Source: an uncultured bacterium | Lineage (GTDB): Bacteria > CAYJRR01 | NCBI GenBank assembly: GCA_964372275.1 | Contig: CAYJRR010000030.1 | Span: forward strand, 1 to 38,961 | Reading direction: 5' to 3' | DNA: 38,961 nt | In this document: positions 1-38,961 of the stretch, in pieces | Layout of the letters: each line of letters begins with the position of its first letter | How positions within the stretch are numbered: the first letter of the stretch is position 1 | Program-made: the position numbers and the translations under genes | Notes under the pieces: model-generated | The model's database searches: none | Seen by the model: the letters and a program-made list of their open reading frames with translations, nothing else | What the model was told of the DNA's origin: nothing

Positions 1-1338
1 CGCCGCGAGGAGGACGATCGCCGCGGCCGCCGCGAGGAGGCCTCGCGACGTCGCCGGCGAGGCGCGCTCGACGCCGCCGGCCGGATCGCCGCCGCCGGCC
101 GTGTCGGCGCCGGCCGCCGCCAGCACCCGGTCGGCGCCGCGCGCCGCGACGCCGGCGGCGAACAGCGCCGCCAGCAGGAACCACCGGCCCGGGGCTCGCA
201 AGTGCGCGTATCCGGGCACCAGGAAGTAGAAGAGGTAGTGGAGCGGCGCCAGAAGCCCCATCGCCAGGACGAGGCAGAGCAGGGCGTTCGTCAGCAGGAA
301 CCGGCCGCGAGGATCGCGCGATCCCAGGGCCACCAGCGGAAGGGTGAGGATCCCGAGGTACGACCATCGCTCGACGTATCCCGGCCAGCTCCACGGTCCC
401 CCGAGCAGGAGGTCCGGCGCCCAGATCCGCGGCAGGCTGTTGGGCAGGAGCGAATAGGCCCCCGACTCGGCCAACGTGAGCCGCTCACGCGCCCCTCCGC
501 GGATCGCCTCCAGCCATGGGAGCACCGCCGGCGCGGCGATCATCGCGCCGGCGACGAGGGCGAGCGCCAGCCACGGCGCCGCCTCCCCGATCGCGCGCCG
601 CCACGAAAGCCCGTCGCCGCGACGCCGGCGCAGGGCCTCGTCGATCACCACCGCCGTACCGGCCGCGGTGAAGAACCAGACCGACGGCGAGCCGCCGACC
701 AGGAGCGACATCGCCACGAGGGCCCCCAGCCGCCGGCACCACCGCCGTCGTTCGAGATCGGTCGCCGCGGCGGCGAGCTCCGCGCCCGCCGTCATCACCG
801 CCGGGAGCCAGGCGGCGGCGACGACGACGTGTCCGCTCTTTCCCTGCAGCCACAATGCCCCGCCGAAGGCGTAGACCAGCGCGCCGAGCAGCCCGGCGGC
901 GGGGGTGCTTTTCGCGACTCTGCGCGCGAACCACCACGCGGTGAGGGCGGCGATCCCGAGGTGCAGTCCGACCAAAAGCGGCGCCGCCATTTCCGGCGGA
1001 AGCACGTAGGCGCCGAGGTTCAGCGGGTAGCGCGCCATCGTCGGCAACACCTCGGCGGGCGCCCCGCCGAAGAGGGTCGGATTCCACGACGGCGCACCGA
1101 CGAACGGAACGTGCCCCCGGAGACTTCCGAGCGCCGGGATCAACTCGGCGCCGAAGTCGTTCGACGCGAAGGTCCGACCCGAACGCAGCGCCCAGAGAAC
1201 CGGGGCGAGCCCGAGCAGCAGCAGTGCGACGGTGATCGGGAGTCGGAATCGACCCCCGGGGCGAGTCTCCGGGCTCAAGGGGGCGAGACTACGACCGACC
1301 GGTGCCGGTGCGGTAGCCGGGGCTCGGGGAACCCCCAC
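1..1338 (-). CDS. Polytopic integral membrane protein. Partial: the C-terminus runs off the window edge. Possibly GT-C/YfhO-like, but the family is uncertain
   Basis: The minus-strand frame translates to many hydrophobic helices (e.g. RFRLPITVALLLLGLAPVLWAL... PWSWPGYVERWSYLGILTLPLV... FLLTNALLCLVLAMGLLAPLHYLFYFLVPGY). It is bounded upstream by an in-frame stop at 1396-1398 and a GTG at 1338. The overlapping plus-strand ORF 202..1395 is Arg-rich low-complexity, typical of a non-coding frame in high-GC DNA. Confidence 0.5.
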   Translation of the reverse strand, partial: MGVPRAPATAPAPVGRSLAPLSPETRPGGRFRLPITVALLLLGLAPVLWALRSGRTFASNDFGAELIPALGSLRGHVPFVGAPSWNPTLFGGAPAEVLPTMARYPLNLGAYVLPPEMAAPLLVGLHLGIAALTAWWFARRVAKSTPAAGLLGALVYAFGGALWLQGKSGHVVVAAAWLPAVMTAGAELAAAATDLERRRWCRRLGALVAMSLLVGGSPSVWFFTAAGTAVVIDEALRRRRGDGLSWRRAIGEAAPWLALALVAGAMIAAPAVLPWLEAIRGGARERLTLAESGAYSLLPNSLPRIWAPDLLLGGPWSWPGYVERWSYLGILTLPLVALGSRDPRGRFLLTNALLCLVLAMGLLAPLHYLFYFLVPGYAHLRAPGRWFLLAALFAAGVAARGADRVLAAAGADTAGGGDPAGGVERASPATSRGLLAAAAAIVLLAA

Positions 1339-1473
1339 CGTGCCCGCCGGGTGGAGCGCTCGTTTGACGGGTCGCCGGACACCGTGAGAAGCTAACTATC
1401 CGCAGGAAGTTCGCGCAATTGGGGGGCCCGAACGGGTCCTCCCGGGACCGACGCGGCATCGGAAAGGCGACTC

Positions 1474-2394
1474 GTGCTTCAACTCCAGGTCGCACTCTTC
1501 TTGCTGTTCGCCTATCTGCTCTTGGCCGTTGGGGTCTTCCTCTTCATTCGCCTGCTCTTCCCCGAGGAGGAGGCGGCCGGAGCGAAGAAGCGTCTCGGCG
1601 TCGGCGGCGTCCGGACCGTTACCCCCTCCCTGGTGATGCGGATCACGCGGCCGCTGGCGGTGATGCTCACGCCGCTCACCCAGAACATCAAGGCGGAGAA
1701 GTACCGGGCGAAGGTGCGGCGCGGCTTCGTCAGCGCCGGGATGACCGACGAGATGACCCCCGACGAGTTCTTCGGGTGGAAGATCGTGATGGGGACCTTC
1801 CTGTTCCTCTTCGTCGCCAACACCGTCGGCGGCATCTGGGACCTTCCCTGGTACGTCCACATCGGCGTCTACCTGGTCGGCTTCTTCTATCCCGACATCT
1901 GGCTCAAGGGGATGATCGGCCGGCGGCAGAAGAAGATCCTCCGCGCGCTCCCCTACGTGATGGACCTGCTCACGCTCTCGGTGGAGGCGGGGCTCGACTT
2001 CGTCTCCGGGATCGCCAAGGTGACGGAGAAGGCCAAACCCGGACCGCTGGTGGAGGAGCTCGCCTTCTACCTGCACGAGACGCAGATCGGCACCACGCGC
2101 TCGCAGGCGCTGCGGAACATGGCCTACCGCATCAACTTGCCGCAGATCAGCTCGTTCGCCGCGCTCCTGGTCCAGGCCGACCAGCTCGGGGCGTCGATCG
2201 GCCCGGTGCTCCGCGCGCAGTCCGACCTGCTGCGCGCCCAGCGCTTCCAGGCGGCGGAGAAGGCGGGTGCCGCCGCGACGCAGAAGCTCCTCTTTCCGCT
2301 CGTGCTCTGCATCATGCCCGCGGTCTTCATCGTGATCTTCGGGCCGATCCTGCTGAACTTCATCTACGGCACCGGCGTCATCGGGGGCGGCTAG
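1474..2394 (+). CDS. tadC: T2SSF-domain inner-membrane platform protein, TadC/TadB-like
   Basis: A 306-aa product with TM helices and a GspF/T2SSF-type domain (ALPYVMDLLTLSVEAGLDFVSGIAKV... LPQISSFAALLVQADQLGASIGPVLRAQSDLLR). GTG start preceded by GGAAAGG. It is a second platform paralog, located ~18 kb away from tadB at 20488. Confidence 0.75.
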   Translation: MLQLQVALFLLFAYLLLAVGVFLFIRLLFPEEEAAGAKKRLGVGGVRTVTPSLVMRITRPLAVMLTPLTQNIKAEKYRAKVRRGFVSAGMTDEMTPDEFFGWKIVMGTFLFLFVANTVGGIWDLPWYVHIGVYLVGFFYPDIWLKGMIGRRQKKILRALPYVMDLLTLSVEAGLDFVSGIAKVTEKAKPGPLVEELAFYLHETQIGTTRSQALRNMAYRINLPQISSFAALLVQADQLGASIGPVLRAQSDLLRAQRFQAAEKAGAAATQKLLFPLVLCIMPAVFIVIFGPILLNFIYGTGVIGGG

Positions 2395-2404
2395 GAGGAA
2401 TCCC

Positions 2405-2749
2405 GTGACCTTCCGTAACCGGACGCGCGGAATGGTGCTCTCCGATCGGACGCGGGTGGCCGACCGGCTCGTGAGCCGCATGGTCGGCCTGCTGGCCACC
2501 GACCGGCTCGAAGACGGCGAGGGCCTGTGGATCGAGCCGTGCACGTCGATCCACACCTGGTTCATGCGGTTCCCGATCGACGCCCTGTTCCTCGACGACG
2601 GGGGCCGCGTGGTGAAGCTGGTGCGCACGATGAAGCCCTGGAGACTGACCTCGATCGCCCGCCGGGCCCGTGGTGTCCTCGAGCTCCCCGCCGGGACGCT
2701 CGACCGGACCGGGACGTCGGTCGGAGACGAGGTCGAGCGGACGGCATGA
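2405..2749 (+). CDS. DUF192 (COG1430) family protein
   Basis: A 114-aa product carrying LWIEPCTSIHTWFMRFPIDALFLD...GTL, characteristic of DUF192. GGAGGA lies upstream of the GTG start. The 3' end overlaps the next gene in an ATGA junction. Confidence 0.65.
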   Translation: MTFRNRTRGMVLSDRTRVADRLVSRMVGLLATDRLEDGEGLWIEPCTSIHTWFMRFPIDALFLDDGGRVVKLVRTMKPWRLTSIARRARGVLELPAGTLDRTGTSVGDEVERTA

Positions 2750-4461
2750 CGGCCAAGCTCGTCATCGTCGAAGGTCCGCAGCGCGGCCGGGAGTTCCCCT
2801 TGCGGGAGGGGGAGAACGTCGTCGGCCGCACGTCGGAGACGCCGATCGAGCTGGCGTCGAACAAGGTTTCGCGACGCCACGCCACGATCCACCTGACGAA
2901 CGGGCGGGTCGAGGTGGAGGACCTGGGCTCGGCGAACGGGACGTTCGTCAACGGCAAACAGGTCACGCGCGCGCCGGTGCCGGCCGGGTCGAAGATCCTG
3001 GTCGGCGACTTCGTCTTGCAAGTGGTCAACGGCGGCGGCGCGGCGCGCCCGGCCGGCGCGCCGGCGCGACCGGTGACCGGGGGAGTTCCGGCGGGTCCCC
3101 GCACCGGGCCGGTCGCCGCCACGCGGCCGGTCCAGGGGAACGCGGTCAAGAAGACCGGCAAGGCGGTGATGGTCGTCAACCCGCAGCAACGGCCGGGCGC
3201 GACGAAGCGGCCGGCACGGGCGGCGGCGCCGGTCAGCGTGCCGAGCGAAGGGGCGAAGAAGGCGGCGGACCGGATCGTCGCCCGCATCGGCGGACTTCCC
3301 TGGCGATCGCAAGTGGTGGTGATCGTCGTCGCGCTCTCGGCCGCGCTGATGCTGGCGGTGACCTACGTCATCAGCAAGGCGAAGAGCGACTACCAGAAGC
3401 TGGCGACCCGGCACGCCGTCACGATCGCCAAACAGATCGCCGCGCAGAACGCCATCTACCTGGCGACCAAGGAGAACCTCCAGCTCAACGTCGACGTGGA
3501 GGAGACCGAGCTGGGGGTGAAGGACGCGCAGATCGTCGGCGCCGACGGTCAGATCAAGTACCCCAAGACCCTCCTCGGGAACCTGCAAGAGGCCCCGATT
3601 GTCCAAGAGGCGTTGGCGTTGAAGGACTTCTCGGTGGTGATGAAGCCGAGCGCGGACAACCCGGAGTGGGTCGACATCGCCGTGCCGGTGTTGTTCTACA
3701 ACGCCAACTCGGCGAAGTTCGACCAGGTGGGGGCGGTACTGATCACCTACGCGCCGGTCGAGGTGACGAAGAGGGCCACCCAGGCGGGTTGGCTCTACGG
3801 CGTGTCGGCCTTCCTGCTGCTCGTCGCCGGCGGCGCCGGAGCCTACTTGCTGATGCGGTCGACCGAATCGGCGGTGCAACGGGTCCAGGAGGACACCGAG
3901 CTTCTCGCCCGCGGCGACCTGCAGCAGATTGCGAGCCCGATCAAGATGCGCGAGATCGAGGCGCTGGTCCATTCGATCAATCGCCTGTTCCAGAAAGCGG
4001 GGGCGATGCGGTCCACGGCCGACCCGGCTTCCGCCGCGCACCCGGTCGCGTCCGCGCCGATGCTGGCGCTTCCGGCGCAGGTCGGACCCGTGGGGAACGC
4101 CGGCTCCGACGCGATCGTGCGCGCGCTGGTCGAGGCGATCGAGGACGCGGCGATCGTCGTCGACGCCGACAGCAAGGTGGTCGAGGTGAACAAGGCCGCC
4201 GAGCGGATGTTCGGCCTCGTTCCCGCAAAGGTGCGGGGGAAGCACCTGCTCGAGGCGATCACCGAGAAGCAGCTGCTGAACGACGTGCTCGATCTCCTGA
4301 ACGAGATCGCCGCGGCGCCGGAAGGGGTGGTCACGCGCGCGCTGGAGGTTCCGGGGCCCGACGGGCCGAAGCCGGGACACGTCTCGGCGGCCGGCGTCCG
4401 GCAGGGTAACGAGCTGGTCGGATCGGCGATCGTCATCTCCGCACGGGGTGACGCTTCGTGA
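2746..4461 (+). CDS. Membrane sensor protein with the domain order FHA, TM, periplasmic region, TM, HAMP-like, PAS
   Basis: N-terminal FHA domain (LVIVEGPQRGREFPL...VVGR...NKVSRRHATIHL...VEDLGSANGTFVNG). A Pro/Ala linker follows. Two TM segments (VVVIVVALSAALMLAVTYVI; WLYGVSAFLLLVAGGAGAYLLM). Then a HAMP-like helix and a C-terminal PAS-like fold (IVRALVEAIEDAAIVVDADSKVVEVNKAAERMFG...). The real start is the ATG at 2746, in frame with the track ORF 2527..4461. Confidence 0.75.
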   Translation: MTAKLVIVEGPQRGREFPLREGENVVGRTSETPIELASNKVSRRHATIHLTNGRVEVEDLGSANGTFVNGKQVTRAPVPAGSKILVGDFVLQVVNGGGAARPAGAPARPVTGGVPAGPRTGPVAATRPVQGNAVKKTGKAVMVVNPQQRPGATKRPARAAAPVSVPSEGAKKAADRIVARIGGLPWRSQVVVIVVALSAALMLAVTYVISKAKSDYQKLATRHAVTIAKQIAAQNAIYLATKENLQLNVDVEETELGVKDAQIVGADGQIKYPKTLLGNLQEAPIVQEALALKDFSVVMKPSADNPEWVDIAVPVLFYNANSAKFDQVGAVLITYAPVEVTKRATQAGWLYGVSAFLLLVAGGAGAYLLMRSTESAVQRVQEDTELLARGDLQQIASPIKMREIEALVHSINRLFQKAGAMRSTADPASAAHPVASAPMLALPAQVGPVGNAGSDAIVRALVEAIEDAAIVVDADSKVVEVNKAAERMFGLVPAKVRGKHLLEAITEKQLLNDVLDLLNEIAAAPEGVVTRALEVPGPDGPKPGHVSAAGVRQGNELVGSAIVISARGDAS

Positions 4462-5525
4462 CGGGGAAGGCACGGTCATCCCTTCGGGGCGCCGGGAAGG
4501 ATCGAATGGGCGGTATGCCGCGCGCCACCGATCCGCGCAAGGCCTCGGCCTCGGCGGGTCCGATGCGGCTCCGCATCCTCGACGGACCGGAAGCGGGGAC
4601 GGAGTACGCCGTCACCGGGGAGCGGGTGAGCCTCGGACGCGGGGACGGGAACGACATCGTGCTGGTCGACGAGAACGCGTCGCGCAACCACGCCGAGCTG
4701 GTGATGGAGCGCGACGGCCGGTACCGCGTGCGCGACCTCGGGAGCCGTCACGGCGTGGTGGTCAACAAGCGCCGGGTGCAGGAGGCGGCGCTCGCGTCCG
4801 GCGATCGCCTGCGCATCGGCAGCACGACGGTCGAGGTCCGGATCGACGGCGCACCTGCGGCGGGCAGTCCCCTGGTACGGTGGCTCGCGGTCGGCGGCGT
4901 GGTGGTGGTGGCCGCCGTCCTCTTCCTGGCGATGCGGGGCGGGAAGGGTCCGGTGGTGGTGGGAAATTCCGGGGCGCGTACGGTCGGCAGCGCCGCTCCG
5001 GCCCCGTCCGTCGCGGCGGCGGCGCCGGTCGTTCCGCGCGATCCCAACAGCATCTCCCTGGGGAGTCTCTTGAGTCCCGCCGCCTCCGCGCCGGCCAAAG
5101 GGGTGGAGGTCGGCCGCAACGCGAACACCCGTCCGGTCGGGGTCCCTCCTCCGACGGCGGCGACGATCAAGTCGAGCCCGGCGGACGTCGCGGCGGCGGC
5201 GGCGCTGATCGCCGAAGCCGACCGGAGCCTGGGAAGCGGACGCCTGTCGGACGCCCGCGAACAGATCGCCCGGGCGATCCGGATCGACCCCTCGTGCGAG
5301 CGTTGCGTCGCCAAGCTCGCCGGCGTCGAGGCGACGATCAAGAAGCAGATCGAGGACGCCTTCGCCGCCGGCAGGAAGTACCTCGACACGGCCCGCTACC
5401 AGGACGCCATCAACCAGTTCCAGAAGGTGAAACTGTTGGATCCCGATCCGGCCTCGATCAATAATGGGAACGCGAGCCGGCTGATCCAGGAGGCGCAGAC
5501 GCTGAAGGCGCAGAGCGGCCGATAG
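4458..5525 (+). CDS. FHA-domain membrane protein with a C-terminal TPR-like region
   Basis: FHA domain (LRILDGPEAGTEYAVTGERVSLGRGDGNDIVLVDENASRNHAELVMERDGRYRVRDLGSRHGVVVN). One TM helix (WLAVGGVVVVAAVLFLAM). A helical TPR-like tail follows. The GTG at 4458 overlaps the upstream stop (GTGA). An alternative ATG start is at 4506. Confidence 0.7.
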   Translation: MTGKARSSLRGAGKDRMGGMPRATDPRKASASAGPMRLRILDGPEAGTEYAVTGERVSLGRGDGNDIVLVDENASRNHAELVMERDGRYRVRDLGSRHGVVVNKRRVQEAALASGDRLRIGSTTVEVRIDGAPAAGSPLVRWLAVGGVVVVAAVLFLAMRGGKGPVVVGNSGARTVGSAAPAPSVAAAAPVVPRDPNSISLGSLLSPAASAPAKGVEVGRNANTRPVGVPPPTAATIKSSPADVAAAAALIAEADRSLGSGRLSDAREQIARAIRIDPSCERCVAKLAGVEATIKKQIEDAFAAGRKYLDTARYQDAINQFQKVKLLDPDPASINNGNASRLIQEAQTLKAQSGR

Positions 5526-5541
5526 GAAAGAGCCCTCCGGC

Positions 5542-7752
5542 ATGATCGAGTTGATCGTCAAGAAAGATGATCGCGAGATCAATCGCTACTTCCTTCCGCA
5601 GGGAATCACCACCCTCGGACGAGCGGAGGACAACGGAATCATCCTCGACGATTCCTGCGTCTCGCGCCGGCACGCCCAGATCAAGGTCGACGGCGCCAAG
5701 GTCCTGATCGAGGACATGAACTCCGGCAACGGCGTCTACCGGGGGGACGCCCGCATCGAGCAGCACGAGCTCGCCGACGGTGACGAGATCGTGATCGAGC
5801 CGTTCACGCTGCTCGTTCGCATGGACGCCGAGAAGGGGAGGGTCGCCGATTCGACGCGGCCCGTTCCGAGCGCCAATCGGCCGAGAAGCGAGCGCCTCGA
5901 TCCGCCGCCGCGCACCGCCCGGGAGCCGGGCGGGTCGGCCGCCGGCGGACCCCGCCTCGAGGTGCTTCGCGGGGCCGGGGGTCCGTACCTCCTGTCCGGC
6001 GACAGCATCGTTCTCGGTCGCTCGGACGAGGCGAAGATCACGCTCAAGGATCCGTCCTCCTCCCGCAAACACGCGATGATCGAGCGTTCGAACCGGGGCT
6101 GGACGGTCCGCGATCTGGGCAGCGCGAACGGGACCTACCTGAACGGTTCGGCGATCGGCGAGTCGCCGCTCGCCAACGGGGACGTCATCCTCATCGGGAA
6201 CACCGAGCTCCGCTTCATCGATCCGGAGGCGGTCGCCGACGACGATCCGGCGCCGCTTCCGTCCACCCGATCCGTCGCTGTCGACCGCGGGCGCGCCGCG
6301 GTCCTGAAGGACGAACCGGTCTGGGCGGACAGCGTCCGGGAGGCGGAGGCGGACGGTCTCACCGGGGCGGTCCACACCTCGGAGTTGTTCGAAGCGGGGG
6401 GCACCGCGGCCGGCGGCGATACGGAGCTGGGGGCGGCGGGGGCCGACGACGCGGGTGGGGTGGAGGACGAGGGCTATGCGGCGGACGGCGATCGCTCCAC
6501 CGCCGACTTCGGCTCGATCGACGCCACGGGGGCGGGCGACGCGTACGGGATGGAGCTGGAAGGGGTGGCGTTCCCCGGCGACGAGGTGCCGGAGTCGATC
6601 GTCGGGCGCTACATCTACTCGCTCAAGACCAATCGCCGTACCCAGTTGATCACCGGGTTGCTCGGATTCACCTTCGTGATGATCCTGATCGCGGGCAGCC
6701 GGGGGGGCGGTGGCGCGGGGGGAGCGGCCGTCGGGCCGCAAGTGCTCGACAAGCAGCAGAAGCTCACGCTGACCACCATGGAGGCCGCCCTGCGTCAGGC
6801 GCTGGGGGCGATCGATCCGTCCAAGCCGACGAAGGACTACGCGACGGCGTTCGAGTACTTCGGCCGGGTGCGGACGTTCGGCAGCACCGAGGAGATGAAA
6901 GAGGTCCGCGATGCGCAGGAGCTGGTGCGCACCGCGAACGAGAACATCTACACCCTGCACGAGGCGTTGCTCCTGGCCCGCCTGCGCGACGTCACGATGC
7001 GGGGCGCGGAACGGGATCGCGCCACGCAGGAGCGCTTCGATCGCTCGATGCGGGACGGGAAGGCCAACCTCGATGCGGCTCGCCGGCGGCGTTCGGTGGC
7101 CAGCTACGACGCGGCGCTACGCGCGTTCAACGACGTCCTCCAGATCGACCCCGAGAACGCCGAGATCAAGCAGCTGGTGGTCGCCGCCCGCTCCGAGCGC
7201 GGGAAGATCGCCGGTGAGATGTCGAAGGTCGCGAAGGCGGCGCTCGAGCGGAAGCAGAGGGCCACCTTCGACCAGGCGCAAGGCGCGATGGGCAAGCGAA
7301 CGGCGCGCGGCTACCTGGAAGCGATCCGTCTCTTCGAGCGGATGCTGCAGCAGGATCCGGGATACATGAGCGATCTGACCGGCCGGGCGTCGGCGGAGAT
7401 CGCCGCGGCGAAGAAGAAGCTGCGCGACTCGGCACGGCCGATCAAGGACAACGCGAAATCGGCGATCGCCCGGCAGGACTGGCTGACGGCGCGGGCCAAG
7501 CTGCGGCAGGCGCAGGCGACCGATCCGTACGACCTCTCCATTCCGGCGCAGTTGGAGGAGGTCCAGCAGGAGTGTCTCAAGAACGCGCGGCAACAGATCT
7601 CCGAGGCGAAGGCCTACAAGAACGTCGGGAACCCGGTCGAGGCGCGCAAATCGCTGGAGTTGGGCCTCCGCTACGCCGACGAAGAGAAGTACAAGGAGAA
7701 CCAGCAGATCCGCGAGCTCCTCAAGACGATCAGCCGCGAGAACGAGCGGTAG
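5542..7752 (+). CDS. Tandem-FHA membrane protein with a C-terminal TPR-like domain
   Basis: Two FHA domains (YFLPQGITTLGRAEDNGIILDDSCVSRRHAQIKVDG...IEDMNSGNGVY; YLLSGDSIVLGRSDEAKITLKDPSSSRKHAMIERSNRGWTVRDLGSANGTYLNG). An acidic low-complexity linker follows. One TM helix (LITGLLGFTFVMILIAG). A ~350-aa helical repeat region follows, paralogous to the tail of the previous gene. Confidence 0.8.
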   Translation: MIELIVKKDDREINRYFLPQGITTLGRAEDNGIILDDSCVSRRHAQIKVDGAKVLIEDMNSGNGVYRGDARIEQHELADGDEIVIEPFTLLVRMDAEKGRVADSTRPVPSANRPRSERLDPPPRTAREPGGSAAGGPRLEVLRGAGGPYLLSGDSIVLGRSDEAKITLKDPSSSRKHAMIERSNRGWTVRDLGSANGTYLNGSAIGESPLANGDVILIGNTELRFIDPEAVADDDPAPLPSTRSVAVDRGRAAVLKDEPVWADSVREAEADGLTGAVHTSELFEAGGTAAGGDTELGAAGADDAGGVEDEGYAADGDRSTADFGSIDATGAGDAYGMELEGVAFPGDEVPESIVGRYIYSLKTNRRTQLITGLLGFTFVMILIAGSRGGGGAGGAAVGPQVLDKQQKLTLTTMEAALRQALGAIDPSKPTKDYATAFEYFGRVRTFGSTEEMKEVRDAQELVRTANENIYTLHEALLLARLRDVTMRGAERDRATQERFDRSMRDGKANLDAARRRRSVASYDAALRAFNDVLQIDPENAEIKQLVVAARSERGKIAGEMSKVAKAALERKQRATFDQAQGAMGKRTARGYLEAIRLFERMLQQDPGYMSDLTGRASAEIAAAKKKLRDSARPIKDNAKSAIARQDWLTARAKLRQAQATDPYDLSIPAQLEEVQQECLKNARQQISEAKAYKNVGNPVEARKSLELGLRYADEEKYKENQQIRELLKTISRENER

Positions 7753-7773
7753 CCGTCGCGACGCGGCCCGCGG

Positions 7774-9684
7774 TCACTTTCCGGCGCAGGTCGAGAAGAG
7801 GACGCCGAACAGGAACAGCACCGATCCTCCGGCGGCCAGCAGGAGGATCATCCCCATTCCGGGCTTGTCGTCCTCCTCGTCGACCGGCGCCGACGCCCTC
7901 TTCGATCGCTCGGCCGGTCGGCCTCGGCTCTGAGCGGCGGCCGCACGGCTCGGATTCGCGGCGGCGCGACCTTGACCGGAGGCCGCGGCGAGCGGCCGTC
8001 CCTTGGTCCCGTGGAGCGCTCGTTCGCGGGCGGCGCGGGTCGTGGCCGGCTCCGCGAGGCTCTCCTCGGACGACGGCTCGGCCGGCTGCGCGCCGCGGCG
8101 GCCCGGCGCCGCGCCGGCGGGCGCCTCGTGAGGGGCCTCGGCGCGAAGCGGGGAGGAGGACCGGCTCGATCCCGTTCGGAAACTGCTCCGGTCGGTGGTG
8201 AAGGTCGATTCGGAGGGTGACACCGCGGTGTCGCCGGAGTCGGAGGAGGCGGCATGGGGCCGGGTGCGTGACGGTTCGGCCGTCGGCATCTCGACGGAGA
8301 CCTCGCGCCGGACCTCCGCCGTGTCGCTCTCCATCTCCGGACCGATCGGGCGGGTCCGCGCCGTCGACCGGCTTTGGCGTTCCACCTCGATCGTCCGCTC
8401 GGCGCTGATCGGCTCGCCCGTCGACGGCGTGATCAGGACGGGAGCCGTCTTTTTCTCCACCACCCGCCCGCTGCCCGGGATCAGGACGCGGTTGATCTCC
8501 TCCTCGATGTTCTCCAGGGCGCCCGTTCCGAGCGTTCGCGAGGCGGAGCGTTCCTCCAGCACCGATTCCTGCGGATCGGCTGCCTGCGCCACGGCCGGCG
8601 TGTGTTCGCCCAGCTTCGACGCGATCTCGACCGAGAAGCTCTTTCCGAAGACCCGCGAGATCGACTGCCCCTCGCCGTCGGAGATGTCGAGGCGCAGCTT
8701 CCCGGAAGTCTTGTCGGCGTCGGAGAGGACGTCGACCCGGATCTCCTCGGAGAAAACCGACTTCATGAACGCCGCGAGGTTGCTGGTGGTGAAGTTGAAG
8801 GTCGACGAATAGAAGAACCGGGTCAGCTCGTCTTTGAGCTCGGTCGCGGTCTGGTAGCGATCGCCGGGCTCCTTGGCCAGCGCCTTGAGGACGATGTTCT
8901 CCAGCTTCTTGGGGATGCTCTTGTTGTACTTCGACGGCGGTTCGACCTTCGCCTCGCGCACCCGCTCCAGGATCGACAGATCGCTCTCGCCACGGAACGG
9001 CTTCTTCTCGGTCAGCATCTCGTAGAGGACGATGCCGGTGGAGAAGATGTCGGTGCGGCGGTCGACAGCGAGTCCGGAGGCCTGCTCCGGGCTCATGTAT
9101 TCGTACTTCCCCTTCACCACGCCGGCTTCGGTCTCCCGGATGTTGACCGTCGCCTTGGCGATCCCGAAGTCGGTGATCTTGACCTCCCCCTCGTAGCTGA
9201 TCATCACGTTCTGCGGGGAGACGTCGCGGTGGACGATGTTCATCTCCCGCGGGCCGGTGGAGGTCATCTCGGTCTTGGCGTGCGCGTACTCCAGCCCCTT
9301 GCAGACCTCGATGGTGACGAAGACGGCGTGCTGGATGAACAGCGGCATCCCGATCTGATCGCATCGGGACATGAGGGCCCGGAGGTCCTTCCCCTCGATG
9401 TACTCCATCGCGATGAAGTAGCTGTCTTCGATCTTCCCGAGGTCGTAGATCTGCACGATGTTGGCGTGGCTCAACATCACGGCGATCTTCGCCTCGTTGA
9501 TGAGCATGTCGATGAAGTCCTTGTTCTCGCTCAGGTGCGGAAGGATCCGCTTGATGGCGAGGTACTTCTCGAAGCCGCCGACCCCCTTCGTCCGGGTCTT
9601 GAAGATCTCCGCCATCCCGCCGACGGCGATCTTTTCGAGAAGCTCGTACTTCCCGAAGGGGATGATCTTGGGTTCGCGTCCCAT
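7774..9684 (-). CDS. Hanks-type Ser/Thr protein kinase, tail-anchored
   Basis: Kinase subdomains are present: GxGxxA (IAVGGMAEIF), the VAIK-like AIKRI, HRDVSPQNVM and DFGIAK. A ~250-aa Ser/Arg/Ala/Pro-rich disordered region follows. A hydrophobic segment closes the protein at the extreme C-terminus (MGMILLLAAGGSVLFLFGVLFST). Confidence 0.9.
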   Translation of the reverse strand: MGREPKIIPFGKYELLEKIAVGGMAEIFKTRTKGVGGFEKYLAIKRILPHLSENKDFIDMLINEAKIAVMLSHANIVQIYDLGKIEDSYFIAMEYIEGKDLRALMSRCDQIGMPLFIQHAVFVTIEVCKGLEYAHAKTEMTSTGPREMNIVHRDVSPQNVMISYEGEVKITDFGIAKATVNIRETEAGVVKGKYEYMSPEQASGLAVDRRTDIFSTGIVLYEMLTEKKPFRGESDLSILERVREAKVEPPSKYNKSIPKKLENIVLKALAKEPGDRYQTATELKDELTRFFYSSTFNFTTSNLAAFMKSVFSEEIRVDVLSDADKTSGKLRLDISDGEGQSISRVFGKSFSVEIASKLGEHTPAVAQAADPQESVLEERSASRTLGTGALENIEEEINRVLIPGSGRVVEKKTAPVLITPSTGEPISAERTIEVERQSRSTARTRPIGPEMESDTAEVRREVSVEMPTAEPSRTRPHAASSDSGDTAVSPSESTFTTDRSSFRTGSSRSSSPLRAEAPHEAPAGAAPGRRGAQPAEPSSEESLAEPATTRAARERALHGTKGRPLAAASGQGRAAANPSRAAAAQSRGRPAERSKRASAPVDEEDDKPGMGMILLLAAGGSVLFLFGVLFSTCAGK

Positions 9685-9930
9685 TCGCGGGCCCCTTGCG
9701 GGAACGGCTGGCGTTCCCGGCGCGCTTTCTCGAAAGCGCGCGAGTTCGCGGAGTTAGTATACCCGTGTGCGGCGGGGTCGGAAAAAGGACCGGTCTTCCA
9801 GCATCGATGGGGCGGCGGGCGTACTTTTTCGCGACAAATGCGCCGCAGCCGGCCCTCGAAGGGTCCGCAGTCCATTCGCAACCGCCCGGATTTCCAGGTG
9901 GGAGGCGGCGTCGCGCGGGGTCGAACCCCG

Positions 9931-9946
9931 TGGCACGCCACCTGCA
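9931..9946 (+). promoter_or_regulatory. Sigma-54 (-24/-12) promoter candidate for flp1
   Basis: TGGCACG-ccac-CTGCA matches the TGGCAC-N5-TTGCA consensus with one mismatch and correct GG/GC spacing. It lies ~27 nt upstream of a GAGGGA RBS and the flp1 GTG. Confidence 0.5.
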
Positions 9947-9972
9947 CAACTCCGACGACGAGGGACGACACC

Positions 9973-10170
9973 GTGAGACGATTTCTTCGAGACGAATCGG
10001 GACAAACCGCGACGGAGTACATGCTGATCATCTCCGTGGTGGTGATCGCCATCGTGGCCGCCGCCTACGTCTACCTTCCGCAGTTCCAGCAGGGCGTCGC
10101 CTCGCTGGCGAACGACGTCAGCACGATCCTGGACGACGGCTGCATCAACCGGAACTGCACGCGAAACTAG
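9973..10170 (+). CDS. flp: Flp/Fap prepilin, paralog 1
   Basis: A 65-aa product. The leader ends in G, followed by the QTATEY Flp motif (G/XXXXEY). A hydrophobic helix follows (MLIISVVVIAIVAAAYVYL). The C-terminal tail carries two Cys residues (CINRNC). The start is in frame with the track ORF ending at 10170. Confidence 0.8.
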   Translation: MRRFLRDESGQTATEYMLIISVVVIAIVAAAYVYLPQFQQGVASLANDVSTILDDGCINRNCTRN

Positions 10171-10196
10171 GCTTGCGTTCCACGGCGGGGGCGTCG

Positions 10197-10376
10197 ATGG
10201 GCCGACGGAAGAACGCGCGAGGCCAGGCGGCGGTCGAGTACCTGCTCGCGATCTCGGTCATCGTGGTCGCGGTGGCGGCCGCCTTCTACAGCATCCTGCA
10301 GGACCGGAACGGCAACCAGCGACTGGGCAAGGCGTTCGAGAACGCGCGCAACGTCGTCGAAGCGCCCTACCCGTAA
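10197..10376 (+). CDS. flp: Flp prepilin, paralog 2
   Basis: A 59-aa product: MGRRKNARG/QAAVEYLLAISVIVVAVAAAFYSIL. It starts 26 nt after flp1, so it is probably co-transcribed. Confidence 0.8.
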   Translation: MGRRKNARGQAAVEYLLAISVIVVAVAAAFYSILQDRNGNQRLGKAFENARNVVEAPYP

Positions 10377-10395
10377 CGCGCACGCCGCTCCCTTC

Positions 10396-10884
10396 TTGAC
10401 CGGCATGGTCGCGCTCTCCGCCCTCGCCCTCGCGGTTTCGGTCCTCGCGACCGTGACCGACCTCCTCGAACGGAAGATCTTCAACTGGCTGACTCTGCCG
10501 GCGCTGGGGCTCGGCGTCGCGCTGCACGCCACCCCCGGCGCGGCGCCGTGGTGGACGGGGCTCGCCGGATCGCTCGCGGTCGGTCTCCCCTTCTTCGTCC
10601 TCTACGCAACCGGGGTGATGAAGCCGGGGGATGTGAAGCTCTTGATGGCGCTCGGGGCGATCCTCGGTCCACGGCAAGGGATCGAGATCGGCGTGGCGTC
10701 GATCATGCTGCACGGACCGATCAGTCTCGCGCTCCTGGTCGGGCACCGCCGACTCGGAAATCTGCTCGCGATGTGGCGCGCGGGATGGAGCTCCGACCGG
10801 GCGCTGCTGGCCCCCTACGGATTCTCGATCGCGCTGGCGGTCTTCGGATCGGTCGCCTATCACCTGGCCGGCCGGTCCGGCTGA
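10396..10884 (+). CDS. tadV: Prepilin peptidase (A24 family), CpaA/TadV-like
   Basis: A 162-aa polytopic membrane protein carrying DLLERKIFNWLTLPAL and a second acidic-residue region, typical of CpaA/TadV. It sits directly after the two flp genes. A TTG start is at 10396; an ATG alternative is at 10405. Confidence 0.75.
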   Translation: MTGMVALSALALAVSVLATVTDLLERKIFNWLTLPALGLGVALHATPGAAPWWTGLAGSLAVGLPFFVLYATGVMKPGDVKLLMALGAILGPRQGIEIGVASIMLHGPISLALLVGHRRLGNLLAMWRAGWSSDRALLAPYGFSIALAVFGSVAYHLAGRSG

Positions 10885-12623
10885 GGCGACACCGCGCCGA
10901 GCAGCAACGGGTGGACCTCCTCCGGCAGGAGCGTGCCGAGCTCCTTTCCGGGCGGAAAGGCCGGCCCCCGAGCGAAGAGCACACCATCGCCCGAATGCCA
11001 GTTGCCGAACAGCGCGTTCTCCTGGCGCGCCATCCCGTGGTCGCCGATCACCAGCGTGGTGGTCCGCTCGTCGCCGGGCTCGAGGAGCCATGCGATCTTG
11101 CGATCGAACCGGTTCAGGTACGCCGCCATGAACGGCGCGAGACGTTTCGAGTCGTCCGGCGAGAACCCGGGCACCTGCCCCCGTTCGTCGGGAAGGAGGA
11201 CGTGCGCCGTCAGGTCGACCCCTTCGAAGTAGACCGCCAGGACGGACGGCTGCCGATCGTCGCGAAGGTGGCGCGCCGCCTCCCCGCACGACTGGGTGTT
11301 CAACCAGCCGTAATAGGCGTTCGAGAAGGCGTGGGTGCGCGCCGATTCCACCGTTCCGACCGCCTGCCGCTCGACGAACGCGGCGATCTCCTCGTCGCGG
11401 AGCGGTACCAGGTTCACCAGCTCCGGATCGGGCGGCTCCCCGGCGGCGCGCCGGAACGGCGCGATCCGGGACTCCGTTTCGGCGGGCCAGACGAGGTGCT
11501 CCTCCTCCGCGCGGTAGTGGAAGAGGAGCTCGGTCTTCGACGGAGCCCATCGATCGGAGACGTTGACCCCCGACACCGGCTCCACCGGCCAGGTCGCGGG
11601 CCAGCAGACGAGGCCGATCCGGCCCAGCGCCGGCAGCTTCCAGAACGGCGTCCCGCGGCGGTGCAACCGCGTGGCGGGAAGGATCGAGATCCAGCCGGCG
11701 CGCCAGGCCCCGAGCAGGGGGACGGCGAGCAGCCCCGAGACCGGGTCGGTGTAGAGTCGGTCGACGGGGATCGTTCCGAACGCCGGATCGTTGACGAAGA
11801 ACTCGAAGTTCGAGATCCGGTGCTTCGACGGCGGTAGCCCGGTGGCGATCGAGGTCCAGATCCCGGACGACAGTTGCGGAGGCGCGCTTCGCACCGAACC
11901 GACCGCCGCCGATGCCGCGAATCGCGAGAGGGCCGGCATCTCGTCCGCGTAGGTCCGAACGAGATCGAGCCCCAGACCGTCGATCGCGACGACGACCAGC
12001 CGCGGAAACGGAGCCGCCTCGGCAACGCCGGCGGCGTCGATGCCGTCGTCCCCTCGAGCCGGCCCTTGTCCCGTGAAGAGGGCCGCCACGACGAGGAGCG
12101 CCGCGGTGCCGCCGGCGAAGGGCCCCGCCTTCGCCGGGCTCGCGGAGAGGCGATCGACCCATCGGCTCGCCAGCCGCGCGCAGAGGACGGCGGCGGCGAT
12201 GCCGACGAGCGGCGCGACGAGCAGACGGACGTTCGACACGCCGCTCAACAGCCCGACCTGACGTCCGGTCCACCGGACCAGCGCGAAGACCGCTCCTCCG
12301 GCGGCAAGCAGCGGAGGGAGCACGAGGAAGAGCCCTTCGACGAACGATGCCAACTCGGTGCGCGCGGGGATCCGTTTCCGGCGGCGGTGAAGGTGGAGGA
12401 GCGCGGCCGGGATCGAGGCGACGGCGCCGGCGACGACCGCCGCGAGGATCGTCGCGGCCGGGGGGATCGCGTCGATTCGAAGGGCCGCGATCACCGTGTA
12501 GCCGGCGCCCACCAGACCCGAGCCGGCGACCGCCCACCGAGCGCTTCCCGCCATCTTTGGCTCGCACTCTACCACCGGCAGCCCGCGTCGCGCCGGGGGC
12601 AGAGAATCCCCCAAACGCGACAA
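10860..12623 (-). CDS. Membrane-anchored alkaline-phosphatase-superfamily enzyme (type I phosphodiesterase / nucleotide pyrophosphatase-like)
   Basis: About four to five N-terminal TM helices. The catalytic domain has the metal-site motif VVVAIDGLGLDLV near its start and LVIGDHGM near its end. It is convergent with tadV, with overlapping 3' ends. The likely start is M at 12555 (MAGSARWAV...). Confidence 0.7.
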   Translation of the reverse strand: MSRLGDSLPPARRGLPVVECEPKMAGSARWAVAGSGLVGAGYTVIAALRIDAIPPAATILAAVVAGAVASIPAALLHLHRRRKRIPARTELASFVEGLFLVLPPLLAAGGAVFALVRWTGRQVGLLSGVSNVRLLVAPLVGIAAAVLCARLASRWVDRLSASPAKAGPFAGGTAALLVVAALFTGQGPARGDDGIDAAGVAEAAPFPRLVVVAIDGLGLDLVRTYADEMPALSRFAASAAVGSVRSAPPQLSSGIWTSIATGLPPSKHRISNFEFFVNDPAFGTIPVDRLYTDPVSGLLAVPLLGAWRAGWISILPATRLHRRGTPFWKLPALGRIGLVCWPATWPVEPVSGVNVSDRWAPSKTELLFHYRAEEEHLVWPAETESRIAPFRRAAGEPPDPELVNLVPLRDEEIAAFVERQAVGTVESARTHAFSNAYYGWLNTQSCGEAARHLRDDRQPSVLAVYFEGVDLTAHVLLPDERGQVPGFSPDDSKRLAPFMAAYLNRFDRKIAWLLEPGDERTTTLVIGDHGMARQENALFGNWHSGDGVLFARGPAFPPGKELGTLLPEEVHPLLLGAVSPQPDRPAR

Positions 12624-12715
12624 TTCCTCCTCAGGGCGGTCGAAGGGGTCCGGGCCCGTCCTTCAACCATTTGCCGTAGAAGGGAAATTTTCGGCGAGGC
12701 GCAGGCGGCGTCGGG

Positions 12716-12731
12716 TGGCACGTCGGCTGCA
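12716..12731 (+). promoter_or_regulatory. Sigma-54 promoter candidate for flp3
   Basis: TGGCACG-tcgg-CTGCA has the same spacing and the same single mismatch as the flp1 site. Confidence 0.5.
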
Positions 12732-12806
12732 CAAACCGTCCTCGAAGGCCGTTGGGGGCAGCCAACGATTTACGAACAGACGACGAACGAGACGAGGAGA
12801 ACGACG

Positions 12807-13013
12807 ATGATCAAGAACTTCCTTCGCAACGAAGAGGGCCAGACGGCGACCGAGTACATGCTCATCATTTCGGTCGTGGTCATCGCGATCGTTGCCGCCG
12901 CCTATGCGTTCCTTCCGCAGTTCCAGGCCGGCGTGCAGGCGCTCGCCAGCGACGTGAAGACGATCCTGTCGGGCGGCAACATCGGCGGGTCCGGCGTCCA
13001 GCGCAACAACTGA
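12807..13013 (+). CDS. flp: Flp prepilin, paralog 3
   Basis: A 68-aa product: MIKNFLRNEEG/QTATEYMLIISVVVIAIVAAAYAFL, with a Gly-rich tail (SGGNIGGSGVQRNN). The ATG is in frame with the track ORF ending at 13013. Confidence 0.8.
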   Translation: MIKNFLRNEEGQTATEYMLIISVVVIAIVAAAYAFLPQFQAGVQALASDVKTILSGGNIGGSGVQRNN

Positions 13014-13037
13014 TCGATTTTCGAGAGAGGGGAGGGA

Positions 13038-13080
13038 GGGTCGGCGCACCGAAAGGGCGCGCCGACCCTGCCTTCGTTTC
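13038..13080 (+). terminator. Stem-loop (10-bp GC stem) followed by a T-rich tract, after flp3. Possible partial terminator or attenuator
   Basis: GGGTCGGCGC - loop - GCGCCGACCC, followed by TGCCTTCGTTTCC. The flp4 GTG follows only ~15 nt later, so read-through probably continues. Confidence 0.35.
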
Positions 13081-13094
13081 CGGGAGGTCGGGCG

Positions 13095-13307
13095 GTGCGG
13101 CGTCGTCTCGAACACAGAGCGAGATCGCGGACCGGTCAGACGGTGACGGAGTACCTCCTCGTCATCACCGTATTCGTGATCGCGATCGCCGCCGTGGTCT
13201 ACGACCCGATCGCCGCCGCCTTCCTCGACGGGACCGACGGTTTCTACAAGACCGCGGTGCAGGGCGCGGAGACCGGCGGCTACGACGTGACGAACGGACA
13301 GCGGTAG
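13095..13307 (+). CDS. flp: Flp prepilin, paralog 4
   Basis: A 70-aa product: VRRRLEHRARSRTG/QTVTEYLLVITVFVIAIAAVVY. GTG start. Confidence 0.75.
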   Translation: MRRRLEHRARSRTGQTVTEYLLVITVFVIAIAAVVYDPIAAAFLDGTDGFYKTAVQGAETGGYDVTNGQR

Positions 13308-13313
13308 CCCGAT

Positions 13314-13535
13314 CTACTGTCCGCGAGGGGCCGGTCCGCCGTAGCTGTCGTCGGCGAACCATCGCTCGAAGTCGGCCATGAAGGCGTCGATCCCCTGCTG
13401 GAGCGGCGGATAGAACTCGTAGCCGGCCGCCACCACCGCCAGCACGATCACGCTGATCGCCAGCATGTATTCGGTCGACGCCTGACCGCGATTCCGGCCG
13501 AATCGCCGCCCGAGCCGCCGAAAAGGGATTCGCAT
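13314..13535 (-). CDS. flp: Flp prepilin, paralog 5 (minus strand)
   Basis: The C-terminal 73 aa of track ORF 13314..13931 read MRIPFRRLGRRFGRNRG/QASTEYMLAISVIVLAVVAAGYEFY. The upstream part of that ORF is Arg-rich junk. It is convergent with flp4, with only 6 nt between the stop codons. Confidence 0.7.
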   Translation of the reverse strand: MRIPFRRLGRRFGRNRGQASTEYMLAISVIVLAVVAAGYEFYPPLQQGIDAFMADFERWFADDSYGGPAPRGQ

Positions 13536-13815
13536 CGAGCTCACGACCGCCAACCGCAGCAAGAATCGTACATCGCGCCAAGCCCTCGCAGCGCCGTCGA
13601 AACTCGTCAGCGGATCCGGGGGGTTCCGGGTCGGTCGCCACCCAGCGCTGCGGAGTTGTTGTCGCAAAGCCGCCCGCGCGACCCCGTACCGGCCCCGAGA
13701 CGTCTGCCAACCGCCTGACCTACAATCGAATCGCGGCCGGGCCGGGAACGGCGCGCCGGGAACGAAAGATGCAGCGCTACGAAGCGGGTTCCTCCAAGAA
13801 CCTCCGGAGGTTGGC

Positions 13816-14910
13816 GTGGTCGGACGACGGCGAAACGGGGAACGCGGGCAGGCGGCGGTGCTGCTGGCGATTCTCTGCTTCGTCCTGGTGCTGATGATCG
13901 CCTTCACCACCAACCTCGGAAAGCTGGTCACCGAGAAGATGGCGATGCAGAACGCCGTCGACCTCGCCGTCTATTCCGGGGCCGCGACCCAGGCCGGCTA
14001 CCTCAACAAGATGCGGGAGATCAATCACGACATCTGGAAGGTGCACAACGAGGTTCGCGAGAAGTTTGCGATGAGCGGCGAGGCCGGGATCGGAAATCCA
14101 TTTTTCCAGCAGCCGGGAATCGTCCAGGCCTGCGGCCCGATCTACACCACCGGACCGCTGACCGCGCCGCAGGCGGAGCAGTTCAAGACCCAGAAGAAGA
14201 TGGAGATCCAGAATCTCCGGTTCGACTTTCAACAGGCCAATCAAGCCGCTCCCGGTGCCTCCTTGAACGCCGCGCGTCAGGCGGCGAATCTCAACTTTGC
14301 CGGAACGGGACAATCGGGCCGATTCAACCTGAAGTCCCCGATGTCGTCGGCGCTCTTCCCGGCGGGAAGTGATCAGATCCATTGGGACTACTCCGGCTGG
14401 TCCTACTCTGTCTGCGGGATCATCCCCAACGGTCCGGTCTACGCCGAGTTCGTCACCCAGGACCAGGCCGACAGCTGGTTCTACTGGGACTCCGATCCGG
14501 GCGAGATCCTGTTCGCCGCCGGCATCGAGAACGCGGCGCCGTTGAGCCCCTTCGTCGACGTGGGGAGCATCGGCGGCTGGTACTTCTCGAAGTGCTCCAC
14601 CGGCGGGATGAACACCGCGGGTCGGTGTCCGATGCCGGTCTACGCCGCGGCGCACCCGTTCTTCGGCAAGATGGGGACGATGAAGAGCGGACCCGACGCG
14701 TCGGAATGGACCGGCCCCTCCGACGACTTCATCAACAATCCGGATCCGAAGGCGATCGACAAGAACGACCTCGACGACTACAAGGTGAGGGGCGGGACCT
14801 ACCAGGACTACCAGGCGCGGTTCATCGGGATCTTCGAACAGAACGCCAACGTGCTCGGCGGGTCGCAGCTGCTCTCGCAGGTGCCGAGCGGAAACCAGAT
14901 GGATCACTGA
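13816..14910 (+). CDS. TadG-like / TadE-G pseudopilin with a large C-terminal domain
   Basis: The N-terminus (RRNGERGQAAVLLAILCFVLVLMIAFTTNLG) fits the Tad pilus-assembly TadE/G-like N-terminal domain. A ~300-aa extracellular domain follows. Confidence 0.65.
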   Translation: MVGRRRNGERGQAAVLLAILCFVLVLMIAFTTNLGKLVTEKMAMQNAVDLAVYSGAATQAGYLNKMREINHDIWKVHNEVREKFAMSGEAGIGNPFFQQPGIVQACGPIYTTGPLTAPQAEQFKTQKKMEIQNLRFDFQQANQAAPGASLNAARQAANLNFAGTGQSGRFNLKSPMSSALFPAGSDQIHWDYSGWSYSVCGIIPNGPVYAEFVTQDQADSWFYWDSDPGEILFAAGIENAAPLSPFVDVGSIGGWYFSKCSTGGMNTAGRCPMPVYAAAHPFFGKMGTMKSGPDASEWTGPSDDFINNPDPKAIDKNDLDDYKVRGGTYQDYQARFIGIFEQNANVLGGSQLLSQVPSGNQMDH

Positions 14911-15263
14911 TGATCGAACGTCGACCGCGTCGGACGAACGAGAAGGGCCAGTCGGCCGTCGAGGTCCTCTTCGGGATCCCGGTGCTGCTTACGATCTTCG
15001 TGCTCGGCTTCCAGCTCTTCGAGATCACCTGGAACGCGCAGTACGCGCACGTGCGAAGCCGCCAGGAGATGATGAACTTCGCGGCGCATCGGCCGTGCTT
15101 CGCCAACAACGACGGCGGAACGAACTCGCTCGGGAACGGCACCATCTCCCCGTCCCAGGCGCGGATCGACGCCACCCTCAACCCCGGAGCGCCGGGCTCC
15201 CCGGGACTGGTCCGCAGGCGCCAGATCCGGCACCGGGCCTCGGTCTACTGCAACCAACCGTGA
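14910..15263 (+). CDS. TadE-like minor pilin
   Basis: MIERRPRRTNEKGQSAVEVLFGIPVLLTIFVLGFQLFEI matches the TadE N-terminal domain. The start overlaps the upstream stop (TGATG). Confidence 0.65.
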   Translation: MIERRPRRTNEKGQSAVEVLFGIPVLLTIFVLGFQLFEITWNAQYAHVRSRQEMMNFAAHRPCFANNDGGTNSLGNGTISPSQARIDATLNPGAPGSPGLVRRRQIRHRASVYCNQP

Positions 15264-15265
15264 CG

Positions 15266-15826
15266 ATGAACGCGCCGAAACGATCGATCCTGCGAAGCCA
15301 GCGCGGCCAGTCGACGGTCGAGCTGGCGCTCATGATGCCGATCGTCTTCACCGTCTTCTTCTGGATGTTCGAGTCGAACATCCTGATGTCCGGGATGCAC
15401 ATGACGGCGTACGGCGCCTACGTCGGCGCCCGCGCGCATCTCGTCGAGAACCAGGACAACGGCGTCCGCGAGCGCTCCGCGGTCCGGCGGGTTCTCACCG
15501 GCGGGATCTTCCGACAGAACTACTTCATGGGCGGTCGCTCGCCGCTGTTCCAGGTCTACGCGACGAACCGAGGCTCGATGATCGGACCGGGCACCGCGCC
15601 GTCGCACACCGCCTCCAGCGATGGGGTGGTGGTGACGGTTCCGATGTTCGCCTCTCTGCCCTACGTCCGGCACCTGTTCAACCTCGACGCGAGCGGAAAT
15701 CCCCGCGCGCCGCTCGGGATCCCCACCCACCTCGGCCCCGACGAGTGGACCGGGAACAGCGATCAGCGGTGGGGACTCGGAACGGGCTGCCAGCTCACCG
15801 ACAACAATCTGACCGACGACTGCTGA
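15266..15826 (+). CDS. TadE/TadF-like minor pilin
   Basis: MNAPKRSILRSQRGQSTVELALMMPIVFTVFFWMFE matches the TadE-like N-terminal domain. It is in frame with track ORF 15095..15826. Confidence 0.65.
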   Translation: MNAPKRSILRSQRGQSTVELALMMPIVFTVFFWMFESNILMSGMHMTAYGAYVGARAHLVENQDNGVRERSAVRRVLTGGIFRQNYFMGGRSPLFQVYATNRGSMIGPGTAPSHTASSDGVVVTVPMFASLPYVRHLFNLDASGNPRAPLGIPTHLGPDEWTGNSDQRWGLGTGCQLTDNNLTDDC

Positions 15827-15878
15827 CTCCGGTCGTCGGAGCGGCGGCGATCCCCCCGATCGCGGGAAAGTCCCTCGT

Positions 15879-15908
15879 TTGACACGGTTTTTACGCCGGC
15901 GGTAAACT
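15879..15908 (+). promoter_or_regulatory. Sigma-70-like promoter candidate upstream of cpaB (TTGACA-N18-TAAACT)
   Basis: A perfect -35 hexamer TTGACA, an 18-nt spacer and a weak -10 TAAACT, ~50 nt upstream of the cpaB GTG. Confidence 0.3.
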
Positions 15909-15957
15909 GGCGCCACGCTTCGCTTACGTCGGCGCGGGCGTTCGAGGGTCCTCTCGC

Positions 15958-16785
15958 GTGAAGAACCGTCGTGCCCTGATCTATTCGGTGCTCTGCGCGT
16001 TCTTCGCGATGCTGTTCCAGTGCTCCTACATCAGCAAGAAAGAACGCCTTCTCCAGGGCGACTACGAACCGATCAAGGTGATGGTCGCCAAGAAGAACAT
16101 CCCCAAAGACTTCAAGCTCGACGAGACGATGGTCGAGTTCGTCGACATCCCCAAGAAGTACGTCCAGCCGAAAGCGCTCAAGGACCTCAACGAGATCCTG
16201 GGGCAGATCTCCGGCTCCACCATCTTCCAGGGGGAGCAGATCATCGCCACCAAGCTGCTCTCGATCGAGGACGCGGGGCTGGCGTTCAAGGTGCCGAAGA
16301 ACTTCCGCGCCTTCACCATCGCCGTCGACGATGTTTCGGGCGTCGGCGGGCACGTCCGGCCGGGGAACTACATCGACCTGATGGGGATCTTCGACTTCGG
16401 CGATGAGCGGAAGTCCGACCAGCGCGCGGTGACGCTCCTCCAGAACGTCTACGTCCTCGCCGCCGGCGGCGACCTCGGACAGGCGGTCCCGTTCAACGCC
16501 TCGAGCGATGACGTGGAACGGATCAACGAGATCGTGCGTCAGAAGGACGAGAAGAACTACCGTGGCTACCGGAACGTGACGCTCATGCTGACCGCCGAGG
16601 AGGCCCAGAAGGTGATGTTGGCCCAGGAGGTCGGTTCCTTGAGCCTCACGCTGCGCTCCCTGTGGGAGGGGAACACGCAGCTCCCTCTCGACAAGGTGTC
16701 GGTCAACAGCGCGGTCGGCATCCCCGAGAAGGTCTACCGCCGGCCGCGGGCATCGTATCGGGAGATTCGCGCAGGGAGCTACTAG
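15958..16785 (+). CDS. cpaB: Flp pilus assembly protein CpaB/RcpC
   Basis: A 275-aa product. N-terminal TM anchor, then SAF-like and RcpC-like regions (KVPKNFRAFTIAVDDVSGVGGHVRPGNYIDLMG... VTLLQNVYVLAAGGD). Confidence 0.85.
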   Translation: MKNRRALIYSVLCAFFAMLFQCSYISKKERLLQGDYEPIKVMVAKKNIPKDFKLDETMVEFVDIPKKYVQPKALKDLNEILGQISGSTIFQGEQIIATKLLSIEDAGLAFKVPKNFRAFTIAVDDVSGVGGHVRPGNYIDLMGIFDFGDERKSDQRAVTLLQNVYVLAAGGDLGQAVPFNASSDDVERINEIVRQKDEKNYRGYRNVTLMLTAEEAQKVMLAQEVGSLSLTLRSLWEGNTQLPLDKVSVNSAVGIPEKVYRRPRASYREIRAGSY

Positions 16786-16804
16786 CAGCTACGCAGGGGG
16801 GTTC

Positions 16805-18256
16805 TTGGAGCGGGCGCGTCGGGCGGTTCGGGAGATCCTCGCGGCGGCCGCGACCGCGGCGCTGGTGATCGTGGTCGCGCCCGCGGCCGCCCGAGCGGCC
16901 GAAGAGGTGGTGATCGTCGTCGGGAAGCAGGTGACGGTGAACATCCCGTTCCCGATCGGCAGCGGTGCCAACTCCAACCCCGAAGTGGTGCAGGCGGTGG
17001 TCGATCCCCAGAGCCGACGGATCATCTTCTTCGGCCGTCGGGTCGGTTCCGCCAGCTACGTGGTGTTCGACGCTCGCAGCCGCACCAACCGCAAGGAGTA
17101 CGACATCCGCGTCGTCGGAGAGGACCTGGCGCGGATCCGCGACAACCTGCAGCGGCAGATCGGCGACATCGAAGGGGTCGAGGTCAAGCTGCAAGGGGAC
17201 CAGGTGATCGTCGAGGGGGACGTGGCCCTGGAGTCGGAGCTGCAGCGGATCGAGAAGCTGACGCTCAATCGTCCGAACATCCAGAACCTGGTGCGCCTCT
17301 CGCCGTTGGCGATCAAGGCGACCGCCCGCACCATCCAGCAGGCGATCGACCGCCCGGAGGTCACCGCCCGGCCGCTGAAGGACAAGATCCTCCTGGAAGG
17401 GGACGTCTACTCCGACGAGCAGAAGACGCGGGCGGAGATGATCGCCACCACGCTCTTCTCCAACATCGTCAACGTCATCGAGGTGAAGCAGGTGCCGCGG
17501 CCGCCGAGCCGCGCCAAGACGATCGTGCTCAACACCCACTTCCTGGAGCTGTCCAAGGAGATGCTCGACACCTGGAGCATCAACTGGGGGACGGTGGCGC
17601 TCTCCGAGAGCGGGCTGCAGGCCTTCTTCCAGATGGACCTGGTCAACGGCGAGTTCGTCGGCGACTTCAACACCACCATCTCGGGAACGATCTCGGCCTT
17701 CCTCCCCAAGCTCGACCGCGCCAAGCCGGAAGGGGTGGTGCGGACGCTGGCCAATCCGGTGATCACCACCAAGGACGGCGAGGCGGCGTCGATCTTCACC
17801 GGGGCCACCGTCCCGTTCATCGTCGGCGTCGCGGCGAACGGAACGCCGATCGTCGATTTCAAGGACGTCGGGATCTCCCTCAACGCCACCCCCTTCGCGC
17901 AAGGGGACAGCGTCGACCTGAAGATGACCGTCGAGGCCAGCGACGTCGGGAACGTCGACCTGGCGAGCGACCAGACCGGCATCCTGAAGTCGACCTTCTC
18001 CTGCTCCCAGTTCGTCCGCGCCGGGGAAAGCGTGGCGATCGGCGGACTGTTCCGCGTCGGCGATAACGTCGTCTACAACAAGCCGGTCAACGCGCGGCAG
18101 TTCGAGGACTCGATCTTCCGGCTGTTCCTCTCGCGCTCCTACCAGAAGCGCAAGGGGCAGTTCATCGTCTTCATCACGCCGACCGTCCACGACGAGAGCA
18201 GCAGCGCCAACCGCGAGATGAAGGACGTCTTCAACCTGCAGGAAGTCGGCCAGTAG
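16805..18256 (+). CDS. cpaC: Tad secretin CpaC/RcpA
   Basis: Signal peptide, then N-terminal secretin-associated domains, then a C-terminal secretin domain (VRTLANPVITTKDGEAASIFTGATVPF...GILKSTFSCSQFVRAGESVAIGGLFR). Confidence 0.85.
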   Translation: MERARRAVREILAAAATAALVIVVAPAAARAAEEVVIVVGKQVTVNIPFPIGSGANSNPEVVQAVVDPQSRRIIFFGRRVGSASYVVFDARSRTNRKEYDIRVVGEDLARIRDNLQRQIGDIEGVEVKLQGDQVIVEGDVALESELQRIEKLTLNRPNIQNLVRLSPLAIKATARTIQQAIDRPEVTARPLKDKILLEGDVYSDEQKTRAEMIATTLFSNIVNVIEVKQVPRPPSRAKTIVLNTHFLELSKEMLDTWSINWGTVALSESGLQAFFQMDLVNGEFVGDFNTTISGTISAFLPKLDRAKPEGVVRTLANPVITTKDGEAASIFTGATVPFIVGVAANGTPIVDFKDVGISLNATPFAQGDSVDLKMTVEASDVGNVDLASDQTGILKSTFSCSQFVRAGESVAIGGLFRVGDNVVYNKPVNARQFEDSIFRLFLSRSYQKRKGQFIVFITPTVHDESSSANREMKDVFNLQEVGQ

Positions 18257-18258
18257 CG

Positions 18259-20445
18259 ATGCCGGTCAATCCGAACTGCTTCGTCATCTCGGTCATCGGC
18301 GCGCGGGACGGGGTCGGCAAGACTGTTTTCTCCTGCAACTCGGCGCTCTCCTTCCAGCGCGAGACGCGTCGCCGCGTCTGCCTGATCGACCTCGACCCGG
18401 TCTACTGCGGCGACCTGAACAACCTGATCGGCGCGCCGATCACCAAGTCGTTCGCCGACCTCGCGCCGGTGGTCGAACGCGCGCAGGCCTCGCTGCTCAA
18501 GGGGTTCATCACCCCGCACGCCTCGGGGATCACCCTCTTCCCGCTCTACAAGGAGGCCAAGGAGCTGGCGGCAATCCCGCCGGCGGCGGTGGGGCGGACG
18601 CTCGAACTGTTGACCGAGATCAACGACTTCCTGATCGTCGACGTCGGGACGGTGGTCAACGACGTCACGCTGAAGGCGCTGGAACGATCGACTGCGGTCT
18701 TCATCGTCACCACCCCCGACGTGATGGTCCTGGAGCAATCGCGGAAGCTGGTCGAACAGCTCCAGAACCTGCACTTCCCCCGCGAGATGCTGAAGGTGAT
18801 CCTGAACAAGTTCGAAGGGGAGAAGGGGCCGATCTCGCTCGAGGTGATTGCCCAGAAGCTGCAGCGCCAGCTGCTCACCGCCATCATGCGCGACGACGCG
18901 ACGGTCAGCCAATCGGTGAACATGTCGCAGCCGTTCGTGCTCGCCGCGCCGCGGGCGCCGATCACCAAGAAATACGACGACCTGGCCCGCAACCTCCTCG
19001 AGCGCGGGATCCTGGCCAACCTGCGGTCGGCGGCGAAGCCGGCGGGGGTCGCGCTCGAGCCGTCGACGGGAGGCGCCGCGCTCGTCAAGGGGCCGGCGGT
19101 CTTCAAGGCGACCGCCTCGCCGACGGCGGGCAAGTTCGGAGCCAAGAAACAGATCCAGCTCGATCCTCGCACGCAGCTCAAGCAGCGGATCCACAAGCGG
19201 CTGATCGAGGTGCTCGACCTGAAGCGCCTCGACACCGAGCTCAAGGGGAAGGAGAACAAGGAGGAGCTGCTTCGGGAGCGGACGGAGCAGGCGATCATCG
19301 CCATTCTCGACCAGGACGCGCCCGACGTCCGCGATCGCGAGGAGCGCAAGGCGATCGTCCGCGAGGTGCTCAACGAGGCGCTCGGCCTGGGGTGCCTGGA
19401 GGACCTCCTCGCCGATCCGACGGTGAGCGAGATCATGGTGAACCACCCCCACCAGATCTACATCGAGAAGTCGGGGAAGCTGACCCTTTCCGAGACGACC
19501 TTCACCGACGAGGGGCAGCTCCGCGCCGTGATCGAGCGGATCGTGGCGCCGATCGGGCGGCGCATCGACGAGAAGAGCCCCTACGTCGACGCCCGGCTGC
19601 GCGACGGCAGTCGCGTCCACGCCATCATCCCGCCGCTGGCGCTGAACGGGTCGTGCCTCACCATCCGGAAGTTCTCCAAGGACCCCTTCACCTACAAGGA
19701 CCTGGTGAAGTTCGGCTCCTTCACCGACGAGATCGCCGACTTCCTTCGCGCCTGCGTCGAGGCGCGCCTCAACATCATCATCTCGGGCGGCACCGGCTCG
19801 GGGAAGACGACGCTCCTGAACGTCATGTCCGGATTCATCCCGGCCGACGAGCGGATCATCACCGTGGAGGACTCCGCCGAGCTGCAGCTCCCGCAGGACC
19901 ACGTCGTTCGCCTCGAGACCCGGCCGAAGAACATCGAAGGGGAAGGGGAGGTCACGATCCGCGACCTGGTGCGCAACACGCTCCGGATGCGGCCCGACCG
20001 CATCGTGGTGGGGGAGTGCCGCGCCGGCGAGGCGCTCGACATGTTGCAGGCGATGAACACCGGCCATGACGGCTCACTGACCACCGTCCACTCCAACTCG
20101 CCACGGGACTGCATCGCCCGGCTGGAGACGCTGGTGATGTTCGCGGGTCTCGACCTGCCGAGCCGCGCCATCAAGGAGCAGATCGCCGGCGCCATCAACA
20201 TGATCGTGCAGCAGACGCGGCTGTCCGACGGCTCGCGCAAGATCACCTACATCACCGAGGTCACGGGGATGGAAGGACAGGTGATCACCATGCAGGACAT
20301 CTTCACCTTCAAGCAGACGGGGGTCGACGACCGGGGGAAGGTGGTCGGGAAGTTCATCTCCACCGGTTTCATCCCGAGGTTCGTGGAAGGGCTGCAGGCG
20401 CGCGGGATCAAGCTCCCCAAGGGGATCTTCCGTGGCGGGGACTGA
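18259..20445 (+). CDS. cpaF: Fusion protein: an N-terminal ParA/MinD-like CpaE/TadZ ATPase-fold domain joined to the CpaF/TadA secretion ATPase
   Basis: Residues ~1-270 carry a deviant Walker A (IGARDGVGKT), a Walker A' (VCLIDLDPVYCGD) and a Walker B (FLIVDVGT), as in CpaE/MinD. There is no receiver domain. A Pro/Ala linker follows. A complete CpaF/T2SSE ATPase follows (GGTGSGKTTLLN Walker A, the DRIVVGECRGAEA-like region, His box TGHDGSLTTVHSN). The whole protein is one uninterrupted 728-aa frame. Confidence 0.85.
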   Translation: MPVNPNCFVISVIGARDGVGKTVFSCNSALSFQRETRRRVCLIDLDPVYCGDLNNLIGAPITKSFADLAPVVERAQASLLKGFITPHASGITLFPLYKEAKELAAIPPAAVGRTLELLTEINDFLIVDVGTVVNDVTLKALERSTAVFIVTTPDVMVLEQSRKLVEQLQNLHFPREMLKVILNKFEGEKGPISLEVIAQKLQRQLLTAIMRDDATVSQSVNMSQPFVLAAPRAPITKKYDDLARNLLERGILANLRSAAKPAGVALEPSTGGAALVKGPAVFKATASPTAGKFGAKKQIQLDPRTQLKQRIHKRLIEVLDLKRLDTELKGKENKEELLRERTEQAIIAILDQDAPDVRDREERKAIVREVLNEALGLGCLEDLLADPTVSEIMVNHPHQIYIEKSGKLTLSETTFTDEGQLRAVIERIVAPIGRRIDEKSPYVDARLRDGSRVHAIIPPLALNGSCLTIRKFSKDPFTYKDLVKFGSFTDEIADFLRACVEARLNIIISGGTGSGKTTLLNVMSGFIPADERIITVEDSAELQLPQDHVVRLETRPKNIEGEGEVTIRDLVRNTLRMRPDRIVVGECRAGEALDMLQAMNTGHDGSLTTVHSNSPRDCIARLETLVMFAGLDLPSRAIKEQIAGAINMIVQQTRLSDGSRKITYITEVTGMEGQVITMQDIFTFKQTGVDDRGKVVGKFISTGFIPRFVEGLQARGIKLPKGIFRGGD

Positions 20446-20487
20446 CGCGAGCACGGCGCGGGCCGGGGGCCGGACGGAGGAGGTCCG

Positions 20488-21390
20488 GTGATCCTTCGCA
20501 TCGTCTCCAGCGCGATCCTGGGGGTCGCGGCGTTCCTGTTCGTCGTCGGCTCCTACGAATGGTTCGCGCGGCGCCTGCGCGAGGCCACCACCGAATACGT
20601 CGCCTGGATGGTGACGATGTTCGACCGGATGTTCCTCACCGTCACCGCGCGGCAGTGCGTGATCCTGATCGCCGCCAGCACCGTCGGGACCGGGCTGATC
20701 ATGTTCTGGCTCACCGGGGCGTTGAGCGGAGCGACCTGGAAGTGGTTCATCCGGCTCCTCATCATCGGCGTGGCGATGAAGGGACCGTGGATCTTCCCCA
20801 TGGGCTGGTCGCTGCCGCGGAGGATCGTCAACTGGATGTGGCGGCGGCGGGTGAACAAGTTCGACGAGCAGATGCTCGACGGGCTGACCTTCCTCGCGAA
20901 CTCGATGAAGTCGGGGCTGTCGCTGCTGCAGGCGATCGACATGATCGTGCAGGAGCTCCCGAACCCGCTCTCGCAGGAGTGGGCGCTGGTATTGAGTCAG
21001 CAGAAGCTCGGGGTGCGGATCGACGAGGCCCTCGACAACCTGGAGAAGCGGATCGGCTCCGAGGACATCCAGATCGTCTGCACCAGCATCGGCATCCTCC
21101 GCGAGTCGGGCGGCAACCTGGCCGAGGTGTTCGACACCATCGCCTACACCATGCGCGAGCGGCGGAAGGTGGAGGGGAAGATCTCGGCGATGACGGCCCA
21201 GGGGGTGATGCAGGGGATCATCATCATGGCGATGCCGTTCGTCCTGGCGGCCGTCCTCTACGCCATGGATCCGGTCCTGATCGCCCGGTTGTGGCAGACG
21301 GTGCTCGGATGGGTCCTCCTGATCATGATGATGACCCTCCAGTTCGTGGGCGGGTACATCATCAAGAAGGTCGTGACCATCGAGGTCTAG
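20488..21390 (+). CDS. tadB: T2SSF-domain platform protein TadB
   Basis: A 300-aa polytopic membrane protein with the T2SSF domain (LDGLTFLANSMKSGLSLLQAIDMIV...). GTG start preceded by GGAGGAGG. Confidence 0.85.
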   Translation: MILRIVSSAILGVAAFLFVVGSYEWFARRLREATTEYVAWMVTMFDRMFLTVTARQCVILIAASTVGTGLIMFWLTGALSGATWKWFIRLLIIGVAMKGPWIFPMGWSLPRRIVNWMWRRRVNKFDEQMLDGLTFLANSMKSGLSLLQAIDMIVQELPNPLSQEWALVLSQQKLGVRIDEALDNLEKRIGSEDIQIVCTSIGILRESGGNLAEVFDTIAYTMRERRKVEGKISAMTAQGVMQGIIIMAMPFVLAAVLYAMDPVLIARLWQTVLGWVLLIMMMTLQFVGGYIIKKVVTIEV

Positions 21391-21449
21391 AGCGGTCGCG
21401 GCCCGCCGGCGCTGGCCGGGTTCCCGGCGAAACTGCTAGATTCGGGCCG

Positions 21450-22331
21450 ATGCTGGTCCAGCTGGGAAGCCCGGTCGATCCGGAGAAGGCCCGCGCCAAG
21501 GGCCGCGAAGACGACGCGCGCCGGCGGCGCCTGGAGCGGGAGCTCCTGCGCGCCACCGGGCGGGCGATCGCCGACCACGAGCTGATCGCACCCGGGGACC
21601 GGATCCTGGTGGCGATGAGCGGGGGGAAGGACTCCTACACCCTGATGCGCATCCTCACGCTGCTCCGGGAGCGGGCGCCGGTGCCGTTCGAGCTGGTCGG
21701 AGTGAACATCGACCAGGGGTACCGCGGCTACCGCGCCGACGTCGTCGAGGACTACCTGGCGGCGAACGGCTACGAACGCCACGTCGAATCGACCGACATC
21801 GACGAGGCGGTGAAGGCGATCGTCGAGCCGGGCGGGACGGCCTGCGCCCTTTGCGCGCGCCTGCGCCGCGGGGTCCTCTACCGCCTGGCGGGGGAGCTGC
21901 GCTGCAACAAGATCGCCCTCGGGCACCACGCCGACGACGTCGTCGAAACCCTGCTCCTCAACCTCTTCTTCAACGGCACCCTCGCGGCGATGCCGCTGAA
22001 GCTCCACGCGGACGACGGGCGGAACGTGGTGATCCGCCCCCTCGGTTACTGCCGCGAGGAGTCGATCCGGGAGTATGCACGCTTGATGCGGTTTCCGGTC
22101 ATCGGCTGCATGTGCCAGCACTGCGGCGATACGTCGTTGCAGCGGCAGAAGGTGAAGGCGCTGCTGCGCGACCTCGAGGCCCGGAACCCGGGGATCAAGA
22201 GCAGCCTCCTGCGCTCGCTGAGCCGCGTGAAGCCGTCGCACCTGCTCGACCGCGGGCTCCTCCGCGCCGTCCGCGGATCTCGGCCGGGCGGCCCGGCGGC
22301 GAACGAACGGGCGGGCGGCGGCGAGGTCTGA
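21450..22331 (+). CDS. ttcA: tRNA 2-thiocytidine biosynthesis protein TtcA (PP-loop ATPase)
   Basis: PP-loop SGGKDS, plus CxxC pairs (CALCARLRRGVLY; CMCQHCGD) typical of TtcA. The ATG at 21450 is in frame with the long track ORF 20559..22331, whose upstream part is not coding. Confidence 0.8.
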   Translation: MLVQLGSPVDPEKARAKGREDDARRRRLERELLRATGRAIADHELIAPGDRILVAMSGGKDSYTLMRILTLLRERAPVPFELVGVNIDQGYRGYRADVVEDYLAANGYERHVESTDIDEAVKAIVEPGGTACALCARLRRGVLYRLAGELRCNKIALGHHADDVVETLLLNLFFNGTLAAMPLKLHADDGRNVVIRPLGYCREESIREYARLMRFPVIGCMCQHCGDTSLQRQKVKALLRDLEARNPGIKSSLLRSLSRVKPSHLLDRGLLRAVRGSRPGGPAANERAGGGEV

Positions 22332-22332
22332 C

Positions 22333-23322
22333 GTGGGACCTTGGCTCGCGACGCCGTTCGCGGCGGCCGCCATCGCCGTCGCAGTCGGGCCGGAGGACGG
22401 GAAGGCGCTGGCCGACGCGGTCGAGCGCGGGGGCGGCAGCGTGCCGTGGGGGGCGGTCGTCGTCCACCACAGCGGAGACGCCGCGGGATCGGCGGCTTCG
22501 ATCGATCGCTACCAACGGGAGTCGCTCGGCGACCCGGACGGAATCGACCACCACTTCGTGATCGGCAACGGCCTCGGGCTCCCCGACGGCGCGGTGGAGG
22601 TGACGGCGCGGTGGACGCGCGGCTCGATCACTTCGCATCTCTTCCGCGAGTCCGGCCTGCCGCCGGCGGTGTCGATCTGCCTGGTGGGAGACCTCGAGAA
22701 CGCCTCCCCCACCGCCGCGCAACGGGCGGCGCTGTCGCGCCTGATCGCGTCGCTTGCCGGCCGCTTCCGCCTGCCCATCGACGCCGTCCTCCTTCATCGC
22801 GAGGTCGAGGGACGCGGAACGACCTGCCCGGGACGGAAGCTGTCGAAATGGAAGATGCTGGAAGAGGCGGGGCTGCTGCCGGAGCGGGGCCGATCGGTCC
22901 TGGTCGAGCGGGGCGGCTCCGCCGTGAAACTGTTGCTCGGCGAGGCGGTGGTGCAGCGGTGGGAACGACTTCCCGACCGTCCGCACCGCCGGCTTCCGCT
23001 GGGCAGCTTCCCCATCTGCCGGCGCGACGAAGGGGGCGCGTTCGGCCGGACGCTGGTGATCGCCTGGCCGGGTCCCGACGAGATCCATGCCGCGCGCGAT
23101 GCGGGGACTCTCACCCCCAATGACGCCCGGCGCCTGCTCGCCGCGACCAAGACCGGGAGCTGTCCCCCGGACGACACGCCGCTGGGTGGCGAGATCGGAA
23201 TCCACGCCGGTGGGACGTCCTCCGCCGCCGAGGAGAGCGCGTGCGCCGAGCTCGAGGAGCGCGATGCCGATGCCCTGTTCGATGCGGTGCCGCTGGGAAC
23301 CGTCGTCCGGATCGTCGAATAG
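22333..23322 (+). CDS. N-acetylmuramoyl-L-alanine amidase (Amidase_2/PGRP-fold) domain protein with an unknown C-terminal domain
   Basis: VVVHHSGD...HHFVIGNGLG...SICLVGDL...LLHREVEGRGTTCPG matches the Amidase_2 zinc-amidase signature. The ~150-aa C-terminal region has no family I can name. A hydrophobic N-terminus (LATPFAAAAIAVAVG) may be a signal peptide or anchor. Confidence 0.65.
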   Translation: MGPWLATPFAAAAIAVAVGPEDGKALADAVERGGGSVPWGAVVVHHSGDAAGSAASIDRYQRESLGDPDGIDHHFVIGNGLGLPDGAVEVTARWTRGSITSHLFRESGLPPAVSICLVGDLENASPTAAQRAALSRLIASLAGRFRLPIDAVLLHREVEGRGTTCPGRKLSKWKMLEEAGLLPERGRSVLVERGGSAVKLLLGEAVVQRWERLPDRPHRRLPLGSFPICRRDEGGAFGRTLVIAWPGPDEIHAARDAGTLTPNDARRLLAATKTGSCPPDDTPLGGEIGIHAGGTSSAAEESACAELEERDADALFDAVPLGTVVRIVE

Positions 23323-23372
23323 AAAAAAGAACCGGACGGCTCGAGGGAGGGGGAGCCGTCCGGTTCATCGGG
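23323..23372. terminator. Bidirectional rho-independent terminator between convergent genes
   Basis: A perfect 14-bp stem, GAACCGGACGGCTC / GAGCCGTCCGGTTC, with a 10-nt loop. It is flanked by AAAAAA on the left, which reads as a U-tract for the minus-strand transcript. Confidence 0.6.
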
Positions 23373-23441
23373 TCGGTTTCCCGTCCCGAACTTCTCGTCG
23401 CCCGTCGCCGGGGGCGCGCGCCGGCGCCTCCGCCTGGGCGG

Positions 23442-25016
23442 TCAGCCGCGCCGGCGCCACGCGACGGCGCCCGCCAGGAGCGCGGCCCAGAGCGCCGATC
23501 CGATCGCCGCGCGGCCGGGGGCTGCGGCGCGCGTCGCCGTCAGCCGGCAGCCGCACCCGAGCGGACCGTCATCGCCGGGCTCGTCGGCGACCGAGATCGC
23601 CTGCGACAGCGATGCGGAGCCGCCCTGCTCGTCCACGACCGTGAGCGTCACCGTCAATTCGCCCCCGCGGCGGAAGGCGTGCTCGACGGTCGGACCGGAG
23701 GTGTAGTCGCCGCTGCCGTCGCCGAAGTCCCAGACGTAGGCGAGCTCCTCACCGTCGGGGTCGGACGATCCGGTGGCGTCGAGCGTCACCGCCTTTCCCT
23801 CCTCCGCCTCGGCGGGGAGGGTGAACGCGGCGGTCGGATCGGGGTTCTCGGGCGGATCGGCGATCCCGGTGTGGATGGCGGCGAGGTTGCGTGTGTCGCG
23901 GGCGAAGTGGGTCCGCGTCCACTCGTCGAACTCCTCCATCCGGGCCTGCATCGTGGCGTCCGACGGGCTGTCGGTCGAGCGGAGGATCACCACGTTGGAA
24001 ACCTGGAAGGCGCGCCGGCTGCGGTCGAACGACGGGGAGCGCTCCCCTTCGGCGGCGATCACGTCGTCGATCGAGATCGTCACCGACTTTCCGTCAATCG
24101 TGACCGGTCCGCCCGACATCACCTGCGGCGGGTCCTCCGGATCGCGGTTGGTTTCCGCGTCGGTGATCAGGAAGAAGTCGGGGACGGCGCTGGCGGGGAT
24201 CAGCCCCATCAGGTAGAGGTCGAGCGCCGAGTAGCCCGGCTGTCCGAACGAGTCGAAGTCGGTGGTGAAGGCGCCGCCATCCTTCTCCCAGTCGTTCCCC
24301 TCCATCCACGACCACTCGCTGTCGAGGAAGTAGGACCAGTGCCCCTCGTCGCGGCCGAGCAGCGCCTTCGCCGGGAGGTCCCCCTTCTCGACGTGCACGA
24401 AGGCGCCCCAGCGGTGACCGAACTCCTGCCCCCAGATCATGTCGAACATCACGTCGCGAAAGGAGGCGCCGAACTCGTCGTAGAGCTGGATCGAGTTCAT
24501 GAAGATGAAGCCCTGCAGTCCGTTCGCGTTGCCGAACGTCTCGGCGCCGGCGAAGTGCTGCATCCCGATGCCGCGCACGTCGTTGGCGATCGGCGAGTAG
24601 AAGGCGAAGAAGAAGTCGATGTCCCAGCCGAGGTAGACGGAGAGGAAGTCTGGATCGGCCTGCGGGAAGGCGTCGAAGAAAGCGTCGACCGCGCCGGAGA
24701 CGCAGTCCTCGAACCAGGAGTTGTCGGGGTTGCCGTCGCAATCGTTCGTCCCGTCGTCCTGGAGGTAGACGACGTTTCCGACCTGGGTCGCCGTCCAGCC
24801 CGGCGCGAAGGAGGCGAACGCCGGCGAGTCGGCGCGGGCCGCGAGGCGCGCGCGAAGTTTCTCGCCGAACTCGCGCGCGAAGGGGGTCGCGGTGACGTCG
24901 ATCTTGCGGAGATCGAGCGCGGCGGCCGCCGGCGCGGCCACGGCGGGAAGGGACGGGACGGTGGCAGCGAGGACGCAGCAGGCGGCGATCGGGGCGACGG
25001 CGTGGAACGGGCGCAT
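23442..25016 (-). CDS. Secreted protein carrying a PKD domain and a C-terminal MYXO-CTERM-like sorting signal
   Basis: Signal peptide (MRPFHAVAPIAACCVLAATVPSLPAVAAPAAAA). A ~400-aa domain of unknown function with a possible metal site (GQEFGHRWG). A PKD domain (LAYVWDFGDGSGDYTSGPTVEHAF...VTLTVVDEQGGS). A C-terminal GCGC motif followed by a TM helix and RRRG. Confidence 0.8.
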   Translation of the reverse strand: MRPFHAVAPIAACCVLAATVPSLPAVAAPAAAALDLRKIDVTATPFAREFGEKLRARLAARADSPAFASFAPGWTATQVGNVVYLQDDGTNDCDGNPDNSWFEDCVSGAVDAFFDAFPQADPDFLSVYLGWDIDFFFAFYSPIANDVRGIGMQHFAGAETFGNANGLQGFIFMNSIQLYDEFGASFRDVMFDMIWGQEFGHRWGAFVHVEKGDLPAKALLGRDEGHWSYFLDSEWSWMEGNDWEKDGGAFTTDFDSFGQPGYSALDLYLMGLIPASAVPDFFLITDAETNRDPEDPPQVMSGGPVTIDGKSVTISIDDVIAAEGERSPSFDRSRRAFQVSNVVILRSTDSPSDATMQARMEEFDEWTRTHFARDTRNLAAIHTGIADPPENPDPTAAFTLPAEAEEGKAVTLDATGSSDPDGEELAYVWDFGDGSGDYTSGPTVEHAFRRGGELTVTLTVVDEQGGSASLSQAISVADEPGDDGPLGCGCRLTATRAAAPGRAAIGSALWAALLAGAVAWRRRG

Positions 25017-25056
25017 CGGACCTCCGGGCGTGGCGGCGAAGAGGGAGGCAGAGGCT

Positions 25057-25072
25057 GCAACGGAGGTGCCAC
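25057..25072 (-). promoter_or_regulatory. Sigma-54 promoter, perfect match to the TGGCAC-N5-TTGCA consensus, driving the MYXO-CTERM protein gene
   Basis: The minus strand reads TGGCAC-ctccg-TTGCA, ~40 nt upstream of the ATG at 25016. Confidence 0.55.
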
Positions 25073-25182
25073 CGAGCGGACGTTCCGTGCGGCGAAATGG
25101 CTAGCGGTTACCGTCGGTTGTGAAAATGCGGCGCGGGCGCGCGAGGCGATCGCGACCGACCGTCACAGCCAAACTGGAGCAT

Positions 25183-26103
25183 CTAAGCCACGGTCGGCCC
25201 GCGGAGCCTGGCGATCTCGTCGCGGACGAGGCGTTCCAACGCGTCGGGGTCGAGCGACCGTGCCGACGCAGGACGCGGGAGGCTTCCCGGGCCGTCCCCG
25301 CACCGAGGCGTATCCGCGGCGGTCGCGATCGGGGGCTCGACCGTGGCCCGCGGCGAGCGCCTCGTCGAGTCGGCGTCTGTGTCGGCGCCCCGCAGCGACT
25401 CCGAGGGACGACTCTGGGAGCCGGCTGCACGGGCGAGGGGCCCGAGTCCCGCGGCCGCGCGCTTCTGGAGGAGCGTCGCGACGTCGGCTTCGGGGAGTCG
25501 GTTGACGCGCCCGAGCTGCCGCGCCGCAAGCTCGATCGTCGCCAGGTGCTCCACCAGCTCGACGCGCAGGTACGCCTGCTCGACGTCGACGCCGACGGCG
25601 ATCACGCCGTGGTTGGCGAGCAACGCCGCGTCGGCGTCGACGAGCGCAGCCGCCAGCCCCTCCTCCAGCGCGGGGCTCCCGGGAAGGGCGTAGCCGACGA
25701 GCGGCGCCCCCGGACCGAGCGAGACGATCGCCTCGGCGAGGATCGGCGTCGTCAGCGCAAGCCCCGCGACGGCGAAGCCGGTGGCGGTGGGAGGATGGGC
25801 GTGCACCACCGCCTTCGCGTCGGCGCGCTCGCGGTAGCAGCGCAGGTGCAGGTGCAACTCCGAGAACGGCTTCCCCGCGGTTCGCTGCCCGTCGAGGAGA
25901 TTCCCGTCCGCCGATAGGAGAAGCACGTCGTCCGCGCCGATCAGGCGCTTGGATACGGCGGTCGGCGTGGCCAGGATCCGCCCGTCGTCGAGCCGGACGG
26001 TGACGTTCCCGTCGTGGTTCGCGGCCCAGCCGCGCTTCCACAAGAGCCTCGAGGCCGATGCGATCGCCTCCCGCAGCCGCTGCTCGTCCGCCGGCAGCGT
26101 CAC
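25183..26103 (-). CDS. Class II aldolase/adducin-family protein (fuculose-/rhamnulose-phosphate aldolase-like) with a C-terminal extension
   Basis: A ~215-aa aldolase core with metal-binding His residues (ELHLHLRCY...VVHAHPP...LANHGVIAVG). A ~90-aa disordered Pro/Ser/Ala/Arg linker follows. A terminal amphipathic helix (LDPDALERLVRDEIARLRG) closes the protein. GTG start in a GTGA overlap with the upstream stop. Confidence 0.85.
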   Translation of the reverse strand: MTLPADEQRLREAIASASRLLWKRGWAANHDGNVTVRLDDGRILATPTAVSKRLIGADDVLLLSADGNLLDGQRTAGKPFSELHLHLRCYRERADAKAVVHAHPPTATGFAVAGLALTTPILAEAIVSLGPGAPLVGYALPGSPALEEGLAAALVDADAALLANHGVIAVGVDVEQAYLRVELVEHLATIELAARQLGRVNRLPEADVATLLQKRAAAGLGPLARAAGSQSRPSESLRGADTDADSTRRSPRATVEPPIATAADTPRCGDGPGSLPRPASARSLDPDALERLVRDEIARLRGPTVA

Positions 26104-26420
26104 GCCCGGCCTCCCGGACCGCGGCGGGCGGCGCCGTCGAGCACCGATCCGTCCTCCATCTCCACCCGGTCGACGACCGCCATCACCACCGCGTGGATCG
26201 GATCGCTCTCCTTCCCCGCAAGCTGGCGCGCGGTGTTCCCTTCGCGCGAACAGAGGACGGTGTCACCGGGTCCGGCGCGGACCGTGTCGACCGCCAGGAA
26301 CAGGCGGCCGGCGTCCTTCCCCTTCGCGTCGATCGGCTGGCAGACGAGGACGATCTTTCCGTCGTAGCAGGCGTGCTTCTCCACCGCGACCGCGTTGCCG
26401 GTGATGCGCGCGAGGATCAC
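26100..26420 (-). CDS. BMC vertex (pentamer) protein, EutN/CcmL/PduN family (BMC-P)
   Basis: VILARITGNAVAVEKHACYDGKIVLVCQPID...GDTVLCSREGNTARQ matches the EutN_CcmL fold. The GTG start overlaps the stop of the upstream BMC-P (GTGA). The rest of track ORF 26100..26588 is Arg-rich extension. Confidence 0.8.
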   Translation of the reverse strand: MILARITGNAVAVEKHACYDGKIVLVCQPIDAKGKDAGRLFLAVDTVRAGPGDTVLCSREGNTARQLAGKESDPIHAVVMAVVDRVEMEDGSVLDGAARRGPGGRA

Positions 26421-26752
26421 GGCCGGTCTCCGCCGGGTTTCGTCCGGGCCTTCCGGGGTCCGTCCGCCAGGTCCGTGGCGTAGATCCCTTCGGCGAAGAT
26501 CTCCTCGGCGATCGCCACCACCGCGGCGTCGACCGGGACGAACGTCTCCGGCAGCGCCAGCGCCGCCTCCCGTCCGCCGACCCACCACACCACCTGTCCC
26601 GGCCCGGCGCTGAAGCGATCGGCCACGACGAACGGTTCTCCCACCGGGAGCATCGTCGTATCGACCGGCTGCGCCAGCAGCAGCTTCACCCCTTCGAGGC
26701 CGGGCGACTTCCGCTCGGCGACGACCGTTCCCAGCACGCGCGCCAGTTCCAT
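26417..26752 (-). CDS. BMC vertex protein, EutN/CcmL family (BMC-P)
   Basis: MELARVLGTVVAERKSPGLEGVKLLLAQPVD...PFVVADRFSAGPGQVVWWVGGREAA. The start ATG lies 23 codons inside track ORF 26417..26821. Confidence 0.8.
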   Translation of the reverse strand: MELARVLGTVVAERKSPGLEGVKLLLAQPVDTTMLPVGEPFVVADRFSAGPGQVVWWVGGREAALALPETFVPVDAAVVAIAEEIFAEGIYATDLADGPRKARTKPGGDRP

Positions 26753-26783
26753 CAGCGGCCCTCCTCGAGACGGTGGCGACGCG

Positions 26784-27362
26784 TCATCGCCGCCCCGTGA
26801 GGTTGGCGACCAGGTCGGCATGCGGCCGGGGGATCAGCTCCACGCCGACGAGGAACCCGTCCTGCTCGGCTCTCGCTTTCGCCGCGGCGACCGCCGCTTC
26901 CAGATCGGCGTGCGGCCCGGTCAGCGTGAAGTAGCCCTTGCCGCCGATCCCGTGGCCGAGGCGGATCTCGATCACCCGCACGTCGGCCGTCTTGGCGGCG
27001 ACGTCGGCGGCGGCGACGGTGGTGGCGAGGGAGAGCATCTCCACGATTGCCAGGGCGTCGACGTCGGGCACCTCGATCCTGCGACCGAGCGCGGCCACGA
27101 CGTCGGGGTGGACTTGCGGGAGGATCATCTGGTTGATCACCGTCGCGCCGCCGAGCGCCTTCCCTTCGGCGAGCGACTCCTCCACCGCCGCCACCTCGCC
27201 GGTGAAGACGAAGAGGTACTTTCCGGAGGAGACCGGCTCGGCGATCCGGACGGTGACCGGCGCGCGCTTGCTGACGGCATCGAGCACGCGCGCGCCGCGC
27301 CCGATGCTCGACAGCTCGAGCAGCGCGAGGGCCGGATCGGAGGACGGGGAGGCCGCGGGCAT
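26784..27362 (-). CDS. Tandem-BMC-domain shell protein (BMC-T)
   Basis: A 192-aa product with two BMC domains (ALALLELSSIGRGARVLDAVSKRAPVTVRIAEPVSSGKYLFVFTGEVAAVEES; ALAIVEMLSLATTVAAADVAAKTADVRVIEIRLGHGIGGKGYFTLTGPHADLEAAV). The start ATG lies 43 codons inside track ORF 26784..27491. Confidence 0.8.
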   Translation of the reverse strand: MPAASPSSDPALALLELSSIGRGARVLDAVSKRAPVTVRIAEPVSSGKYLFVFTGEVAAVEESLAEGKALGGATVINQMILPQVHPDVVAALGRRIEVPDVDALAIVEMLSLATTVAAADVAAKTADVRVIEIRLGHGIGGKGYFTLTGPHADLEAAVAAAKARAEQDGFLVGVELIPRPHADLVANLTGRR

Positions 27363-27433
27363 GAAGACCCCGCAGGATAGCGAAGCGGTCGGGGGAGGTA
27401 AACGAGCGTGCCGCCGGGGTATACTGCGTAGTC

Positions 27434-28537
27434 GTGGCGCACGGGAAGGCGGTGGTCTGGTCCCCGGTGAGCTACGAGCCGGGTCGCCCATGGCTGTGGA
27501 GCCGCCCGATCGACCGCCTGTTCGTCGCCGGCGGCGGCTTCTTCCTCGTCGCGGCCGTCCTCGTGCCGCTTTCGCTGCTGCCGTCGGTCGGCCCTTCGCT
27601 CAACGCGCTGCTGCTGCACCTCTCGGTTCTGGTCAACTACCCGCACTACACCTCCACCTACCAGGTGATCGTCCGCGAGCGGGAGCGCCGGCCCGCAAGC
27701 TTCCGGACGCTCCTCTGGAGCGCCTTTCCGATGGCGGCGCTCCTGGTCGTCGCCGGCCGGTGGCCCGACCTCCTGTGGGGGGTCGTCGTCCGGGGCTACC
27801 TTACCTGGTCGGCCTACCACTACGCCGCGCAGCACTTCGGGATCGCCGCGATGTACTGCGCGCGCGCGGGGACGCCGCTGGGCGCCCGCGAGAAGGGACC
27901 GTTGCAGGCGGCCTTTCTCGGCGTCGGCGGCTTCATGATGCTGATGGCCAACACCGTCGGAGGCGACGCCGACCTGGCCGCTCGCGTCGTGGGGCTGACC
28001 GAAAACGGCGGGGAGGTGCCGATCGCCGGGTTTCCGTCGTGGATGTACGGCGTCGGCCTGGCCCTGGTCGCGGCGAGCGGCGTGGCGTTCGCCGTGGCCG
28101 AGCGGCGGTTCGCCGCCCGCACCGGACGGACCTTCCTGCGCGAGGTCTGGATGTTGTTCGCGACCAACCTCGCCTGGTTCGTCGTTCCGAACCTGCGCCT
28201 GCCGGGGGGAGAGGGTTGGATGTGGCCCGGTCTCGCCCTGTGCCTGTTGGGCCTGCCGCCGTTCTTCCACGGGCTCCAGTACATGGCGGTGACGGGCCAC
28301 CGCAGCCGGACGACCGGTCCGGTCCGTCCGATCTGGCTCTTCGCCGGACTGGTGGCCGCAGGCTATCTGTTGTTCCACGGCCCGGTGCCGCTCCTGCCGG
28401 CGATCGCGCCCGTCGACGCTACACGGGGGATCCTGCTCCTGGTGTCGGTGATCAACCTCCACCACTTCTGGATGGACGGCCTGATCTGGCGTCGGGCGCG
28501 CGTGGCGGCCCTCCCCGCGTCGCCGCCCGTGTCGTGA
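27434..28537 (+). CDS. Polytopic membrane protein of unknown function (about eight TM helices)
   Basis: A 367-aa product rich in Trp/Tyr/His-containing hydrophobic helices (LNALLLHLSVLVNYPHYTSTYQ; WSAYHYAAQHFGIAAMY; LLLVSVINLHHFWMDGLIWRR). It is divergent from the BMC-T gene. The opposite-strand ORF 27137..28465 is Arg-rich junk. Confidence 0.55.
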   Translation: MAHGKAVVWSPVSYEPGRPWLWSRPIDRLFVAGGGFFLVAAVLVPLSLLPSVGPSLNALLLHLSVLVNYPHYTSTYQVIVRERERRPASFRTLLWSAFPMAALLVVAGRWPDLLWGVVVRGYLTWSAYHYAAQHFGIAAMYCARAGTPLGAREKGPLQAAFLGVGGFMMLMANTVGGDADLAARVVGLTENGGEVPIAGFPSWMYGVGLALVAASGVAFAVAERRFAARTGRTFLREVWMLFATNLAWFVVPNLRLPGGEGWMWPGLALCLLGLPPFFHGLQYMAVTGHRSRTTGPVRPIWLFAGLVAAGYLLFHGPVPLLPAIAPVDATRGILLLVSVINLHHFWMDGLIWRRARVAALPASPPVS

Positions 28538-28540
28538 TCC

Positions 28541-29335
28541 CTAGCGGCTGATGCCGACGCTGGGCCCGCCCGAGCCGGAGTTGGCGGGGCCGATCGTCGG
28601 AGGACGGCGCGGCAGCGGCGCCGTCACCACGGTCGTGTCGCCGCGTGCGACCTGCGATCCGGTGGAACGGTTGGTCGGGGCGAACCAGCCCGAGGTCTTG
28701 GAGCCGGTGAGCCAATCGAAGGCGCCCGCGGCGATGGGGAGCACGCTGCCGATGAACGACGCGGCGCCGGCCACCGTAGCGACCGTCGCGAGTACGCCGG
28801 CGGTGATTCCGACGGCGGCCCCTGCAGCCGCGACGGCCGGAAACGCGACCACCGCCAGTCCCCCGACGACTGCCGCCAGGGCGACGCCCGACGCGACGGC
28901 GGTCAGACCCGTGCGCCACTTTTCCGGCGTCGAGGCGTTCGGGTCCCGGATCGTGGTGTAGGCGACGGCGGCGTCGGCGCCGGCGAAGATCGCGTTGAAG
29001 ATGGGATTGATCCGGCCGAACGCCGCCGCGGCCTTTCCGGCGGAGGTGGAGATCCGGACGGCGAGCGGAATGCCGCGCTTCGCCCACTGGCGCGCGGCCG
29101 CGCGCCGGACCTGTCTCGAGGGGAACGAAGGACGGGTGACCCGTTCGATCCCCTTGAGGCTGTACTCGGTGGCGTCCTTCACGTCGTCGACGTTGGAGAG
29201 GCCGTTCCCGACGTCCTGGACCACCTGCAGCTCGGCCGGAAGCGACGGTTCCGGACGCTCCTGCGCCAGCGCCAGGACCGGCTCGGTGATCATCGTGACG
29301 GCGAGTCCGAGTGCGACCAGCGTGCGGTAGACCAT
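28541..29335 (-). CDS. Secreted or membrane-associated hypothetical protein
   Basis: An N-terminal signal-like segment (LVALGLAVTMITEPVLALAQE). A polar middle region. A C-terminal Ala/Gly/Val-rich hydrophobic block (about three helices). It is the last gene of the AldDH operon. A G9 tract lies 4 nt upstream of the ATG on the coding strand. Confidence 0.5.
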   Translation of the reverse strand: MVYRTLVALGLAVTMITEPVLALAQERPEPSLPAELQVVQDVGNGLSNVDDVKDATEYSLKGIERVTRPSFPSRQVRRAAARQWAKRGIPLAVRISTSAGKAAAAFGRINPIFNAIFAGADAAVAYTTIRDPNASTPEKWRTGLTAVASGVALAAVVGGLAVVAFPAVAAAGAAVGITAGVLATVATVAGAASFIGSVLPIAAGAFDWLTGSKTSGWFAPTNRSTGSQVARGDTTVVTAPLPRRPPTIGPANSGSGGPSVGISR

Positions 29336-29523
29336 GACTCCCCCCCCCGCCTTGTCTTACTCCACCAAGTGTGCCACTCCGGACGCATCTTAAGGTATGG
29401 GAATTTCAAGGAAACTTGATGTCGGGCTGGGGCGGCTCGCCCCCGGAGTTGGGCGGGGGGCGGAGACGATCGAACCCAGCGGCGGGTGGGGGCGATGCCC
29501 CGCCGGAACGGCGCCGAACCCCG

Positions 29524-30969
29524 CTACACGATTCGGAAATACTCTTTCAGCGTGCAGCGCCGTTCGCGGGTGAAGTTGCGGACGGTGGTCAGTCCCTCGC
29601 CGGTGGGGCTGGCGATGGTGAAGGAGGTGTAGCCCTCTCCGCCGTAGCCGAGGCCGGCGAAGTTGGGGGCGTTTTTCACGTAGATCGAGCAGTCCATCAC
29701 GCGCGCCATGGTGTGCAGCGCCTCGATGTTGCGCGAGTACATCACCGCCGTGTGGCGGTAGCCGTGCTCGACGCGCTTGGCCATGGCGATCCCTTCGGCG
29801 GCATCGCGCACCCGCACCAGCGGCAGCACCGGCATCAGCATCTCGTTCTGCACGAACGGGTGGGTCTCTCCGTCGACCTCGACCAGGATGGTGCGCGGAT
29901 CGCCCGGCACGGGATGGTCGATCCGCTCCAAGATGAGCCGCGCGTCCTTGCCGACCCAATCCTTGTTCGGGTGGCCGTCCTTGAGCACGACCGACTCCAG
30001 GCGCTTGGTGAGCGCCGGCGGGAGGAGATAGGCGCCGTGCTCGGTCATCTTCTGCTTGAGCGTGTCGGCGATCCTGTCGACCGCCAGGATCTCCTTCTCC
30101 GCGGTGCAGATGATGTTGTTGTCGAGCGAGTGTCCGGCGACGCAGCCCGCCGCCGCGCGGTCGAGGTCGGCCGTCTCGTCGACGACGGCCGGCGGGTTCC
30201 CGGGTCCGCCGGCGATCGTCTTCTTGCCGGAGGCCATCGCCGCCTTGACCACCGCCGGCCCGCCGGTGACGACGAGCAGCTGGATCCCCTTGTGCTTCAT
30301 CAGGGCGGTGGCCGAGTCGAGCGTCGGCTCGGCGATCATCGTCAGCACGTTCGCCGGTCCGCCCGCGCGCACCGACGCCTCGTTCATCAGGTTGACCGTC
30401 TTCGCGCAGCACCCTTTGGCGTAGGGGTGCGGGTTGAAGACGACGCTGTTGCCGCCGGAGACCATCCCGATCCCGTTGTTGATGATCGTCTCGGTCGGGT
30501 TGGTGGTGGGGGTGATCGCGCCGATCACGCCGTACGGGGCGCGCTCCACCAGCATCAGTCCGTCATCGCCGGAGTAGGCGATCGGCTCCAGGAACTCCGG
30601 GCCGGGGGTCTTGTCGATCACCAGCCGGTTCTTGATCCGCTTGTCGGAGGCTCGTCCGAGGCCGGTCTCCTTCGGCGCCCATTCGGCGAGGAGATCGACG
30701 TGATCGCGGAGCGTCGACCGCATCTCCTCGATCATCCGCTTGCGGACCTCCAGCGGCGTGCGGGCGAGCTCGCCGTGGGCCTGCTTCGCCGCCGCAATCG
30801 CCTCGTCGAGGGTCTGGAAGACGCCGCCGTTCCGGTAGTCGATCTCGTCCGGCGCGACCGGGGTGCGCGGGCGGGCCGCCGGGGCCTGGCCCTCGGTCGC
30901 CAGACGCGAGACGACGTTCTCGACGATCTGCTGGATCTGGGCGCGGTCGAGGGGCAGGGCGGCGGGCAT
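29524..30969 (-). CDS. CoA-acylating aldehyde dehydrogenase (PduP/EutE-like) with an N-terminal encapsulation peptide
   Basis: Aldehyde dehydrogenase fold with the catalytic Cys region (DNNIICTAEKE) and a Gly-rich NAD site (VVTGGPAVVKAAMASGKK). The N-terminal amphipathic helix (LDRAQIQQIVENVVSRL) is followed by a Pro/Ala linker. Confidence 0.9.
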   Translation of the reverse strand: MPAALPLDRAQIQQIVENVVSRLATEGQAPAARPRTPVAPDEIDYRNGGVFQTLDEAIAAAKQAHGELARTPLEVRKRMIEEMRSTLRDHVDLLAEWAPKETGLGRASDKRIKNRLVIDKTPGPEFLEPIAYSGDDGLMLVERAPYGVIGAITPTTNPTETIINNGIGMVSGGNSVVFNPHPYAKGCCAKTVNLMNEASVRAGGPANVLTMIAEPTLDSATALMKHKGIQLLVVTGGPAVVKAAMASGKKTIAGGPGNPPAVVDETADLDRAAAGCVAGHSLDNNIICTAEKEILAVDRIADTLKQKMTEHGAYLLPPALTKRLESVVLKDGHPNKDWVGKDARLILERIDHPVPGDPRTILVEVDGETHPFVQNEMLMPVLPLVRVRDAAEGIAMAKRVEHGYRHTAVMYSRNIEALHTMARVMDCSIYVKNAPNFAGLGYGGEGYTSFTIASPTGEGLTTVRNFTRERRCTLKEYFRIV

Positions 30970-30975
30970 CGGTGG

Positions 30976-31284
30976 CTACGCTCCGCCCGCTTTCTGGTAG
31001 AGGCGCCCCTCGCCGGTCTCGATCTCGTCGACGATCGCCATGATCACCGCGTCGCAGGGGCGGTCCTTGGTGGCGGCGGTCTGGCGCGCCGAGGAGCCGG
31101 TGGCGTAGAGCACCACCTCGCCGACCCCGGCGCCGACCGAATCGATCGCCACCACCATCCCCGAGCCGTCGACGAGCCCGCCGTCTTTCGTCGCGAGGTT
31201 CTTCACGACGTGGAGGCGCAACCCCTCGAGCTTTTCGTCCTTCTGGGTGGCGATCACCGTCCCGACGATGCGTCCGAGCTGCAT
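30976..31284 (-). CDS. BMC vertex protein EutN/CcmL/PduN family (BMC-P), third paralog
   Basis: MQLGRIVGTVIATQKDEKLEGLRLHVVKNLATKDGG...VVLYATGSSARQ. Confidence 0.85.
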   Translation of the reverse strand: MQLGRIVGTVIATQKDEKLEGLRLHVVKNLATKDGGLVDGSGMVVAIDSVGAGVGEVVLYATGSSARQTAATKDRPCDAVIMAIVDEIETGEGRLYQKAGGA

Positions 31285-31295
31285 CGGGACGGACC

Positions 31296-31610
31296 CTACT
31301 TCTTCCCGCCGACCACGCGCGCCGCGCCCGCCCCCGCGCGGCCGAGCGGCAGCGCGTCCTCGATGGCGTCGTGCGGCCGCGGAATGACGTGGACGCTGAC
31401 CAGCTCGCCGACGCGTTGGGCTCCCTTGGCCCCGGCCTCGGTGGCGGCCTTCACCGCCGCAACGTCGCCCCTCACGATCGCGGTCACGTAGCCGCCGCCG
31501 ATCTTTTCGTAGCCGATCAGCTCGACCTTCGCGGCCTTCACCATCGCGTCCGAGGCCTCGACCATCGCGGCGAAACCCTTGGTTTCGATCATCCCGAGCG
31601 CTTCTGCCAT
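31296..31610 (-). CDS. BMC hexamer shell protein (BMC-H, PduA/CcmK-like)
   Basis: [60 protein letters not shown]...VHVIPRPH. This is the canonical BMC domain. An AGAGGGA RBS sits 9 nt upstream. The start ATG lies 68 codons inside track ORF 31296..31814. Confidence 0.9.
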
Positions 31611-31624
31611 TGTCGTTCGTCCCT

Positions 31625-32248
31625 CTATTTCTCTTTGCCGGTGAGGTTTTTCAGCGCGTTGACCGCCGCCTCCGCCGCGCTGTCGATCTCGGCCTCGGGG
31701 CCGCCGAGGTAGAGACGGCCGAAGGCGCCGAAGAGCGTGGCGTCGATGAGCGTGACGTCCGCCGCCTTGAGCGCTTCGTTGGCGGCGTAGGCGATGTAGC
31801 CCGCCGGCTCGCACTCCAGGATGAAGAGCGACTGGCCGGCGATCAGCATCGACCCGAAACGGATCCGGTTGATCAGCTGCGTGTGGTACTCCTCGACGCC
31901 GCGGATGATGGTGTTGGAGACGATCCGCGGCTTGATCCGGTCGTGCTCGGTCACCTCGAGCTTTCCGAGGATCGCCTGGCCGGCGGCCACCACCTCGCCC
32001 TGTTCGGCGTGGTGCAGCTCCAAGAGGCCGAAGGCGCGCTCCACGACCATGATCGCGGGGGCCGCCTTGGTCGCCTTGAGCCCCGTGTCGAGCAGGCGGT
32101 TGATCGCCATACCCGGCGCCGTCTCGATGAAGAGCGACGCGTCGTGCGCGACCGGGAGGAAGCCGCGGGCGGTGGTCCCGATGAAGGCCGAGAGCTGTGG
32201 CTGGAGGCTGTCGAGAAAGACGTAGGTGCGCAGGGTTACGTCGGCCAT
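31625..32248 (-). CDS. Tandem-BMC-domain shell protein (BMC-T)
   Basis: A 207-aa product with two BMC-like domains ([45 protein letters not shown]...; [57 protein letters not shown]...). Confidence 0.85.
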
Positions 32249-32337
32249 GAAGGGGCGACGCTACCCGCCCGCGCGCGTCGCTGTCAACGAGGGGCGGCGC
32301 TCGTTGCCCGCCGGCGGGCCGGAGCGAGTCGATCGGG

Positions 32338-34980
32338 TCACTCCCGGAGCATCTGCGCGAAGCGGGCGGCGACCTCCGGTCGTTCGGTGAGGACGGTGGC
32401 CCAGGCGCCGAGGCAGGCGGCGTAGCGCTCGGCGGACATGCCCGACTGGCGGATCGTCTCGGCGAGGTCGCCGCCGGACATCACCGCCTTCATGAGGCGG
32501 ACGTATTCGCCAAGACTCTTCACCGGCTGGTCGGGGAGGATCGGCTCGGCGTCGAGGGGGAGCCCCGCGGAGGCGGGCGCAGGGGCGGCGGCGGGTGTAG
32601 GGGCGGGTGCGGGTGCGACGGCGTTCGCGAGGCGGTCCTGCACCAGCGCGCGGAGCTGCTCGTCGGCGCGGCGGGCGATCAGGGCGGCGGCTTCGGCTTC
32701 GCGGACGGCCGCGTTCTGCTTTTCGGCCGCGAGGGCGGAGACGGCGGCGCGCCAGCTGGTCGCTTCGGCGCGCGCGCGGGCGCGGATGCGCACGTCGCCG
32801 ACCATTCGCAGCGATTCGTCGATCCGTTCGCAGCTCGACCGGAAGGGGGCGGCGGAGGTCTCCTTCTTCGGGAGCGACGCCAGCAGGTGCGCGTGGAAAT
32901 TTCGCCAGCGGCGCTCGAACCGCTCCAGCGCCTGCGCCAGGCCGGTGTCGGTCGGATTCTGGTTGAAGCGCGGCACGAGGTCCTCGACGAACCGGCCGAG
33001 CGCGCCGAGGCGCTTCACGACGTCGGCGTCGCCGGTCTCGACGGCGTCGAAGAGGCTGTCGGCGAGCGGCGCCGTCTCCTCGGAGCGGATCCGGTCGAGC
33101 ACCCGACCGACGAGCTCGTAGAGCCGGCCGGGGTCGGCGCGGTACTGGACCCGGAACGAGGCCGCGGCGTCGGTCCCCTTGAGCGGCGTCCCCGGGAGGT
33201 CGCGGTCCCGCGCCTCGAGCAGCTCCGACGGGAATCCGGAGAGCGCGACCAGCACCGCATCGCGCTCGTCGATCCGGGTTCGGAAGCGATCCCAGAGCGC
33301 TTCGAAGACCGCGGTTCGCGCCGGCGTCGGATCGATCAGCAGGACGGCGATCCGGGAGGCCAACGTCAGGCGCGCCTCGGTCGCCGACCGGTCCCAGATC
33401 CCCATCAGGATCTGGATGGCGCGGAGGTCGGTCGCGCGACCTCCCGGATTGCACCGGGCGTGGAGCACGAGGAGTGCCCGGAGCGTCGGATCGGCCGTCA
33501 TCTCGTCGGCGACCAGCTCGTCGAGGAGCGCGCCCGCCTCGCGGCTGCGGGCGTTGAGGAGCCACCGCTCGAATCCGGGCCGCATGGCGCAGGCGGCCCT
33601 CTCCTCGGGCCGCAGGCCGCCGATCGCCGACGTCGCGGCCGCGGCGAACTGGGACACCTCGACGTCGTCGCGCGGTCCGGCGGCCGGGTCGGCCGGCGGC
33701 TCGGTCGCCCAGGTGAGGAGGTCGAGCACCCGGTCGAGTCCGAGCGCGCGCGCGCTCCCCATGACGAACCGGCCGAGGAAGGCGCGGCAGGGCTGGTCGA
33801 AGTCGGCGAATCGAGCGTCGCCGCGCAGCCATCGGAACGCGGCCTCGCGGTACGCGTCGTCGGCGCGCAGCGTCCCCTGGAGCAACGCTTCGAGGGTGAC
33901 CACCGGTACCGGGTGTCGAAGTCCGCGCAGAACCGCGATCCGCAGCTCCTCCGGCCCGGAGGCGAGCCACCGGGCCACACGCGGGCTGCGGCGGCGCGCG
34001 AGCGACGTCAGCGCCAGCTCCAGCTTCGGCGAGACCCCTTCGTCGACGACGGCGGCGAGCGTCGCTTCGTGTCCGAGGGCCAGCGCGCAGGAGAACGCCA
34101 GGTCGGGATCGGGCCATTCGAGCCCTTCGCGCAACGGCCCGTCGAGCTCACTCGGATCCTCCGGGTCGGCGAGCGAGCAGGCGGCGGCGGCCCACGGGCG
34201 GAGGAGCGGATCCTCGAGCGCGGGCCGTGCGACGTCGGCGACGCGCCGGAGGTCGTCCGGACCGAGGCGTGGCACGAAGCCGTCGGTCGTGGGCACCTCG
34301 CGCATTCGCCACGAGCCCAGCGCCATCGCCGCCTCCAGCGCCAGGCCGATCGGCTCCGCGGCGTGCAGGCTCTTGCGCGCGGACTCGACGCGAGGCTCGG
34401 TCACGCGCCCCAGGCGGAGAAGCGCGATCGACGCCAAGGCCGCGGTCAGTTCGTCGGGGCTCGAGGCGGCGATCGTCTCCAACAGATCGTCCGCGCCGGG
34501 CGTGAAGGGTCCCTGCGGTCCGCTGCCCGCGAAGGCGAGCGGCTCCTCCCGCAGGGGCAGCGCCTGCATCCAACCGTCTTCAACCACCTCGGCCCATCCG
34601 GGGAGGAGCAGGTAACCTTCGCAGAAGCGCGCCTCCTCCACCCGCACGGCGATCCGGTCGGCCTGCCGCGCGTGGATCGCCGCCAGCGATTCGAGCTGCG
34701 ACGGCGTGAGGGACTGCAGCCGACGCTCGAGCGTCAGGCGGGTGGCGCCGTCGGCCTTCAGCATCCGGGCGACGCCGTACGACGCGGCGGGGACGAGCTT
34801 GCAGCCGCACGAGCGGCAGAAGGTCCCGGTCGACCAGCCGGCGCACCACGGGCAGCGCACCTCCTCGACGAAGGCCCCTCCGCAGGCGACGCAGGGTCCG
34901 GGGCGCCCGGTATCGCCGTCCGCCGGGCCGCTCCCCGTCGGGCTCGCTCCGCACGACTCGCATCGGAAGCGGGAGATCAC
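32338..34980 (-). CDS. Large alpha-helical protein with an N-terminal double zinc-ribbon, paralogous to the upstream gene
   Basis: GTG start in a GTGA overlap with the upstream stop. N-terminal CxxC...CxxC...CxxC...CxxC cluster (CESCG, CVACGG, CPWCAG, CRSCGC). About 800 aa of helical sequence follow. The C-terminal ~60 aa ([56 protein letters not shown]) are homologous to the C-terminus of gene 34977..36542. The remaining ~900 nt of track ORF 32338..35886 is Arg-rich, probably non-coding extension. Confidence 0.55.
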
Positions 34981-36542
34981 GTCCGCTCCGGTCCCGGCCC
35001 GCGCAGGATCTGGCCCATGCGCACCGCCAGCTCGGGCCGGCTCTTCAGCACCCGTCCCCAGGCCGACATGCACCGGGCGTAGGCCGAGAAGTCCATCCGG
35101 TGCGCGACCAGCAGCTCGTCGACCGATCGGCCGGTGGCGAGATCGTCGAGGAAGGCGAGGTAGCGGCGCAGCGTCGGAAGCGGCTCGGCCGGCAACACCG
35201 ACTCGTCCTCGAGAGGAAGGCCGTCGCGCTCCTGTGCCGCCGCGTCCTTCCGCCGTTCGATCCGATGCGTGTCGTCCTTCGCCGGGGACCGCGGCCGGCC
35301 GGGGTCGGTCGGAGCGTTCGCCCGCGCGCGATCGATCTCCGCCTCGAAGCTCTCCAGGACGACGAGGAGGGCGTCCCGCTGTCCGGGTTGCTCCTGGTAC
35401 CGCTTCCAGAACGCCTCGAAGAAACGGCGGCGGTCGAGCAGGAATCCTCGGCTCCAGCCGGCGGCCAGGGCACGCGCCATGGCCGGTCGGCCTCCTTCGG
35501 AAGCGCGGTCCCAGATCCCGAGCGCCAGGTCGAGCGCCGTCGGCGGCTCCACCACGCCGAGCCGGCCGGCGAGGGCGTGCATCGCGGCGAGCGCCCGGAA
35601 CAGCCCTTCCGCGACGCTCGGACTCGGGTCGGCCGCCCAGTCGTCGAGGACCGACGCCTCCTCGGGCCCATGGGCGGCGAACAGCCACAGCGTGAACTCT
35701 TTTCCGAACAGGCGGGCGCGTTCCTCGGGCCGTGCGCGCTTCAGCAGATGGGTCGCAGCCCGGACGATCGGACGGGTTGTGTCGTCGAAGCGGGGCGGCT
35801 CGCCGTCGACCCACGCCGCGCGCCGCAACGCGGAGAGCGCCTGGCCGGCGTCGATCGAGGCCTCCCGCGCCCGGGCTTCGAGCCAACGCCCCAGGAGGAT
35901 CGTTCGTTCGGGCGGAAGCCGGTCGAGCGTTTCGCGGTCGAACGCGATCTGCAGAAGCTCCCTCCGGACGTCGGCGTCCCCGGGATCGCGGTCGAGCAGG
36001 CGATCGACCTCTGCCGCGCGGTCCTCGCCGGACGGGGGGTTGGCGGCCGGGCGCGCGGCGGACGCCTCCCGCACGGCGATGTCAGGGTGGCGGGAGGCGA
36101 GCGAGTCGACGGTGGCGCGCTGCGCGGTGGTCAACCGGAGATCCGCGATCCGCAGGTAGGCGTCGAGGCGGGTGGTGGGAAGCGGATGGCTGCTCATCTG
36201 ACGGACCAGCCATTCGAACTCCTCGGGATCGGGCGCCCCCCGGAACGGGAGACGGCGGAGCGCCTCGATGAGAAGGGCGGCCCGCTTGGGATTGTCGCGG
36301 GCCACGTCGACCATGCGGCGGAAGGCGATCTCCCCTCCCACGTCGACCCGCGCCACCAGCTCCGGGATGCGTTCGCGGACCCCTTCGGTCTCGAGCGCCA
36401 CCGGCAGCTGCGCGAGGAGGCGCGCAATCTCGTCCTGGCTCACGGTGACGAGCGCCCGATCCCCTCCCGCGCGGAGGCGCTCGGCCAGCTCGCGGATCTC
36501 CCCGTCGGCGGGGCGCACGGCCTGCGGCATCTCGCGGCCCAT
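34977..36542 (-). CDS. Alpha-helical protein of unknown function, shorter paralog of the zinc-ribbon protein
   Basis: A 521-aa product. It shares internal blocks with the downstream gene (LALGIWDRASEGG / [13 protein letters not shown]; ALLVVLESFEAEIDRAR / [17 protein letters not shown]). It shares the C-terminal domain (LRRYLAFLDDLATGRSVDELLVAHRMDFSAYARCMSAWGRVLKSRPELAVRMGQIL). An alternative ATG start is at 36530. Confidence 0.55.
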   Translation of the reverse strand: MGREMPQAVRPADGEIRELAERLRAGGDRALVTVSQDEIARLLAQLPVALETEGVRERIPELVARVDVGGEIAFRRMVDVARDNPKRAALLIEALRRLPFRGAPDPEEFEWLVRQMSSHPLPTTRLDAYLRIADLRLTTAQRATVDSLASRHPDIAVREASAARPAANPPSGEDRAAEVDRLLDRDPGDADVRRELLQIAFDRETLDRLPPERTILLGRWLEARAREASIDAGQALSALRRAAWVDGEPPRFDDTTRPIVRAATHLLKRARPEERARLFGKEFTLWLFAAHGPEEASVLDDWAADPSPSVAEGLFRALAAMHALAGRLGVVEPPTALDLALGIWDRASEGGRPAMARALAAGWSRGFLLDRRRFFEAFWKRYQEQPGQRDALLVVLESFEAEIDRARANAPTDPGRPRSPAKDDTHRIERRKDAAAQERDGLPLEDESVLPAEPLPTLRRYLAFLDDLATGRSVDELLVAHRMDFSAYARCMSAWGRVLKSRPELAVRMGQILRGPGPERT

Positions 36543-36551
36543 GATCTCAGA

Positions 36552-37070
36552 TCAGAACGACCAGCGCGAGATCCAGCGCTGCGGCGTGAACGGCGGAATC
36601 GGCAACGGCGTGAGCAGCTCCCCTTCGCCGGGGCGCAGCAGCGACCGGAAGTCGAGCTTCTCGCCGGTGCGGTAGTAGTGCTCGAGATAGCGGTAGTCGG
36701 CGTGCCACCAGTCGGAAACCCAGCGGTCGAGGTCGTGGACGCCGACGTCGTGGAGGAGTTGCAGGCTGTATCGGGTGGCGTCCCTCTCGTACACGCGAAT
36801 CTTCCGCAGCTCCTCCTCCCCCTTGCCGATCGCAAGGTCGGCGCCCAGGCGCCGGTACTCCTCGGAGAGGTTCCACTGCACGGTATGGCCGAACAGGTGG
36901 ACGAGCACGAACAGCGCGCTGTCGAGCTCCTGGTCGAAGTCGACCGCGATCGTCATCCCGTCGAAGTCTCCGGTGTTCGGATCGAGGACGTCGGAGATCG
37001 AGACGGGGAGCCCGTACCGGTCTTCGACGTGCTTCTCGACCCGGGCGTACGCGTCGCGGAAGGTGGTCAC
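36552..37070 (-). CDS. Hypothetical protein (172 aa)
   Basis: The composition is non-Arg-biased and rich in Trp/Tyr/His (VLVHLFGHTVQWNLSEEYRR; WVSDWWHADYRYLEHYY). It sits 9 nt upstream of the next gene. The GTG start is taken from the track. Confidence 0.5.
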   Translation of the reverse strand: MTTFRDAYARVEKHVEDRYGLPVSISDVLDPNTGDFDGMTIAVDFDQELDSALFVLVHLFGHTVQWNLSEEYRRLGADLAIGKGEEELRKIRVYERDATRYSLQLLHDVGVHDLDRWVSDWWHADYRYLEHYYRTGEKLDFRSLLRPGEGELLTPLPIPPFTPQRWISRWSF

Positions 37071-37112
37071 GGCCCGGATCCTAGCGCGGCCCCGGCGACC
37101 AAGCTCGATCGG

Positions 37113-38885
37113 TCAGCGGTAGAGGTAGGCGGCTCCGCTGTCGGGCGCGCCATCGCCTGTGTCGAGCGGGTCGACGCCGGTACCCTCCGAGTCCTCCAAG
37201 AAGGCGCCGATCGCCACGACGTCGCCCGAGACGGTCGCCGGAAGGCCGAACCAGTCCCCCGCGCCTGTGTTCGACGCCTTGAGGTAGGCATGCTGGCTCC
37301 AGCTCCCGTCGGTGCGCAGGAAGAGGTAGGCGGCGCCGCTGTCGAGCGAAAGATCGTTCGCCTGGTTCCCGTCGAGGCCGGTGGCATTCGAATCCTCGGC
37401 GTAGCTCCCGACGACGGCGGCATCGCCGGAGATCGAGACCTCGGCGAAGTAGTCCTCGACTCCGGTGTTGGAGGCCTTGAGGTAGGCCTGCTGGATCCAC
37501 GTGGTTCCGGTCCGGACGAAGACGTAGGCGGCGCCGCTGTTGGTGGGCGAGGAATCCCCCTGATCGCCGTTCACACCGGTGGCGCTGGAGTCTTCGAAGT
37601 AGGAGCCGACGATCGCGGTGTTCCCGGAGAGATCGACGCTGACTCCGAACTGATCGCTCCCGCCCGTGTTGGACGGCTTCAGGTAGGCCTCCTGGATCCA
37701 CGCGGTGCCGGAGCGCACGAAGACGAAGGCCGCACCGGACTCCGGAGCGGTCTCGTTCGCGGCGGAGTTGACGCCGATCGTGCCCGAGTCTTCGCCCCAG
37801 GCCCCGACCAGTGTGGTCTCTCCGGAAACAGCGACGCCGAAGCCGAAGTGGTCCCCGGCATCCGGATCGGGCGCCTTGAGATAGGCCTGTTGGAGCCAAG
37901 CGGTTCCGTTCCGTACGAAGACGTACGCCGCGCCGGCCTCGGCGGCCGAGTTGTCGGATTGGGCGGAAGGGTTCGCCGCCGGGAGTCCGGAATCCTCTCC
38001 CGGAGCGCCGATGACGACGACATCGCCCGAGACGCCGACGCTGCCGAGGTCTCCGAACACGTCGTCGATCCCCGGATTCGACGCCTTCAGATACGCCTGC
38101 TGCGTCCAGACGCCGCCGGTCCGGACGAAGACGTAGGCGGCGCCGCTGTTCGAGAGCCCGTCGTTCGTCTGATCGCCGTCGACGCCCGACGACCCGGAGT
38201 CTTCGTAGAGGGACCCGACGACGATCGTTTCATCGTCGATTGCGACGCTCTGCCCGAACTGATCGCCGGCTTCCGCGTTCGACGCCTTGAGCAGCGCCGT
38301 CTGGCTCCAGACGCCTTCCCGGCGCTCGAAGACGTAGACCGCGCCGCTGTCCTGCGCCGTCGTGTCTTCGAGCGGGGTGCCGACGGCCATCGTATCGCCG
38401 GAGACGGCGACGCTGAAACCGAACAGGTCGCCGTTGCCGGGGTTGGAGGCCTTGAAGAATACCGGCGAGGGCCGCAGCTCGGCCGCCCGGGTCACGGTGA
38501 TTTCGTAGGTCTGCGACGTCCCCCCCCGGCCCTTCACCACGACCGCGACGACGTTCGGGCCTGGCGCCAACGGGATCGGTTCCGACGCGATCCCCGAGAC
38601 CTCGCCCGATTCCTGGACCCGGAGCGTGGCGGACGACGATTCGGTGACGGCGAGAATCCGTACCGAAGTGGCGAACGGACCGACCGAGGCGGTGTACTCG
38701 GTCGTCGCCGGATCGAACGGTGGGACAAGCGCTTCGGAAGGGTTCACCAGGCGCAAGGCGGCGAGCCTCGTCGACACCAGATCGGCATCCCCTTGCCGCT
38801 TGCAGCCGGCCGCGATCGCCGCGAGGGCGCCCGCGGCGGCGAGGGAACGGACGACCGAGAGTCGGGCGGTCGGGCTGGGATCCAC
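37113..38885 (-). CDS. Lipoprotein with a cadherin-like beta-sandwich domain and eight FG-GAP-type beta-propeller repeats
   Basis: Lipobox (LAAIAAGCKRQ). A cadherin-like domain (LAALRLVNPSEALVPPFDPATTEYTASV...YEITVTR). Eight ~50-aa repeats with the pattern GAAYVFVRxGxxWxQQAYLKASNxGxxDxFGxSVxxSGDxxVVGAxxEDS. Confidence 0.8.
   Translation of the reverse strand: MDPSPTARLSVVRSLAAAGALAAIAAGCKRQGDADLVSTRLAALRLVNPSEALVPPFDPATTEYTASVGPFATSVRILAVTESSSATLRVQESGEVSGIASEPIPLAPGPNVVAVVVKGRGGTSQTYEITVTRAAELRPSPVFFKASNPGNGDLFGFSVAVSGDTMAVGTPLEDTTAQDSGAVYVFERREGVWSQTALLKASNAEAGDQFGQSVAIDDETIVVGSLYEDSGSSGVDGDQTNDGLSNSGAAYVFVRTGGVWTQQAYLKASNPGIDDVFGDLGSVGVSGDVVVIGAPGEDSGLPAANPSAQSDNSAAEAGAAYVFVRNGTAWLQQAYLKAPDPDAGDHFGFGVAVSGETTLVGAWGEDSGTIGVNSAANETAPESGAAFVFVRSGTAWIQEAYLKPSNTGGSDQFGVSVDLSGNTAIVGSYFEDSSATGVNGDQGDSSPTNSGAAYVFVRTGTTWIQQAYLKASNTGVEDYFAEVSISGDAAVVGSYAEDSNATGLDGNQANDLSLDSGAAYLFLRTDGSWSQHAYLKASNTGAGDWFGLPATVSGDVVAIGAFLEDSEGTGVDPLDTGDGAPDSGAAYLYR
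37116..38435 (-). repeat. Intragenic tandem repeat (~150-bp period, eight copies) encoding the FG-GAP blades
   Basis: A periodic recurrence of ...gcgccgctgt...gtaggc...cttgaggtaggcctgctg... is visible in the DNA. It corresponds to the YVFVR / AYLKASN peptide repeats. Confidence 0.6.
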
Positions 38886-38902
38886 GTCGCGATGATACCG
38901 CT

Positions 38903-38961
38903 CAAGCGATCCGGGCGTCGGCGAGGGCGAGCGATTCGTCGAGCGCGGCGATGGCGAGGTC
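38903..38961 (-). CDS. 3' end of an unidentified minus-strand gene (C-terminus ...DLAIAALDESLALADARIA)
   Basis: Reverse-complement translation of the window end gives an open frame terminating in TGA at 38905-38903. Too short to classify. Confidence 0.2.

What the first reader, a model, noticed from the sequence alone, without database searches (positions are those of the whole stretch)
1474..21390. Tad/Flp pilus machine physically linked to a membrane FHA/Ser-Thr-kinase signalling module; platform gene tadC is displaced next to the FHA genes
The window carries a full Tad system. It contains five flp genes, tadV, TadG/TadE pseudopilins, cpaB, cpaC, a cpaE-cpaF fusion and tadB.

The second platform gene (TadC-like, 1474..2394) is not next to tadB. 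It sits ~18 kb away, in an operon-like array with a DUF192 gene and three membrane-spanning FHA-domain proteins. These include a tandem-FHA protein and an FHA-HAMP-PAS sensor. A Hanks kinase gene converges on this array.

FHA domains are phosphothreonine readers, so this layout predicts Thr-phosphorylation control of a Tad apparatus. The closest analogy is the Fha/PpkA control of type VI secretion. From memory and unverified, the contact-dependent prey-killing Tad-like 'Kil' system of Myxococcus xanthus is also split into clusters with extra non-Tad accessory genes.

Given the myxobacterial signatures elsewhere in the window, this could be a Kil-like predation or contact apparatus rather than an adhesion pilus.
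Basis: partly seen in the sequence, partly recalled or inferred. Interest (0 to 1): 0.75.

Follow-up and report, generated by a model that had tools for sequence, protein, structure and literature searches.

The report
Kil-type Tad pilus with phosphothreonine module
This is a complete Tad pilus machine of the same subclass as the prey-killing "Kil" system of Myxococcus and the prey-invasion Tad system of Bdellovibrio; its platform gene tadC always travels with phosphothreonine-reader (FHA) genes, and in this lineage a Ser/Thr kinase sits in the locus too, which names a candidate for the unknown switch that turns such machines on.

Summary
The locus runs tadC, DUF192, three membrane FHA genes, a convergent Hanks kinase, two flp, tadV, three more flp, tadG, tadE, cpaB, cpaC, a tadZ-tadA fusion and tadB.

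The linkage is not chance. In 69 of 70 related loci, an FHA gene starts within 700 bp of the tadC stop. These loci span Myxococcota, Bdellovibrionota, Bradymonadales, Acidobacteriota, Schekmanbacteria and KSB1. Across 198 such FHA domains the phosphothreonine-binding residues are almost invariant.

tadC is therefore not a stray paralogue. The tadC-FHA block is an old unit that sits next to tadB in some lineages and apart from it in others. Myxococcaceae loci that match the published kil cluster II are in the same tadC family. Published work places Bdellovibrio tadC apart from its tad locus and describes a TadZ-TadA fusion there.

FHA proteins in Kil and Bdellovibrio Tad loci are already published, so the kind is known. 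Not found in the searchable literature are an orthologous kinase conserved beside flp in seven related loci from about six genomes, the DUF192 gene, and a WalK-like sensor with an FHA domain and no kinase core.

Phospho-control is well supported by inference. A role in predation is untested.

The parts
1474..2394 (+). TadC/KilH-type inner-membrane platform protein (306 aa, 3 predicted membrane segments)
   Evidence: Pfam T2SSF, E 7.9e-15. There are 1815 homologues, the best at 70-78% identity over the full length. The 80 best genome loci include Myxococcaceae loci that match the published kil cluster II, at 41-47% identity.
2405..2749 (+). DUF192 protein (114 aa, no membrane segment predicted)
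   Evidence: Pfam PF02643, E 2.5e-19. A DUF192 gene lies between tadC and the first FHA gene in most non-Myxococcaceae relatives, including Bacteriovoracaceae L036.
2746..4461 (+). FHA sensor protein: cytoplasmic FHA, disordered linker, membrane segment, periplasmic PAS/PDC-like domain, membrane segment, HAMP-like helix, cytoplasmic PAS. It has no kinase core.
   Evidence: Pfam FHA and PAS. Membrane segments at 191-209 and 352-370. In the AlphaFold2 model the periplasmic domain has pLDDT 85-95. The best PDB match is the WalK sensor kinase model 9a5d_A, E 1.7e-14 over 404 columns. The GR/SxxH/NG residues are present.
4458..5525 (+). FHA, one membrane segment, then Ala/Pro-rich linker and TPR (C-terminal part predicted periplasmic)
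   Evidence: Pfam FHA, E 6.8e-18, and TPR_2. Membrane segment at 139-157. The Asn of the NG loop is His here, whereas relatives keep Asn.
5542..7752 (+). Tandem-FHA protein: two FHA domains, acidic linker, weak membrane segment, ~350-aa TPR/helical C-terminal region
   Evidence: Pfam finds two FHA stretches, E 9.1e-37, plus TPR. Membrane segment at 367-385 with score 1.86. Both FHA domains have canonical phosphothreonine-binding residues.
7774..9684 (-). Hanks-type Ser/Thr kinase: kinase domain 1-290, ~300-aa Ser/Thr/Pro/Arg-rich linker, C-terminal membrane tail anchor
   Evidence: Pfam Pkinase, E 2.4e-41. Motifs K45, HRDVSPQN, DFG and SPE are present. Membrane segment at 612-630. Orthologues (47-94% identity) lie beside flp in L001/L092, L085, L088, L089/L100, L090 and L097; L016 holds a further match (54%) cut at the locus end. 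Unrelated kinases score 24-39%.
9973..10170 (+). Flp pilin 1
   Evidence: The translation carries G/QTATEY followed by a hydrophobic helix. Flp hits of 64-82% identity occur in L085, L089, L092 and L097.
10197..10376 (+). Flp pilin 2
   Evidence: The translation carries G/QAAVEY followed by a hydrophobic helix.
10396..10884 (+). TadV/CpaA prepilin peptidase
   Evidence: Pfam Peptidase_A24, E 6.4e-15. It holds the same position after the flp genes in L001, L085, L088 and L090; in L089 a Peptidase_A24 gene is listed there by the precomputed Pfam table only.
10860..12623 (-). Membrane phosphodiesterase / alkaline-phosphatase-family gene. Probably an insertion and not part of the machine.
   Evidence: Pfam Phosphodiest, E 1.3e-19. 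No homologue was found in any related locus. L001 has a fatty-acid hydroxylase gene at this position.
12807..13013 (+). Flp pilin 3
   Evidence: G/QTATEY motif.
13095..13307 (+). Flp pilin 4
   Evidence: G/QTVTEY motif.
13314..13535 (-). Flp pilin 5 (opposite strand)
   Evidence: G/QASTEY motif.
13816..14910 (+). TadG-like minor pilin
   Evidence: Pfam Tad (PF13400), E 7.6e-10.
15260..15826 (+). TadE-like pseudopilin (start approximate)
   Evidence: Pfam TadE, E 6.2e-6.
15958..16785 (+). CpaB/RcpC (KilB-like)
   Evidence: Pfam RcpC, E 1.8e-25, and SAF.
16805..18256 (+). CpaC/RcpA secretin (KilC-like)
   Evidence: Pfam Secretin, T2SS-T3SS_pil_N and a weak BON hit.
18259..20445 (+). TadZ-TadA (CpaE-CpaF) fusion ATPase with no N-terminal receiver-like domain
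   Evidence: Pfam ParA/CbiA at residues 9-246 and T2SSE at 376-652. More than 100 full-length fusion homologues have at least 53% identity. The same fusion is published as TadZA in Bdellovibrio.
20488..21390 (+). TadB/KilG-type platform protein
   Evidence: Pfam T2SSF, E 1e-18. It is followed by a PP-loop housekeeping gene at 21450..22331.

Best explanation
The region encodes one functional system: a Tad (type IVc) pilus machine of the FHA-associated subclass, which also contains the Myxococcus xanthus Kil system and the Bdellovibrio TadZA system.

**The machine.**
- Structural core: Flp pilins, TadV, TadE/TadG, CpaB, the secretin, the TadZ-TadA motor and TadB.
- The second platform protein, TadC, is co-expressed with DUF192 and three inner-membrane proteins. 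Each of these has its FHA domain(s) facing the cytoplasm and its C-terminal domain facing the periplasm.

**Proposed mechanism (inferred).**
1. The locus-encoded, membrane-anchored Hanks kinase phosphorylates threonines. Candidate targets are its own Ser/Thr-rich linker and/or linkers of the FHA proteins, the motor or the platform.
2. The FHA domains dock on these phosphothreonines. This nucleates or licenses assembly of the TadB/TadC platform and motor at a defined site.
3. The first FHA protein has a WalK-like sensor module (periplasmic PAS/PDC, HAMP, cytoplasmic PAS) but no kinase core. It could couple an envelope or contact signal to this assembly step.

**Shown:** gene content, conserved linkage, conserved phosphothreonine-binding residues, and the sensor-like fold.

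**Inferred:** who phosphorylates whom, the signal, and whether the pilus serves prey contact.
For: **1. tadC and the FHA genes are linked.**
- An FHA gene starts within 700 bp of the tadC stop in 69 of 70 related loci with enough downstream sequence.
- These loci come from at least six phylum-level groups.
- In the window the genes overlap or sit 10-16 bp apart.

**2. The block is physically tied to Tad genes in every layout seen.**
- In Acidobacteriota (L046, L047, L048, L052, L058) and Schekmanbacteria (L040) it directly follows cpaB-cpaC-tadZA-tadB.
- In Myxococcaceae it follows cpaB-tadB, as in kil cluster II.
- The window's exact global layout recurs in L001/L092 and in L100+L089, which lie on one contig with TadC 57% and TadZA 63% identical.

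**3. The FHA domains look like working phosphothreonine readers.** Of 198 FHA domains downstream of tadC orthologues, Arg is kept in 195, Ser in 197, His in 195 and Asn in 192.

**4. The kinase belongs to the system.**
- Orthologues at 47-94% identity share an HRD[IV][ST]PxN motif and lie next to, and divergent from, the flp genes in L001/L092, L085, L088, L089, L090 and L097.
- This holds even where the locus shows no tadC next to tadB and no tadC-FHA block within the stretch fetched (L088, L090).
- A second, unrelated kinase sits directly upstream of cpaB-tadB-tadC-FHA-FHA in Haliangium and Kofleriaceae MAGs.

**5. The first FHA protein has a sensor fold.** The AlphaFold2 model and the Foldseek match to WalK show it.

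**6. Published biology agrees.**
- The FHA/TPR protein KilD is recruited to prey contact sites before, and independently of, the Tad machine. The authors proposed an FHA signalling cascade.
- Bdellovibrio has the TadZA fusion, a separate tadC and FHA/TPR/PAS neighbours.
Against: - No PP2C phosphatase is present in the window, unlike the type VI secretion PpkA/PppA/Fha1 module.
- No kinase was seen within 10 kb of the tadC-FHA block in Acidobacteriota or Bacteriovoracaceae loci, and most Myxococcaceae loci also lack one. The published M. xanthus kil gene table lists none either. The kinase partner is therefore lineage-specific or encoded elsewhere.
- Myxococcota carry many Ser/Thr kinases, so weak kinase hits near some loci may be chance.
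- One window FHA domain (4458..5525) has His in place of the conserved Asn.
- All FHA domains also match the Pfam model of the type III secretion YscD cytoplasmic domain, which acts structurally without phosphopeptides.
- No phosphorylation, interaction or phenotype data exist for this locus.
- The source organism is an unnamed MAG, so its lifestyle is unknown.
Confidence: 0.65

Rival explanations
1. The FHA membrane proteins are purely structural parts of the Tad basal body. They would form an inner-membrane ring or alignment complex like SctD/YscD/PrgH of type III secretion (cytoplasmic FHA-like domain, one membrane segment, periplasmic domain). Phosphorylation would play no role, and the kinase would be an unrelated neighbour.
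For: - All four FHA domains also match Pfam Yop-YscD_cpl.
- All three proteins have the SctD-like topology of cytoplasmic FHA, membrane segment and periplasmic domain.
- The published Kil gene table gives MXAN_4649 a PrgH-like annotation.
- The tadC-FHA linkage holds in many genomes where no kinase is nearby.
- Tad systems lack the PilMNOP alignment complex of type IVa pili (established knowledge), so there is a structural role to fill.
Against: - The phosphothreonine-binding Arg, Ser, His and Asn residues are kept in 192-197 of 198 domains across distant phyla. This is hard to explain without ligand binding, because YscD/PrgH-type domains have lost these residues (established knowledge, not tested here).
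- An orthologous kinase is retained next to flp in several genomes.
- The two readings are not exclusive. A scaffold whose docking depends on phosphothreonine fits both.
Confidence: 0.2
2. The system is an ordinary adhesion or biofilm Flp pilus. The FHA/kinase module only tunes expression or timing (for example surface sensing), with no link to prey contact or killing.
For: - The same tadC-FHA block with a TadZA motor occurs in Acidobacteriota, Schekmanbacteria and KSB1. These groups are not known predators (established knowledge).
- FHA-fused CpaF motors are reported mostly in Betaproteobacteria.
- The window has a TadV and a TadG-like gene, as classic Tad loci do. The Kil authors list TadG among the Tad proteins missing from Kil.
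Against: - The two experimentally studied members of this tadC family act in prey killing (Kil) and prey invasion (Bdellovibrio).
- The window's closest named relatives are Myxococcota MAGs, a phylum rich in predators.
- None of this tests function in this organism.
Confidence: 0.3
3. The adjacency of the tadC/FHA genes to the Tad core is a chance rearrangement. The FHA operon would belong to another conserved pathway, and tadC would be a decaying paralogue.
For: Only the 18-kb separation from tadB and the intervening unrelated phosphodiesterase-family gene.
Against: - tadC is intact, with GC3 0.95 and full-length homologues at 70-78% identity.
- The core locus has only one other platform gene, and related TadZA loci likewise lack a tadC next to tadB.
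- The tadC-FHA linkage holds in 69 of 70 loci.
Confidence: 0.02

Closest known systems
Bdellovibrio bacteriovorus HD100 Tad system (tad locus 1, Bd0110-Bd0119, plus the separate tadC locus Bd0470; TadZA motor). Sources: bioRxiv 10.64898/2026.07.08.737194 and eLife 2021 Supplementary file 2.
   Same: - The gene order cpaB-secretin-TadZ/TadA fusion-tadB is the same.
- The fusion has no room for the N-terminal receiver-like domain, because its ParA domain starts at residue 9.
- tadC is encoded away from tadB.
- Neighbours of the tad genes carry FHA, TPR and PAS domains.
- Bacteriovoracaceae loci L036 and L041 show tadC followed by three FHA genes; Pfam confirms the DUF192 gene and the FHA domains in L036.
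   Different: - The window keeps both blocks in one 20-kb locus.
- It has its own TadV peptidase, whereas Bdellovibrio uses PilD.
- It carries a Hanks kinase. The preprint mentions only histidine kinases near the tad genes.
- Bdellovibrio sequences themselves were not compared directly, only Bacteriovoracaceae and Bdellovibrionota MAGs.
Myxococcus xanthus Kil system (kil clusters I and II, MXAN_3102-3108 and MXAN_4648-4661). Sources: Seef et al. 2021 eLife (PMC8460266) and Herrou et al. 2025 Nat Commun (PMC12075869).
   Same: - Both are Tad-derived machines.
- The platform gene is followed by an FHA gene and then an FHA-TPR gene (KilH, MXAN_4649, MXAN_4648).
- Myxococcaceae loci with that published gene order are 41-47% identical to the window's TadC and fall among its 80 best genome matches.
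- The Kil authors noted an over-representation of FHA proteins and proposed a cascade like that of type VI secretion.
   Different: - KilF is an FHA-ATPase fusion, whereas here the motor is fused to TadZ.
- Kil is split into two distant clusters with cpaB-tadB-tadC together. Here tadC is the gene that is apart.
- The published Kil gene table lists no DUF192 and no kinase gene.
- The window has five flp genes in the locus, while kilP lies elsewhere.
- Kil-specific Tip minor-pilin complexes were not looked for.
Type VI secretion threonine-phosphorylation pathway of Pseudomonas aeruginosa (PpkA kinase, PppA phosphatase, Fha1)
   Same: A membrane Hanks kinase and an FHA protein are encoded inside the locus of an envelope-spanning machine whose assembly is triggered post-translationally. 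The Kil authors drew this analogy.
   Different: - There is no PP2C phosphatase in the window.
- The FHA proteins here are membrane-spanning and there are three of them.
- There are no type VI secretion genes.
- This is an analogy of logic, not homology of the system.
Class III CpaF motors with an N-terminal FHA domain (Nat Commun 2025, PMC12019362)
   Same: This is another documented case of FHA domains attached to Tad machinery. KSB1 locus L080 in my set also has an FHA-TadA arrangement.
   Different: There the FHA domain is fused to the motor. Here it is carried by separate membrane proteins co-transcribed with tadC, and the motor is fused to TadZ.

Membership tests
Tad / type IVc pilus system | Flp-type pilins with a G/XXXXEY processing site and a dedicated A24 prepilin peptidase | tested here: met
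   Five flp ORFs carry G/Q-x-x-x-E-Y. Peptidase_A24, E 6.4e-15.
Tad / type IVc pilus system | Core machine: CpaB/RcpC, secretin, TadA/CpaF ATPase, and two T2SSF platform proteins (TadB and TadC) | tested here: met
   Pfam finds RcpC, Secretin, T2SSE and two T2SSF proteins.
FHA-associated Tad subclass (Kil / Bdellovibrio TadZA clade) | The tadC orthologue is immediately followed by FHA-domain genes | tested here: met
   True in the window and in 69 of 70 related loci.
FHA-associated Tad subclass (Kil / Bdellovibrio TadZA clade) | FHA-linked tadC genes form one clade, distinct from canonical TadC (for example Caulobacter CpaH or Aggregatibacter TadC) | not tested
   No canonical outgroup sequences were fetched. 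The only evidence is that 69 of the 70 related loci with enough downstream sequence (drawn from the 80 best of 575 genome matches plus look-ups) are FHA-linked.
Bdellovibrio-type TadZA system | TadZ (ParA/MinD-like) fused to TadA, without the N-terminal atypical receiver domain | tested here: met
   The ParA/CbiA domain spans residues 9-246 and T2SSE spans 376-652, leaving no room for a receiver domain. The feature is described.
Bdellovibrio-type TadZA system | tadC is encoded apart from tadB | tested here: met
   The two genes are 18.1 kb apart with 15 called genes between them. The feature is described.
Bdellovibrio-type TadZA system | No TadV in the tad loci (PilD is shared) | tested here: not met
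   The window encodes a Peptidase_A24 gene at 10396..10884.
Myxococcus Kil system | ATPase KilF with an N-terminal FHA domain | tested here: not met
   The N-terminal domain of the motor is ParA/CbiA, not FHA.
Myxococcus Kil system | Core genes split into two distant clusters, with kilB-kilG-kilH together | tested here: not met
   All genes lie within 20 kb. tadC, not the ATPase or secretin, is the separated gene.
Myxococcus Kil system | Contact-dependent prey killing, with FHA/TPR protein KilD clustering at prey contacts | not testable with these tools
   This needs a cultured organism and microscopy.
Myxococcus Kil system | KilL/M/N 'Tip' minor-pilin complexes | not tested
   TadG-like and TadE-like genes are present, but they were not compared with KilN.
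Threonine-phosphorylation control module (PpkA/PppA/Fha1 type) | Hanks kinase with intact catalytic motifs encoded in the locus | tested here: met
   Pkinase, E 2.4e-41. Lys45, HRD, DFG and SPE motifs are present.
Threonine-phosphorylation control module (PpkA/PppA/Fha1 type) | FHA domain with phosphothreonine-binding residues (GR, SxxH, NG) | tested here: met
   Three of the four window FHA domains are fully canonical. The residues are kept in 192-197 of 198 related domains.
Threonine-phosphorylation control module (PpkA/PppA/Fha1 type) | Partner PP2C phosphatase in the locus | tested here: not met
   No PP2C family appeared among the Pfam hits for the called genes of the window.
Threonine-phosphorylation control module (PpkA/PppA/Fha1 type) | Demonstrated phosphorylation-dependent assembly | not testable with these tools
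   This needs phosphoproteomics and genetics.

The most novel reading that the evidence does not exclude
A three-part phosphothreonine switch would be the shared assembly trigger of a whole Tad subclass that spans several phyla. The parts are a membrane-anchored Hanks kinase kept beside the flp genes, a WalK-like sensor that carries an FHA domain instead of a histidine-kinase core, and two FHA-membrane-TPR scaffolds co-transcribed with tadC and DUF192. The subclass includes Kil, Bdellovibrio TadZA, and relatives in Acidobacteriota, Schekmanbacteria and KSB1. On this reading the kinase found here is the missing upstream component that the Kil authors postulated. The subclass would also not be restricted to predatory 'delta-proteobacteria' as first proposed.
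Probability: 0.3. Interest if true: 0.7.

Novelty: new member of a known kind. Interest (0 to 1): 0.48.

Why it matters
How Kil-type Tad machines are switched on at the exact point of prey contact is an open question. The published work shows that an FHA/TPR protein arrives first, and it proposes an unidentified signalling cascade.

This locus and its relatives supply three concrete leads:
- A candidate kinase family, conserved next to flp.
- A candidate sensor, the FHA protein with a WalK-like input module.
- A conserved accessory gene, DUF192.

They also show that the tadC-FHA block is an evolutionary unit. That explains why tadC looks 'displaced' in Bdellovibrio and in this window. Mutating the invariant FHA Arg/Ser residues or the kinase in Bdellovibrio, Haliangium or Myxococcus would test the model directly.

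The wider distribution in Acidobacteriota, Schekmanbacteria and KSB1 bears on whether this subclass is really a marker of predation.

Tried and rejected
1. **Exact look-up of the window's TadC in the contig index found nothing.** The taxon could only be inferred from neighbours, which are Myxococcota MAGs. Many nearby MAGs are labelled 'uncultured Enterobacterales', which I treat as mislabelling.
2. **The metagenome scan seeded with the kinase returned only 8 loci.** Two were close relatives and both sit next to flp. The rest were generic kinases at 25-36% identity with no Tad genes. As a reciprocal test it is thin.
3. **The promoter and terminator scan gave no more sites than shuffled sequence.** It was not used.
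4. **My first DUF192 HMM count undercounted.** The ORF extraction dropped overlapping frames. The tblastn hits, the Pfam tables, and the ~350-420 bp offset of the first FHA domain were used instead, so the DUF192 frequency (about 45 of 70 loci) is approximate.
5. **The amidase gene near the locus was considered as a conserved effector.** Amidase_2 genes lie upstream of tadC in L001, L086 and L087. The window's amidase (22333..23322) has no detectable similarity to them, so no orthology is claimed.
6. **Weak kinase hits (24-39%) about 4 kb upstream of tadC in several loci were considered as evidence.** They were set aside as possible background, because Myxococcota encode many kinases. A flavokinase/FAD-synthetase gene (Pfam FAD_syn + Flavokinase) lies between in L100 and upstream of tadC in L003.
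7. **Literature searches found no prior link of DUF192 or a Hanks kinase to Tad or Kil.** The library does not cover subscription journals.

Full report
**1. What is in the window**

The window is 69% GC, so I chose reading frames by third-position GC and then ran Pfam. Region 1474..21390 contains, in order:

| Coordinates | Strand | Call |
|---|---|---|
| 1474..2394 | + | TadC-type T2SSF platform gene |
| 2405..2749 | + | DUF192 |
| 2746..4461 | + | FHA + PAS protein |
| 4458..5525 | + | FHA + TPR protein |
| 5542..7752 | + | tandem-FHA + TPR protein |
| 7774..9684 | - | convergent Hanks kinase |
| 9973..10170, 10197..10376 | + | two flp genes |
| 10396..10884 | + | tadV |
| 10860..12623 | - | phosphodiesterase-family membrane gene, no counterpart in relatives |
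| 12807..13013, 13095..13307 | + | two flp genes |
| 13314..13535 | - | one flp gene |
| 13816..14910 | + | TadG-like gene |
| ~15260..15826 | + | TadE-like gene |
| 15958..16785 | + | cpaB |
| 16805..18256 | + | secretin |
| 18259..20445 | + | ParA/TadZ domain fused to the TadA/CpaF ATPase |
| 20488..21390 | + | tadB |

- A PP-loop housekeeping gene follows at 21450..22331, so the locus ends at 21390.
- All five Flp proteins carry the G/QxxxEY processing motif.
- The tadC-to-FHA genes overlap by 4 bp or are 10-16 bp apart, as expected for one transcription unit.

The only changes are the order of the three FHA genes and the inserted phosphodiesterase-family gene.

**2. tadC is a real gene**

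- It has GC3 of 0.95.
- The protein search found 1815 homologues. The best are 70-78% identical over the full length.

**3. Is the tadC-FHA neighbourhood conserved?**

I aligned 40 homologues and scanned one genome per GTDB species.

- 575 relatives were found and the 80 best loci were fetched with 10-kb flanks.
- They come from Myxococcota MAGs (several mislabelled 'uncultured Enterobacterales'), Bdellovibrionota/Bacteriovoracaceae, Bradymonadales, Acidobacteriota/Terriglobia/Vicinamibacteria, Candidatus Schekmanbacteria and KSB1.
- They also include cultured Myxococcaceae: Corallococcus, Myxococcus, Pyxidicoccus and Archangium.

I then ran tblastn with all window proteins against these loci and an FHA profile search. 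In 69 of 70 loci with at least 1.5 kb downstream of tadC, an FHA gene starts within 700 bp of the tadC stop. DUF192 lies in between in roughly 45 of them.

Three layouts exist:
- **(A) Contiguous.** cpaB-cpaC-tadZA-tadB-tadC-(DUF192)-FHA-FHA-FHA, seen in Acidobacteriota (L046, L047, L048, L052, L058) and Schekmanbacteria (L040).
- **(B) Kil type.** cpaB-tadB-tadC-FHA-FHA/TPR, seen in Myxococcaceae.
- **(C) Split.** tadC-DUF192-FHA genes with no tadB upstream. This covers 44 of 78 loci with enough upstream sequence. It includes the window, its close relatives, Bacteriovoracaceae and Bradymonadales.

So tadC is not a displaced paralogue. The tadC-FHA block is an old unit, and it is the block that moves relative to tadB.

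**4. Relation to published systems**

*Myxococcus Kil.*
- Supplementary file 1 of Seef et al. 2021 lists kil cluster II as MXAN_4648 (FHA+TPR), MXAN_4649 (FHA), KilH, KilG, KilB and so on.
- Corallococcus exercitus locus L062 reads zinc-finger protein, small ORF, RcpC, T2SSF, T2SSF, FHA protein (970 aa), FHA+TPR protein (582 aa), then xseA. This matches cluster II.
- These inferred KilH orthologues (assigned by gene order) are 41-47% identical to the window's TadC.
- The same paper already noted the over-representation of FHA proteins. It reported that KilF is an FHA-ATPase fusion, and it proposed a contact-triggered FHA cascade by analogy with type VI secretion.

*Bdellovibrio.*
- Supplementary file 2 of the same paper places the Bdellovibrio KilH orthologue at Bd0470, far from Bd0110-Bd0119.
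- A 2026 preprint states that tadC is encoded separately 'unlike in other species'.
- It also states that the motor is a TadZ-TadA fusion lacking the receiver-like domain, and that neighbours carry TPR, FHA, PAS and histidine-kinase domains.

*The window.*
- Its motor has the ParA domain starting at residue 9, so it is the same kind of fusion.
- More than 100 full-length fusion homologues with at least 53% identity exist.
- FHA-fused CpaF motors are also described as 'class III'.

The window is therefore a new member of a known, FHA-associated Tad subclass. It is closest in architecture to the Bdellovibrio system.

**5. Are the FHA domains likely to read phosphothreonine?**

- In the window, three of the four FHA domains carry the canonical Gly-Arg, Ser-x-x-His and Asn-Gly residues. 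The FHA-TPR protein has His in place of Asn.
- Across 198 FHA domains found downstream of tadC orthologues, Arg is kept in 195, Ser in 197, His in 195 and Asn in 192.
- A profile search favours canonical domains, but the number of domains found per locus matches the gene count.
- Such conservation over several phyla argues for ligand binding rather than a purely structural FHA-like fold.

**6. Does the kinase belong to the system?**

The window's kinase has intact Lys45, HRD, DFG and SPE motifs, a ~300-residue Ser/Thr-rich linker and a C-terminal membrane tail anchor. Context look-ups gave the following.

| Locus | Identity of anchor protein | Arrangement | Kinase identity |
|---|---|---|---|
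| L001/L092 | TadC 72% | full window layout | 66% |
| L085 | TadC 73% | full window layout | 77% |
| L097 | n/a | kinase divergent from flp | 94% |
| L088 | TadZA 57% | kinase (minus strand) divergent from flp-tadV-...-cpaB-cpaC-tadZA-tadB; no tadC next to tadB | 47% |
| L089 | TadZA 63% | same as L088 | 57% |
| L090 | TadZA 55% | same as L088 | 53% |

- Unrelated kinases score 24-39%.
- L100 and L089 overlap on one contig. Together they reproduce the window's global order: tadC-DUF192-FHA x3, an unknown gene, UbiA, kinase (minus strand), then flp through to tadB.
- The flp-linked kinases share an HRD[IV][ST]PxN motif.
- Independently, Haliangium and Kofleriaceae MAGs have a different kinase (HRDLKPEN type) directly upstream of cpaB-tadB-tadC-FHA-FHA.

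The kinase therefore travels with the flp/core genes and the FHA readers travel with tadC. The window's lineage brings both together.

Against a universal link:
- No kinase was seen within 10 kb in Acidobacteriota or Bacteriovoracaceae loci, in L091 (unassigned phylum), or in most Myxococcaceae loci.
- No PP2C phosphatase is in the window.

**7. The first FHA protein is sensor-like**

- An AlphaFold2 model built on 20 homologues has mean pLDDT of 70.7, and 85-95 for residues ~210-350.
- The model shows an FHA domain, a disordered linker, a membrane helix, a helix-plus-sheet periplasmic domain, a second membrane helix, a HAMP-like coiled coil and a cytoplasmic PAS domain.
- Foldseek's best PDB match is the sensor histidine kinase WalK (9a5d_A, E 1.7e-14, 404 aligned columns). 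The remaining matches are PAS sensors.
- The protein ends after the PAS domain, so it has the input half of a sensor kinase, no kinase core, and an FHA domain at the other end.
- The other two FHA proteins have one membrane segment each and TPR-rich C-terminal parts that are predicted to be periplasmic.

**8. Proposed mechanism and its status**

*Shown:*
- A complete Tad gene set.
- A conserved tadC-DUF192-FHA unit.
- Invariant phosphothreonine-binding residues.
- A conserved locus kinase in this lineage.
- A sensor-like fold.

*Inferred:*
- The kinase creates phosphothreonine docking sites on itself or on linkers of machine components.
- The three membrane FHA proteins dock there and nucleate or license the TadB/TadC platform and the TadZA motor.
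- The sensor-like FHA protein ties this step to an envelope or contact signal.

This fits the published finding that the FHA/TPR protein KilD clusters at prey contacts before, and independently of, the Tad machine.

The main rival is a purely structural SctD/PrgH-like role for the FHA proteins. It is compatible with their topology and with the Yop-YscD Pfam hits, but it does not explain the conserved binding residues. Whether the pilus serves predation cannot be tested here. The same subclass in Acidobacteriota, Schekmanbacteria and KSB1 argues for caution.

**9. Novelty and score**

*Already published for Kil and Bdellovibrio:*
- The FHA-Tad association.
- The split gene arrangement.
- The separate tadC.
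- The TadZA fusion.

*Not found in the searchable literature:*
- The conserved Hanks kinase beside flp.
- The DUF192 partner.
- The finding that tadC and the FHA genes form one evolutionary unit in 69 of 70 loci with invariant binding residues.
- The WalK-like FHA sensor.
- The occurrence outside the former delta-proteobacteria. The first Kil paper described the distribution as restricted to Myxococcales, Bdellovibrionales and Bradymonadales.

I rate this a new member of a known kind with useful, testable additions, and give it an interest of 0.48.

Noticed in passing
window 25183..32248 (minus strand): This is a bacterial microcompartment locus. It holds a class II aldolase (25183..26103), two EutN/CcmL vertex proteins (26417..26821, 30976..31284), BMC shell proteins (26784..27491 with two BMC domains, 31625..32248) and an aldehyde dehydrogenase (29524..30969). 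Between them lie ORFs with no Pfam match (27434..28537, 28541..29335).
   Followed up: no
window 22333..23322 (+): This protein combines an N-acetylmuramoyl-L-alanine amidase domain (Amidase_2) with an L,D-transpeptidase (YkuD) catalytic domain, about 1 kb downstream of the Tad locus. Amidase_2 genes also lie a few kb upstream of tadC in L001, L086 and L087. They show no detectable similarity to this one, so a shared cell-wall effector role is only a thought.
   Followed up: partly
window 10860..12623 (-): A membrane-anchored type I phosphodiesterase / alkaline-phosphatase-family gene sits between tadV and the second flp group, and its 3' end overlaps tadV by 25 bp. No related locus has it. 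L001 has a fatty-acid hydroxylase gene at this spot, so the position looks like a variable insertion site.
   Followed up: partly
window 4458..5525, FHA domain residue ~His98: The otherwise invariant Asn of the FHA 'S-x-N-G' loop is His in this one protein (SRHG). Its counterparts in L001 and L085 keep Asn. This FHA domain may have altered or lost peptide binding.
   Followed up: partly
L001 5193..5627; L086 6028..6465; L087 4035..4457; L062 4789..5337: A small DUF2085 membrane-protein gene recurs just upstream of tadC. In Corallococcus it lies upstream of an ECF sigma factor and zinc-finger (zf-HC2) protein pair that precedes kilB. The window has no such gene next to tadC.
   Followed up: no
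L005, L006, L008, L016, L018, L021, L033, L100 (about 1.5-5 kb upstream of tadC, minus strand): A second Ser/Thr kinase recurs upstream of the tadC-FHA block in one Myxococcota clade. It has a PEGA domain in L100 and is 24-39% identical to the window's kinase. In L100 it is separated from tadC by a flavokinase/FAD-synthetase gene. It could be conserved background synteny or a second kinase input.
   Followed up: partly
L080 3534..5102 (KSB1 MAG): An FHA domain lies directly in front of a TadA ATPase. This looks like a KilF-like FHA-motor arrangement outside Myxococcota, in a locus that also has tadC followed by an FHA gene.
   Followed up: no
L091 13080..14819: In a TadZA locus of unassigned phylum (2.98-Mb contig), tadB is followed directly by an RHS/YD-repeat (DUF6531, TEN_YD-shell) protein, which is a toxin-like cargo gene. 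That locus has no kinase and no tadC within the stretch fetched.
   Followed up: no
window 37113..38885 (-) and 23442..25016 (-): Two large genes encode cell-surface-type domains: an FG-GAP repeat plus cadherin-like protein, and a PKD-domain protein. ORFs between 32338 and 37070 have high GC3 but no Pfam match.
   Followed up: no
record titles of L005, L007, L008, L010-L015, L017, L018, L026, L030: Many MAGs carrying this Myxococcota-type locus are titled 'uncultured Enterobacterales', 'Enterobacteriaceae' or 'Klebsiella sp.' in their records. Their gene content and GC suggest that these taxonomic labels are wrong.
   Followed up: no

Follow-up and report, generated by a model that had tools for sequence, protein, structure and literature searches.

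Which form of RNA polymerase transcribes the pilin genes of an Flp/Tad pilus locus in an uncultured bacterium, and what kind of regulator switches transcription on? The question was raised by a 38,961-nt stretch of DNA with a G+C content of 69% (the window, by which we mean this whole stretch). A preliminary description of this DNA had pointed to two near-consensus sigma-54 promoter motifs, one in front of each of two Flp-type pilin genes, and had linked them to enhancer-binding proteins that carry FHA domains. The window genome is plausibly that of a member of the Myxococcota. Pfam annotation of 30 window ORFs identified one Tad/Flp pilus locus, and its features, together with the promoter elements discussed here, are listed in Table 1. 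TadG/TadE-like genes were also present in the locus. Downstream of the Tad locus were genes for an amidase and a PKD-domain protein, as well as a bacterial microcompartment cluster.

Table 1. Features of the Tad/Flp locus and its upstream elements (positions are counted from the first nucleotide of the window)
Feature	Position	Strand	Remarks
T2SSF platform gene	1474-2394		
FHA-PAS protein	2527-4461	+	Pfam; without a sigma-54 AAA+ domain
FHA-TPR protein	4458-5525	+	Pfam; without a sigma-54 AAA+ domain
2xFHA-TPR protein	5542-7752	+	Pfam; without a sigma-54 AAA+ domain
Ser/Thr protein kinase	7774-9684	-	Pkinase, E 2.4e-41; divergent from flp1
Candidate activator (enhancer) site, GCGACAAATGCGCCGCAG	9831-9848	+	100 nt before the flp1 TGG; centred at about -117 from the predicted start
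Predicted -24/-12 element of the flp1 operon, TGGCACGCCACCTGCA	9931-9946	+	GG at 9932-9933, GC at 9944-9945
flp1, 65-aa Flp-type pilin (VRRFLRDESGQTATEYMLIISVVV...)	9973-10170	+	GTG start; G/QTATEY prepilin motif
flp2, second Flp-like gene	10198-10376	+	27 nt after flp1; without a promoter motif of its own
Prepilin peptidase (Peptidase_A24, CpaA/TadV type)	10396-10884	+	E 6.4e-15; downstream of flp2
Phosphodiesterase-family membrane protein	10860-12623	-	
Candidate activator site, GCGACAATTCCTCCTCAG	12617-12634	+	99 nt before the flp3 TGG
Predicted -24/-12 element of the flp3 operon, TGGCACGTCGGCTGCA	12716-12731	+	
flp3, 68-aa Flp-type pilin, flp1 paralogue	12807-13013	+	ATG start
flp4, Flp-like gene	13095-13307	+	Downstream of flp3, with a hairpin between
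Fifth Flp-like gene	13314-13535	-	
CpaB/RcpC	15958-16785		
Secretin	16805-18256		
MinD/CpaE-like domain fused to CpaF/TadA ATPase	18259-20445		
Second T2SSF gene	20488-21390		

The pilin genes were assigned to the Flp/Tad (type IVc) class based on the presence of GQTATEYMLIISVVVIAIVAAAY, product lengths of 65 and 68 amino acids, and the neighbouring A24 peptidase and tad/cpa genes. Some of the Flp homologues carried precomputed PF04964 assignments; the window Flp proteins themselves matched no NCBIfam model. It is probable that flp2 is co-transcribed with flp1. Related loci contained the same pairs of a major flp gene and a second flp gene, with a sigma-54 site before the first gene only, and the gene order from flp to the peptidase matched that of the window in L129 to L134. 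The position of the Ser/Thr kinase gene beside flp was also kept in L129 to L132, and this kinase may provide a signal input to an FHA-type activator. A very stable hairpin was predicted between flp3 and flp4 (13011-13095, -53 kcal/mol, z -6.4); its probable effect is either less read-through into flp4 or a more stable pilin mRNA.

The sigma-54 promoter consensus is TGGCAC-N5-TTGCW, in which the GG (-24) and GC (-12) dinucleotides are 10 nt apart. Both 16-mers singled out in the preliminary description were present on the plus strand where it had placed them, and the canonical spacing of GG and GC that it reported proved to be exactly 10 nt in each. Each element had one mismatch to the consensus, with C replacing the initial T of TTGC (CTGCA). 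When both window strands were searched, TGGCACG-N4-CTGCA had two exact matches; the average over 100 shuffles that preserved dinucleotides was 0.00. The looser pattern TGGCAC-N5-YTGCW had five matches with at most one mismatch, compared to 0.95 expected, and the three perfect matches were the two flp sites and a minus-strand site running from 25071 to 25056.

Both elements were intergenic and in the sense orientation, and a Shine-Dalgarno sequence was located between each element and the start codon. The gaps between element and start codon were 26 nt for flp1 (GTG at 9973) and 75 nt for flp3, in keeping with the range of 25 to 90 nt given previously, except that the flp3 ATG began at 12807 rather than 12808. 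In the case of flp1, the predicted transcription start (approximately 9957) would leave a 5' UTR of approximately 16 nt, with GAGGGA at 9960-9965; in the case of flp3, the predicted start (approximately 12742) would leave a 5' UTR of approximately 65 nt, with GAGGAG just before the ATG. As judged from these sequence features and from the comparisons described below, the two motifs are likely to be genuine sigma-54 (RpoN) -24/-12 promoters that would work with an upstream enhancer. Two pilin operons that are paralogous to each other, flp1-flp2(-cpaA) and flp3(-flp4), would, with good probability, be under their control.

Relatives of the window pilins were gathered without use of the motif. Specifically, a search with Flp3 yielded 81 homologues, and an alignment of 42 sequences (A1), in which the flp1 product aligned with 41 homologues, was used to fetch 48 genome loci (L001 to L048) and 80 metagenome loci (L049 to L128). 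Further loci were obtained via look-ups of the encoding contigs. Almost all of the related loci came from metagenome-assembled genomes. The specific taxonomic labels were mostly Myxococcota or Deltaproteobacteria, and many loci carried the automatic label "uncultured Enterobacterales" or proteobacterium.

The 48 genome loci, which amounted to 974 kb of strand sequence, contained 28 sites with at most one mismatch to TGGCAC-N5-TTGCA. Twenty-three of the 28 sites were located fewer than 100 nt before the first flp gene, compared to approximately 0.03 expected from the background rate. The same was true of 21 of the 23 sites in the 80 metagenome loci, some of which duplicated genome loci; because the loci are not phylogenetically independent, these counts and those from the genome loci overstate the number of independent events. 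A total of 63 unique flp promoters carried the motif. The logo of 35 unique anchored sites read T-G-G-C-a-C-G-nnn-c-T-T-G-C-w, with less than 0.5 bit at every flanking position, and the sequence outside the 16-mer could not be aligned by eye among the related promoters. Position 7, which was outside the search pattern, was G in 28 of the 35 sites, and this agreed with the TGGCACG of sigma-54 promoters.

Close relatives provided finer comparisons. The syntenic orthologue of the window locus (L133) contained flp-flp-peptidase, a minus-strand gene, flp-flp, and then TadG and further genes, and it carried TGGCACATACCCTGCA at 329 before the flp1 counterpart and CGGCACACCCGCTGCA at 2418 before the flp3 counterpart. 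The clade nearest to the window, which had GQTATEYMLIIS-type Flp proteins, retained the CTGCA variant at -12. Upstream of a gene for a 73%-identical Flp protein (L065), we found a 16-mer identical to that of flp3. An identical 16-mer was also found together with an identical Flp3 protein in L136, which probably represents the same organism as the window or a nearly identical one. The preliminary description had made its reading depend on whether the motif was conserved upstream of flp orthologues. The motif was conserved there, and for this reason the sigma-54 reading is supported.

The preliminary description had also recommended a search for enhancer sites farther upstream and had mentioned an 11-mer, AGGCGGCGTCG, shared by both promoters, with the caution that it should not be over-interpreted. 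The search yielded a conserved candidate, the GCGACA element, at -99 or -100 from the TGG, and this element was not the 11-mer. The 11-mer is real (9903-9913 and 12703-12713), but the caution was justified; we rejected it as an element because a third copy was found inside the secretin gene (17781) and because it was missing from the orthologous promoters. A TCGAAGGG(G)TCCG block common to both window promoters was rejected as well, as it was not conserved in relatives.

The GCGACA element was specific to the flp promoters within the window, as CGCGACAAWT occurred only in the two flp promoters, compared to 0.05 occurrences expected. Promoters of the nearest clade had a single copy, always in the GCGACA orientation, with the extended form GCGACA-N6-YCSCAG; all 12 of the closest-clade promoters that had enough upstream sequence contained GCGACA in this same orientation. 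Relatives carried GCGACA or its reverse complement. When 7-mers were counted over the 195 nt upstream of 35 promoters, CGCGACA/TGTCGCG was found in 17 promoters (control, 1.2), TGCGACA in 16 (control, 0.4), and TGGGACA in 11 (control, 0.7). For the 63 unique promoters, GCGACA was present in 35, compared to 8% of control windows, and G[CG]GACA or TGTC[CG]C was present within 200 nt upstream in 58, compared to 24% of control windows.

In the relatives' promoters, GCGACA starts clustered near -57, -79, -100, and -145 from the TGG, with a few in between, and the steps between clusters were roughly 21 to 23 nt, or about two helical turns. The arrangement GACA-N4-TGTC was found in 11 of the 63 promoters, compared to 0.6 expected. 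TGTC/GACA cores are also known from the sites of GlrR (QseF), which lie over 100 bp upstream of the sigma-54 promoters of glmY and glmZ (PMC3045617). GlrR uses TGTC-N10-GACA, whereas the flp promoters were enriched for GACA-N4-TGTC; the GlrR-like spacing occurred in 1 of the 63 promoters, was not enriched, and was rejected. Given its position, spacing, and partial palindromy, we consider the GCGACA element reasonably likely to be a site for an enhancer-binding protein.

Which protein might bind this site was examined through the genes near flp. Pfam scans of the 30 window ORFs and six-frame scans for GAFTGA, ESELFGH, and GESGTGK detected no activator gene in the 39-kb window, and the Pfam scans detected no Sigma54_activat or response-regulator gene there. 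Of loci L001 to L128, 127 had no enhancer-binding protein within 6 kb of flp in six-frame motif scans; a match in L023 proved to be a TPR protein and was rejected. The exception was L104, in which a gene for a protein with FHA and Sigma54_activat domains (containing GAFTGA and ESELFGH) came directly after an Flp-like gene whose C-terminal extension is long. The flp gene beside the activator gene in L104 had no recognisable sigma-54 site.

Close orthologues of the L104 activator showed 73 to 79% identity. The L135 activator contained FHA, AAA+, lid, and weak HTH_8 domains, and its gene was accompanied by a CHASE2 gene, an extended Flp-like gene, and a CHASE2-Ser/Thr kinase gene. Before the extended Flp-like gene of L135 was TGGCATGGGCGCTGCA and, another 67 nt upstream, TTTTTCGCGACA; the latter is the same string as in the flp1 promoter of the window. 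The arrangement in L139 was the same as that in L135. Two contigs (L138 and L140) ended too early to show the flp neighbourhood, and no flp gene was found near the activator orthologue in L137. A more distant activator orthologue (L141) was divergent from a Ser/Thr kinase gene and was followed by a sigma-54-like site before a gene for a secreted HExxH protein. Thus, the support for the proposed link to FHA enhancer-binding proteins was circumstantial: FHA-Sigma54_activat genes adjoined Flp-like genes in L104, L135, and L139, but no such gene was encoded in the window. We tentatively suggest, from gene neighbourhoods and shared motifs, that the activator of the window flp promoters could be an FHA-AAA+-HTH protein.

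A different activator is a serious possibility, although we would not give it an even chance. The promoters would still be sigma-54 dependent, but their activator, encoded elsewhere, would be a classical two-component response regulator of the NtrC/PilR type or a different enhancer-binding protein; the FHA protein would be irrelevant, and the kinase and FHA genes would act only post-translationally on pilus assembly. The precedents point this way, since the sigma-54 pilin systems documented in the available portions of the literature all use response regulators, namely PilR in Pseudomonas, Myxococcus, and Geobacter and DVU2114 in Desulfovibrio (PMC3333781, PMC4641369), and FHA proteins of the Myxococcus Kil apparatus have been proposed to act in assembly signalling, according to the accessible part of that report (PMC8460266). 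The gene neighbourhoods point both ways. An activator encoded elsewhere would agree with its absence from the window, and what connects the FHA activator to flp is three contigs with an atypical, C-terminally extended Flp-like gene. Yet no receiver-domain enhancer-binding protein was found near any of the approximately 140 loci, and neither the window nor the scanned loci had a receiver-domain regulator of the PilS/PilR type beside the pilin genes. Moreover, the FHA type was the only activator whose gene adjoined an flp-like gene that shared the promoter and the GCGACA site, and the genes of this activator were repeatedly accompanied by those of Ser/Thr kinases and CHASE2 sensors.

Some related flp genes were not preceded by a canonical site. 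One motif-less class was operon-internal, with an ATG that abutted the upstream stop codon (a large lake-metagenome clade), and another consisted of the second flp gene of flp-flp pairs. A variant class had TGGCACG-N4-TTGAA/TTGAT or TGGTAC-N5-TTGAA, in which the -12 GC was replaced by GA (L004, L011, L030, L075, L094, and L129). A further group had a sigma-70-like TATGCT sequence (L019, L021, and L036).

The few relatives with TTGAA or TTGAT in place of the -12 GC would fit the idea that the 16-mer is an operator of some other DNA-binding protein, or an RNA or leader element, and that flp transcription comes from a sigma-70 or ECF-type promoter that went unrecognised. We found no sigma-70-like promoter in 9600-13400 in a scan that used the E. 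coli consensus hexamers, which may not describe this phylum. However, conservation of the element was exactly that of a sigma-54 promoter: the GG and GC never varied and were separated by 10 nt, both extensions (TGGCACG and TTGCW) were retained, and the 4-nt spacer was free to vary. The distance from the element to the start codon ranged from approximately 20 to 90 nt across relatives, which does not fit a fixed leader RNA. In addition, the fold of the flp3 5' UTR was not significant (z -0.13), and no Rfam family matched in 9500-13700. We therefore regard a non-promoter role for the 16-mer as improbable.

It is still harder to credit that the two window motifs are alike by chance or through ancestral upstream sequence left from the flp1/flp3 duplication, for although the two genes are paralogous (41 of 51 aligned residues are identical) and the high G+C content favours G/C-rich words such as the shared 11-mer, no matches were expected by chance, the motif recurred in dozens of diverged orthologues, and the orthologue comparison already contradicts this idea. 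Third codon positions of flp1 and flp3 were identical in 23 of 41 shared residues, compared to a chance level of 0.40, and were thus close to saturation. A gap-free comparison of the 120 nt before each TGG gave an identity of 0.33, which is about random. The paralogues are old and their upstream identity is at the random level, so the likeness of the motifs does not come from recent duplication and instead points to selection.

Taken as sigma-54 promoters, the two elements suggest the following mechanism. Sigma-54 RNA polymerase would bind to TGGCACG-N4-CTGCA and stay there as a closed complex, and transcription, starting near 9957 and 12742 at approximately 12 nt beyond the GC, would require the action of an AAA+ enhancer-binding protein. 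An oligomer of this activator would be located at GCGACA-N6-YCSCAG, approximately 100 nt upstream, and would contact sigma-54 by DNA looping. ATP hydrolysis by the activator would then open the complex and give rise to flp1-flp2(-cpaA) and flp3 transcripts. If the activator were an FHA-AAA+-HTH protein, then pilin expression would be placed under Ser/Thr-kinase signalling. We infer the sigma-54 dependence, the start sites, the role of the upstream element as an activator site, and the identity of the activator.

A wider module can be outlined, although we hold it to be speculative and would not be surprised if it were wrong. A broad group of uncultured, mostly Myxococcota genomes would share a Ser/Thr kinase, in some cases with a CHASE2 domain, that phosphorylates a partner, and the phosphorylated partner would be read by an FHA-AAA+-HTH protein. 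The activator would act at GSGACA-N4-TGTCSC-type sites, which would lie upstream of sigma-54 promoters at intervals of approximately two helical turns, and it would switch on the Flp pilins of Kil-like Tad machines rich in FHA proteins. If this module exists, phospho-signalling of a eukaryote-like kind, and not a two-component system, would gate the supply of pilin to a pilus that possibly kills on contact.

Sigma-54 pilin promoters are already known for type IVa and Tad-type pili, and one in this phylum is unsurprising by itself. What is possibly new is the FHA/Ser-Thr-kinase input in place of a two-component input, together with an enhancer motif that extends across the family. The transcriptional control of the FHA-rich, Kil-like Tad machines of myxobacteria is not addressed in the parts of the Kil papers that were accessible. 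The analysis supplies a promoter class (sigma-54), a conserved candidate enhancer of 16 to 18 bp, and a candidate FHA-type activator tied to Ser/Thr kinases. If these are confirmed, the regulon would be predictable across genomes via the paired enhancer and -24/-12 signature, and the many FHA and kinase genes of the loci would be tied to gene expression.

Among the relatives of this arrangement are the well-known type IVa pilA promoters. Control by sigma-54 and PilR is established for pilA in P. aeruginosa, M. xanthus, and G. sulfurreducens, as summarised in the available text of a Desulfovibrio study (PMC3333781, citing its refs 28-30). As in those systems, the window has a predicted -24/-12 promoter at a major pilin gene and putative activator sites approximately 100 nt upstream, and the pilin gene would be first in its unit, with the assembly genes expressed separately. 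Unlike the type IVa pilins, those of the window are Flp/Tad (type IVc) pilins without a PilS/PilR pair nearby, and the candidate activator carries an FHA domain instead of the receiver domain of PilR.

Sigma-54 control had been presented in the preliminary description as a departure from what is usual for Flp pilins, but a precedent exists. The sigma-54-dependent response regulator DVU2114 of D. vulgaris Hildenborough controls Tad-type pilin genes, and its targets, DORF39640-DVU2116, are at the head of a cpa/tad-like cluster (PMC3333781, PMC4641369). In this system, sigma-54 control of Flp/Tad pilins has a direct precedent. The system differs from the window in that DVU2114 is a two-component response regulator encoded beside its targets, in a different phylum, and in that its locus, going by the papers, lacks FHA and Ser/Thr-kinase genes. 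Papers on Burkholderia and Pectobacterium that name both sigma-54 and Flp/Tad showed no direct sigma-54 control of flp in their accessible portions, and the accessible portions of a 2025 cross-phylum survey of sigma-54 regulons made no mention of Flp/Tad.

The Kil system of M. xanthus is close to the window in another respect. As described in the available parts of two reports, Kil is a Tad-like predation apparatus that has several pilin genes and unusually many FHA proteins; predation induces the kil genes, and no promoter or regulator is named (PMC8460266, PMC12075869). Term searches of the accessible text of these papers found nothing that linked sigma-54 to the kil genes. A Tad-type machine combined with several FHA proteins is common to Kil and the window, and the likeness is one of theme. 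The kil genes are in two clusters, and KilF is an FHA-ATPase fusion; the window has one cluster, in which the ATPase is fused to a MinD/CpaE-like domain. In the same species, FHA-domain enhancer-binding proteins were reportedly studied in fruiting-body development by Jelsbak, Givskov and Kaiser in 2005 (title listed in PMC12288465). Those proteins and the candidate activators of L104, L135, and L139 have the same FHA, sigma-54 AAA+, and HTH architecture, and it is in this architecture that their likeness lies.

The PKD-domain gene was preceded by a third sigma-54 consensus site, TGGCACCTCCGTTGCA, which was separated from the ATG of the gene by 39 nt, and a GGAGG was located within that gap. 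The GCGACA element, the candidate activator site of the flp1 and flp3 promoters, was absent at this sigma-54 site, and GGTCGCGATCGC was found in its place about 80 to 85 nt upstream. Because GCGACA was missing and GGTCGCGATCGC was present instead, this site may use an activator other than that of the flp promoters. The fifth Flp-like gene was preceded by a sequence that matched the upstream element well (GCGACAACAACTCCGCAG; 13665 to 13648, minus strand) but by only a degenerate -24/-12 region (ATGTACGATTCTTGCT; 13573 to 13558, minus strand), with TG replacing GG. Its promoter could be decayed, weak, or differently organized.

Features of the window and of related public loci (L-numbers).
Feature	Locus	Position	Strand	Remark
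Third sigma-54 site	Window	25056-25071	minus	Perfect consensus match
PKD-domain protein gene	Window	23442-25016	minus	ATG at 25016
Fifth Flp-like gene	Window	13314-13535	minus	
Phosphodiesterase/alkaline-phosphatase-family membrane protein	Window	10860-12623	minus	Between two flp operons
Fatty-acid hydroxylase	L133	1184-2173		Between two flp operons
Pilus ATPase gene	Window	18259-20445		MinD/CpaE-like P-loop domain (residues 9-250) + CpaF/TadA T2SSE domain
Flp-like prepilins with C-terminal extension	L104; L135; L139	132-674; 4402-4911; 24-344		
Class II aldolase	Window	within 25183-32248		Microcompartment cluster
BMC shell proteins	Window	26784-27491; 31625-32248		
EutN/CcmL vertex proteins (two)	Window	26417-26821; 30976-31284		
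Aldehyde dehydrogenase	Window	29524-30969		Microcompartment cluster

Upstream of some of the related flp genes, those of L004, L011, L030, L075, L094, and L129, TGGCACG-N4-TTGAA/TTGAT or TGGTAC-N5-TTGAA was found; the -24 half was kept and GA replaced the canonical -12 GC, a substitution that is unusual among sigma-54 promoters. A deltaproteobacterial MAG locus (L027) carried two divergently oriented near-consensus sigma-54 sites, at 4969 (minus) and 5168 (plus); flp lay downstream, about 800 nt from the nearer site.

The slot between the flp operons differed in content between the window and the syntenic L133 locus, and the promoters on both sides were retained. The flp3/flp4 intergenic region (13011-13095) contained a highly stable hairpin of -53 kcal/mol (z -6.4 versus shuffles), with the core GGGTCGGCGC...GCGCCGACCC followed by TGCCTTCGTTTCC. 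This hairpin is probably an attenuator/terminator or mRNA stabilizer behind the major pilin gene.

In the extended Flp-like prepilins of L104, L135, and L139, the C-terminal extension spanned about 100 aa and was conserved (...RPCDGS.EALRYEAMF.PPPC...LSSARLGRRSRSR); no counterpart of these prepilins was found in the window. Their genes adjoined genes for CHASE2 proteins and an FHA-type sigma-54 activator. A further arrangement was seen at 3177-4059 of L141, where the gene for a more distant FHA-type activator was divergent from a Ser/Thr kinase gene. There, CGGCACGGCCTCTGCT followed the activator gene and lay 12 nt ahead of a gene whose secreted product contained LVHELAHHFH, an HExxH-like motif.

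A bacterial microcompartment cluster was located downstream of the pilus locus (25183-32248).

The fusion of MinD/CpaE-like and CpaF/TadA domains in the pilus ATPase was common to the window and three public loci (L129-L131). In contrast, KilF of M. xanthus has been described as an FHA-ATPase fusion.

Follow-up and report, generated by a model that had tools for sequence, protein, structure and literature searches.

Gene order around the AlkP-superfamily gene

The window analyzed here, a stretch of 38,961 nucleotides from an uncultured bacterium, contains a Tad-like cluster that comprises five flp genes along with genes for FHA proteins and for a Ser/Thr kinase. A minus-strand gene among these flp genes encodes a membrane-anchored enzyme of the alkaline phosphatase (AlkP) superfamily:

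9973–10170, plus strand: flp1, Flp-type pilin with a C-terminal Cys-x-x-x-x-Cys (Flp_Fap, E 7.3e-5, below cut-off)
10197–10376, plus strand: flp2, Flp-type pilin ending in PYP (GQAAVEYLL and a hydrophobic stretch; no Pfam match)
10396–10884, plus strand: tadV/cpaA prepilin peptidase (Peptidase_A24, E 6.4e-15)
10860–12554, minus strand: AlkP-superfamily (Phosphodiest, PF01663) membrane-anchored enzyme, 564 aa (open reading frame, GC3, Pfam, homologue N-termini)
10860–12002, minus strand: its catalytic domain, residues ~185–564 (alignments, S229/T90 match, Foldseek)
12072–12554, minus strand: its N-terminal membrane domain, residues ~1–161 (hydropathy, charge counts, AF2 helices)
12555–12806, no strand assigned: divergent AlkP/flp3 intergenic region, 252 bp (coordinates)
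12807–13013, plus strand: flp3, Flp-type pilin, divergent from the AlkP gene (Flp_Fap, E 7.5e-4)
13095–13307, plus strand: flp4, Flp-like pilin (GQTVTEYLL signature)
13314–13535, minus strand: flp5, Flp-like pilin (Class_IIIsignal, E 6.7e-4)

The Pfam scores of the flp products lie under the gathering cut-off; their signature, G-Q-T-A-T-E-Y-M with a hydrophobic stretch, is clear. After flp5 come tadG, tadE, cpaB, cpaC, cpaE-cpaF and tadB, and the ATPase of the cluster is fused to a CpaE/ParA-like domain. The original prediction set the AlkP gene on the opposite strand between flp1-flp2-tadV and flp3-flp4-flp5; this layout holds through flp4, but flp5 is itself on the minus strand, an orientation kept in all related clusters. 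tadV and the AlkP gene converge, with 25 bp shared at their 3′ ends; on the other side, the 252-bp intergenic region yielded no sigma-70-like promoter.

The AlkP open reading frame is a genuine gene for a protein with five transmembrane (TM) helices and a Phosphodiest domain. It spans 10860–12623 on the minus strand; counted from an in-frame upstream TTG at 12623 the product would have 587 aa, and from an ATG at 12554 it has 564 aa. The original prediction had put it at 580 aa. As the 564-aa form is 100% identical to a public database protein (P0001) and the N-termini of homologues line up with the ATG in the alignment, 10860–12554 is the likely gene. Its GC3 of 0.88, against a window GC of ~0.69, marks it as genuine coding sequence, and the two motifs quoted in the original prediction, VVVAIDGLGLDLV and LVIGDHGM, are both present in the translation.

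Domain architecture and relation to known enzymes

The N-terminal TM helices and the type I phosphodiesterase/nucleotide-pyrophosphatase-like domain proposed at first reading were both recovered by our analysis. The enzyme is a member of the AlkP superfamily: Pfam Phosphodiest (PF01663) matches it with an E-value of 1.3e-19 and a score of 71.4 bits (cut-off 23). In the 587-aa form this match extends over residues 209–536, and in the profile only over positions 1–228 of 342. Degeneration of the catalytic residues, which would have spoken against the original proposal, is not seen: the metal ligands D192, D447, H451, D505, H506 and H520 are invariant in the alignment of family members (10/10), as is the nucleophile S229, whose counterpart in the alignment with Xanthomonas NPP is the nucleophile Thr90. 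The protein thus keeps all six ligands of the two-metal site and the Ser nucleophile of a PF01663-type domain, and the enzyme is apparently active. In the family, the sequence around the nucleophile reads L-S-x-x-I-W, and the Asn of NPP enzymes (T-F-P-N) is missing; a family-specific insertion of ~150 aa (~245–410) contains a CWPATWP motif; and the catalytic domain has exactly two conserved cysteines, C317 and C423, invariant in all ten members, a pair consistent with a disulfide.

An AF2 model built from a six-sequence alignment reached a pLDDT of 58.8. The 50 best Foldseek matches to it are NPP, ENPP and autotaxin structures throughout, with TM-scores of 0.2–0.45 that are low because the model is poor.

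Hydropathy predicts five TM helices at residues ~9–25, 36–52, 77–93, 109–125 and 146–162, and the AF2 model places low-confidence helices at 2–24, 32–60, 67–101, 109–136 and 140–161. Charge counts give basic loops 2 and 4 and an acidic stretch following TM5. Nine family members have an N-terminus: seven share the five-TM and charge pattern, and the other two show four segments only. From hydropathy and charge bias the catalytic domain is predicted to be periplasmic, as the original proposal called for, and together with the cysteine pair they suggest an N-in/C-out arrangement.

The AlkP protein was originally compared to Neisseria PptA, and this analogy does not extend to family membership. 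Like PptA and EptA/LptA/EptC, the protein is an AlkP-superfamily member with about five TM helices bundled at its N-terminus, a catalytic domain predicted to face the periplasm, and a hydroxyl nucleophile. However, PptA and EptA combine PF00884 with PF08019, whereas the AlkP protein belongs to PF01663, with six two-metal ligands and a Ser instead of a Thr nucleophile. Neither Sulfatase (PF00884) nor EptA_B_N (PF08019) matches it in Pfam at E ≤ 1, no PptA/EptA-type NCBIfam model does, and its five TM helices have no detectable sequence similarity to those of that family. The likeness is thus one of superfamily and architecture only. The genomic settings also differ: pptA lies outside the pilin locus and its product acts on a type IVa pilin, while the AlkP gene lies within the Flp pilin locus and its activity is predicted only.

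In sequence and fold, the best matches are Xanthomonas axonopodis NPP (PDB 2gsn/7mw8) and ENPP1-3/autotaxin, which share PF01663 and whose metal ligands and nucleophile fall at matching alignment positions. The NPP/ENPP hydrolases are either soluble or single-pass, and their nucleophile is a Thr followed by Asn; the AlkP protein differs in its five TM helices, its Ser nucleophile without the Asn, and the 150-aa insertion with its invariant CWPATWP.

Distribution of the AlkP family and contents of the tadV/flp3 slot

The close AlkP family is rare, with ~7 representatives among 1.84 billion proteins, and searching again with the family alignment as query added no further members. Three divergent members (43–59% identity), on three separate contigs, adjoin flp genes in two gene orders: in the window; in L003, where the AlkP gene is likewise convergent with tadV, overlapping it by 14 bp; and in L009, where it lies between flp1 and a kinase gene, 146 bp upstream of the latter and on the same strand. 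In the tree, the grouping of the window protein with the other two Tad-linked proteins has a bootstrap of only 38%.

Conservation of the gene inside related flp clusters, proposed as a check at the outset, is partial, and absence from orthologous clusters, given there as a refutation, is seen in part: the linkage recurs in L003 and L009, but the gene is missing from L101, L102, L104 and L072. These four are orthologous multi-flp clusters, each with orthologues of flp1, flp2 and flp4 (flp1 orthologues also occur in L009, flp2 orthologues in L003, and flp4 orthologues in L003 and L106; flp3 orthologues, 62–78% identical, occur in many metagenome loci). All four cover the slot between tadV and flp3; in L101, whose genes are ordered as in the window, only a 411-bp gap stands in place of the AlkP gene. 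The gene occurs in none of 42 metagenome loci that carry an orthologous pilin, about eight of which are long enough to judge, and a profile HMM of the AlkP family found no relative in these loci at E ≤ 1. Being missing from orthologous clusters, the gene does not encode a core component of the Tad/Flp pilus, and the pilus does not need the AlkP enzyme. The distribution is patchy, and the gene is an optional accessory of a single lineage of Tad-like clusters, the one that has FHA proteins and a Ser/Thr kinase beside five flp genes.

The slot itself differs among seven related clusters: it contains nothing, a gene for an FA_hydroxylase-family membrane enzyme, a gene for a 500-aa multi-TM protein, or the AlkP gene. 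L072, the closest orthologous cluster (CpaB and CpaC ~70% identical at the amino acid level), carries between flp4 and flp5 a gene for a different 550-aa protein that is multi-TM at its N-terminus and gives marginal Phosphodiest and Sulfatase matches. Its alignment with the AlkP family has an hhalign probability of 5% and pairs D192 with D223 and S229 with T263, which is no more than suggestive of a link to the AlkP superfamily. When Flp1–5 orthologues from clusters with and without the AlkP gene were compared, no residue tracked the presence of the gene.

Possible roles of the AlkP enzyme

Our best reading is that the AlkP protein is an accessory enzyme, coupled to the pilus, that faces the periplasm and either cleaves phosphodiesters or transfers phospho-groups. 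Held in the inner membrane by its five N-terminal TM helices, with the two-metal NPP/Phosphodiest domain on the periplasmic side, it would use Ser229 to attack a phosphodiester or phosphomonoester, forming a covalent phospho-enzyme as in the chemistry of the AlkP superfamily; the phospho-group would then be handed to water or to an acceptor hydroxyl. The target would be a periplasmically exposed product of the Tad cluster. Our leading hypothesis, which we hold tentatively, is that a phospho-form is moved from the head group of a membrane phospholipid onto one or more Flp pilins, a PptA-like reaction carried out by another branch of the superfamily; in this hypothesis we infer a transferase rather than a hydrolase activity, a lipid donor and a pilin acceptor.

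Parallels come from several systems. PptA and EptC have pilus or flagellar proteins as substrates, and in Pseudomonas aeruginosa the strain-variable tfpO/pilO and tfpW genes beside pilA encode integral-membrane, periplasm-facing enzymes that modify the pilin; these type IVa accessory genes encode glycosyltransferases or oligosaccharyltransferases, whereas the window combines a Tad/Flp cluster with an AlkP-type enzyme, so the two are alike only in position. At ~45–55 residues in mature form, Flp pilins rank with the smallest of all pilins, and little is known of their chemical modification. We know of no enzyme proven to modify a Tad pilin, and of no characterized bacterial PF01663 phospho-form transferase, the characterized bacterial members being hydrolases. 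Neisseria PilE carries phospho-forms via PptA (PMC4010543). Phosphorylcholine has been reported on Flp1 of A. actinomycetemcomitans with no enzyme assigned, and pptA homologues lie elsewhere in that genome (PMC6182317); the earlier statement that nothing of this kind had been described for Tad systems was thus too strong. As the AlkP gene is optional and present only in some related clusters, a pilin-decorating role is plausible but unproven. The TM region, poorly conserved across the family alignment, counts against a pilin phospho-form transferase and is in this respect unlike lipid-binding TM domains such as that of EptA. Further points against it are the lack of the gene in orthologous clusters, a sister clade in a Tad-free operon (below) and the pilin comparison, in which no residue followed the gene.

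It is also possible, though doubtful, that the AlkP family adds phospho-groups to, or removes them from, a periplasmic or outer-leaflet glycoconjugate or lipid instead of pilins, and that the Tad-linked copy remodels the envelope around the pilus or just travels along. Such a role is suggested by a sister clade of close homologues (bootstrap 99–100%), in which the gene belongs to an RNase HII-GT2-AlkP-multi-TM operon without Tad genes: in every locus that extends far enough, the AlkP gene lies between the genes for a small GT2 and a conserved ~535-aa protein with 9–10 TM helices. The GT2 is most similar, among NCBIfam models, to the polyprenyl-phosphate sugar synthases PgfS, ArnC and PpgS, all far below cut-off; its multi-TM partner, which has no Pfam, NCBIfam or PDB-sequence match, might at a guess be GT-C-like. 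This set of a polyprenyl-phosphate-sugar-synthase-like GT2, a multi-TM protein and an AlkP enzyme loosely recalls the enzymes of the GPI pathway, in which the ethanolamine-phosphate transferases PIG-N, PIG-O and PIG-G carry a PF01663-type luminal domain; there, such a domain on a multi-TM region can transfer a phospho-form from phosphatidylethanolamine. However, the TM region of these enzymes (PigN) is C-terminal and much larger, whereas that of the AlkP protein is N-terminal, and a Pfam search found no PigN match in it.

Two further observations point to the envelope: glycosyltransferases are the commonest class among 119 neighbours of distant AlkP homologues (GT1/GT4 in five, GT2 in four, PMT_2 in three), and in L003 a 4-nt overlap couples translation of the AlkP gene to that of an FA_hydroxylase-family gene whose best NCBIfam similarity, far below cut-off, is to the ornithine-lipid hydroxylase OlsE. 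Yet the glycosyltransferase enrichment is weak (~10% of neighbours), the window lacks a GT2, FA_hydroxylase or multi-TM partner, the AlkP gene sits amid the pilin genes and not at the edge of the cluster, and the association with flp genes survives rearrangement in L009.

That the AlkP protein is an ordinary membrane-tethered periplasmic NPP-type hydrolase scavenging phosphate or nucleotides, for instance from lysed prey if the pilus were a Kil-like predatory one, seems to us unlikely. The Kil system of Myxococcus xanthus is a Tad-like, FHA-rich predatory pilus (PMC8460266, PMC12075869). The window cluster resembles it in gene content, being likewise Tad-like and encoding a prepilin peptidase together with several pilins of the Flp type and several proteins with FHA domains; it differs in that its ATPase is fused to the CpaE/ParA-like domain instead of FHA, and in having a Ser/Thr kinase. 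The word "phosphatase" occurs in the main text of neither Kil paper (PMC8460266, PMC12075869), nor "phosphodiesterase" in the 2021 one. For a scavenger speak the closest sequence and fold matches, which are hydrolases (Xac NPP, ENPP1/3, autotaxin and phosphonoacetate hydrolase), and the full two-metal site, found in NPP and AP as against the one-metal site of EptA/LtaS-type transferases. A five-helix anchor would nevertheless be unusual for a mere scavenger, the family lacks the Asn that follows the NPP nucleophile and carries its own 150-aa insertion between core strands, and linkage to flp genes or to a GT2 operon would be unexpected.

Quite improbable, in our view, is a gene functionally unconnected to the pilus that landed in a recombination-prone slot of the cluster. 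The variability of the slot, the absence of the gene from most related clusters and the rare, patchy family would all fit such a passenger; however, three homologues as divergent as 43–45% identity all still lie beside flp genes, in differing arrangements, and the active site is strictly conserved. We reject, as highly improbable given the predicted topology, a phosphoprotein phosphatase that counters the adjacent Ser/Thr kinase of the FHA module: the annotated cluster genes include no PP2C-type phosphatase and the L009 gene order would suit it, but the catalytic domain is predicted to be periplasmic and its conserved Cys pair suggests an oxidizing compartment, while the kinase, anchored only at its C-terminus, and the FHA domains are cytoplasmic.

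If the AlkP enzyme does modify Flp pilins, the locus would offer a directly testable enzyme-substrate pair and a case of convergent recruitment of another AlkP branch for pilin decoration; if it acts on lipids or glycans instead, it would be an ordinary uncharacterized AlkP-family enzyme. A more far-reaching proposal, which we consider rather unlikely as a whole, is that this tiny, hitherto unrecognized five-TM PF01663 subfamily would be the first dedicated phospho-form transferase within a Tad/Flp pilin locus, arisen independently of PptA, and one of several interchangeable slot enzymes (AlkP-type, fatty-acid-hydroxylase-type and GT-C-like) that lend chemical variety to the surface of the pilus in Tad systems under FHA/kinase control, which may be predatory. 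The variable slot with its differing integral-membrane enzymes in five-flp clusters may prove the more useful lead and, much as with type IVa accessory loci, it suggests diversification of the Tad pilus surface.

The AlkP gene and its pilus cluster

The alkaline-phosphatase-superfamily (AlkP) gene of the window lies within a minus-strand ORF at 10860..12623, which encodes 587 aa from a TTG start; an ATG at 12554, with which the N-termini of homologues line up, gives a 564-aa product that is identical to the public-collection protein P0001 and is used here for residue numbering. Third-position GC of the ORF is 0.88 in a window of ~69% GC, the mark of a genuine coding sequence in a high-GC genome, and both motifs quoted in the original prediction, which proposed a pilin-modifying transferase by analogy with Neisseria PptA, were found in the protein. 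The surrounding Tad-like cluster spans ~1.4 to 21.4 kb.

Genes of the Tad-like cluster in the window
1474-2394, plus: T2SSF (tadC-like)
2527-7752, plus: three FHA-domain proteins
7774-9684, minus: Ser/Thr kinase lacking an extracytoplasmic sensor domain; one hydrophobic anchor at the C-terminus, and a long linker of low complexity rich in Pro, Ala, Ser and Arg
9973-10170, plus: flp1
10197-10376, plus: flp2
10396-10884, plus: tadV
10860-12554, minus: AlkP gene
12807-13013, plus: flp3
13095-13307, plus: flp4
13314-13535, minus: flp5
13816-21390, plus: tadG, tadE-like genes, cpaB, cpaC, cpaE-cpaF fusion, tadB

The gene layout originally described holds everywhere except at flp5, which actually lies on the minus strand. 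The AlkP gene and tadV are convergent with a 25-bp overlap, and a 252-bp divergent intergenic region is common to the AlkP gene and flp3.

All related clusters keep five Flp paralogue types and an opposite-strand flp5. Flp1 orthologues (window, L009, L072, L101, L102 and L104) share a C-terminal G-C-I-x-x-(x)-C motif that may form a small disulfide loop, and the C-terminus of Flp2 orthologues reads (P/A)-(Y/F)-P. Some 18 kb separate the two T2SSF platform genes: one (1474-2394) lies upstream of the FHA genes at the far left, and the other (20488-21390) follows the ATPase at the right end. The T2SSE pilus ATPase (18259-20445) is a 728-aa protein with a CpaE/TadZ-like ParA/MinD domain fused to its N-terminus, whereas Myxococcus KilF is an FHA-ATPase fusion. 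Kil is an FHA-rich Tad-like predatory pilus (PMC8460266, PMC12075869); the word "phosphatase" is absent from the main text of both papers, and "phosphodiesterase" from that of the 2021 one.

The stretch directly after tadB (21393-23322) holds a TilS-like PP-loop ORF and the gene for a protein in which an Amidase_2 domain (N-acetylmuramoyl-L-alanine amidase) is joined to a YkuD L,D-transpeptidase domain. A bacterial microcompartment-like locus occupies the minus strand at 25183-32248; it encodes shell proteins with BMC domains (26784-27491 and 31625-32248), an aldehyde dehydrogenase (29524-30969) and a class II aldolase (25183-26103). Proteins predicted to be secreted or surface-exposed are encoded at 23442-25016 and 37113-38885, one with a PKD domain and one with seven FG-GAP repeats and a cadherin-like domain.

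Family, active site and predicted topology

The AlkP protein matches Phosphodiest (PF01663) in Pfam with E 1.3e-19 (71 bits) and gives no match to Sulfatase or EptA_B_N even at E ≤ 1; by these profile comparisons it belongs to PF01663 and falls outside the PptA/EptA type. Because of a ~150-aa family-specific insertion (~245-410), which has invariant motifs of its own (e.g. CWPATWP), the match spans only profile positions 1-228 of 342. NCBIfam returned a faint likeness to phosphonoacetate-hydrolase and nothing else; the family profile, compared with solved structures, retrieved Xanthomonas NPP and phosphonoacetate hydrolase, with Ser229 aligned to the nucleophile Thr90 of Xanthomonas NPP. Residues D192, S229, D447, H451, D505, H506 and H520, which proved invariant first across six aligned sequences and later across ten members of the family, correspond by alignment to a complete two-metal site plus nucleophile; since all of these are invariant, the catalytic residues are intact and not degenerate.

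Hydropathy places five TM helices at the N-terminus, with strongly basic loops 2 and 4 and an acidic post-TM5 linker, a pattern kept in seven of the nine members with an N-terminus (the other two show four segments only). Given this arrangement, we infer an N-in/C-out topology with a periplasmic catalytic domain, and C317 and C423, invariant in ten members and the sole catalytic-domain cysteines in most, fit that placement. An AF2 model from a shallow alignment was poor (pLDDT 58.8); the same N-terminal helices are visible in it, and Foldseek with this model returned only NPP, ENPP and autotaxin. The 5-TM AlkP-superfamily transferases PptA, EptA, EptC and LtaS resemble the window protein in architecture; however, it differs from them in Pfam family, in its predicted two-metal site and in its Ser nucleophile.

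Homologues and the variable tadV/flp3 slot

The close family is very small: when 1.84 billion representatives were searched with a profile, ~7 proteins fell below E 1e-80, after which scores drop to 1e-44 and a large, diverse AlkP-family set. Two close homologues also lie within flp clusters, in L003 (43% identity) and L009 (45% identity). The L003 order is flp2, tadV, opposite-strand FA_hydroxylase-AlkP, then flp3/4/5, tadG and tadE; its AlkP gene overlaps tadV convergently, as in the window, and is coupled to the FA_hydroxylase-family gene by a 4-nt overlap. In L009 the gene sits between a flp1 orthologue and the start of a kinase gene. The window protein groups with this pair at only 38% bootstrap.

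The other close homologues (L001/2, L004-8, L010-13) form one clade (99-100% bootstrap) in which every locus extending far enough has the order RNase HII-GT2-AlkP-(~535-aa, 9-10-TM protein) and no Tad genes (L005:8664-13274; also L001, L008, L010, L012 and L013). In NCBIfam the GT2 most resembles polyprenyl-phosphate sugar synthases, with every score far below cut-off. Searches of Pfam, NCBIfam and PDB sequences gave no match for the ~535-aa protein, in which a GSDVAEWFWTLHSLSNP(G/S)WEHF loop is invariant; opposite this arrangement runs an ORF of 1240 aa that is rich in Pro, Ala and Arg. In the neighbourhood of thirty-odd distant homologues (22-31% identity) we found no Tad context and a mild glycosyltransferase enrichment.

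Among 42 metagenome loci fetched via a conserved pilin motif, about eight of them long enough to judge the gene's presence, none contained an AlkP relative (tblastn 1e-5; family HMM E ≤ 1), and the single-flp clusters L063, L068, L073 and L091 read flp-tadV-tadE-tadG without an accessory gene. Further clusters were fetched via TadG homologues.

Occupants of the tadV/flp3 slot in clusters with the five-flp architecture
Window: AlkP gene only; no other accessory genes
L003: FA_hydroxylase (8712-9695) and AlkP genes; 500-aa (1794-3305) and 725-aa (3313-5502) multi-TM proteins nearby
L101: empty, 411-bp gap, gene order otherwise that of the window; no other accessory gene seen
L102: FA_hydroxylase (1652-2629) and 499-aa multi-TM protein (2654-4153); contig ends
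L104: FA_hydroxylase (1184-2173); 721-aa multi-TM protein (5420-7585)
L106: FA_hydroxylase (34-993), where the contig begins; 733-aa multi-TM protein (4306-6507)
L072: FA_hydroxylase (8722-9675); 550-aa multi-TM protein between flp4 and flp5; 725-aa protein (~14530-16690)

Conservation of the AlkP gene inside related flp clusters is thus confined to L003 and L009; because it is missing from the orthologous clusters L101 (which has the window gene order), L102, L104 and L072, it is an optional accessory and not a core pilus part. The slot itself repeatedly houses integral-membrane enzymes.

Its commonest occupant, an FA_hydroxylase-family (PF04116) membrane protein, occurs in five of the seven clusters, beside tadV or just upstream of flp3; the copies are 55-62% identical, and their best NCBIfam likeness, far below cut-off, is the ornithine-lipid hydroxylase OlsE. 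An early loop of the ~500-aa proteins of L102 and L003 contains the motif DWDDLGWH, and Pfam gave no match for them; the ~725-aa protein shows a weak C-terminal spermidine-synthase/methyltransferase-like match in L003 and no Pfam match in L104 or L106. All three types are absent from the window. In L072, the closest relative of the window cluster (~70% identity in CpaB and CpaC), the 550-aa protein matches Pfam marginally (Phosphodiest 24.2 bits, cut-off 23; Sulfatase 22.5 bits, cut-off 25), and hhalign aligned its D223/T263 with D192/S229 at a probability of only 5%.

Candidate substrates

We favour a product of the pilus cluster as substrate, because of the gene's position among pilin genes, a linkage that survives rearrangement, and the different membrane enzymes that its slot repeatedly holds in related clusters. 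At the periplasmic face, the catalytic domain would attack a membrane-proximal phosphodiester to give a phospho-Ser229 intermediate, from which the phospho-group would go to an acceptor or to water. Flp pilins are obvious candidates, since passage through the inner membrane leaves their C-termini in the periplasm, and eukaryotic GPI-EtNP transferases illustrate that a PF01663-type domain can serve as a phospho-form transferase. The intact active site, predicted topology and flp linkage agree with the pilin-modifying role first proposed; the gene's optional status and its family, which is not that of PptA/EptA, weaken it, and we regard action on Flp pilins as a possibility to be held tentatively. 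A phospho-form on a Flp pilin has precedent, as phosphorylcholine has been reported on Flp1 of A. actinomycetemcomitans, with pptA homologues elsewhere in that genome (PMC6182317), so the statement that nothing similar had been described for Tad systems was too strong; in the Caulobacter Tad pilus, no density for a modification is seen (PMC10710030).

The strongest rival, in which the substrate is an envelope lipid or glycan, draws on the sister-clade GT2/multi-TM operon, the FA_hydroxylase gene to which the L003 copy is coupled, and a weak enrichment of glycosyltransferases near distant homologues; we consider it somewhat doubtful. To our knowledge, characterised bacterial PF01663 members are hydrolases, and a plain NPP-type scavenging hydrolase is an unlikely reading beside the position among pilin genes. 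That the gene is a passenger would fit its patchy distribution but seems improbable, as its linkage to flp genes recurs in three divergent contigs. A phosphatase opposing the kinase is contradicted by the predicted topology and hardly credible.

A cluster-made substrate, possibly the pilins, is therefore the reading we favour for the AlkP enzyme; the variable slot that houses enzymes among this lineage's flp genes is the lead we find more interesting.

What the first reader, a model, noticed from the sequence alone, without database searches (positions are those of the whole stretch)
25183..32248. Compact microcompartment locus of the Haliangium 'HO' type: six shell genes plus only an aldehyde dehydrogenase and a class II aldolase
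One BMC-H, three BMC-P and two BMC-T genes are present. The enzymes are a PduP-like CoA-acylating aldehyde dehydrogenase and a class II aldolase. There is no phosphotransacylase (PduL), no alcohol dehydrogenase and no signature enzyme such as a diol dehydratase, so this is an incomplete-core metabolosome.

From memory and unverified, the BMC-H sequence ([60 protein letters not shown]...) is very close to the H. ochraceum shell hexamer, and H. ochraceum has the same 1 H / 3 P / 3 T inventory.

The physiological substrate of HO-type compartments is unknown. The aldolase suggests generation of an aldehyde, for example lactaldehyde or glycolaldehyde from a sugar phosphate, inside the shell.

The locus is bisected by a divergently transcribed polytopic membrane protein (27434..28537) that could be the substrate transporter.
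Basis: partly seen in the sequence, partly recalled or inferred. Interest (0 to 1): 0.6.

Follow-up and report, generated by a model that had tools for sequence, protein, structure and literature searches.

The report
Known HO-type microcompartment locus, type II
This is a real gene cluster for a protein-shelled bacterial organelle of the already catalogued "HO" kind (type II layout), so it is a new example of a known and still functionally unsolved system; the membrane protein lying inside it is a lineage-specific insertion, not a conserved transporter.

Summary
On the minus strand between 25183 and 32248 lie one BMC-H, three BMC-P, one single-layer BMC-T, one CcmP/CsoS1D-like double-layer BMC-T, a CoA-acylating aldehyde dehydrogenase and a class II aldolase. 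The window is a whole 38,961-bp MAG contig, and it holds no PduL, alcohol dehydrogenase or other signature enzyme.

The best solved-structure matches for the BMC-H, the double-layer BMC-T and one BMC-P are the H. ochraceum shell proteins (78, 63 and 58% identity). In 80 related genome loci the gene order is Tdp-H-P-AldDH-Ts, with or without P-P and an aldolase. This locus has the full order. That is the "HO type II" layout already described by Sutter et al. 2021.

Both enzymes carry encapsulation-peptide-like tails: N-terminal on the dehydrogenase, C-terminal on the aldolase.

The "substrate transporter" idea is not supported:
- Two genes are inserted between AldDH and BMC-T: a 367-aa membrane protein and a 264-aa orphan.
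- Neither occurs in any of the 80 related loci.
- Three sampled homologues of the membrane protein sit in non-BMC contexts.
- Its confident AlphaFold model matches no transporter fold.

Verdict: a new member of a known kind, of low interest. The substrate remains unknown.

The parts
31625..32248 (-). BMC-Tdp: a double-stacking, CcmP/CsoS1D-like tandem-BMC shell trimer of 207 aa. It is the first gene of the shell/AldDH sub-operon.
   Evidence: The best PDB match is HO-5816, E 1e-79 and 63% identity over 202 aa; CcmP and CsoS1D follow. NCBIfam CcmP scores 266 bits, below its cut-off of 340. Pfam finds a BMC domain. A homologue is mapped in most of the related loci, always in the same first position (64 near-full-length matches, median 63% identity).
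31296..31610 (-). BMC-H, the only hexamer gene (104 aa).
   Evidence: Pfam BMC E 1e-30. It is 78% identical to HO-5815 over 92 aa, which is the best natural PDB match. Median identity to related loci is 81%.
30976..31284 (-). BMC-P 'P_c', a pentamer orthologous to HO-5814 (102 aa).
   Evidence: Pfam EutN_CcmL E 4e-26. The best PDB match is the 5V74 pentamer, E 8e-25 and 58% identity.
29524..30969 (-). CoA-acylating aldehyde dehydrogenase of the PduP/EutE type (481 aa).
   Evidence: NCBIfam PRK15398 scores 640 bits against a cut-off of 403. The best PDB matches are BMC-associated AldDHs 5JFL and 4C3S, E 1e-122 to 1e-125. The catalytic Cys288 in DNNIIC is invariant in 23 relatives.
30898..30951 (-). 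N-terminal encapsulation-peptide-like amphipathic helix of the AldDH (about residues 7-24, LDRAQIQQIVENVVSRLA), followed by a Pro/Ala-rich linker.
   Evidence: It has the highest hydrophobic moment in the protein. The N-terminal pattern D-x-x-x-I-Q-x-I-V-x-x-V-x-x-R-L is kept in relatives (consensus). [quoted passage not shown] Function is inferred.
28541..29335 (-). Inserted orphan ORF of 264 aa with a signal-peptide-like N-terminus and a Gly/Ala-rich hydrophobic stretch. It is not a BMC component.
   Evidence: The word-indexed search of 5.8 billion proteins returned only the query itself. No Pfam or NCBIfam hit. Absent from 80 related loci. Hydropathy. GC3 of 0.89 fits coding sequence.
27434..28537 (+). 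Inserted polytopic membrane protein of 367 aa. It is divergent from BMC-Ts and convergent with the orphan ORF. It belongs to an uncharacterised family with invariant His/Asn/Asp motifs.
26784..27359 (-). BMC-Ts, a single-layer PduT-like tandem-BMC trimer (191 aa). It is the first gene of the second sub-operon.
   Evidence: Pfam finds two BMC domains. PDB matches: 3NWG at 136 bits and HO-5812 (5DIH) at 102 bits. It has Ser where 3NWG has the PVCPGK Cys (alignment), so no Fe-S ligand is expected. It follows AldDH in 76 related loci.
26417..26752 (-). BMC-P 'P_b' (111 aa).
   Evidence: Pfam EutN_CcmL E 1e-22. Orthologues at 38-69% identity sit in the same position in type II loci. It is only 33-38% identical to the other two BMC-P.
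26100..26420 (-). BMC-P 'P_a' (106 aa, GTG start).
   Evidence: Pfam EutN_CcmL E 1e-17. The start and the 4-nt overlaps with both neighbours are shown. Orthologues at 37-59% identity in type II loci.
25183..26103 (-). Class II aldolase/adducin-family enzyme (306 aa) of the HO-locus subfamily, and the candidate signature enzyme.
   Evidence: Pfam Aldolase_II E 2e-44. The metal-binding His (HAH, NHG) and the catalytic Glu (FSE) align with FucA and DrdA. No NCBIfam equivalog cut-off is reached. It is 38-53% identical to the aldolases in 15 type II loci.
25201..25257 (-). C-terminal encapsulation-peptide-like helix of the aldolase (LDPDALERLVRDEIARLRG), after a linker of about 65 aa rich in Pro, Ser, Ala and Arg.
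   Evidence: A terminal motif (L/V)V(R/A)(D/E)AL(K/R/Q)RL(G/R) following a linker is present in about 10 of the 14 related-locus aldolases; two more carry a looser C-terminal amphipathic tail and one has none. Sutter 2021 reports a possible C-terminal EP on about a third of HO aldolases. Function is inferred.

Best explanation
The region encodes a bacterial microcompartment (metabolosome) of the HO type in its type II layout: Tdp-H-P-AldDH then Ts-P-P-aldolase.

Shown:
- All six shell genes and both enzymes are intact.
- Three shell proteins are closest to the H. ochraceum shell proteins.
- The gene order equals that of related Myxococcota-like loci.
- The catalytic residues of both enzymes are present.
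- Both enzymes carry terminal amphipathic-helix extensions behind disordered linkers.

Inferred mechanism:
1. The shell self-assembles from one hexamer, three pentamer paralogues and two (probably three) trimers.
2. The extensions recruit the aldolase and the dehydrogenase into the lumen.
3. The aldolase cleaves a ketose-1-phosphate into DHAP plus a short aldehyde such as acetaldehyde, glycolaldehyde or lactaldehyde.
4. The dehydrogenase converts that aldehyde with NAD+ and CoA into an acyl-CoA before it can escape.
5. NAD+ and CoA are not recycled by locus-encoded PduL or ADH. They must either pass the shell, plausibly through the gated double-layer BMC-T pores, or be regenerated by unlinked enzymes.

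The two genes between AldDH and BMC-Ts are a lineage-specific insertion. They split the locus into two transcription units and are not part of the organelle.

Confidence is about 0.9 for the identity as an HO type II locus and about 0.45 for the specific aldolase-to-AldDH chemistry.
For: - Domain assignments.
- HO shell proteins as best solved-structure matches.
- Gene order: 80 related loci share Tdp-H-P-AldDH-Ts. 28 of them continue with P-P, and 15 of those have the aldolase within 10 kb.
- Literature: Sutter 2021 defines HO type II exactly this way and reports the AldDH N-terminal EP and aldolase C-terminal extension.
- AldDH: it passes the NCBIfam PduP/EutE-type cut-off and has the invariant Cys.
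- Aldolase: the metal ligands and Glu are conserved, and the C-terminal tail motif is conserved among HO-locus aldolases.
- Operon structure: intergenic gaps of 6-14 bp and 4-nt start/stop overlaps indicate two tight operons.
- Missing core: no PduL, ADH or other signature enzyme in the contig, and no conserved extra enzyme across the 80 loci.
- Inserted genes: absent elsewhere. The AldDH-Ts junction also holds unrelated inserts in 13 other loci, for example PduS-like and cyclase genes.
Against: - The substrate is not established. The aldolase reaches no equivalog threshold (best 112 bits against a cut-off of 250).
- It is equally distant from DrdA (31%) and FucA (34%).
- It has Glu where FucA and DrdA have the active-site Tyr, Phe for FucA Ser71 and Ala for Gly44. 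It may therefore act on a different substrate or not be an aldolase at all.
- The single-layer BMC-T is closer to a PduT-like structure than to HO-5812.
- The satellite BMC-Tdp expected for HO cannot be looked for, because the contig is all that is available.
- Encapsulation and expression are untested.
Confidence: 0.8

Rival explanations
1. The shell and AldDH are as described, but the class II aldolase-family protein is not the aldehyde generator. The signature enzyme would be encoded elsewhere, for example a DeoC-type pfam01791 aldolase with an EP as Sutter 2021 suggests for some HO genomes. The pfam00596 protein would then perform another reaction of its superfamily: decarboxylation, epimerisation or dehydration.
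For: The best NCBIfam similarity is to 3-oxo-tetronate 4-phosphate decarboxylase, though far below the cut-off. The FucA/DrdA active-site Tyr is replaced by Glu in all HO-locus aldolases. Only 15 of 28 type II loci have the aldolase within 10 kb of the AldDH. Sutter 2021 notes DeoC-type enzymes with EP-like extensions in some HO genomes.
Against: The metal ligands and the catalytic Glu of aldolases are kept. The gene is translationally coupled to the BMC-P genes and carries a conserved EP-like tail. pfam00596 aldolases are the accepted signature enzymes of PVM and GRM5 BMCs. The rest of this genome cannot be searched.
Confidence: 0.25
2. One reading: the divergently transcribed 367-aa membrane protein is the dedicated substrate transporter of this microcompartment.
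For: It lies inside the locus, 74 bp from the BMC-Ts start on the opposite strand, and it is polytopic.
Confidence: 0.04
3. The locus is a decaying remnant: the two-gene insertion broke the operon and the compartment is no longer made.
For: The insertion separates AldDH from Ts-P-P-aldolase, and one inserted gene runs antisense. In 61 of 76 related loci the AldDH-Ts gap is at most 120 bp.
Against: All eight BMC genes are full length with conserved catalytic and structural residues. Translational coupling is retained. Type I organisms naturally express the same components from separate loci. 13 other loci tolerate inserts at this junction.
Confidence: 0.05

Closest known systems
HO BMC, type II (Sutter et al. 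2021, Nat Commun 12:3809, Suppl. Data 2; 11 loci catalogued)
   Same: One BMC-H, a BMC-P triplet in the main locus, one BMC-Ts and one main-locus CsoS1D-like BMC-Tdp. AldDH with an N-terminal EP. A pfam00596 aldolase in the main locus with a possible C-terminal EP. No PTAC or AlcDH. Myxococcota-like host. The gene order Tdp-H-P-AldDH-Ts-P-P-aldolase equals that of 15 genome loci mapped here.
   Different: A 2.2-kb, two-gene insertion (membrane protein plus orphan) between AldDH and BMC-Ts that is seen in no other locus. An unusually long aldolase linker of about 65 aa. The lineage is divergent: apart from a few short-contig relatives at 73-86%, AldDH relatives are at most 65% identical.
HO BMC, type I (Haliangium ochraceum Hoch_5812-5816 plus satellites; model shell 5V74)
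   Same: The same shell inventory and orthologous H, Tdp and P proteins at 78, 63 and 58% identity. The same AldDH-centred incomplete core.
   Different: In type I the two extra BMC-P and the aldolase sit on a satellite locus, whereas here they are in the main locus. The BMC-Ts here is closer to PduT-like 3NWG than to HO-5812.
PVM / PVM-like BMC (Planctomycetes-Verrucomicrobia; fucose/rhamnose)
   Same: A pfam00596 class II aldolase acts as the aldehyde-generating signature enzyme feeding an acylating AldDH. This is the working model adopted here.
   Different: From general knowledge of the PVM literature, not checked here: PVM loci encode a PduL-type PTAC and further core and ancillary enzymes and have a different shell set. 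The HO aldolase subfamily has Glu in place of the FucA Tyr113 position.
ACI BMC (Acidobacteria; Sutter 2021)
   Same: A pfam00596 aldolase with a C-terminal EP, a BMC-P triplet, and unknown function.
   Different: ACI has a hydroxyacid dehydrogenase in the locus and its AldDH on a satellite. Here the AldDH is central and there is no such dehydrogenase.
SPU BMC (sugar-phosphate utilisation; DeoC + RpiB)
   Same: An incomplete core. A sugar-phosphate aldolase yields an aldehyde for the AldDH. HO AldDHs are reported as closest to SPU5/SPU7.
   Different: SPU uses pfam01791 (DeoC) and pfam02502 (RpiB). Neither is present in this contig.

Membership tests
HO-type BMC (Sutter 2021) | A single BMC-H with standard hexamer sequence, orthologous to Hoch_5815 | tested here: met
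   One BMC-H gene, and no other single-domain BMC gene in the window. It is 78% identical to HO-5815, the best natural PDB match.
HO-type BMC (Sutter 2021) | A BMC-P triplet (three divergent pentamer paralogues) | tested here: met
   Three EutN_CcmL genes, mutually 32-38% identical. Each has positional orthologues in related loci. Assignment to the grey, orange and other clades of the published tree was not tested.
HO-type BMC (Sutter 2021) | A main-locus BMC-Tdp of the CsoS1D-like clade | tested here: met
   Full-length matches to HO-5816 (E 1e-79), CcmP and CsoS1D. It is the first gene of the locus, as in related loci.
HO-type BMC (Sutter 2021) | A second BMC-Tdp on a satellite locus | not testable with these tools
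   The window is the entire 38,961-bp contig. The protein was not on record for a contig look-up, and the rest of the genome is not available.
HO-type BMC (Sutter 2021) | One BMC-Ts directly downstream of the AldDH | tested here: met
   A tandem-BMC, PduT-like protein without the Fe-S Cys. It is in the same relative position as in 76 loci, except for the 2.2-kb insertion. Its closest solved structure is 3NWG, not HO-5812.
HO-type BMC (Sutter 2021) | An acylating AldDH with an N-terminal encapsulation peptide, in the HO AldDH clade (sister to SPU5/SPU7) | tested here: inconclusive
   The enzyme type and the EP-like N-terminus are met. Its 80 best genome relatives all sit in HO-ordered loci. Placement on the published AldDH tree relative to SPU5/7 was not computed, because no reference sequences were at hand.
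HO-type BMC, type II | The two further BMC-P, and in about half of loci a pfam00596 aldolase, in the main locus rather than on a satellite | tested here: met
   Ts-P-P-aldolase lies 2.2 kb from the AldDH on the same strand. The order is identical in 15 related loci.
Metabolosome with incomplete core (Axen 2014) | AldDH present, but PTAC (PduL/Pta) and/or AlcDH absent from the locus | tested here: met
   No such Pfam families in any plausible gene of the contig. No conserved extra enzyme cluster across 80 related loci. Unlinked copies elsewhere in the genome cannot be excluded.
L-fuculose-/rhamnulose-1-phosphate aldolase (FucA/RhaD) or DrdA equivalog | Reaches the NCBIfam equivalog cut-off and keeps the FucA active-site Tyr113 and Ser71 | tested here: not met
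   The best equivalog scores are 100-112 bits against cut-offs of 250-400. Tyr becomes Glu and Ser71 becomes Phe, and both changes are conserved in the HO-locus subfamily. The metal ligands and the catalytic Glu are kept.
Known transporter families (for the 367-aa membrane protein) | Sequence or fold similarity to a transporter family, and conserved linkage to BMC loci | tested here: not met

The most novel reading that the evidence does not exclude
The HO-locus aldolases, including this one, form a distinct class II aldolase subfamily. They have Glu in place of the FucA/DrdA active-site Tyr, Phe for Ser71, and a conserved C-terminal LVRDALxRLG targeting tail. Their substrate would then be neither fuculose-, rhamnulose- nor 5-deoxyribulose-1-phosphate. 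That would make them the unrecognised signature enzyme defining the long-enigmatic function of the HO compartment.

A weaker add-on: in this lineage the inserted His-rich membrane protein and the secreted orphan have been recruited to couple the organelle to the envelope.
Probability: 0.12. Interest if true: 0.55.

Novelty: new member of a known kind. Interest (0 to 1): 0.2.

Why it matters
The HO shell is the main structural and engineering model for microcompartments, yet its natural function is still unknown. This contig adds one more natural type II locus from a divergent, high-GC (70%) Myxococcota-like lineage.

Its modest value is threefold:
- It shows both candidate cargo enzymes with clear targeting extensions in one locus.
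- It shows that the AldDH-BMC-T junction tolerates unrelated insertions.
- Together with the 15 related loci, it supplies a conserved aldolase subfamily signature that could guide substrate screens.

It does not change the picture of what HO compartments are.

Tried and rejected
- **Source and flanks.** Exact look-up of the window's AldDH found no contig on record. The window is the whole contig.
- **Membrane protein as transporter.** Rejected on synteny, family scans and fold searches. The AlphaFold-database fold library was unavailable.
- **Orphan 264-aa ORF.** No homologue, so no context could be obtained.
- **Mobile-element origin of the insertion.** No terminal direct or inverted repeats beyond chance-level short matches, and GC is like the surroundings.
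- **Riboswitch or other RNA regulator.** No Rfam match in the window.
- **Promoters.** The sigma-70 scan found none in this 70% GC DNA, and terminator-like hits were at background level. A TGGCAC-N5-GTGG sigma-54-like element upstream of the orphan ORF was seen by eye only.
- **Upstream paralogue pair (32338-36542) as BMC partners.** They are absent from 80 HO loci, have no Pfam, NCBIfam or PADLOC hit, and have about 210 distant relatives without context. They are treated as neighbours, not as parts.
- **Substrate assignment from the best PDB hit.** DrdA (6BTD) makes acetaldehyde (PMC6079011), but the margin over FucA is too small to use (31 against 34% identity).
- **Newer literature.** A search for an experimentally established HO function found none.

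Full report
**1. What is in the sequence**

The window is 70% G+C. It is an entire 38,961-bp contig of an NCBI assembly: the AldDH, aldolase, BMC-T and other products are on record only from a contig of exactly that length.

Third-position GC analysis and ORF listing give a run of minus-strand genes. Pfam identifies them as follows.

| Coordinates | Gene |
|---|---|
| 31625-32248 | BMC-T |
| 31296-31610 | BMC-H |
| 30976-31284 | BMC-P |
| 29524-30969 | aldehyde dehydrogenase (AldDH) |
| 26784-27359 | BMC-T with two BMC domains |
| 26417-26752 | BMC-P |
| 26100-26420 | BMC-P |
| 25183-26103 | class II aldolase |

Between the AldDH and the second BMC-T lie two genes without any family hit. One is a 264-aa ORF on the minus strand (28541-29335). 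The other is a 367-aa membrane protein on the plus strand (27434-28537).

Gene spacing is operon-like. Gaps of 14, 11 and 6 bp separate the first four genes. GTGA start/stop overlaps join BMC-P/BMC-P and BMC-P/aldolase. Two points need adding: the start of one BMC-P is at 26420, and a second inserted gene was overlooked.

**2. Is the core really incomplete?**

Every other plausible gene of the contig was scanned.
- Downstream are a PKD-domain secreted protein, an amidase/YkuD protein, a PP-loop ATPase, a Tad/Flp pilus cluster, FHA-domain proteins, a Ser/Thr kinase and a phosphodiesterase.
- Upstream, on the same strand, are two paralogous proteins of unknown function, a 186-aa unknown and an FG-GAP/cadherin-like protein.
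- There is no PduL or Pta, no alcohol dehydrogenase, no diol or glycerol dehydratase, no glycyl-radical enzyme, no DeoC or RpiB, and no EutBC.
- No Rfam RNA is present.

Because the contig ends, unlinked genes cannot be excluded.

**3. Relationship to the H. ochraceum system**

Results against all solved structures:
- The BMC-H is closest to HO-5815, at 78% identity over 92 aa.
- The 207-aa BMC-T is closest to HO-5816 (E 1e-79, 63% identity), ahead of CcmP and CsoS1D. It is therefore a double-stacking BMC-Tdp.
- The BMC-P next to the AldDH is closest to the 5V74 pentamer HO-5814, at 58% identity.
- The 191-aa BMC-T is a PduT-like single-layer trimer. Its best hit is 3NWG (136 bits), ahead of HO-5812 (102 bits). 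It has Ser at the position of the Cys in 3NWG's PVCPGK motif.

The AldDH passes the NCBIfam PduP/EutE-type model, scoring 640 bits against a cut-off of 403. It resembles the BMC AldDHs 5JFL and 4C3S, and its catalytic Cys288 is invariant in relatives.

**4. Related loci**

The AldDH has thousands of homologues. The nearest are 86% identical, from a 12-kb MAG contig (L001), and 73%. After a few such short-contig relatives, identities fall to about 65% or less.

A scan of one genome per species returned 80 loci at 54-62% identity, mostly Myxococcota/Polyangia MAGs. Mapping the window's proteins on them with tblastn gave one invariant order, Tdp-H-P-AldDH-Ts. The 80 loci divide as follows:
- 38 stop after Ts (type I).
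- 28 continue with P-P (type II). Of these, 15 have the aldolase within 10 kb, usually directly after the second BMC-P.
- 14 are cut by contig ends.

Clustering all ORFs of these loci found no further conserved enzyme. The only other recurrent neighbours were a sigma-54 activator with an FHA domain, a Ser/Thr kinase, a MutH-like protein and an asparagine synthase-like protein, each in subsets of loci.

This reproduces the published description. Sutter et al. 2021 list 41 HO loci. In type I, which includes H. ochraceum, the two extra BMC-P and a pfam00596 aldolase lie on a satellite. In type II they are in the main locus and only a BMC-Tdp is on a satellite. [quoted passage not shown] The function is 'enigmatic' (PMC8217296). 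Axen et al. 2014 already noted the 1 H / 3 P / 3 T inventory and the incomplete core (PMC4207490).

The window is thus an HO type II locus.

**5. Cargo targeting**

The AldDH begins with LDRAQIQQIVENVVSRLA, the most amphipathic segment of the protein. A Pro/Ala-rich linker follows. The pattern is conserved in relatives.

The aldolase domain ends near residue 220. It is followed by about 65 residues rich in Pro, Ser, Ala and Arg, and then by LDPDALERLVRDEIARLRG. About 10 of the 14 aldolases from related loci end in the same kind of motif, (L/V)V(R/A)(D/E)AL(K/R/Q)RL(G/R), after a linker of variable length; two more have a looser amphipathic tail.

These are sequence features typical of encapsulation peptides. 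Their function here is inferred.

**6. What the aldolase might do**

The three His metal ligands and the catalytic Glu align with E. coli FucA and with B. thuringiensis DrdA.
- DrdA (6BTD) is the best PDB hit. It cleaves 5-deoxyribulose-1-phosphate to DHAP and acetaldehyde (PMC6079011).
- The identities are 31% to DrdA and 34% to FucA.
- No NCBIfam equivalog threshold is approached.
- All HO-locus aldolases share PF(L/M)AEP where FucA and DrdA have the active-site Tyr. Most have FSE instead of SSE and TPTAV instead of TPTG/SPSG.

The enzyme is therefore a member of a distinct subfamily with an unassigned substrate.

The working model is that a ketose-1-phosphate is cleaved to DHAP plus a short aldehyde, which the AldDH converts to an acyl-CoA. 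It rests on analogy with PVM and GRM5 BMCs and is marked as inference. How NAD+ and CoA are recycled without PduL or ADH is unknown, as for all HO loci.

**7. The two inserted genes**

*The 367-aa membrane protein*
- It has about 29 homologues, none with a Pfam domain.
- Three homologues at 42-56% identity were inspected in their contigs. They lie next to GT87/GT2 glycosyltransferases and a methyltransferase, next to TrmD/RimM/S16, or next to UvrD. None lies near BMC genes.
- Neither it nor the 264-aa ORF occurs in any of the 80 HO loci.
- In the closest relative, L001, the gene after the AldDH is a different protein.
- The family has invariant NYPH, SxHHY..Q, FFH..QY and HH...D...W motifs.

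*The 264-aa ORF*
- It is an orphan with a signal-peptide-like start and a Gly/Ala-rich hydrophobic region.

*The junction*
- It is a recurrent insertion point. 13 of 76 loci carry 0.6-4.8 kb there. The inserts include PduS-like flavoproteins (L008, L027, L055), a cyclase domain (L052, L079) and lipoprotein-like genes.
- No repeats or compositional shift mark a mobile element.

The transporter hypothesis is therefore not supported. The insertion simply splits the locus into two transcription units, much as type I organisms keep these components at separate loci.

**8. Upstream neighbours**

Two paralogous genes precede the BMC-Tdp on the same strand: 34977-36542 (521 aa) and 32338-34980 (880 aa, with a Cys-rich zinc-ribbon-like N-terminus). 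They are joined by a GTGA overlap.
- A relative lies next to the HO locus in L001, and the same pair order occurs on a 6-kb metagenome contig.
- They are absent from the 80 other HO loci.
- They have no family annotation.
- They belong to a small family of about 210 clusters.

I regard them as lineage-specific neighbours.

**9. Verdict**

The incomplete core is confirmed within the contig. The transporter suggestion is not supported.

The locus is a new member of a known, catalogued kind, and interest is low. The only mildly novel leads are the conserved active-site differences of the HO aldolase subfamily and the uncharacterised membrane-protein family noticed in passing.

Noticed in passing
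window 27434-28537 (+): A 367-aa polytopic membrane protein from a small uncharacterised family of about 29 homologues with no Pfam or NCBIfam hit. It has invariant NYPH, SxHHY..Q, FFH..QY and HH...D...W motifs that suggest a metal site. A confident AlphaFold model (pLDDT 88.5) has no significant structural neighbour in the PDB.
   Followed up: partly
window 28541-29335 (-): A 264-aa orphan ORF with a signal-peptide-like N-terminus and a Gly/Ala-rich hydrophobic segment. The word-indexed search of 5.8 billion proteins returned only the query itself. GC3 of 0.89 and a GGGGGAG ribosome-binding-like site suggest it is a real gene. A TGGCAC-N5-GTGG sigma-54-like element lies upstream (by eye only).
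   Followed up: partly
window 32338-34980 and 34977-36542 (-): A translationally coupled pair of paralogous large proteins of unknown function. The 880-aa one has a Cys-rich zinc-ribbon-like N-terminus, and both share a ~60-aa helical C-terminal domain behind a Pro/Ala linker. The family has about 210 clusters at E <= 1e-3 among 1.84 billion representatives. The same pair order is on metagenome contig L085, and a relative is next to the HO locus in L001, but the family is absent from 80 other HO loci.
   Followed up: partly
window 36552-37112 (-): A 186-aa protein with no family hit, containing an HLFGH motif. It is tightly packed between an FG-GAP/cadherin-like secreted protein (37113-38960) and the paralogue pair.
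   Followed up: no
window 25183-26103 and aldolases in L030, L035, L040, L046, L053, L055, L056, L057, L058, L072, L074: The HO-locus class II aldolases form a subfamily with Glu where FucA and DrdA have the active-site Tyr (PF(L/M)AEP motif). Most have Phe for FucA Ser71, and most carry a conserved extreme C-terminal LVRDALxRLG-type tail.
   Followed up: partly
L008 11423-12763, L027 11443-12774, L055 11389-12762; L052 and L079 about 11480-12080; L025, L041, L049, L051: The AldDH-BMC-Ts junction of HO loci is an insertion hot spot. It holds PduS-like flavoproteins (Complex1_51K + Fer4 + RnfC_N), a nucleotide cyclase domain, or lipoprotein-like genes in different lineages.
   Followed up: partly
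L006, L016, L018, L022, L031, L037, L073, L075 (between BMC-H and AldDH): In a group of Polyangia type I loci, no P_c-like pentamer was mapped between BMC-H and AldDH; the 1.3-4.4-kb stretch there holds other ORFs, including a MutH-like protein and, in some loci, a Ser/Thr kinase. A sigma-54 activator with an FHA domain recurs nearby in 16 loci.
   Followed up: partly
loci L021, L032, L040, L058, L072 and others (record titles): Several MAGs titled Klebsiella pneumoniae, Enterobacterales, Rickettsiales, Gammaproteobacteria or WWE3 carry HO loci with the typical Myxococcota-like gene order. GC was 64% and 71% in the two such loci where it was computed. The bin taxonomy labels look unreliable.
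   Followed up: no
window 1474-2394 and 13486-21390 (+): A Tad/Flp-type pilus cluster (TadE/G-like, RcpC/CpaB, secretin, a ParA-like domain fused to a CpaF-type ATPase, two TadB/C-like T2SSF proteins). Next to it are three FHA-domain proteins, one with PAS and others with TPR, and a Ser/Thr kinase (2527-9684).
   Followed up: no

Follow-up and report, generated by a model that had tools for sequence, protein, structure and literature searches.

The encapsulation peptide (EP) of bacterial microcompartments (BMCs) is said to have been defined by Kinney in 2012, and in 2014 Lassila reportedly recruited proteins to shells of the Haliangium ochraceum (HO) type by a predicted targeting peptide. For the structure and engineering of BMCs the principal model is the HO shell, whose native cargo, function and effective targeting peptides are poorly defined. 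EPs often load HO shells poorly (PMC6056538), and in a 2024 preprint the HO encapsulation peptides were called 'unknown'. The EP definition used here and the statistics of EP linkers are those of Aussignargues et al. 2015 (PMC4594438). On class II aldolases, C-terminal EPs have been reported for the PVM, PVM-like, GRM5, ACI and SPU5 types and 'possibly' for one in three HO aldolases (PMC8217296, PMC4594438), in agreement with the initial annotation of the DNA studied here, which had stated that such peptides occur in a few BMC types.

We analyzed a stretch of 38,961 nucleotides from an uncultured bacterium (contig CAYJRR010000030.1), referred to as the window. It encodes an aldehyde dehydrogenase (AldDH) and a class II aldolase. 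In our judgment it is likely that each of these enzymes carries an EP, in the form of a helix of ~15-19 residues with one hydrophobic face and a flexible linker, within a type II locus of the HO compartment, and that, by analogy, these peptides would serve in cargo loading.

Shell genes and layout of the locus

Six shell genes were found within the window, namely one BMC-H, three BMC-P, one BMC-Ts and one BMC-Tdp (Table 1). Together with the two enzyme genes they form two adjoining modules on the minus strand, the first composed of BMC-Tdp, BMC-H, BMC-P and AldDH and the second of BMC-Ts, BMC-P, BMC-P and the aldolase. By best-hit evidence, this is an HO-type BMC locus with the published 'type II' layout, and H. 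ochraceum structures were the best or near-best PDB matches of the shell proteins. HO type II as catalogued by Sutter et al. 2021 (Nat Commun, PMC8217296, Supplementary Data 2) has the same shell set, related to Hoch_5812 and Hoch_5814-5816, and an AldDH with an N-terminal EP, and its main locus, like the window, groups a pfam00596 aldolase with two BMC-P genes. The locus studied here differs from it by two ORFs without a family match between the modules, 28541-29335(-) and 27434-28537(+), and by the absence from the window of a second Tdp (the Hoch_3341 equivalent), which the catalogue expects in a satellite locus (PMC8217296). In addition, its aldolase has a C-terminal extension that only about one third of HO aldolases have.

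Table 1. Shell genes, enzymes and predicted peptide features of the locus, in the order of the two modules.
Feature	Coordinates	Strand	Evidence
BMC-T, double-stacking permuted type (Tdp), HO-5816-like	31625..32248	minus	PDB 5v74 HO-5816, E=1.3e-79
BMC-H, HO-5815-like	31296..31604	minus	PDB 5djb/5v74 HO-5815, E=1.1e-40; PF00936
BMC-P (pentamer), first of three	30976..31284	minus	PF03319, E=4.4e-26
AldDH, acylating, PduP/EutE type, 481 aa	29524..30969	minus	PF00171, NF011927
AldDH predicted N-terminal EP helix, residues 7-25 (LDRAQIQQIVENVVSRLAT)	30895..30951	minus	AlphaFold2, homologues, HMM, helical wheel
AldDH linker, residues 26-47 (EGQAPAARPRTPVAPDEIDYRN), Ala/Pro/Arg-rich, poorly conserved	30829..30894	minus	pLDDT, homologues, composition
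BMC-T, standard tandem type (Ts), PduT/HO-5812-like	26784..27362	minus	PDB 3nwg 1.3e-38, PduT ~1e-30, HO-5812 5dih 2.1e-28
BMC-P, second of three	26417..26752	minus	PF03319, E=9.6e-23
BMC-P, third of three	26100..26420	minus	PF03319, E=1.6e-20
Class II aldolase/adducin-fold enzyme, 306 aa	25183..26103	minus	PF00596, FucA structures, invariant residues
Aldolase predicted disordered linker, residues 230-283, 54 aa, rich in Ala/Arg/Ser/Pro	25255..25416	minus	pLDDT, occupancy, composition
Private 16-aa insert in aldolase linker, residues 236-251 (SLRGADTDADSTRRSP)	25351..25398	minus	occupancy, GC3, Logan contig
Cys island PRCGDGPG in aldolase linker, residues 266-273	25285..25308	minus	homologue alignment
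Aldolase predicted C-terminal EP helix, residues 284-300 (LDPDALERLVRDEIARL), then 6-residue tail RGPTVA	25204..25254	minus	AlphaFold2, conservation, HMM

A related locus, L083, has the gene order Tdp-H-P-AldDH-PduS-Ts-P-P-aldolase-PKD with both EPs present. Compared gene by gene, it is 66-86% identical to the window, the downstream PKD gene being 54% identical. Where the window has the two unmatched ORFs, L083 has a PduS homologue; a PduS remnant was sought between the two modules of the window and none was found. The neighboring PKD protein of the window has a MYXO-CTERM-like end, which together with the HO-type shell suggests that the contig comes from a member of the Myxococcota. A search of genome contigs gave no relative above ~54% identity, and H. 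ochraceum was not among the matches.

Terminal helices of the two enzymes

Translation of the AldDH gene yielded a protein that begins with MPAALPLDRAQIQQIVENVVSRLATEGQAPAARPRTPVAP and whose residues 7-23 are LDRAQIQQIVENVVSRL, an exact match to the peptide quoted in the initial annotation, while translation of the aldolase gene yielded a protein ending in ...SLDPDALERLVRDEIARLRGPTVA; the peptides and coordinates given earlier for both enzymes were thereby reproduced. The PduP/EutE-type model NF011927 of NCBIfam matched the AldDH with 639.6 bits (cutoff 403), and as the profile spans residues 8-481, the helix is included in it. The best PDB matches were the BMC aldehyde dehydrogenases 5jfl and 4c3s, and the catalytic Cys288, invariant in the homologue alignment, aligned with the region around the catalytic Cys in 5jfl. 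AlphaFold2 predicted a helix at residues 9-25, followed by pLDDT values below 50 at residues 26-38 and a catalytic core beginning at about residue 48-49. The helix is kept in 116 of the 120 AldDH homologues, where positions 12, 15, 16, 19, 20 and 23 are nearly always I, L, V or M, and the linker varies among them in both length and sequence. These data support the AldDH N-terminus as a predicted PduP-type EP, the reading proposed in the initial annotation, and the Pro/Ala linker that had been described after the helix corresponds to the Ala/Pro/Arg-rich segment in Table 1.

The aldolase core was matched by PF00596 at residues 13-191 (E=2e-44). All sequences of the homologue alignment share E82, H101 and H103, and at least 90% share H165, so the Zn ligands and the catalytic Glu are predicted to be intact, and judged from the conserved catalytic residues both the AldDH and the aldolase look active. 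Against the NCBIfam equivalog models (L-fuculose-1-phosphate aldolase etc.) the aldolase scored at best 81-112 bits with cutoffs of 250-400, which places it at the superfamily level only. Its start codon is GTG, preceded by a GGGAGG Shine-Dalgarno sequence, and overlaps the end of the third BMC-P gene by 4 nt. At the other end of the protein, AlphaFold2 predicted a helix at residues 286-300 with pLDDT 80-91. This helix is kept across a variable linker in 103 of 120 homologues, and the hydrophobic positions 289, 292, 293, 297 and 300/301 are conserved at ~88% occupancy.

On helical wheels, the hydrophobic residues of each helix fall into one arc of 140-280 degrees, made up of I12, I15, V16, V19, V20 and L23 in the AldDH and of L289, L292, V293, I297 and L300 in the aldolase. 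The hydrophobic moment at 100 degrees (Eisenberg, Fauchere-Pliska), calculated over the full 17-mers, placed neither peptide above its shuffles; the same was true of what we take to be the Salmonella PduP peptide. The helical wheel and the maximum moment over 85-105 degrees were adopted after this null result. With the latter, the AldDH peptide reached 0.57 (p=0.010) and the aldolase peptide 0.55 (p=0.049) against 10,000 shuffles. The amphipathic signal is a period of ~4 residues that arises from alternating hydrophobic/polar pairs, a motif described for Pdu signal sequences (PMC12108088). A helical wheel and a disorder prediction were among the checks that the initial annotation had named; the former gave the single arcs, and the low pLDDT at AldDH residues 26-38 and aldolase residues 230-285 fits flexible linkers.

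EP HMMs were built from homologues, excluding the sequences of the window itself, and searched against all its six-frame ORFs. The AldDH N-terminus was the sole significant match of its HMM (E=2.8e-9), and the aldolase C-terminus was the best match of the other (E=2.5e-4, the next being ~0.05); no other credible EP-bearing cargo or adaptor was detected with either HMM among these ORFs. In the frame called for each gene, GC3 was 0.83-1.0 across both linkers and both helices. When the AldDH and aldolase EPs were compared with each other's HMM, scores of 2.3 and 2.8 bits were obtained, which is no significant similarity. As far as their sequences tell, the two EPs share a pattern, without evidence of homology, and it is from this pattern that a binding site common to both may be inferred. 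Both peptides combine a predicted terminal helix of ~15-20 aa with amphipathic pairs and a poorly conserved flexible linker, as EPs do by definition. The C-terminal helix of the aldolase, put forward as a putative EP in the initial annotation, is thus supported as an EP in the bioinformatic sense, being predicted, amphipathic and conserved.

Linker of the aldolase

The FucA structures align with the aldolase up to residue 220, the conservation of the family extends to about residue 225, and confident helices continue to residue 229 in the AlphaFold2 model. The core therefore ends at 220-229, past residue 191, and the linker is ~54-62 aa long rather than the ~90 aa proposed at first, a figure apparently obtained by taking residue 191, where the Pfam match stops, as the start of the count. 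Residues 230-285 have pLDDT values of 53-66 and no predicted secondary structure, and the linker columns have low occupancy in the homologue alignment. Among the 103 EP-bearing homologues, linkers range from 8 to 123 aa and that of the window ranks fifth; in the 18 closest homologues the range is 26-48 aa. Published aldolase EP linkers are 23-81 aa long with a mean of 49 +/- 17 (PMC4594438). The linker had been called unusually long, and this holds in comparison with its close relatives but not in absolute terms, as it lies within the published range. No other linker of its immediate clade is as long, owing to the private 16-aa insert, whose columns have an occupancy of 0.02-0.24 among the 120 homologues and whose in-frame GC3 is 0.94.

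The Cys island contains C268, the sole cysteine of the aldolase tail, and recurs as 'P.CGDGPG' in the homologues P0002, P0003, P0004 and P0015. A linker Cys is present in 53 of the 103 EP-bearing homologues, differently worded in other clades (VVACAPAPPG, EPGCP, CQVVQAP, ACDIP), and it goes with shell-gene adjacency in related aldolase loci. Among the Acidobacterial aldolases, EPGCP variants adjoin shell genes in 18 of 18 cases and EPG[R/N/S/M/L]P paralogues in 2 of 14. Published aldolase EP linkers contain 5.5% Cys, the highest value among the linker classes for which values were retrieved (PMC4594438); the word 'cysteine' is absent from the text of that paper. Compared with the published BMC aldolase EPs, the linker studied here stands apart by its clade-specific 'P.CGDGPG..PRP' island and its private insert. 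The conserved Cys island could conceivably be a second functional motif, specific to aldolases that are carried in compartments, perhaps a site that faces a shell tile or partner cargo and serves in docking, redox chemistry or metal binding, in which case the tether would not be merely passive, although we hold this to be rather unlikely.

Alternative explanations and comparison with known systems

The relation between aldolase tails and compartments was assessed in 80 related loci, in which shell genes were recorded within 10 kb and EP-like tails were scored with a hydrophobic-pattern regular expression, as the EP HMM of the window clade was too specific for Acidobacterial and Latescibacterial tails. 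Shell genes were present in 47 of the 57 loci with a tail and in 11 of the 23 without (Fisher p=0.0045, uncorrected for phylogeny or satellite loci), which left ten EP-tailed aldolases with no shell gene within this distance. The 11 shell-adjacent aldolases scored as lacking an EP-like tail comprised four with tails that miss the motif and seven that are essentially tailless, the latter from Archangium, Myxococcaceae and other Myxococcota MAGs; in Archangium and Myxococcaceae the tailless enzyme lies beside two BMC-P genes. Consequently, linkage to a compartment does not strictly require the tail, and the tail is not strictly confined to aldolases with such linkage.

This incomplete association bears on the possibility that the C-terminal helix is an oligomerisation or regulatory element, which would hold the four C-termini of the tetramer together or cover the active site by folding back, its presence in a compartment locus being incidental. 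About eight Acidobacterial paralogues carry a very similar helix (ITRDELIALVDEALR...) with no shell gene within 10 kb, the aldolases of Archangium and Myxococcaceae lie beside BMC-P genes without any tail, and a pLDDT of 80-91 is rather high for a free tethered peptide. However, compartments of these types often have satellite loci (PMC8217296), so non-adjacency is no proof that a paralogue lies outside the compartment system, and the tails are enriched beside shell genes in the survey described above. Moreover, the ~55 residues that precede the helix are of low confidence and vary from 8 to 123 aa across homologues, so a tether fits better than a structural element, and the helix shares the alternating-pair pattern and its register with the AldDH EP of the locus and with Pdu EPs. 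An oligomerisation or regulatory role is therefore improbable in our view.

The helices of both enzymes might instead act in cargo-cargo condensation only, by hydrophobic self-association, while another factor recruits the cargo to the shell. Proteins that bear an EP do aggregate if they are produced on their own, and the loading of HO shells by EPs is inefficient (PMC4594438, PMC6056538, PMC8872734), and the HO system was described without a known shell-binding partner in the 2024 preprint. We nevertheless regard this as quite improbable, given that contacts between EPs and shells have been reported for PduP with shell proteins and for CcmN with CcmK2 (summarized in PMC4594438) and that the HMM search over the ORFs of the window revealed no further EP-like adaptor. 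By far the least probable explanation is that the aldolase extension is an artefact of annotation or assembly, such as a read-through, a frameshift or a chance ORF in DNA of 70% GC. High-GC DNA indeed keeps many long spurious ORFs open in the window, but 103 of 120 homologues keep the terminal helix in frame, the aldolase linker and helix have a GC3 of 0.83-0.94, and a Logan contig that was assembled independently codes for exactly the same 306-aa protein. On these three grounds an artefact origin is effectively refuted.

We therefore favor the reading in which both helices are EPs. The AldDH would carry its helix at the N-terminus on a ~22-aa tether and the aldolase at the C-terminus on a ~54-62-aa tether. 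By analogy with PduP, PduD and CcmN, the hydrophobic faces of the helices would cluster the two enzymes into a cargo core, and the helices may also dock on the lumen-facing side of hexagonal shell tiles, upon which the shell would close round the cargo. The aldolase would then be the likely aldehyde-generating signature enzyme, cleaving a ketose-1-phosphate-like substrate, and the co-packaged AldDH would turn the aldehyde into acyl-CoA within the shell. The locus lends support to the view that, in some HO compartments at least, the signature enzyme that produces the aldehyde is the aldolase. With six HO-like shell genes beside both candidate cargo enzymes, the contig is a compact natural case that makes matched peptide-shell pairs available for tests of native loading.

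EPs of the PduP/EutE type, found on the 'type II' BMC AldDh (IPR012408), consist of the same ~17-aa N-terminal helix and short disordered linker in front of an acylating core, although the peptide of PduP itself differs in sequence from that of the window AldDH, the pattern alone being shared. In contrast to the PduP/EutE systems, the locus has no PTAC or alcohol dehydrogenase partner, and its metabolosome core is thus incomplete. The EPs of BMC class II aldolases likewise form a ~17-aa C-terminal amphipathic helix after a non-conserved linker, in which, as in the window, small and hydrophilic residues abound and cysteine occurs (PMC4594438). The aldolase of the window is from a different clade than those of PVM and the other types; the catalogue has a separate HMM for HO aldolases, and ACI is described as the type most similar. 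The phosphates of fuculose and rhamnulose are the substrates of PVM aldolases, whereas the window aldolase reaches no equivalog cutoff. Taken together, the feature is real and, the length of the aldolase linker apart, had been read correctly in the initial annotation, and, with no new mechanism or principle involved, it represents a known arrangement that is already part of the 2021 BMC catalogue.

Organization of the locus and its relatives

The microcompartment locus lies on the minus strand of the window, which has a GC content of about 70% and contains numerous spurious ORFs. Pfam assigned six shell genes (see table), the same number as claimed in the initial annotation. Among PDB entries, the BMC-H matched HO-5815 (E = 1e-40) and was closer only to an engineered BMC-H tandem fusion, HO-5816 was the top match of the first BMC-T (1e-79), and the second, PduT-like BMC-T matched HO-5812 at 2e-28. 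At the sequence level, the shell proteins match the model shell of Haliangium ochraceum (HO).

Features of the microcompartment locus and its surroundings
Feature	Position	Strand	Source
Large paralogous ORF	34977-36542	-	
Large paralogous ORF	~32338-34900	-	
BMC-T (first)	31625-32248	-	Pfam
BMC-H	31296-31604	-	Pfam
BMC-P	30976-31284	-	Pfam
Aldehyde dehydrogenase (AldDH)	29524-30969	-	Pfam
ORF between modules, without Pfam or NCBIfam match	28541-29335	-	
ORF between modules, without Pfam or NCBIfam match	27434-28537	+	
BMC-T (second)	26784-27362	-	Pfam
BMC-P	26417-26752	-	Pfam
BMC-P	26100-26420	-	Pfam
Class II aldolase	25183-26103	-	Pfam
PRCGDGPG motif of the aldolase tether	25285-25308	-	
PKD-domain protein, 524 aa	23442-25016	-	

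A close relative, locus L083, is syntenic (Tdp-H-P-AldDH-PduS-Ts-P-P-aldolase-PKD, where Tdp and Ts are the double-stacking permuted and standard tandem BMC-T). It carries both terminal peptides. Individual genes of the locus share 66-86% identity with their window counterparts, and the PKD gene downstream shares 54%. The two differ between the modules, where L083 has a PduS-like flavoprotein gene and the window has two unassigned ORFs, one membrane-protein-like and the other with a signal-peptide-like N-terminus; no PduS remnant was present between the window modules. The modules were also found singly, Ts-P-P-aldolase in locus L081 and Tdp-H-P-AldDH in locus L082. The PKD-domain protein downstream of the aldolase is syntenic with that of L083, and the partial match of its C-terminus to the myxosortase-dependent (MYXO-CTERM) family points to a Myxococcota origin of the contig. 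Both large ORFs upstream of BMC-Tdp are homologous to a 916-aa gene adjoining the HO locus in L082 (a homologue with no Pfam match on record); they may represent a conserved neighbour of the HO locus.

Terminal helices and tethers of the two enzymes

The AldDH begins with MPAALPLDRAQIQQIVENVVSRLATEGQAPAARPRTPVAPDEIDYRNGG. It passed the NCBIfam PduP/EutE-type model (639.6 bits, cutoff 403), the profile of which aligned from residue 8 and so covered the N-terminal helix. The closest solved structures are the microcompartment acylating aldehyde dehydrogenases 5jfl and 4c3s, and the crystallised core of the latter begins at AldDH residue 48. AlphaFold2 (59 homologues) modelled a helix at 9-25 and a stretch with pLDDT below 50 at 26-38; its confident core begins at about residue 49. 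The helix was kept in 116 of the 120 best homologues; nearly all that bear it have I, L, V or M at positions 12, 15, 16, 19, 20 and 23 and polar residues in between. Neither the length nor the sequence of the linker behind it is constant. When a segment HMM built without the window sequence was run against all six-frame ORFs of the window, the AldDH N-terminus was the sole significant match (E = 2.8e-9).

The aldolase ends in ...TPRCGDGPGSLPRPASARSLDPDALERLVRDEIARLRGPTVA. Its Pfam match stops at residue 191, but the fold goes on: FucA structures align up to residue 220, family conservation (KRxxAGLGPxAR) reaches about residue 225, and AlphaFold2 placed confident helices at 205-217 and 221-229, followed by 230-285 with pLDDT 53-66 and no secondary structure, and a helix at 286-300 with pLDDT 80-91. 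Depending on the choice of boundaries, this leaves a tether of 54-62 aa and not the roughly 90 aa of the initial annotation. The description of the linker as unusually long held in part. Alignment gives 62 aa, the greatest length in the immediate clade (18 closest homologues: 26-48 aa) and the fifth greatest among all 103; a private insert of 16 aa (SLRGADTDADSTRRSP) accounts for the difference. Such a length is, however, unremarkable beside the 23-81 aa published for aldolase EP linkers (mean 49 ± 17; helices 12-17 aa) (EP, encapsulation peptide; Aussignargues et al. 2015, PMC4594438). Judging from a called-frame GC3 of 0.83-0.94 across linker and helix, an identical 306-aa protein encoded by a separately assembled contig and a similar in-frame terminal helix in 103 of 120 homologues, the extension is genuine coding sequence. 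The aldolase looks enzymatically active, as its Zn ligands and catalytic Glu are conserved (E82, H101 and H103 in every sequence, H165 in at least 90%). It fell short of every NCBIfam equivalog cutoff, with 3-oxo-tetronate-4-phosphate decarboxylase, ribulose-1-phosphate aldolase and FucA as its best partial matches.

Both helices had been described as amphipathic, and the helical wheels agree, each showing a single contiguous hydrophobic arc that runs from 140 to 280 degrees. The arcs share a register (I12/L289, I15/L292, V16/V293, V20/I297 and L23/L300, AldDH/aldolase), broken solely by the conserved Glu296. The 100-degree hydrophobic moment of each 17-mer was no higher than in shuffled controls, as was also the case for the Salmonella PduP peptide. 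Because of alternating pairs (I-QQ-IV-EN-VV-SR-L in AldDH, AL-ER-LV-RDE-IA-R-L in the aldolase), the moment spectrum peaked at 85-90 degrees, or roughly every fourth residue. The maximum moment at 85-105 degrees exceeded 10,000 shuffles (AldDH, p = 0.010; aldolase, p = 0.049), and PduP (p = 0.044) and PduD (p = 0.007) behaved similarly. No homology between the two peptide families was detected by cross-HMM comparison (2.3 and 2.8 bits); what they have in common is, on this comparison, a pattern and not ancestry.

Shell-gene linkage and the tether cysteine

Linkage was surveyed in 80 related aldolase loci of species-representative genomes. A shell gene was found within 10 kb at 47 of 57 loci with an EP-like tail and at 11 of 23 without (Fisher p = 0.0045, uncorrected for shared ancestry). 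Exceptions occur on both sides. About eight Acidobacterial paralogues (L008, L018, L021, L028, L043, L060, L072 and L073) carry an EP-like C-terminal helix (ITRDELIALVDEALR...) with no shell gene within 10 kb; these paralogues may be distal cargo genes, or a different function of the helix may be at play. Seven Myxococcota aldolases (L019, L023, L031, L039, L047, L052 and L054, from Archangium, Myxococcaceae and unclassified Myxococcales/Myxococcota MAGs) adjoin one or two BMC-P genes, end directly after the core (...GLGPKKP) and lack the C-terminal helix, in agreement with the catalogue, which gives the extension for no more than about one HO aldolase in three.

Within the otherwise variable tether, PRCGDGPG (residues 266-273) forms a conserved cysteine island. 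Of the 18 closest homologues, four share the motif P.CGDGPG..PRP. A linker cysteine occurs in 53 of 103 EP-bearing homologues, in other clades as VVACAPAPPG, EPGCP, CQVVQAP or ACDIP. Among tailed aldolases, 37 of 38 with a tail cysteine were adjacent to shell genes versus 10 of 19 without (phylogeny not controlled), and in the Acidobacterial group the figures were 18/18 for EPGCP and 2/14 for EPG[R/N/S/M/L]P paralogues (Fisher 4e-7, phylogeny-confounded). Published aldolase linkers contain 5.5% Cys, the highest among the linker classes with retrieved values, and the word "cysteine" is absent from the text of that paper (Aussignargues et al. 2015, PMC4594438). We regard this sequence-based link between linker cysteine and shell adjacency as a lead, not a finding.

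Predicted cargo role and comparison with known systems

The helix-tether-core anatomy, helix conservation, shell context and intact active sites are established by this analysis. If they act as in PduP, PduD and CcmN, the hydrophobic faces of both helices would drive cargo clustering and dock the cargo on the lumenal face of the shell tiles, and the probably aldehyde-producing aldolase would in this way be packaged with the aldehyde-consuming acylating dehydrogenase. The initial reading of a PduP-type N-terminal peptide on the AldDH and a C-terminal one on the aldolase was essentially correct, and both are predicted EPs.

EP-based loading of HO shells was inefficient in engineering work (PMC6056538), and HO EPs are called unknown in a 2024 preprint. 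The locus is mainly of use as a natural supply of HO-type shell and EP parts that are cleanly matched to each other. The arrangement with both peptides is already catalogued and not new in kind: for BMC class II aldolases, EPs at the C-terminus were described by Aussignargues et al. 2015 (PMC4594438) and have been noted for ACI and SPU5 too. The layout of the window fits the HO type as defined by Sutter et al. 2021, of which type II has the aldolase and two BMC-P in the main locus (PMC8217296).

Follow-up and report, generated by a model that had tools for sequence, protein, structure and literature searches.

Two unrelated things appear to lie in a row upstream of the HO-type BMC operon in the 38,961-nt stretch of DNA analysed here (the window): a pair of paralogous proteins, g521 and g880, which would act as non-enzymatic scaffolds or adaptors, and an unrelated neighbour, g172. 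Combined with a lineage-specific gene order and a promoter belonging to the BMC operon itself, this is the explanation that we favour, with confidence slightly better than even.

Results

The genes and the element considered here are as follows.

36552..37070, minus strand: g172, a 172-aa protein with a predicted zincin-like fold, from a large unannotated family
34977..36542, minus strand: g521, a shortened type B paralog from which the zinc ribbon is absent
32338..34980, minus strand: g880, the type A paralog, with a GTG start inside the GTGA overlap with the g521 stop
32258..32287, minus strand: promoter-like TTGACA-N18-TAGCGT, ending 9 nt before the BMC-T ATG
31625..32248, minus strand: BMC-T, first gene of the HO-type shell operon (Pfam BMC)
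31296..31610, minus strand: BMC-H (Pfam match)
30976..31284, minus strand: BMC-P (Pfam match; EutN_CcmL found in the operon)
29524..30969, minus strand: AldDh (Pfam Aldedh)

The three upstream reading frames lie where the original prediction had placed them, with 9 nt between the g172 stop and the g521 ATG, the GTGA overlap between g521 and g880, and 89 nt, which include the promoter-like element, between the g880 stop and the BMC-T ATG. Many long overlapping ORFs occupy all six frames of this region (69–75% GC), as would be expected if the chosen frames were high-GC artefacts and the segment were not coding as described. We regard that as extremely improbable, and it is already refuted by codon-position GC, homologues and predicted structures. 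Codon-position GC is what coding sequence typically shows in a genome of 69% GC: GC3 lies at 0.89–0.93 (0.925 in g172, 0.885 in g521 and 0.91 in g880, compared with 0.91–0.94 in the BMC genes), and the GC2 of the three frames (0.39–0.56) likewise resembles that of the Pfam-confirmed BMC genes. Homologues of all three proteins occur in other genomes with length and domains conserved, and the predicted structures are confident. A public NCBI assembly also calls all three proteins (P0002, P0001 and P0122), starting g521 four codons later (36530) to give 517 aa. As originally noted, none can be assigned to a known family: g172, g521 and g880 had no match in Pfam, NCBIfam, PADLOC, PHROGs or PDB sequences, and no catalytic family matched g521 or g880 in any database searched.

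The family of g172 comprises more than 1000 clusters. Its model (pLDDT 94) has a predicted zincin-like fold that is nearest to the ImmA/IrrE (PprI) metallopeptidases (Peptidase_M78, COG2856) and the M. tuberculosis PrpR sensor domain, but the structural similarity is moderate (TM about 0.4, 13–14% identity) and the sequence matches neither Peptidase_M78 nor any other Pfam or NCBIfam model. One motif stands out.

36885..36899, minus strand: HLFGH motif of g172 (H58, H62), a possible metal-binding triad with invariant E95

The motif sits on a modelled helix (residues 49–68), and H58, L59, F60, G61, H62 and E95 are invariant across 61 sequences. Most likely, g172 binds metal via H58, H62 and E95. 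Since Leu replaces the catalytic Glu of the HExxH motif found in ImmA/IrrE, the protein may be a non-canonical hydrolase, or a pseudo-protease that senses a ligand or metal. It differs further from these relatives in standing alone at 172 aa, with no fused or adjoining HTH/XRE partner in any context.

The original prediction treated the three genes as one module, which the surroundings of g172 homologues contradict. In all four other genomic contexts sampled (L001, L002, L016/L017 and L018; some flanks short) the neighbours vary, and neither BMC genes nor relatives of g521 or g880 stand beside the homologue. Thus, g172 is most likely an independent, widely conserved cytoplasmic protein unrelated to g521 and g880.

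The two large proteins divide into the following parts.

36063..36542, minus strand: g521 N-terminal domain (about residues 1–160), type B-specific
35244..35897, minus strand: g521 middle block (residues 216–433; GIWDR, LVVLESFEAEIDRAR), common to g880
34980..35222, minus strand: g521 C-terminal domain (residues 441–521), found by BLASTP, profile and hhalign
34795..34980, minus strand: g880 double zinc ribbon (residues 1–62, four CxxC pairs), from sequence
32875..34788, minus strand: g880 helical head and HEAT-like alpha-solenoid (residues 65–702)
33133..33780, minus strand: g880 block common to g521 (residues 401–616), within the solenoid region
32629..32853, minus strand: g880 single long helix (residues 710–784), modelled, possibly a coiled coil
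32536..32628, minus strand: g880 Pro/Ala-rich flexible linker (residues 785–815), from sequence and pLDDT
32341..32535, minus strand: g880 C-terminal four-helix domain (residues 816–880), an undescribed domain of about 65 aa

That g521 and g880 are paralogs with a significantly similar C-terminus, as had been proposed, was confirmed by BLASTP: 31% identity over 230 aa (E 7e-17), aligning the g521 middle block with g880 residues 401–616, and 38% over 74 residues at the C-termini (E 4e-13). What the two proteins share at the C-terminus is a genuine domain that has not been described before, with no match in Pfam or PDB; 272 representative proteins (clusters) carry it at E<=1e-3, and the type A and type B versions align in hhalign with a probability of 99.2. 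A six-frame translation of the window contains exactly two copies, that of g521 being recovered in the profile search at 3e-26. In 148 of 159 proteins no more than 15 aa follow the domain; 11 proteins hold several copies, and tandem copies are also found in small proteins, including one from Actinomycetota. In the g880 model the helices of the domain (residues 823–834, 839–845, 850–866 and 868–879) have pLDDT values of 84–94.

A word-based search with g521 returned only itself, yet type B orthologues exist: P0155, P0156 and P0152 (916–1148 aa) share three blocks with it at 39–60% identity. Its N-terminal domain is 39–45% identical to the N-termini of P0155, P0156, P0152 and P0166 and has no type A match, and its middle block is 54–57% identical to those of the orthologues. 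Overall, identity is 54–60% to type B proteins as against 31–38% to g880. We conclude that g521 and g880 are old paralogs (types B and A), and that the family to which they belong is rare, undescribed and made up of large all-alpha proteins. The direction of change originally proposed, in which the downstream copy gained about 350 residues and a zinc-ribbon head, is reversed: the zinc-ribbon form is the widespread architecture, and g521 is shortened rather than ancestral, because full-length members of its subfamily span 916–1148 aa.

The four-CxxC zinc ribbon predicted for g880 is indeed present (C7/C10, C30/C33, C43/C46 and C55/C58), and C43, C46, C55 and C58 are nearly invariant among homologues. 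Conservation within type A is highest here and in the next helical module (to about residue 121). The protein resembles HEAT/ARM-type alpha-solenoid scaffolds with a double zinc ribbon (DZR PF12773, HEAT_2 PF13646), although all Pfam matches in the family fall below the gathering threshold (DZR in 6 of 10 family members, best E 0.0014; HEAT_2 in homologues) and g880 itself matches nothing. To such scaffolds it adds a 75-residue helix, the Pro/Ala linker and the four-helix domain, an undescribed combination. Its AlphaFold2 model has a pLDDT of 81.7, dropping below 50 at residues 783–806, and the modelled helix 710–784 may serve for oligomerisation. Word searches found eight homologues, and seven loci were found in species genomes. 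Altogether 12 distinct type A loci, some with short flanks, span Myxococcota, Planctomycetota and Acidobacteriota, and their only conserved neighbour is a small zinc-ribbon paralog directly upstream (11 of 12 loci), a duplicate of the type A head.

The BMC set in the window consists of BMC-T, BMC-H, BMC-P and AldDh, followed by BMC-T, two more BMC-P and a class II aldolase. Its shell and AldDh content is like that of the HO-type (Haliangium ochraceum type) BMC in the available part of the catalogue of Sutter et al. (2021, PMC8217296), which makes no mention there of proteins resembling g172, g521 or g880. The window locus also differs from that type in being interrupted by two non-BMC genes, which encode a secreted protein of 264 aa and a membrane protein of 367 aa. 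The BMC operon is probably transcribed from its own promoter, judging by the TTGACA-N18-TAGCGT element, which is unique in the window (0 expected by chance). The same element stands 10 nt before the BMC-T ATG in one related genome (L023), where the spacer has diverged, and is absent from the other 103 loci.

Discussion

A BMC-associated function was originally suggested for all three genes. For g172 and the type A subfamily this found no support, since homologues are widespread without BMC linkage, and the flanks of the 12 type A loci contain no BMC genes. For type B the picture is mixed. In L023, a BMC-T/H/P/AldDh operon 83–89% identical to that of the window is preceded, at a distance of about 700 nt, by P0155 in the same orientation, so this contig is not alone in showing the adjacency. 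Full-length type B proteins also recall encapsulation peptides, described in the available part of PMC12339742 as a short helical domain with a disordered linker. In each of P0155, P0156 and P0152, TV(R/M)T(L/M)L(R/S)SL(D/E) occurs three times, forming the sole conserved islands in a disordered stretch of 18% Pro and 13% Glu; their h-xx-hh-xx-h pattern resembles that of the peptides on the AldDh N-terminus and the aldolase C-terminus at this locus, and their hydrophobic moments (1.1–1.9) overlap those of these peptides (1.5–1.95). Given in addition the position of g521 and g880 directly upstream of BMC-T on the same strand across an 89-nt gap, and that PMC8217296 terms the HO BMC enigmatic in both function and cargo, the pair, or at least type B, might serve in this particular HO-type lineage as a scaffold or assembly factor, bridging cargo and shell through amphipathic helices or the tethered C-terminal domain by analogy with CsoS2/CcmN. 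We consider this unlikely, at odds of roughly one in six. The candidate shell-binding motifs are internal rather than terminal and are missing from both g880 and g521, the latter retaining only a degenerate EVDRLLDRD. Instead of a single helix at its end, the family carries a folded four-helix domain, of which small proteins contain tandem copies, and it has no sequence homology to CsoS2/CcmN. None of 80 metagenome loci with a related BMC-T has relatives of g172, g521 or g880; 30 of these loci have more than 3 kb upstream, 14 of them in T-H-P-AldDh order. Moreover, with its AldDh 86% identical, L023 is closely related, and simple inheritance may account for the shared order; an opposite-strand gene there separates the type B gene from BMC-T, which has the promoter-like element before it in both genomes.

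Less probable still is that the two proteins are regulators, the zinc-ribbon head binding nucleic acid or a transcription factor while the solenoid senses or sequesters a partner, and that they control neighbouring genes, here possibly the BMC operon. The conservation and separate duplication of the type A head, and an inverted repeat (CAACGAG-N8-CTCGTTG) overlapping the –35 of the promoter-like element, would be in keeping with such a role. However, searches for a DNA-binding domain such as an HTH found none, the zinc ribbon is absent from g521, and each lineage has different genes downstream of type A, leaving no conserved regulatory target. A mobile or horizontally acquired module inserted beside the BMC locus, the other option raised originally, is very improbable. 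GC is slightly higher at 32–36 kb (0.73–0.75) than in the BMC genes (0.67–0.70), and L023 lacks g172 and g880 at the corresponding place, but GC3 is close to the values of neighbouring genes, the only direct or inverted repeats at the flanks are short matches at chance level, and neither integrase, transposase, adjacent tRNA nor any PHROGs or PADLOC match was found; in none of the other genomes examined do the three genes occur together.

Most likely, the position beside the BMC operon reflects a gene order particular to this lineage and not a link to BMCs in general. In the explanation that we favour, g521 and g880 would be scaffold or adaptor proteins, a role read from their fold class. Their GTGA overlap may translationally couple their production. 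The two would function together, whether by mutual binding or by both attaching to a shared partner via the tethered C-terminal domain, and solenoid and zinc ribbon would offer additional surfaces for binding. Were the less likely association with HO shells nonetheless correct, the TVRTLLRSLDTVR tag, or the C-terminal domain, would direct encapsulation in them.

Three genes upstream of the BMC operon

The three genes studied here lie on the minus strand, upstream of the first BMC-T gene of a bacterial microcompartment (BMC) locus:

36552..37070, minus strand: g172, 172 aa, GTG start
34977..36542, minus strand: g521, 521 aa; the NCBI annotation begins at the ATG at 36530, which gives 517 aa
32338..34980, minus strand: g880, 880 aa, GTG start

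The surrounding stretch has 70-75% GC and numerous further long ORFs overlap all three genes, a setting in which the chosen reading frames might be artefacts. This possibility is essentially excluded, as the codon-position GC of the chosen frames (GC3 of 0.925 for g172, 0.885 for g521 and 0.91 for g880; GC2 of 0.39-0.56) is that of real genes, being the same in the adjoining Pfam-confirmed BMC genes. Homologues in other genomes were found for g172, g521 and g880 alike.

The original prediction described three closely spaced genes, the two larger ones paralogous and the downstream one with a head of four CxxC pairs, and this observation is confirmed. The spacing between g172 and g521 is 9 nt, g521 and g880 overlap by the GTGA claimed, and the stop codon of g880 is 89 nt from the ATG of BMC-T. 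The paralogy of g521 and g880 is significant by BLASTP, with E 7e-17 across 230 residues (31% identity) and E 4e-13 across the final 74 (38%). The CxxC head is found at the N-terminus of g880.

Directly upstream of g172, a gene for a 590-aa secreted protein (37113..38885, minus strand) encodes seven FG-GAP repeats and a cadherin-like domain; the FG-GAP repeats correspond to 107-nt DNA repeats spaced at 198-201 nt (37247..37950). Elsewhere the window holds a Tad/Flp-type pilus cluster (15958..21390, plus strand) with RcpC/CpaB, a secretin, a fused ParA-like/T2SSE ATPase (728 aa) and a T2SSF protein, as well as a 329-aa protein (22333..23322, plus strand) combining an N-acetylmuramoyl-L-alanine amidase domain with an L,D-transpeptidase (YkuD) domain. 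ARAGORN called a 98-nt tRNA-Gly(GCC) at 5906..6003 (plus strand), within a long high-GC3 ORF (5506..7752, plus strand); given this unusual length and a location in what is probably a gene, the call looks like a false positive.

A complete HO-type BMC locus

On the same strand as the three genes lies a complete BMC locus of the Haliangium ochraceum (HO) type (25183..32248, minus strand), interrupted by two genes:

31625..32248, minus strand: BMC-T, followed by BMC-H, BMC-P and AldDh, the aldehyde dehydrogenase of the operon (29524..30969)
28541..29335, minus strand: secreted 264-aa protein without a Pfam match, interrupting the locus
27434..28537, plus strand: multi-pass membrane protein of 367 aa without a Pfam match, interrupting the locus
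26784..27491, minus strand: second BMC-T
within 26417..26821 and 26100..26588, minus strand: two more BMC-P
25183..26103, minus strand: class II aldolase

The function of the HO-type organelle is termed enigmatic in a passage of one report (PMC8217296). In two enzymes of the locus, a Pro-rich or disordered linker attaches an amphipathic helix that resembles an encapsulation peptide. The helix LDRAQIQQIVENVVSRL is at the N-terminus of AldDh (…AQIQQIVENVVSRL…, 30850..30969), and the helix LDPDALERLVRDEIARL is at the C-terminus of the aldolase (…DALERLVRDEIARL, 25183..25260), after a long disordered linker. An exact-sequence look-up of the window's BMC-H matched only a 1.2-kb contig.

g172 belongs to a widespread family predicted to be zincin-like

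A word-indexed search with g172 found 1044 homologues at E<=1e-3, placing it in a family of more than 1000 clusters. Among the 120 matches listed, the homologues are 63-79% identical to g172, nearly all are 171-200 aa long, none has a Pfam domain, and their sources are Myxococcota, Planctomycetota and unclassified metagenome bins. g172 itself had no match in Pfam at E<=0.1, in NCBIfam at E<=1 or, with a 61-sequence profile, among PDB sequences at E<=10.

The AlphaFold2 model of g172, built on an alignment of 61 sequences (pLDDT 94, pTM 0.90), has a predicted structure of the zincin type: an N-terminal helix leads into three short strands, after which come a long helix with H58-L-F-G-H62 and more helices. 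All five residues of this motif are invariant in the 61 homologues, as is E95, a candidate third metal ligand, which lies 33 residues past H62 on helix 85-108 of the model. The HExxH motif with its catalytic Glu after the first His is absent from g172, an invariant Leu standing in that place throughout the alignment. We do not class g172 as an M78 peptidase; its predicted fold is of that kind, and it probably has a metal site.

In each of the other genomes examined, g172 homologues have different neighbours: a peptidase S9 and a metallophosphatase (L001); a short-chain dehydrogenase and an AP endonuclease (L002); an acyl-CoA-binding protein, and two unrelated secreted proteins followed by gyrB (L016/L017); and unrelated genes (L018). 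Neither BMC genes nor relatives of g521 or g880 were found near the homologues at any of these loci. g172 is a widespread gene that stands on its own.

The Myxococcota MAG locus L016 was considered as a three-gene counterpart, with a g172 homologue, a 263-aa gene and an overlapping 874-aa gene, and was rejected, the latter two encoding unrelated secreted or membrane proteins. At this locus (3476..3994 and 5261..5779) the g172 homologue is near a second, unrelated 172-aa protein without a Pfam domain, and it adjoins the acyl-CoA-binding protein and a 4HBT thioesterase. Because the best structural match of g172 is PrpR, a CoA-binding regulator, a CoA-related ligand may be suggested as a lead, drawn from the single context of L016.

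g880 belongs to a rare zinc-ribbon/solenoid family

Homologues of g880, which we call type A, are few. A word search found eight, and a pattern scan built from 6 closer sequences found seven loci when one genome per species was scanned, all in Acidobacteriota. All full-length type A proteins have a common architecture, starting with a double zinc ribbon and a conserved module of helices (YGAARMLKxAGVDRF…), continuing with a HEAT-like alpha-solenoid and a Pro/Ala linker of low confidence, and ending in a four-helix C-terminal domain. In g880 the zinc-ribbon head contains C7/C10, C30/C33, C43/C46 and C55/C58, four pairs kept in the homologues, and short strands are predicted across it. Its predicted structure also has the tandem helix-turn-helix arrangement of the alpha-solenoids of HEAT-repeat proteins, and the AlphaFold2 model contains a single 75-residue helix (residues 710-784). 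g880 itself has no match to Pfam DZR (PF12773), to which 6 of 10 family members match below the gathering score (best E 0.0014), and no match to HEAT or HEAT_2, with sub-threshold HEAT_2 matches in only 3 of 10 homologues (best E 0.011).

Type A is a rare family without a BMC link. In tblastn searches, BMC-H, BMC-T, BMC-P and AldDh were all absent from 12 distinct type A loci (L003, L004, L007-L014, L019 and L022). The sole conserved neighbour, present directly upstream at 11 of the 12 loci and spanning three phyla, is a small gene (183-237 aa) encoding a paralogous copy of the zinc-ribbon head:

L003, 9279..9992: small zinc-ribbon gene
L004, 9443..9994: small zinc-ribbon gene
L007, 6370..6954: small zinc-ribbon gene
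L008-L014 and L022: small zinc-ribbon gene

The small gene and the type A gene thus look like a conserved two-gene cassette. tblastn found no small zinc-ribbon gene in the window, where g521 takes its position. Some small zinc-ribbon alignments reached past the start of g880 in a frame overlapping the g521 coding region, and were judged to be alignment run-on.

g521 is a shortened member of an old subfamily

The word-based search with g521 matched only g521 itself, and its orthologues surfaced solely through an exhaustive profile search with the C-terminal domain. Three full-length relatives, which we call type B and which have no zinc ribbon, match g521 in three blocks:

P0155, 916 aa: L023, 5785..8535 (12-kb contig of GCA_040960215.1)
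P0156, 1016 aa: L104, 4671..7721
P0152, 1148 aa

Identity to g521 is 39-45% over the N-terminal ~160 residues, 54-57% in the middle block and 54-60% in the C-terminal domain, far above the 31-38% between g521 and g880. From this closer match to type B, it follows that g521 and g880 represent two old subfamilies and are not recent tandem duplicates. Judged from these alignments, g521 is a shortened type B protein that lost ~330 disordered residues between blocks 1 and 2, plus a stretch ahead of the C-terminal domain. The original prediction, in which the downstream copy had gained ~350 residues and a zinc ribbon, has the direction reversed.

Each full-length type B protein contains three copies of a TVRTLLRSLDTVR-like motif, TV(R/M)T(L/M)L(R/S)SL(D/E). 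Nothing else is conserved in the long disordered region around them (18% Pro, 13% Glu), and the copies are also the most amphipathic windows of that region, with hydrophobic moments of up to 1.9, comparable to those of the two encapsulation peptides of the locus. The motifs resemble BMC encapsulation peptides, and by sequence full-length type B looks as a multivalent scaffold bearing such peptides would be expected to look. The motif is found nowhere in the window; g521 keeps only a degenerate EVDRLLDRD.

A new C-terminal domain

An exhaustive search of 1.84 billion representatives, using a profile of 7 sequences covering the last ~80 residues, found the C-terminal domain in 272 proteins at E<=1e-3 and in 83 at E<=1e-10. 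Among 159 sequences that were locally re-scored, the domain reaches to within 15 residues of the C-terminus in 148, 46 are of type A-like length (750-950 aa), and 11 carry two or more copies. The multi-copy examples range from small two-copy proteins, among them one of an Actinomycetota bin, to a protein of 570 aa in which low-complexity linkers join five copies. Proteins with 2-5 tandem domains were P0211, P0213, P0201, P0235 and P0223; P0275, a distant multi-copy relative, matches Pfam DUF6620 below threshold.

An encapsulation peptide is a terminal amphipathic helix of about 15-20 aa on a disordered linker. g521 and g880 each have a disordered linker ahead of their helical C-terminus, which forms a folded four-helix domain that is also found in tandem in small proteins; triple motifs like encapsulation peptides occur only in the longer type B relatives. 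The C-terminal domain matched nothing in Pfam or among PDB sequences; this helical domain of ~65 aa is real and new, without a Pfam model. Scans of g172, g521, g880 and their relatives against Pfam, NCBIfam, PADLOC and PHROGs assigned no family. Nor did profiles built for g172, type A, type B and the C-terminal domain retrieve anything meaningful from the PDB sequences.

Linkage to the BMC locus

The one case of a relative beside a BMC operon is L023, where P0155 is on the same strand and ~700 nt upstream of BMC-T, BMC-H, BMC-P and AldDh. Because L023 comes from a close relative (89, 88, 83 and 86% identity to the respective window proteins), the shared gene order may be inherited rather than selected. 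Moreover, in L023 a 114-aa gene on the opposite strand intervenes between type B and BMC-T, so the two are not co-transcribed at that locus. L104, the second type B contig, ends 63 nt past the gene and has in common with L023 only the divergently transcribed neighbour upstream of type B.

A generic promoter and terminator scan of the sequence returned nothing relevant. A TTGACA-N18-TAGCGT element was spotted by eye and then tested:

window, 32258..32287, minus strand: single occurrence, ending 9 nt before the BMC-T ATG
L023, 9206..9235, plus strand: single occurrence, ending 10 nt before the BMC-T ATG

Its spacer has diverged between the two, zero matches are expected by chance, and it is absent from the other 103 loci. 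By sequence and position it looks like the BMC operon's own promoter, and its distance of 9-10 nt from the start codon would make the BMC transcript nearly leaderless. An inverted repeat, CAACGAG-N8-CTCGTTG (window 32285..32306), overlaps the -35 of this promoter-like element.

We also examined 80 metagenome loci with a BMC-T 52-73% identical to that of the window; 30 of them extend over 3 kb upstream, and 14 of these 30 have the T-H-P-AldDh order. Comparison with g172, g521, g880 and seven further type A/B proteins found no relative in any of the 80 loci. Across the 12 type A and 80 BMC-T loci, co-location with BMC shell genes is therefore not consistent, the exception being type B in L023. 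Nor did the proposed three-gene module hold up: g172 homologues were never adjacent to a type A or B gene, at L023 type B occurs without the other two, and the usual gene before type A is the small zinc-ribbon gene rather than type B or g172.

Interpretation

The reading with the best support, which we hold to be somewhat probable, is that the apparent module is a juxtaposition of two things. On the one side would stand g172, an unrelated protein of wide conservation whose predicted fold is zincin-like. On the other, g521 and g880 would be translationally coupled, non-enzymatic, scaffold-like paralogs with a common tethered docking domain, and their adjacency to the HO-type BMC operon would be lineage-specific. 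Insertion of the three genes as a mobile element can essentially be excluded, since repeat and tRNA scans found no terminal repeats, integrase or transposase, or tRNA target at the genes and PHROGs gave no matches of note. A regulatory role, set beside the scaffold-like reading of g521 and g880, appears very unlikely.

A BMC link is unlikely to be general and is weak for g521 and g880 of the window. A genuine but lineage-restricted BMC role, which the type B gene beside the L023 operon would fit and the 80 BMC-T loci do not extend, is in our view unlikely. It is rather doubtful that the type A/B family, with g521 and g880 among its members, serves as a structural part of the HO-type BMC specific to this lineage. 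If it were, full-length type B could act as a multivalent, largely disordered scaffold whose three TVRTLLRSLDTVR-like helices bind the shell or condense cargo, and the tethered C-terminal domain of g521 and g880 could recruit both paralogs to one assembly.

Setting the BMC question aside, three previously undescribed entities emerge: a family of more than 1000 clusters whose predicted fold is zincin-like and whose invariant HxxxH…E lacks the catalytic Glu; a ~65-aa C-terminal helical domain in about 270 protein clusters, without a Pfam model; and a rare large zinc-ribbon/solenoid family split into two anciently diverged subfamilies. Because the zincin-like fold, zinc ribbon and solenoid are variants of known themes, their general value is modest and lies in family definitions and annotation. 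Any higher impact would have to come through the BMC angle, as structural and engineering work on BMCs has the HO shell as its main model. The type B protein with three encapsulation-peptide-like motifs beside the operon in a relative could be tested directly in the existing synthetic HO shells. If the lineage-specific BMC role were true, it would represent a new class of BMC scaffold, in the most engineered of BMC shell systems.
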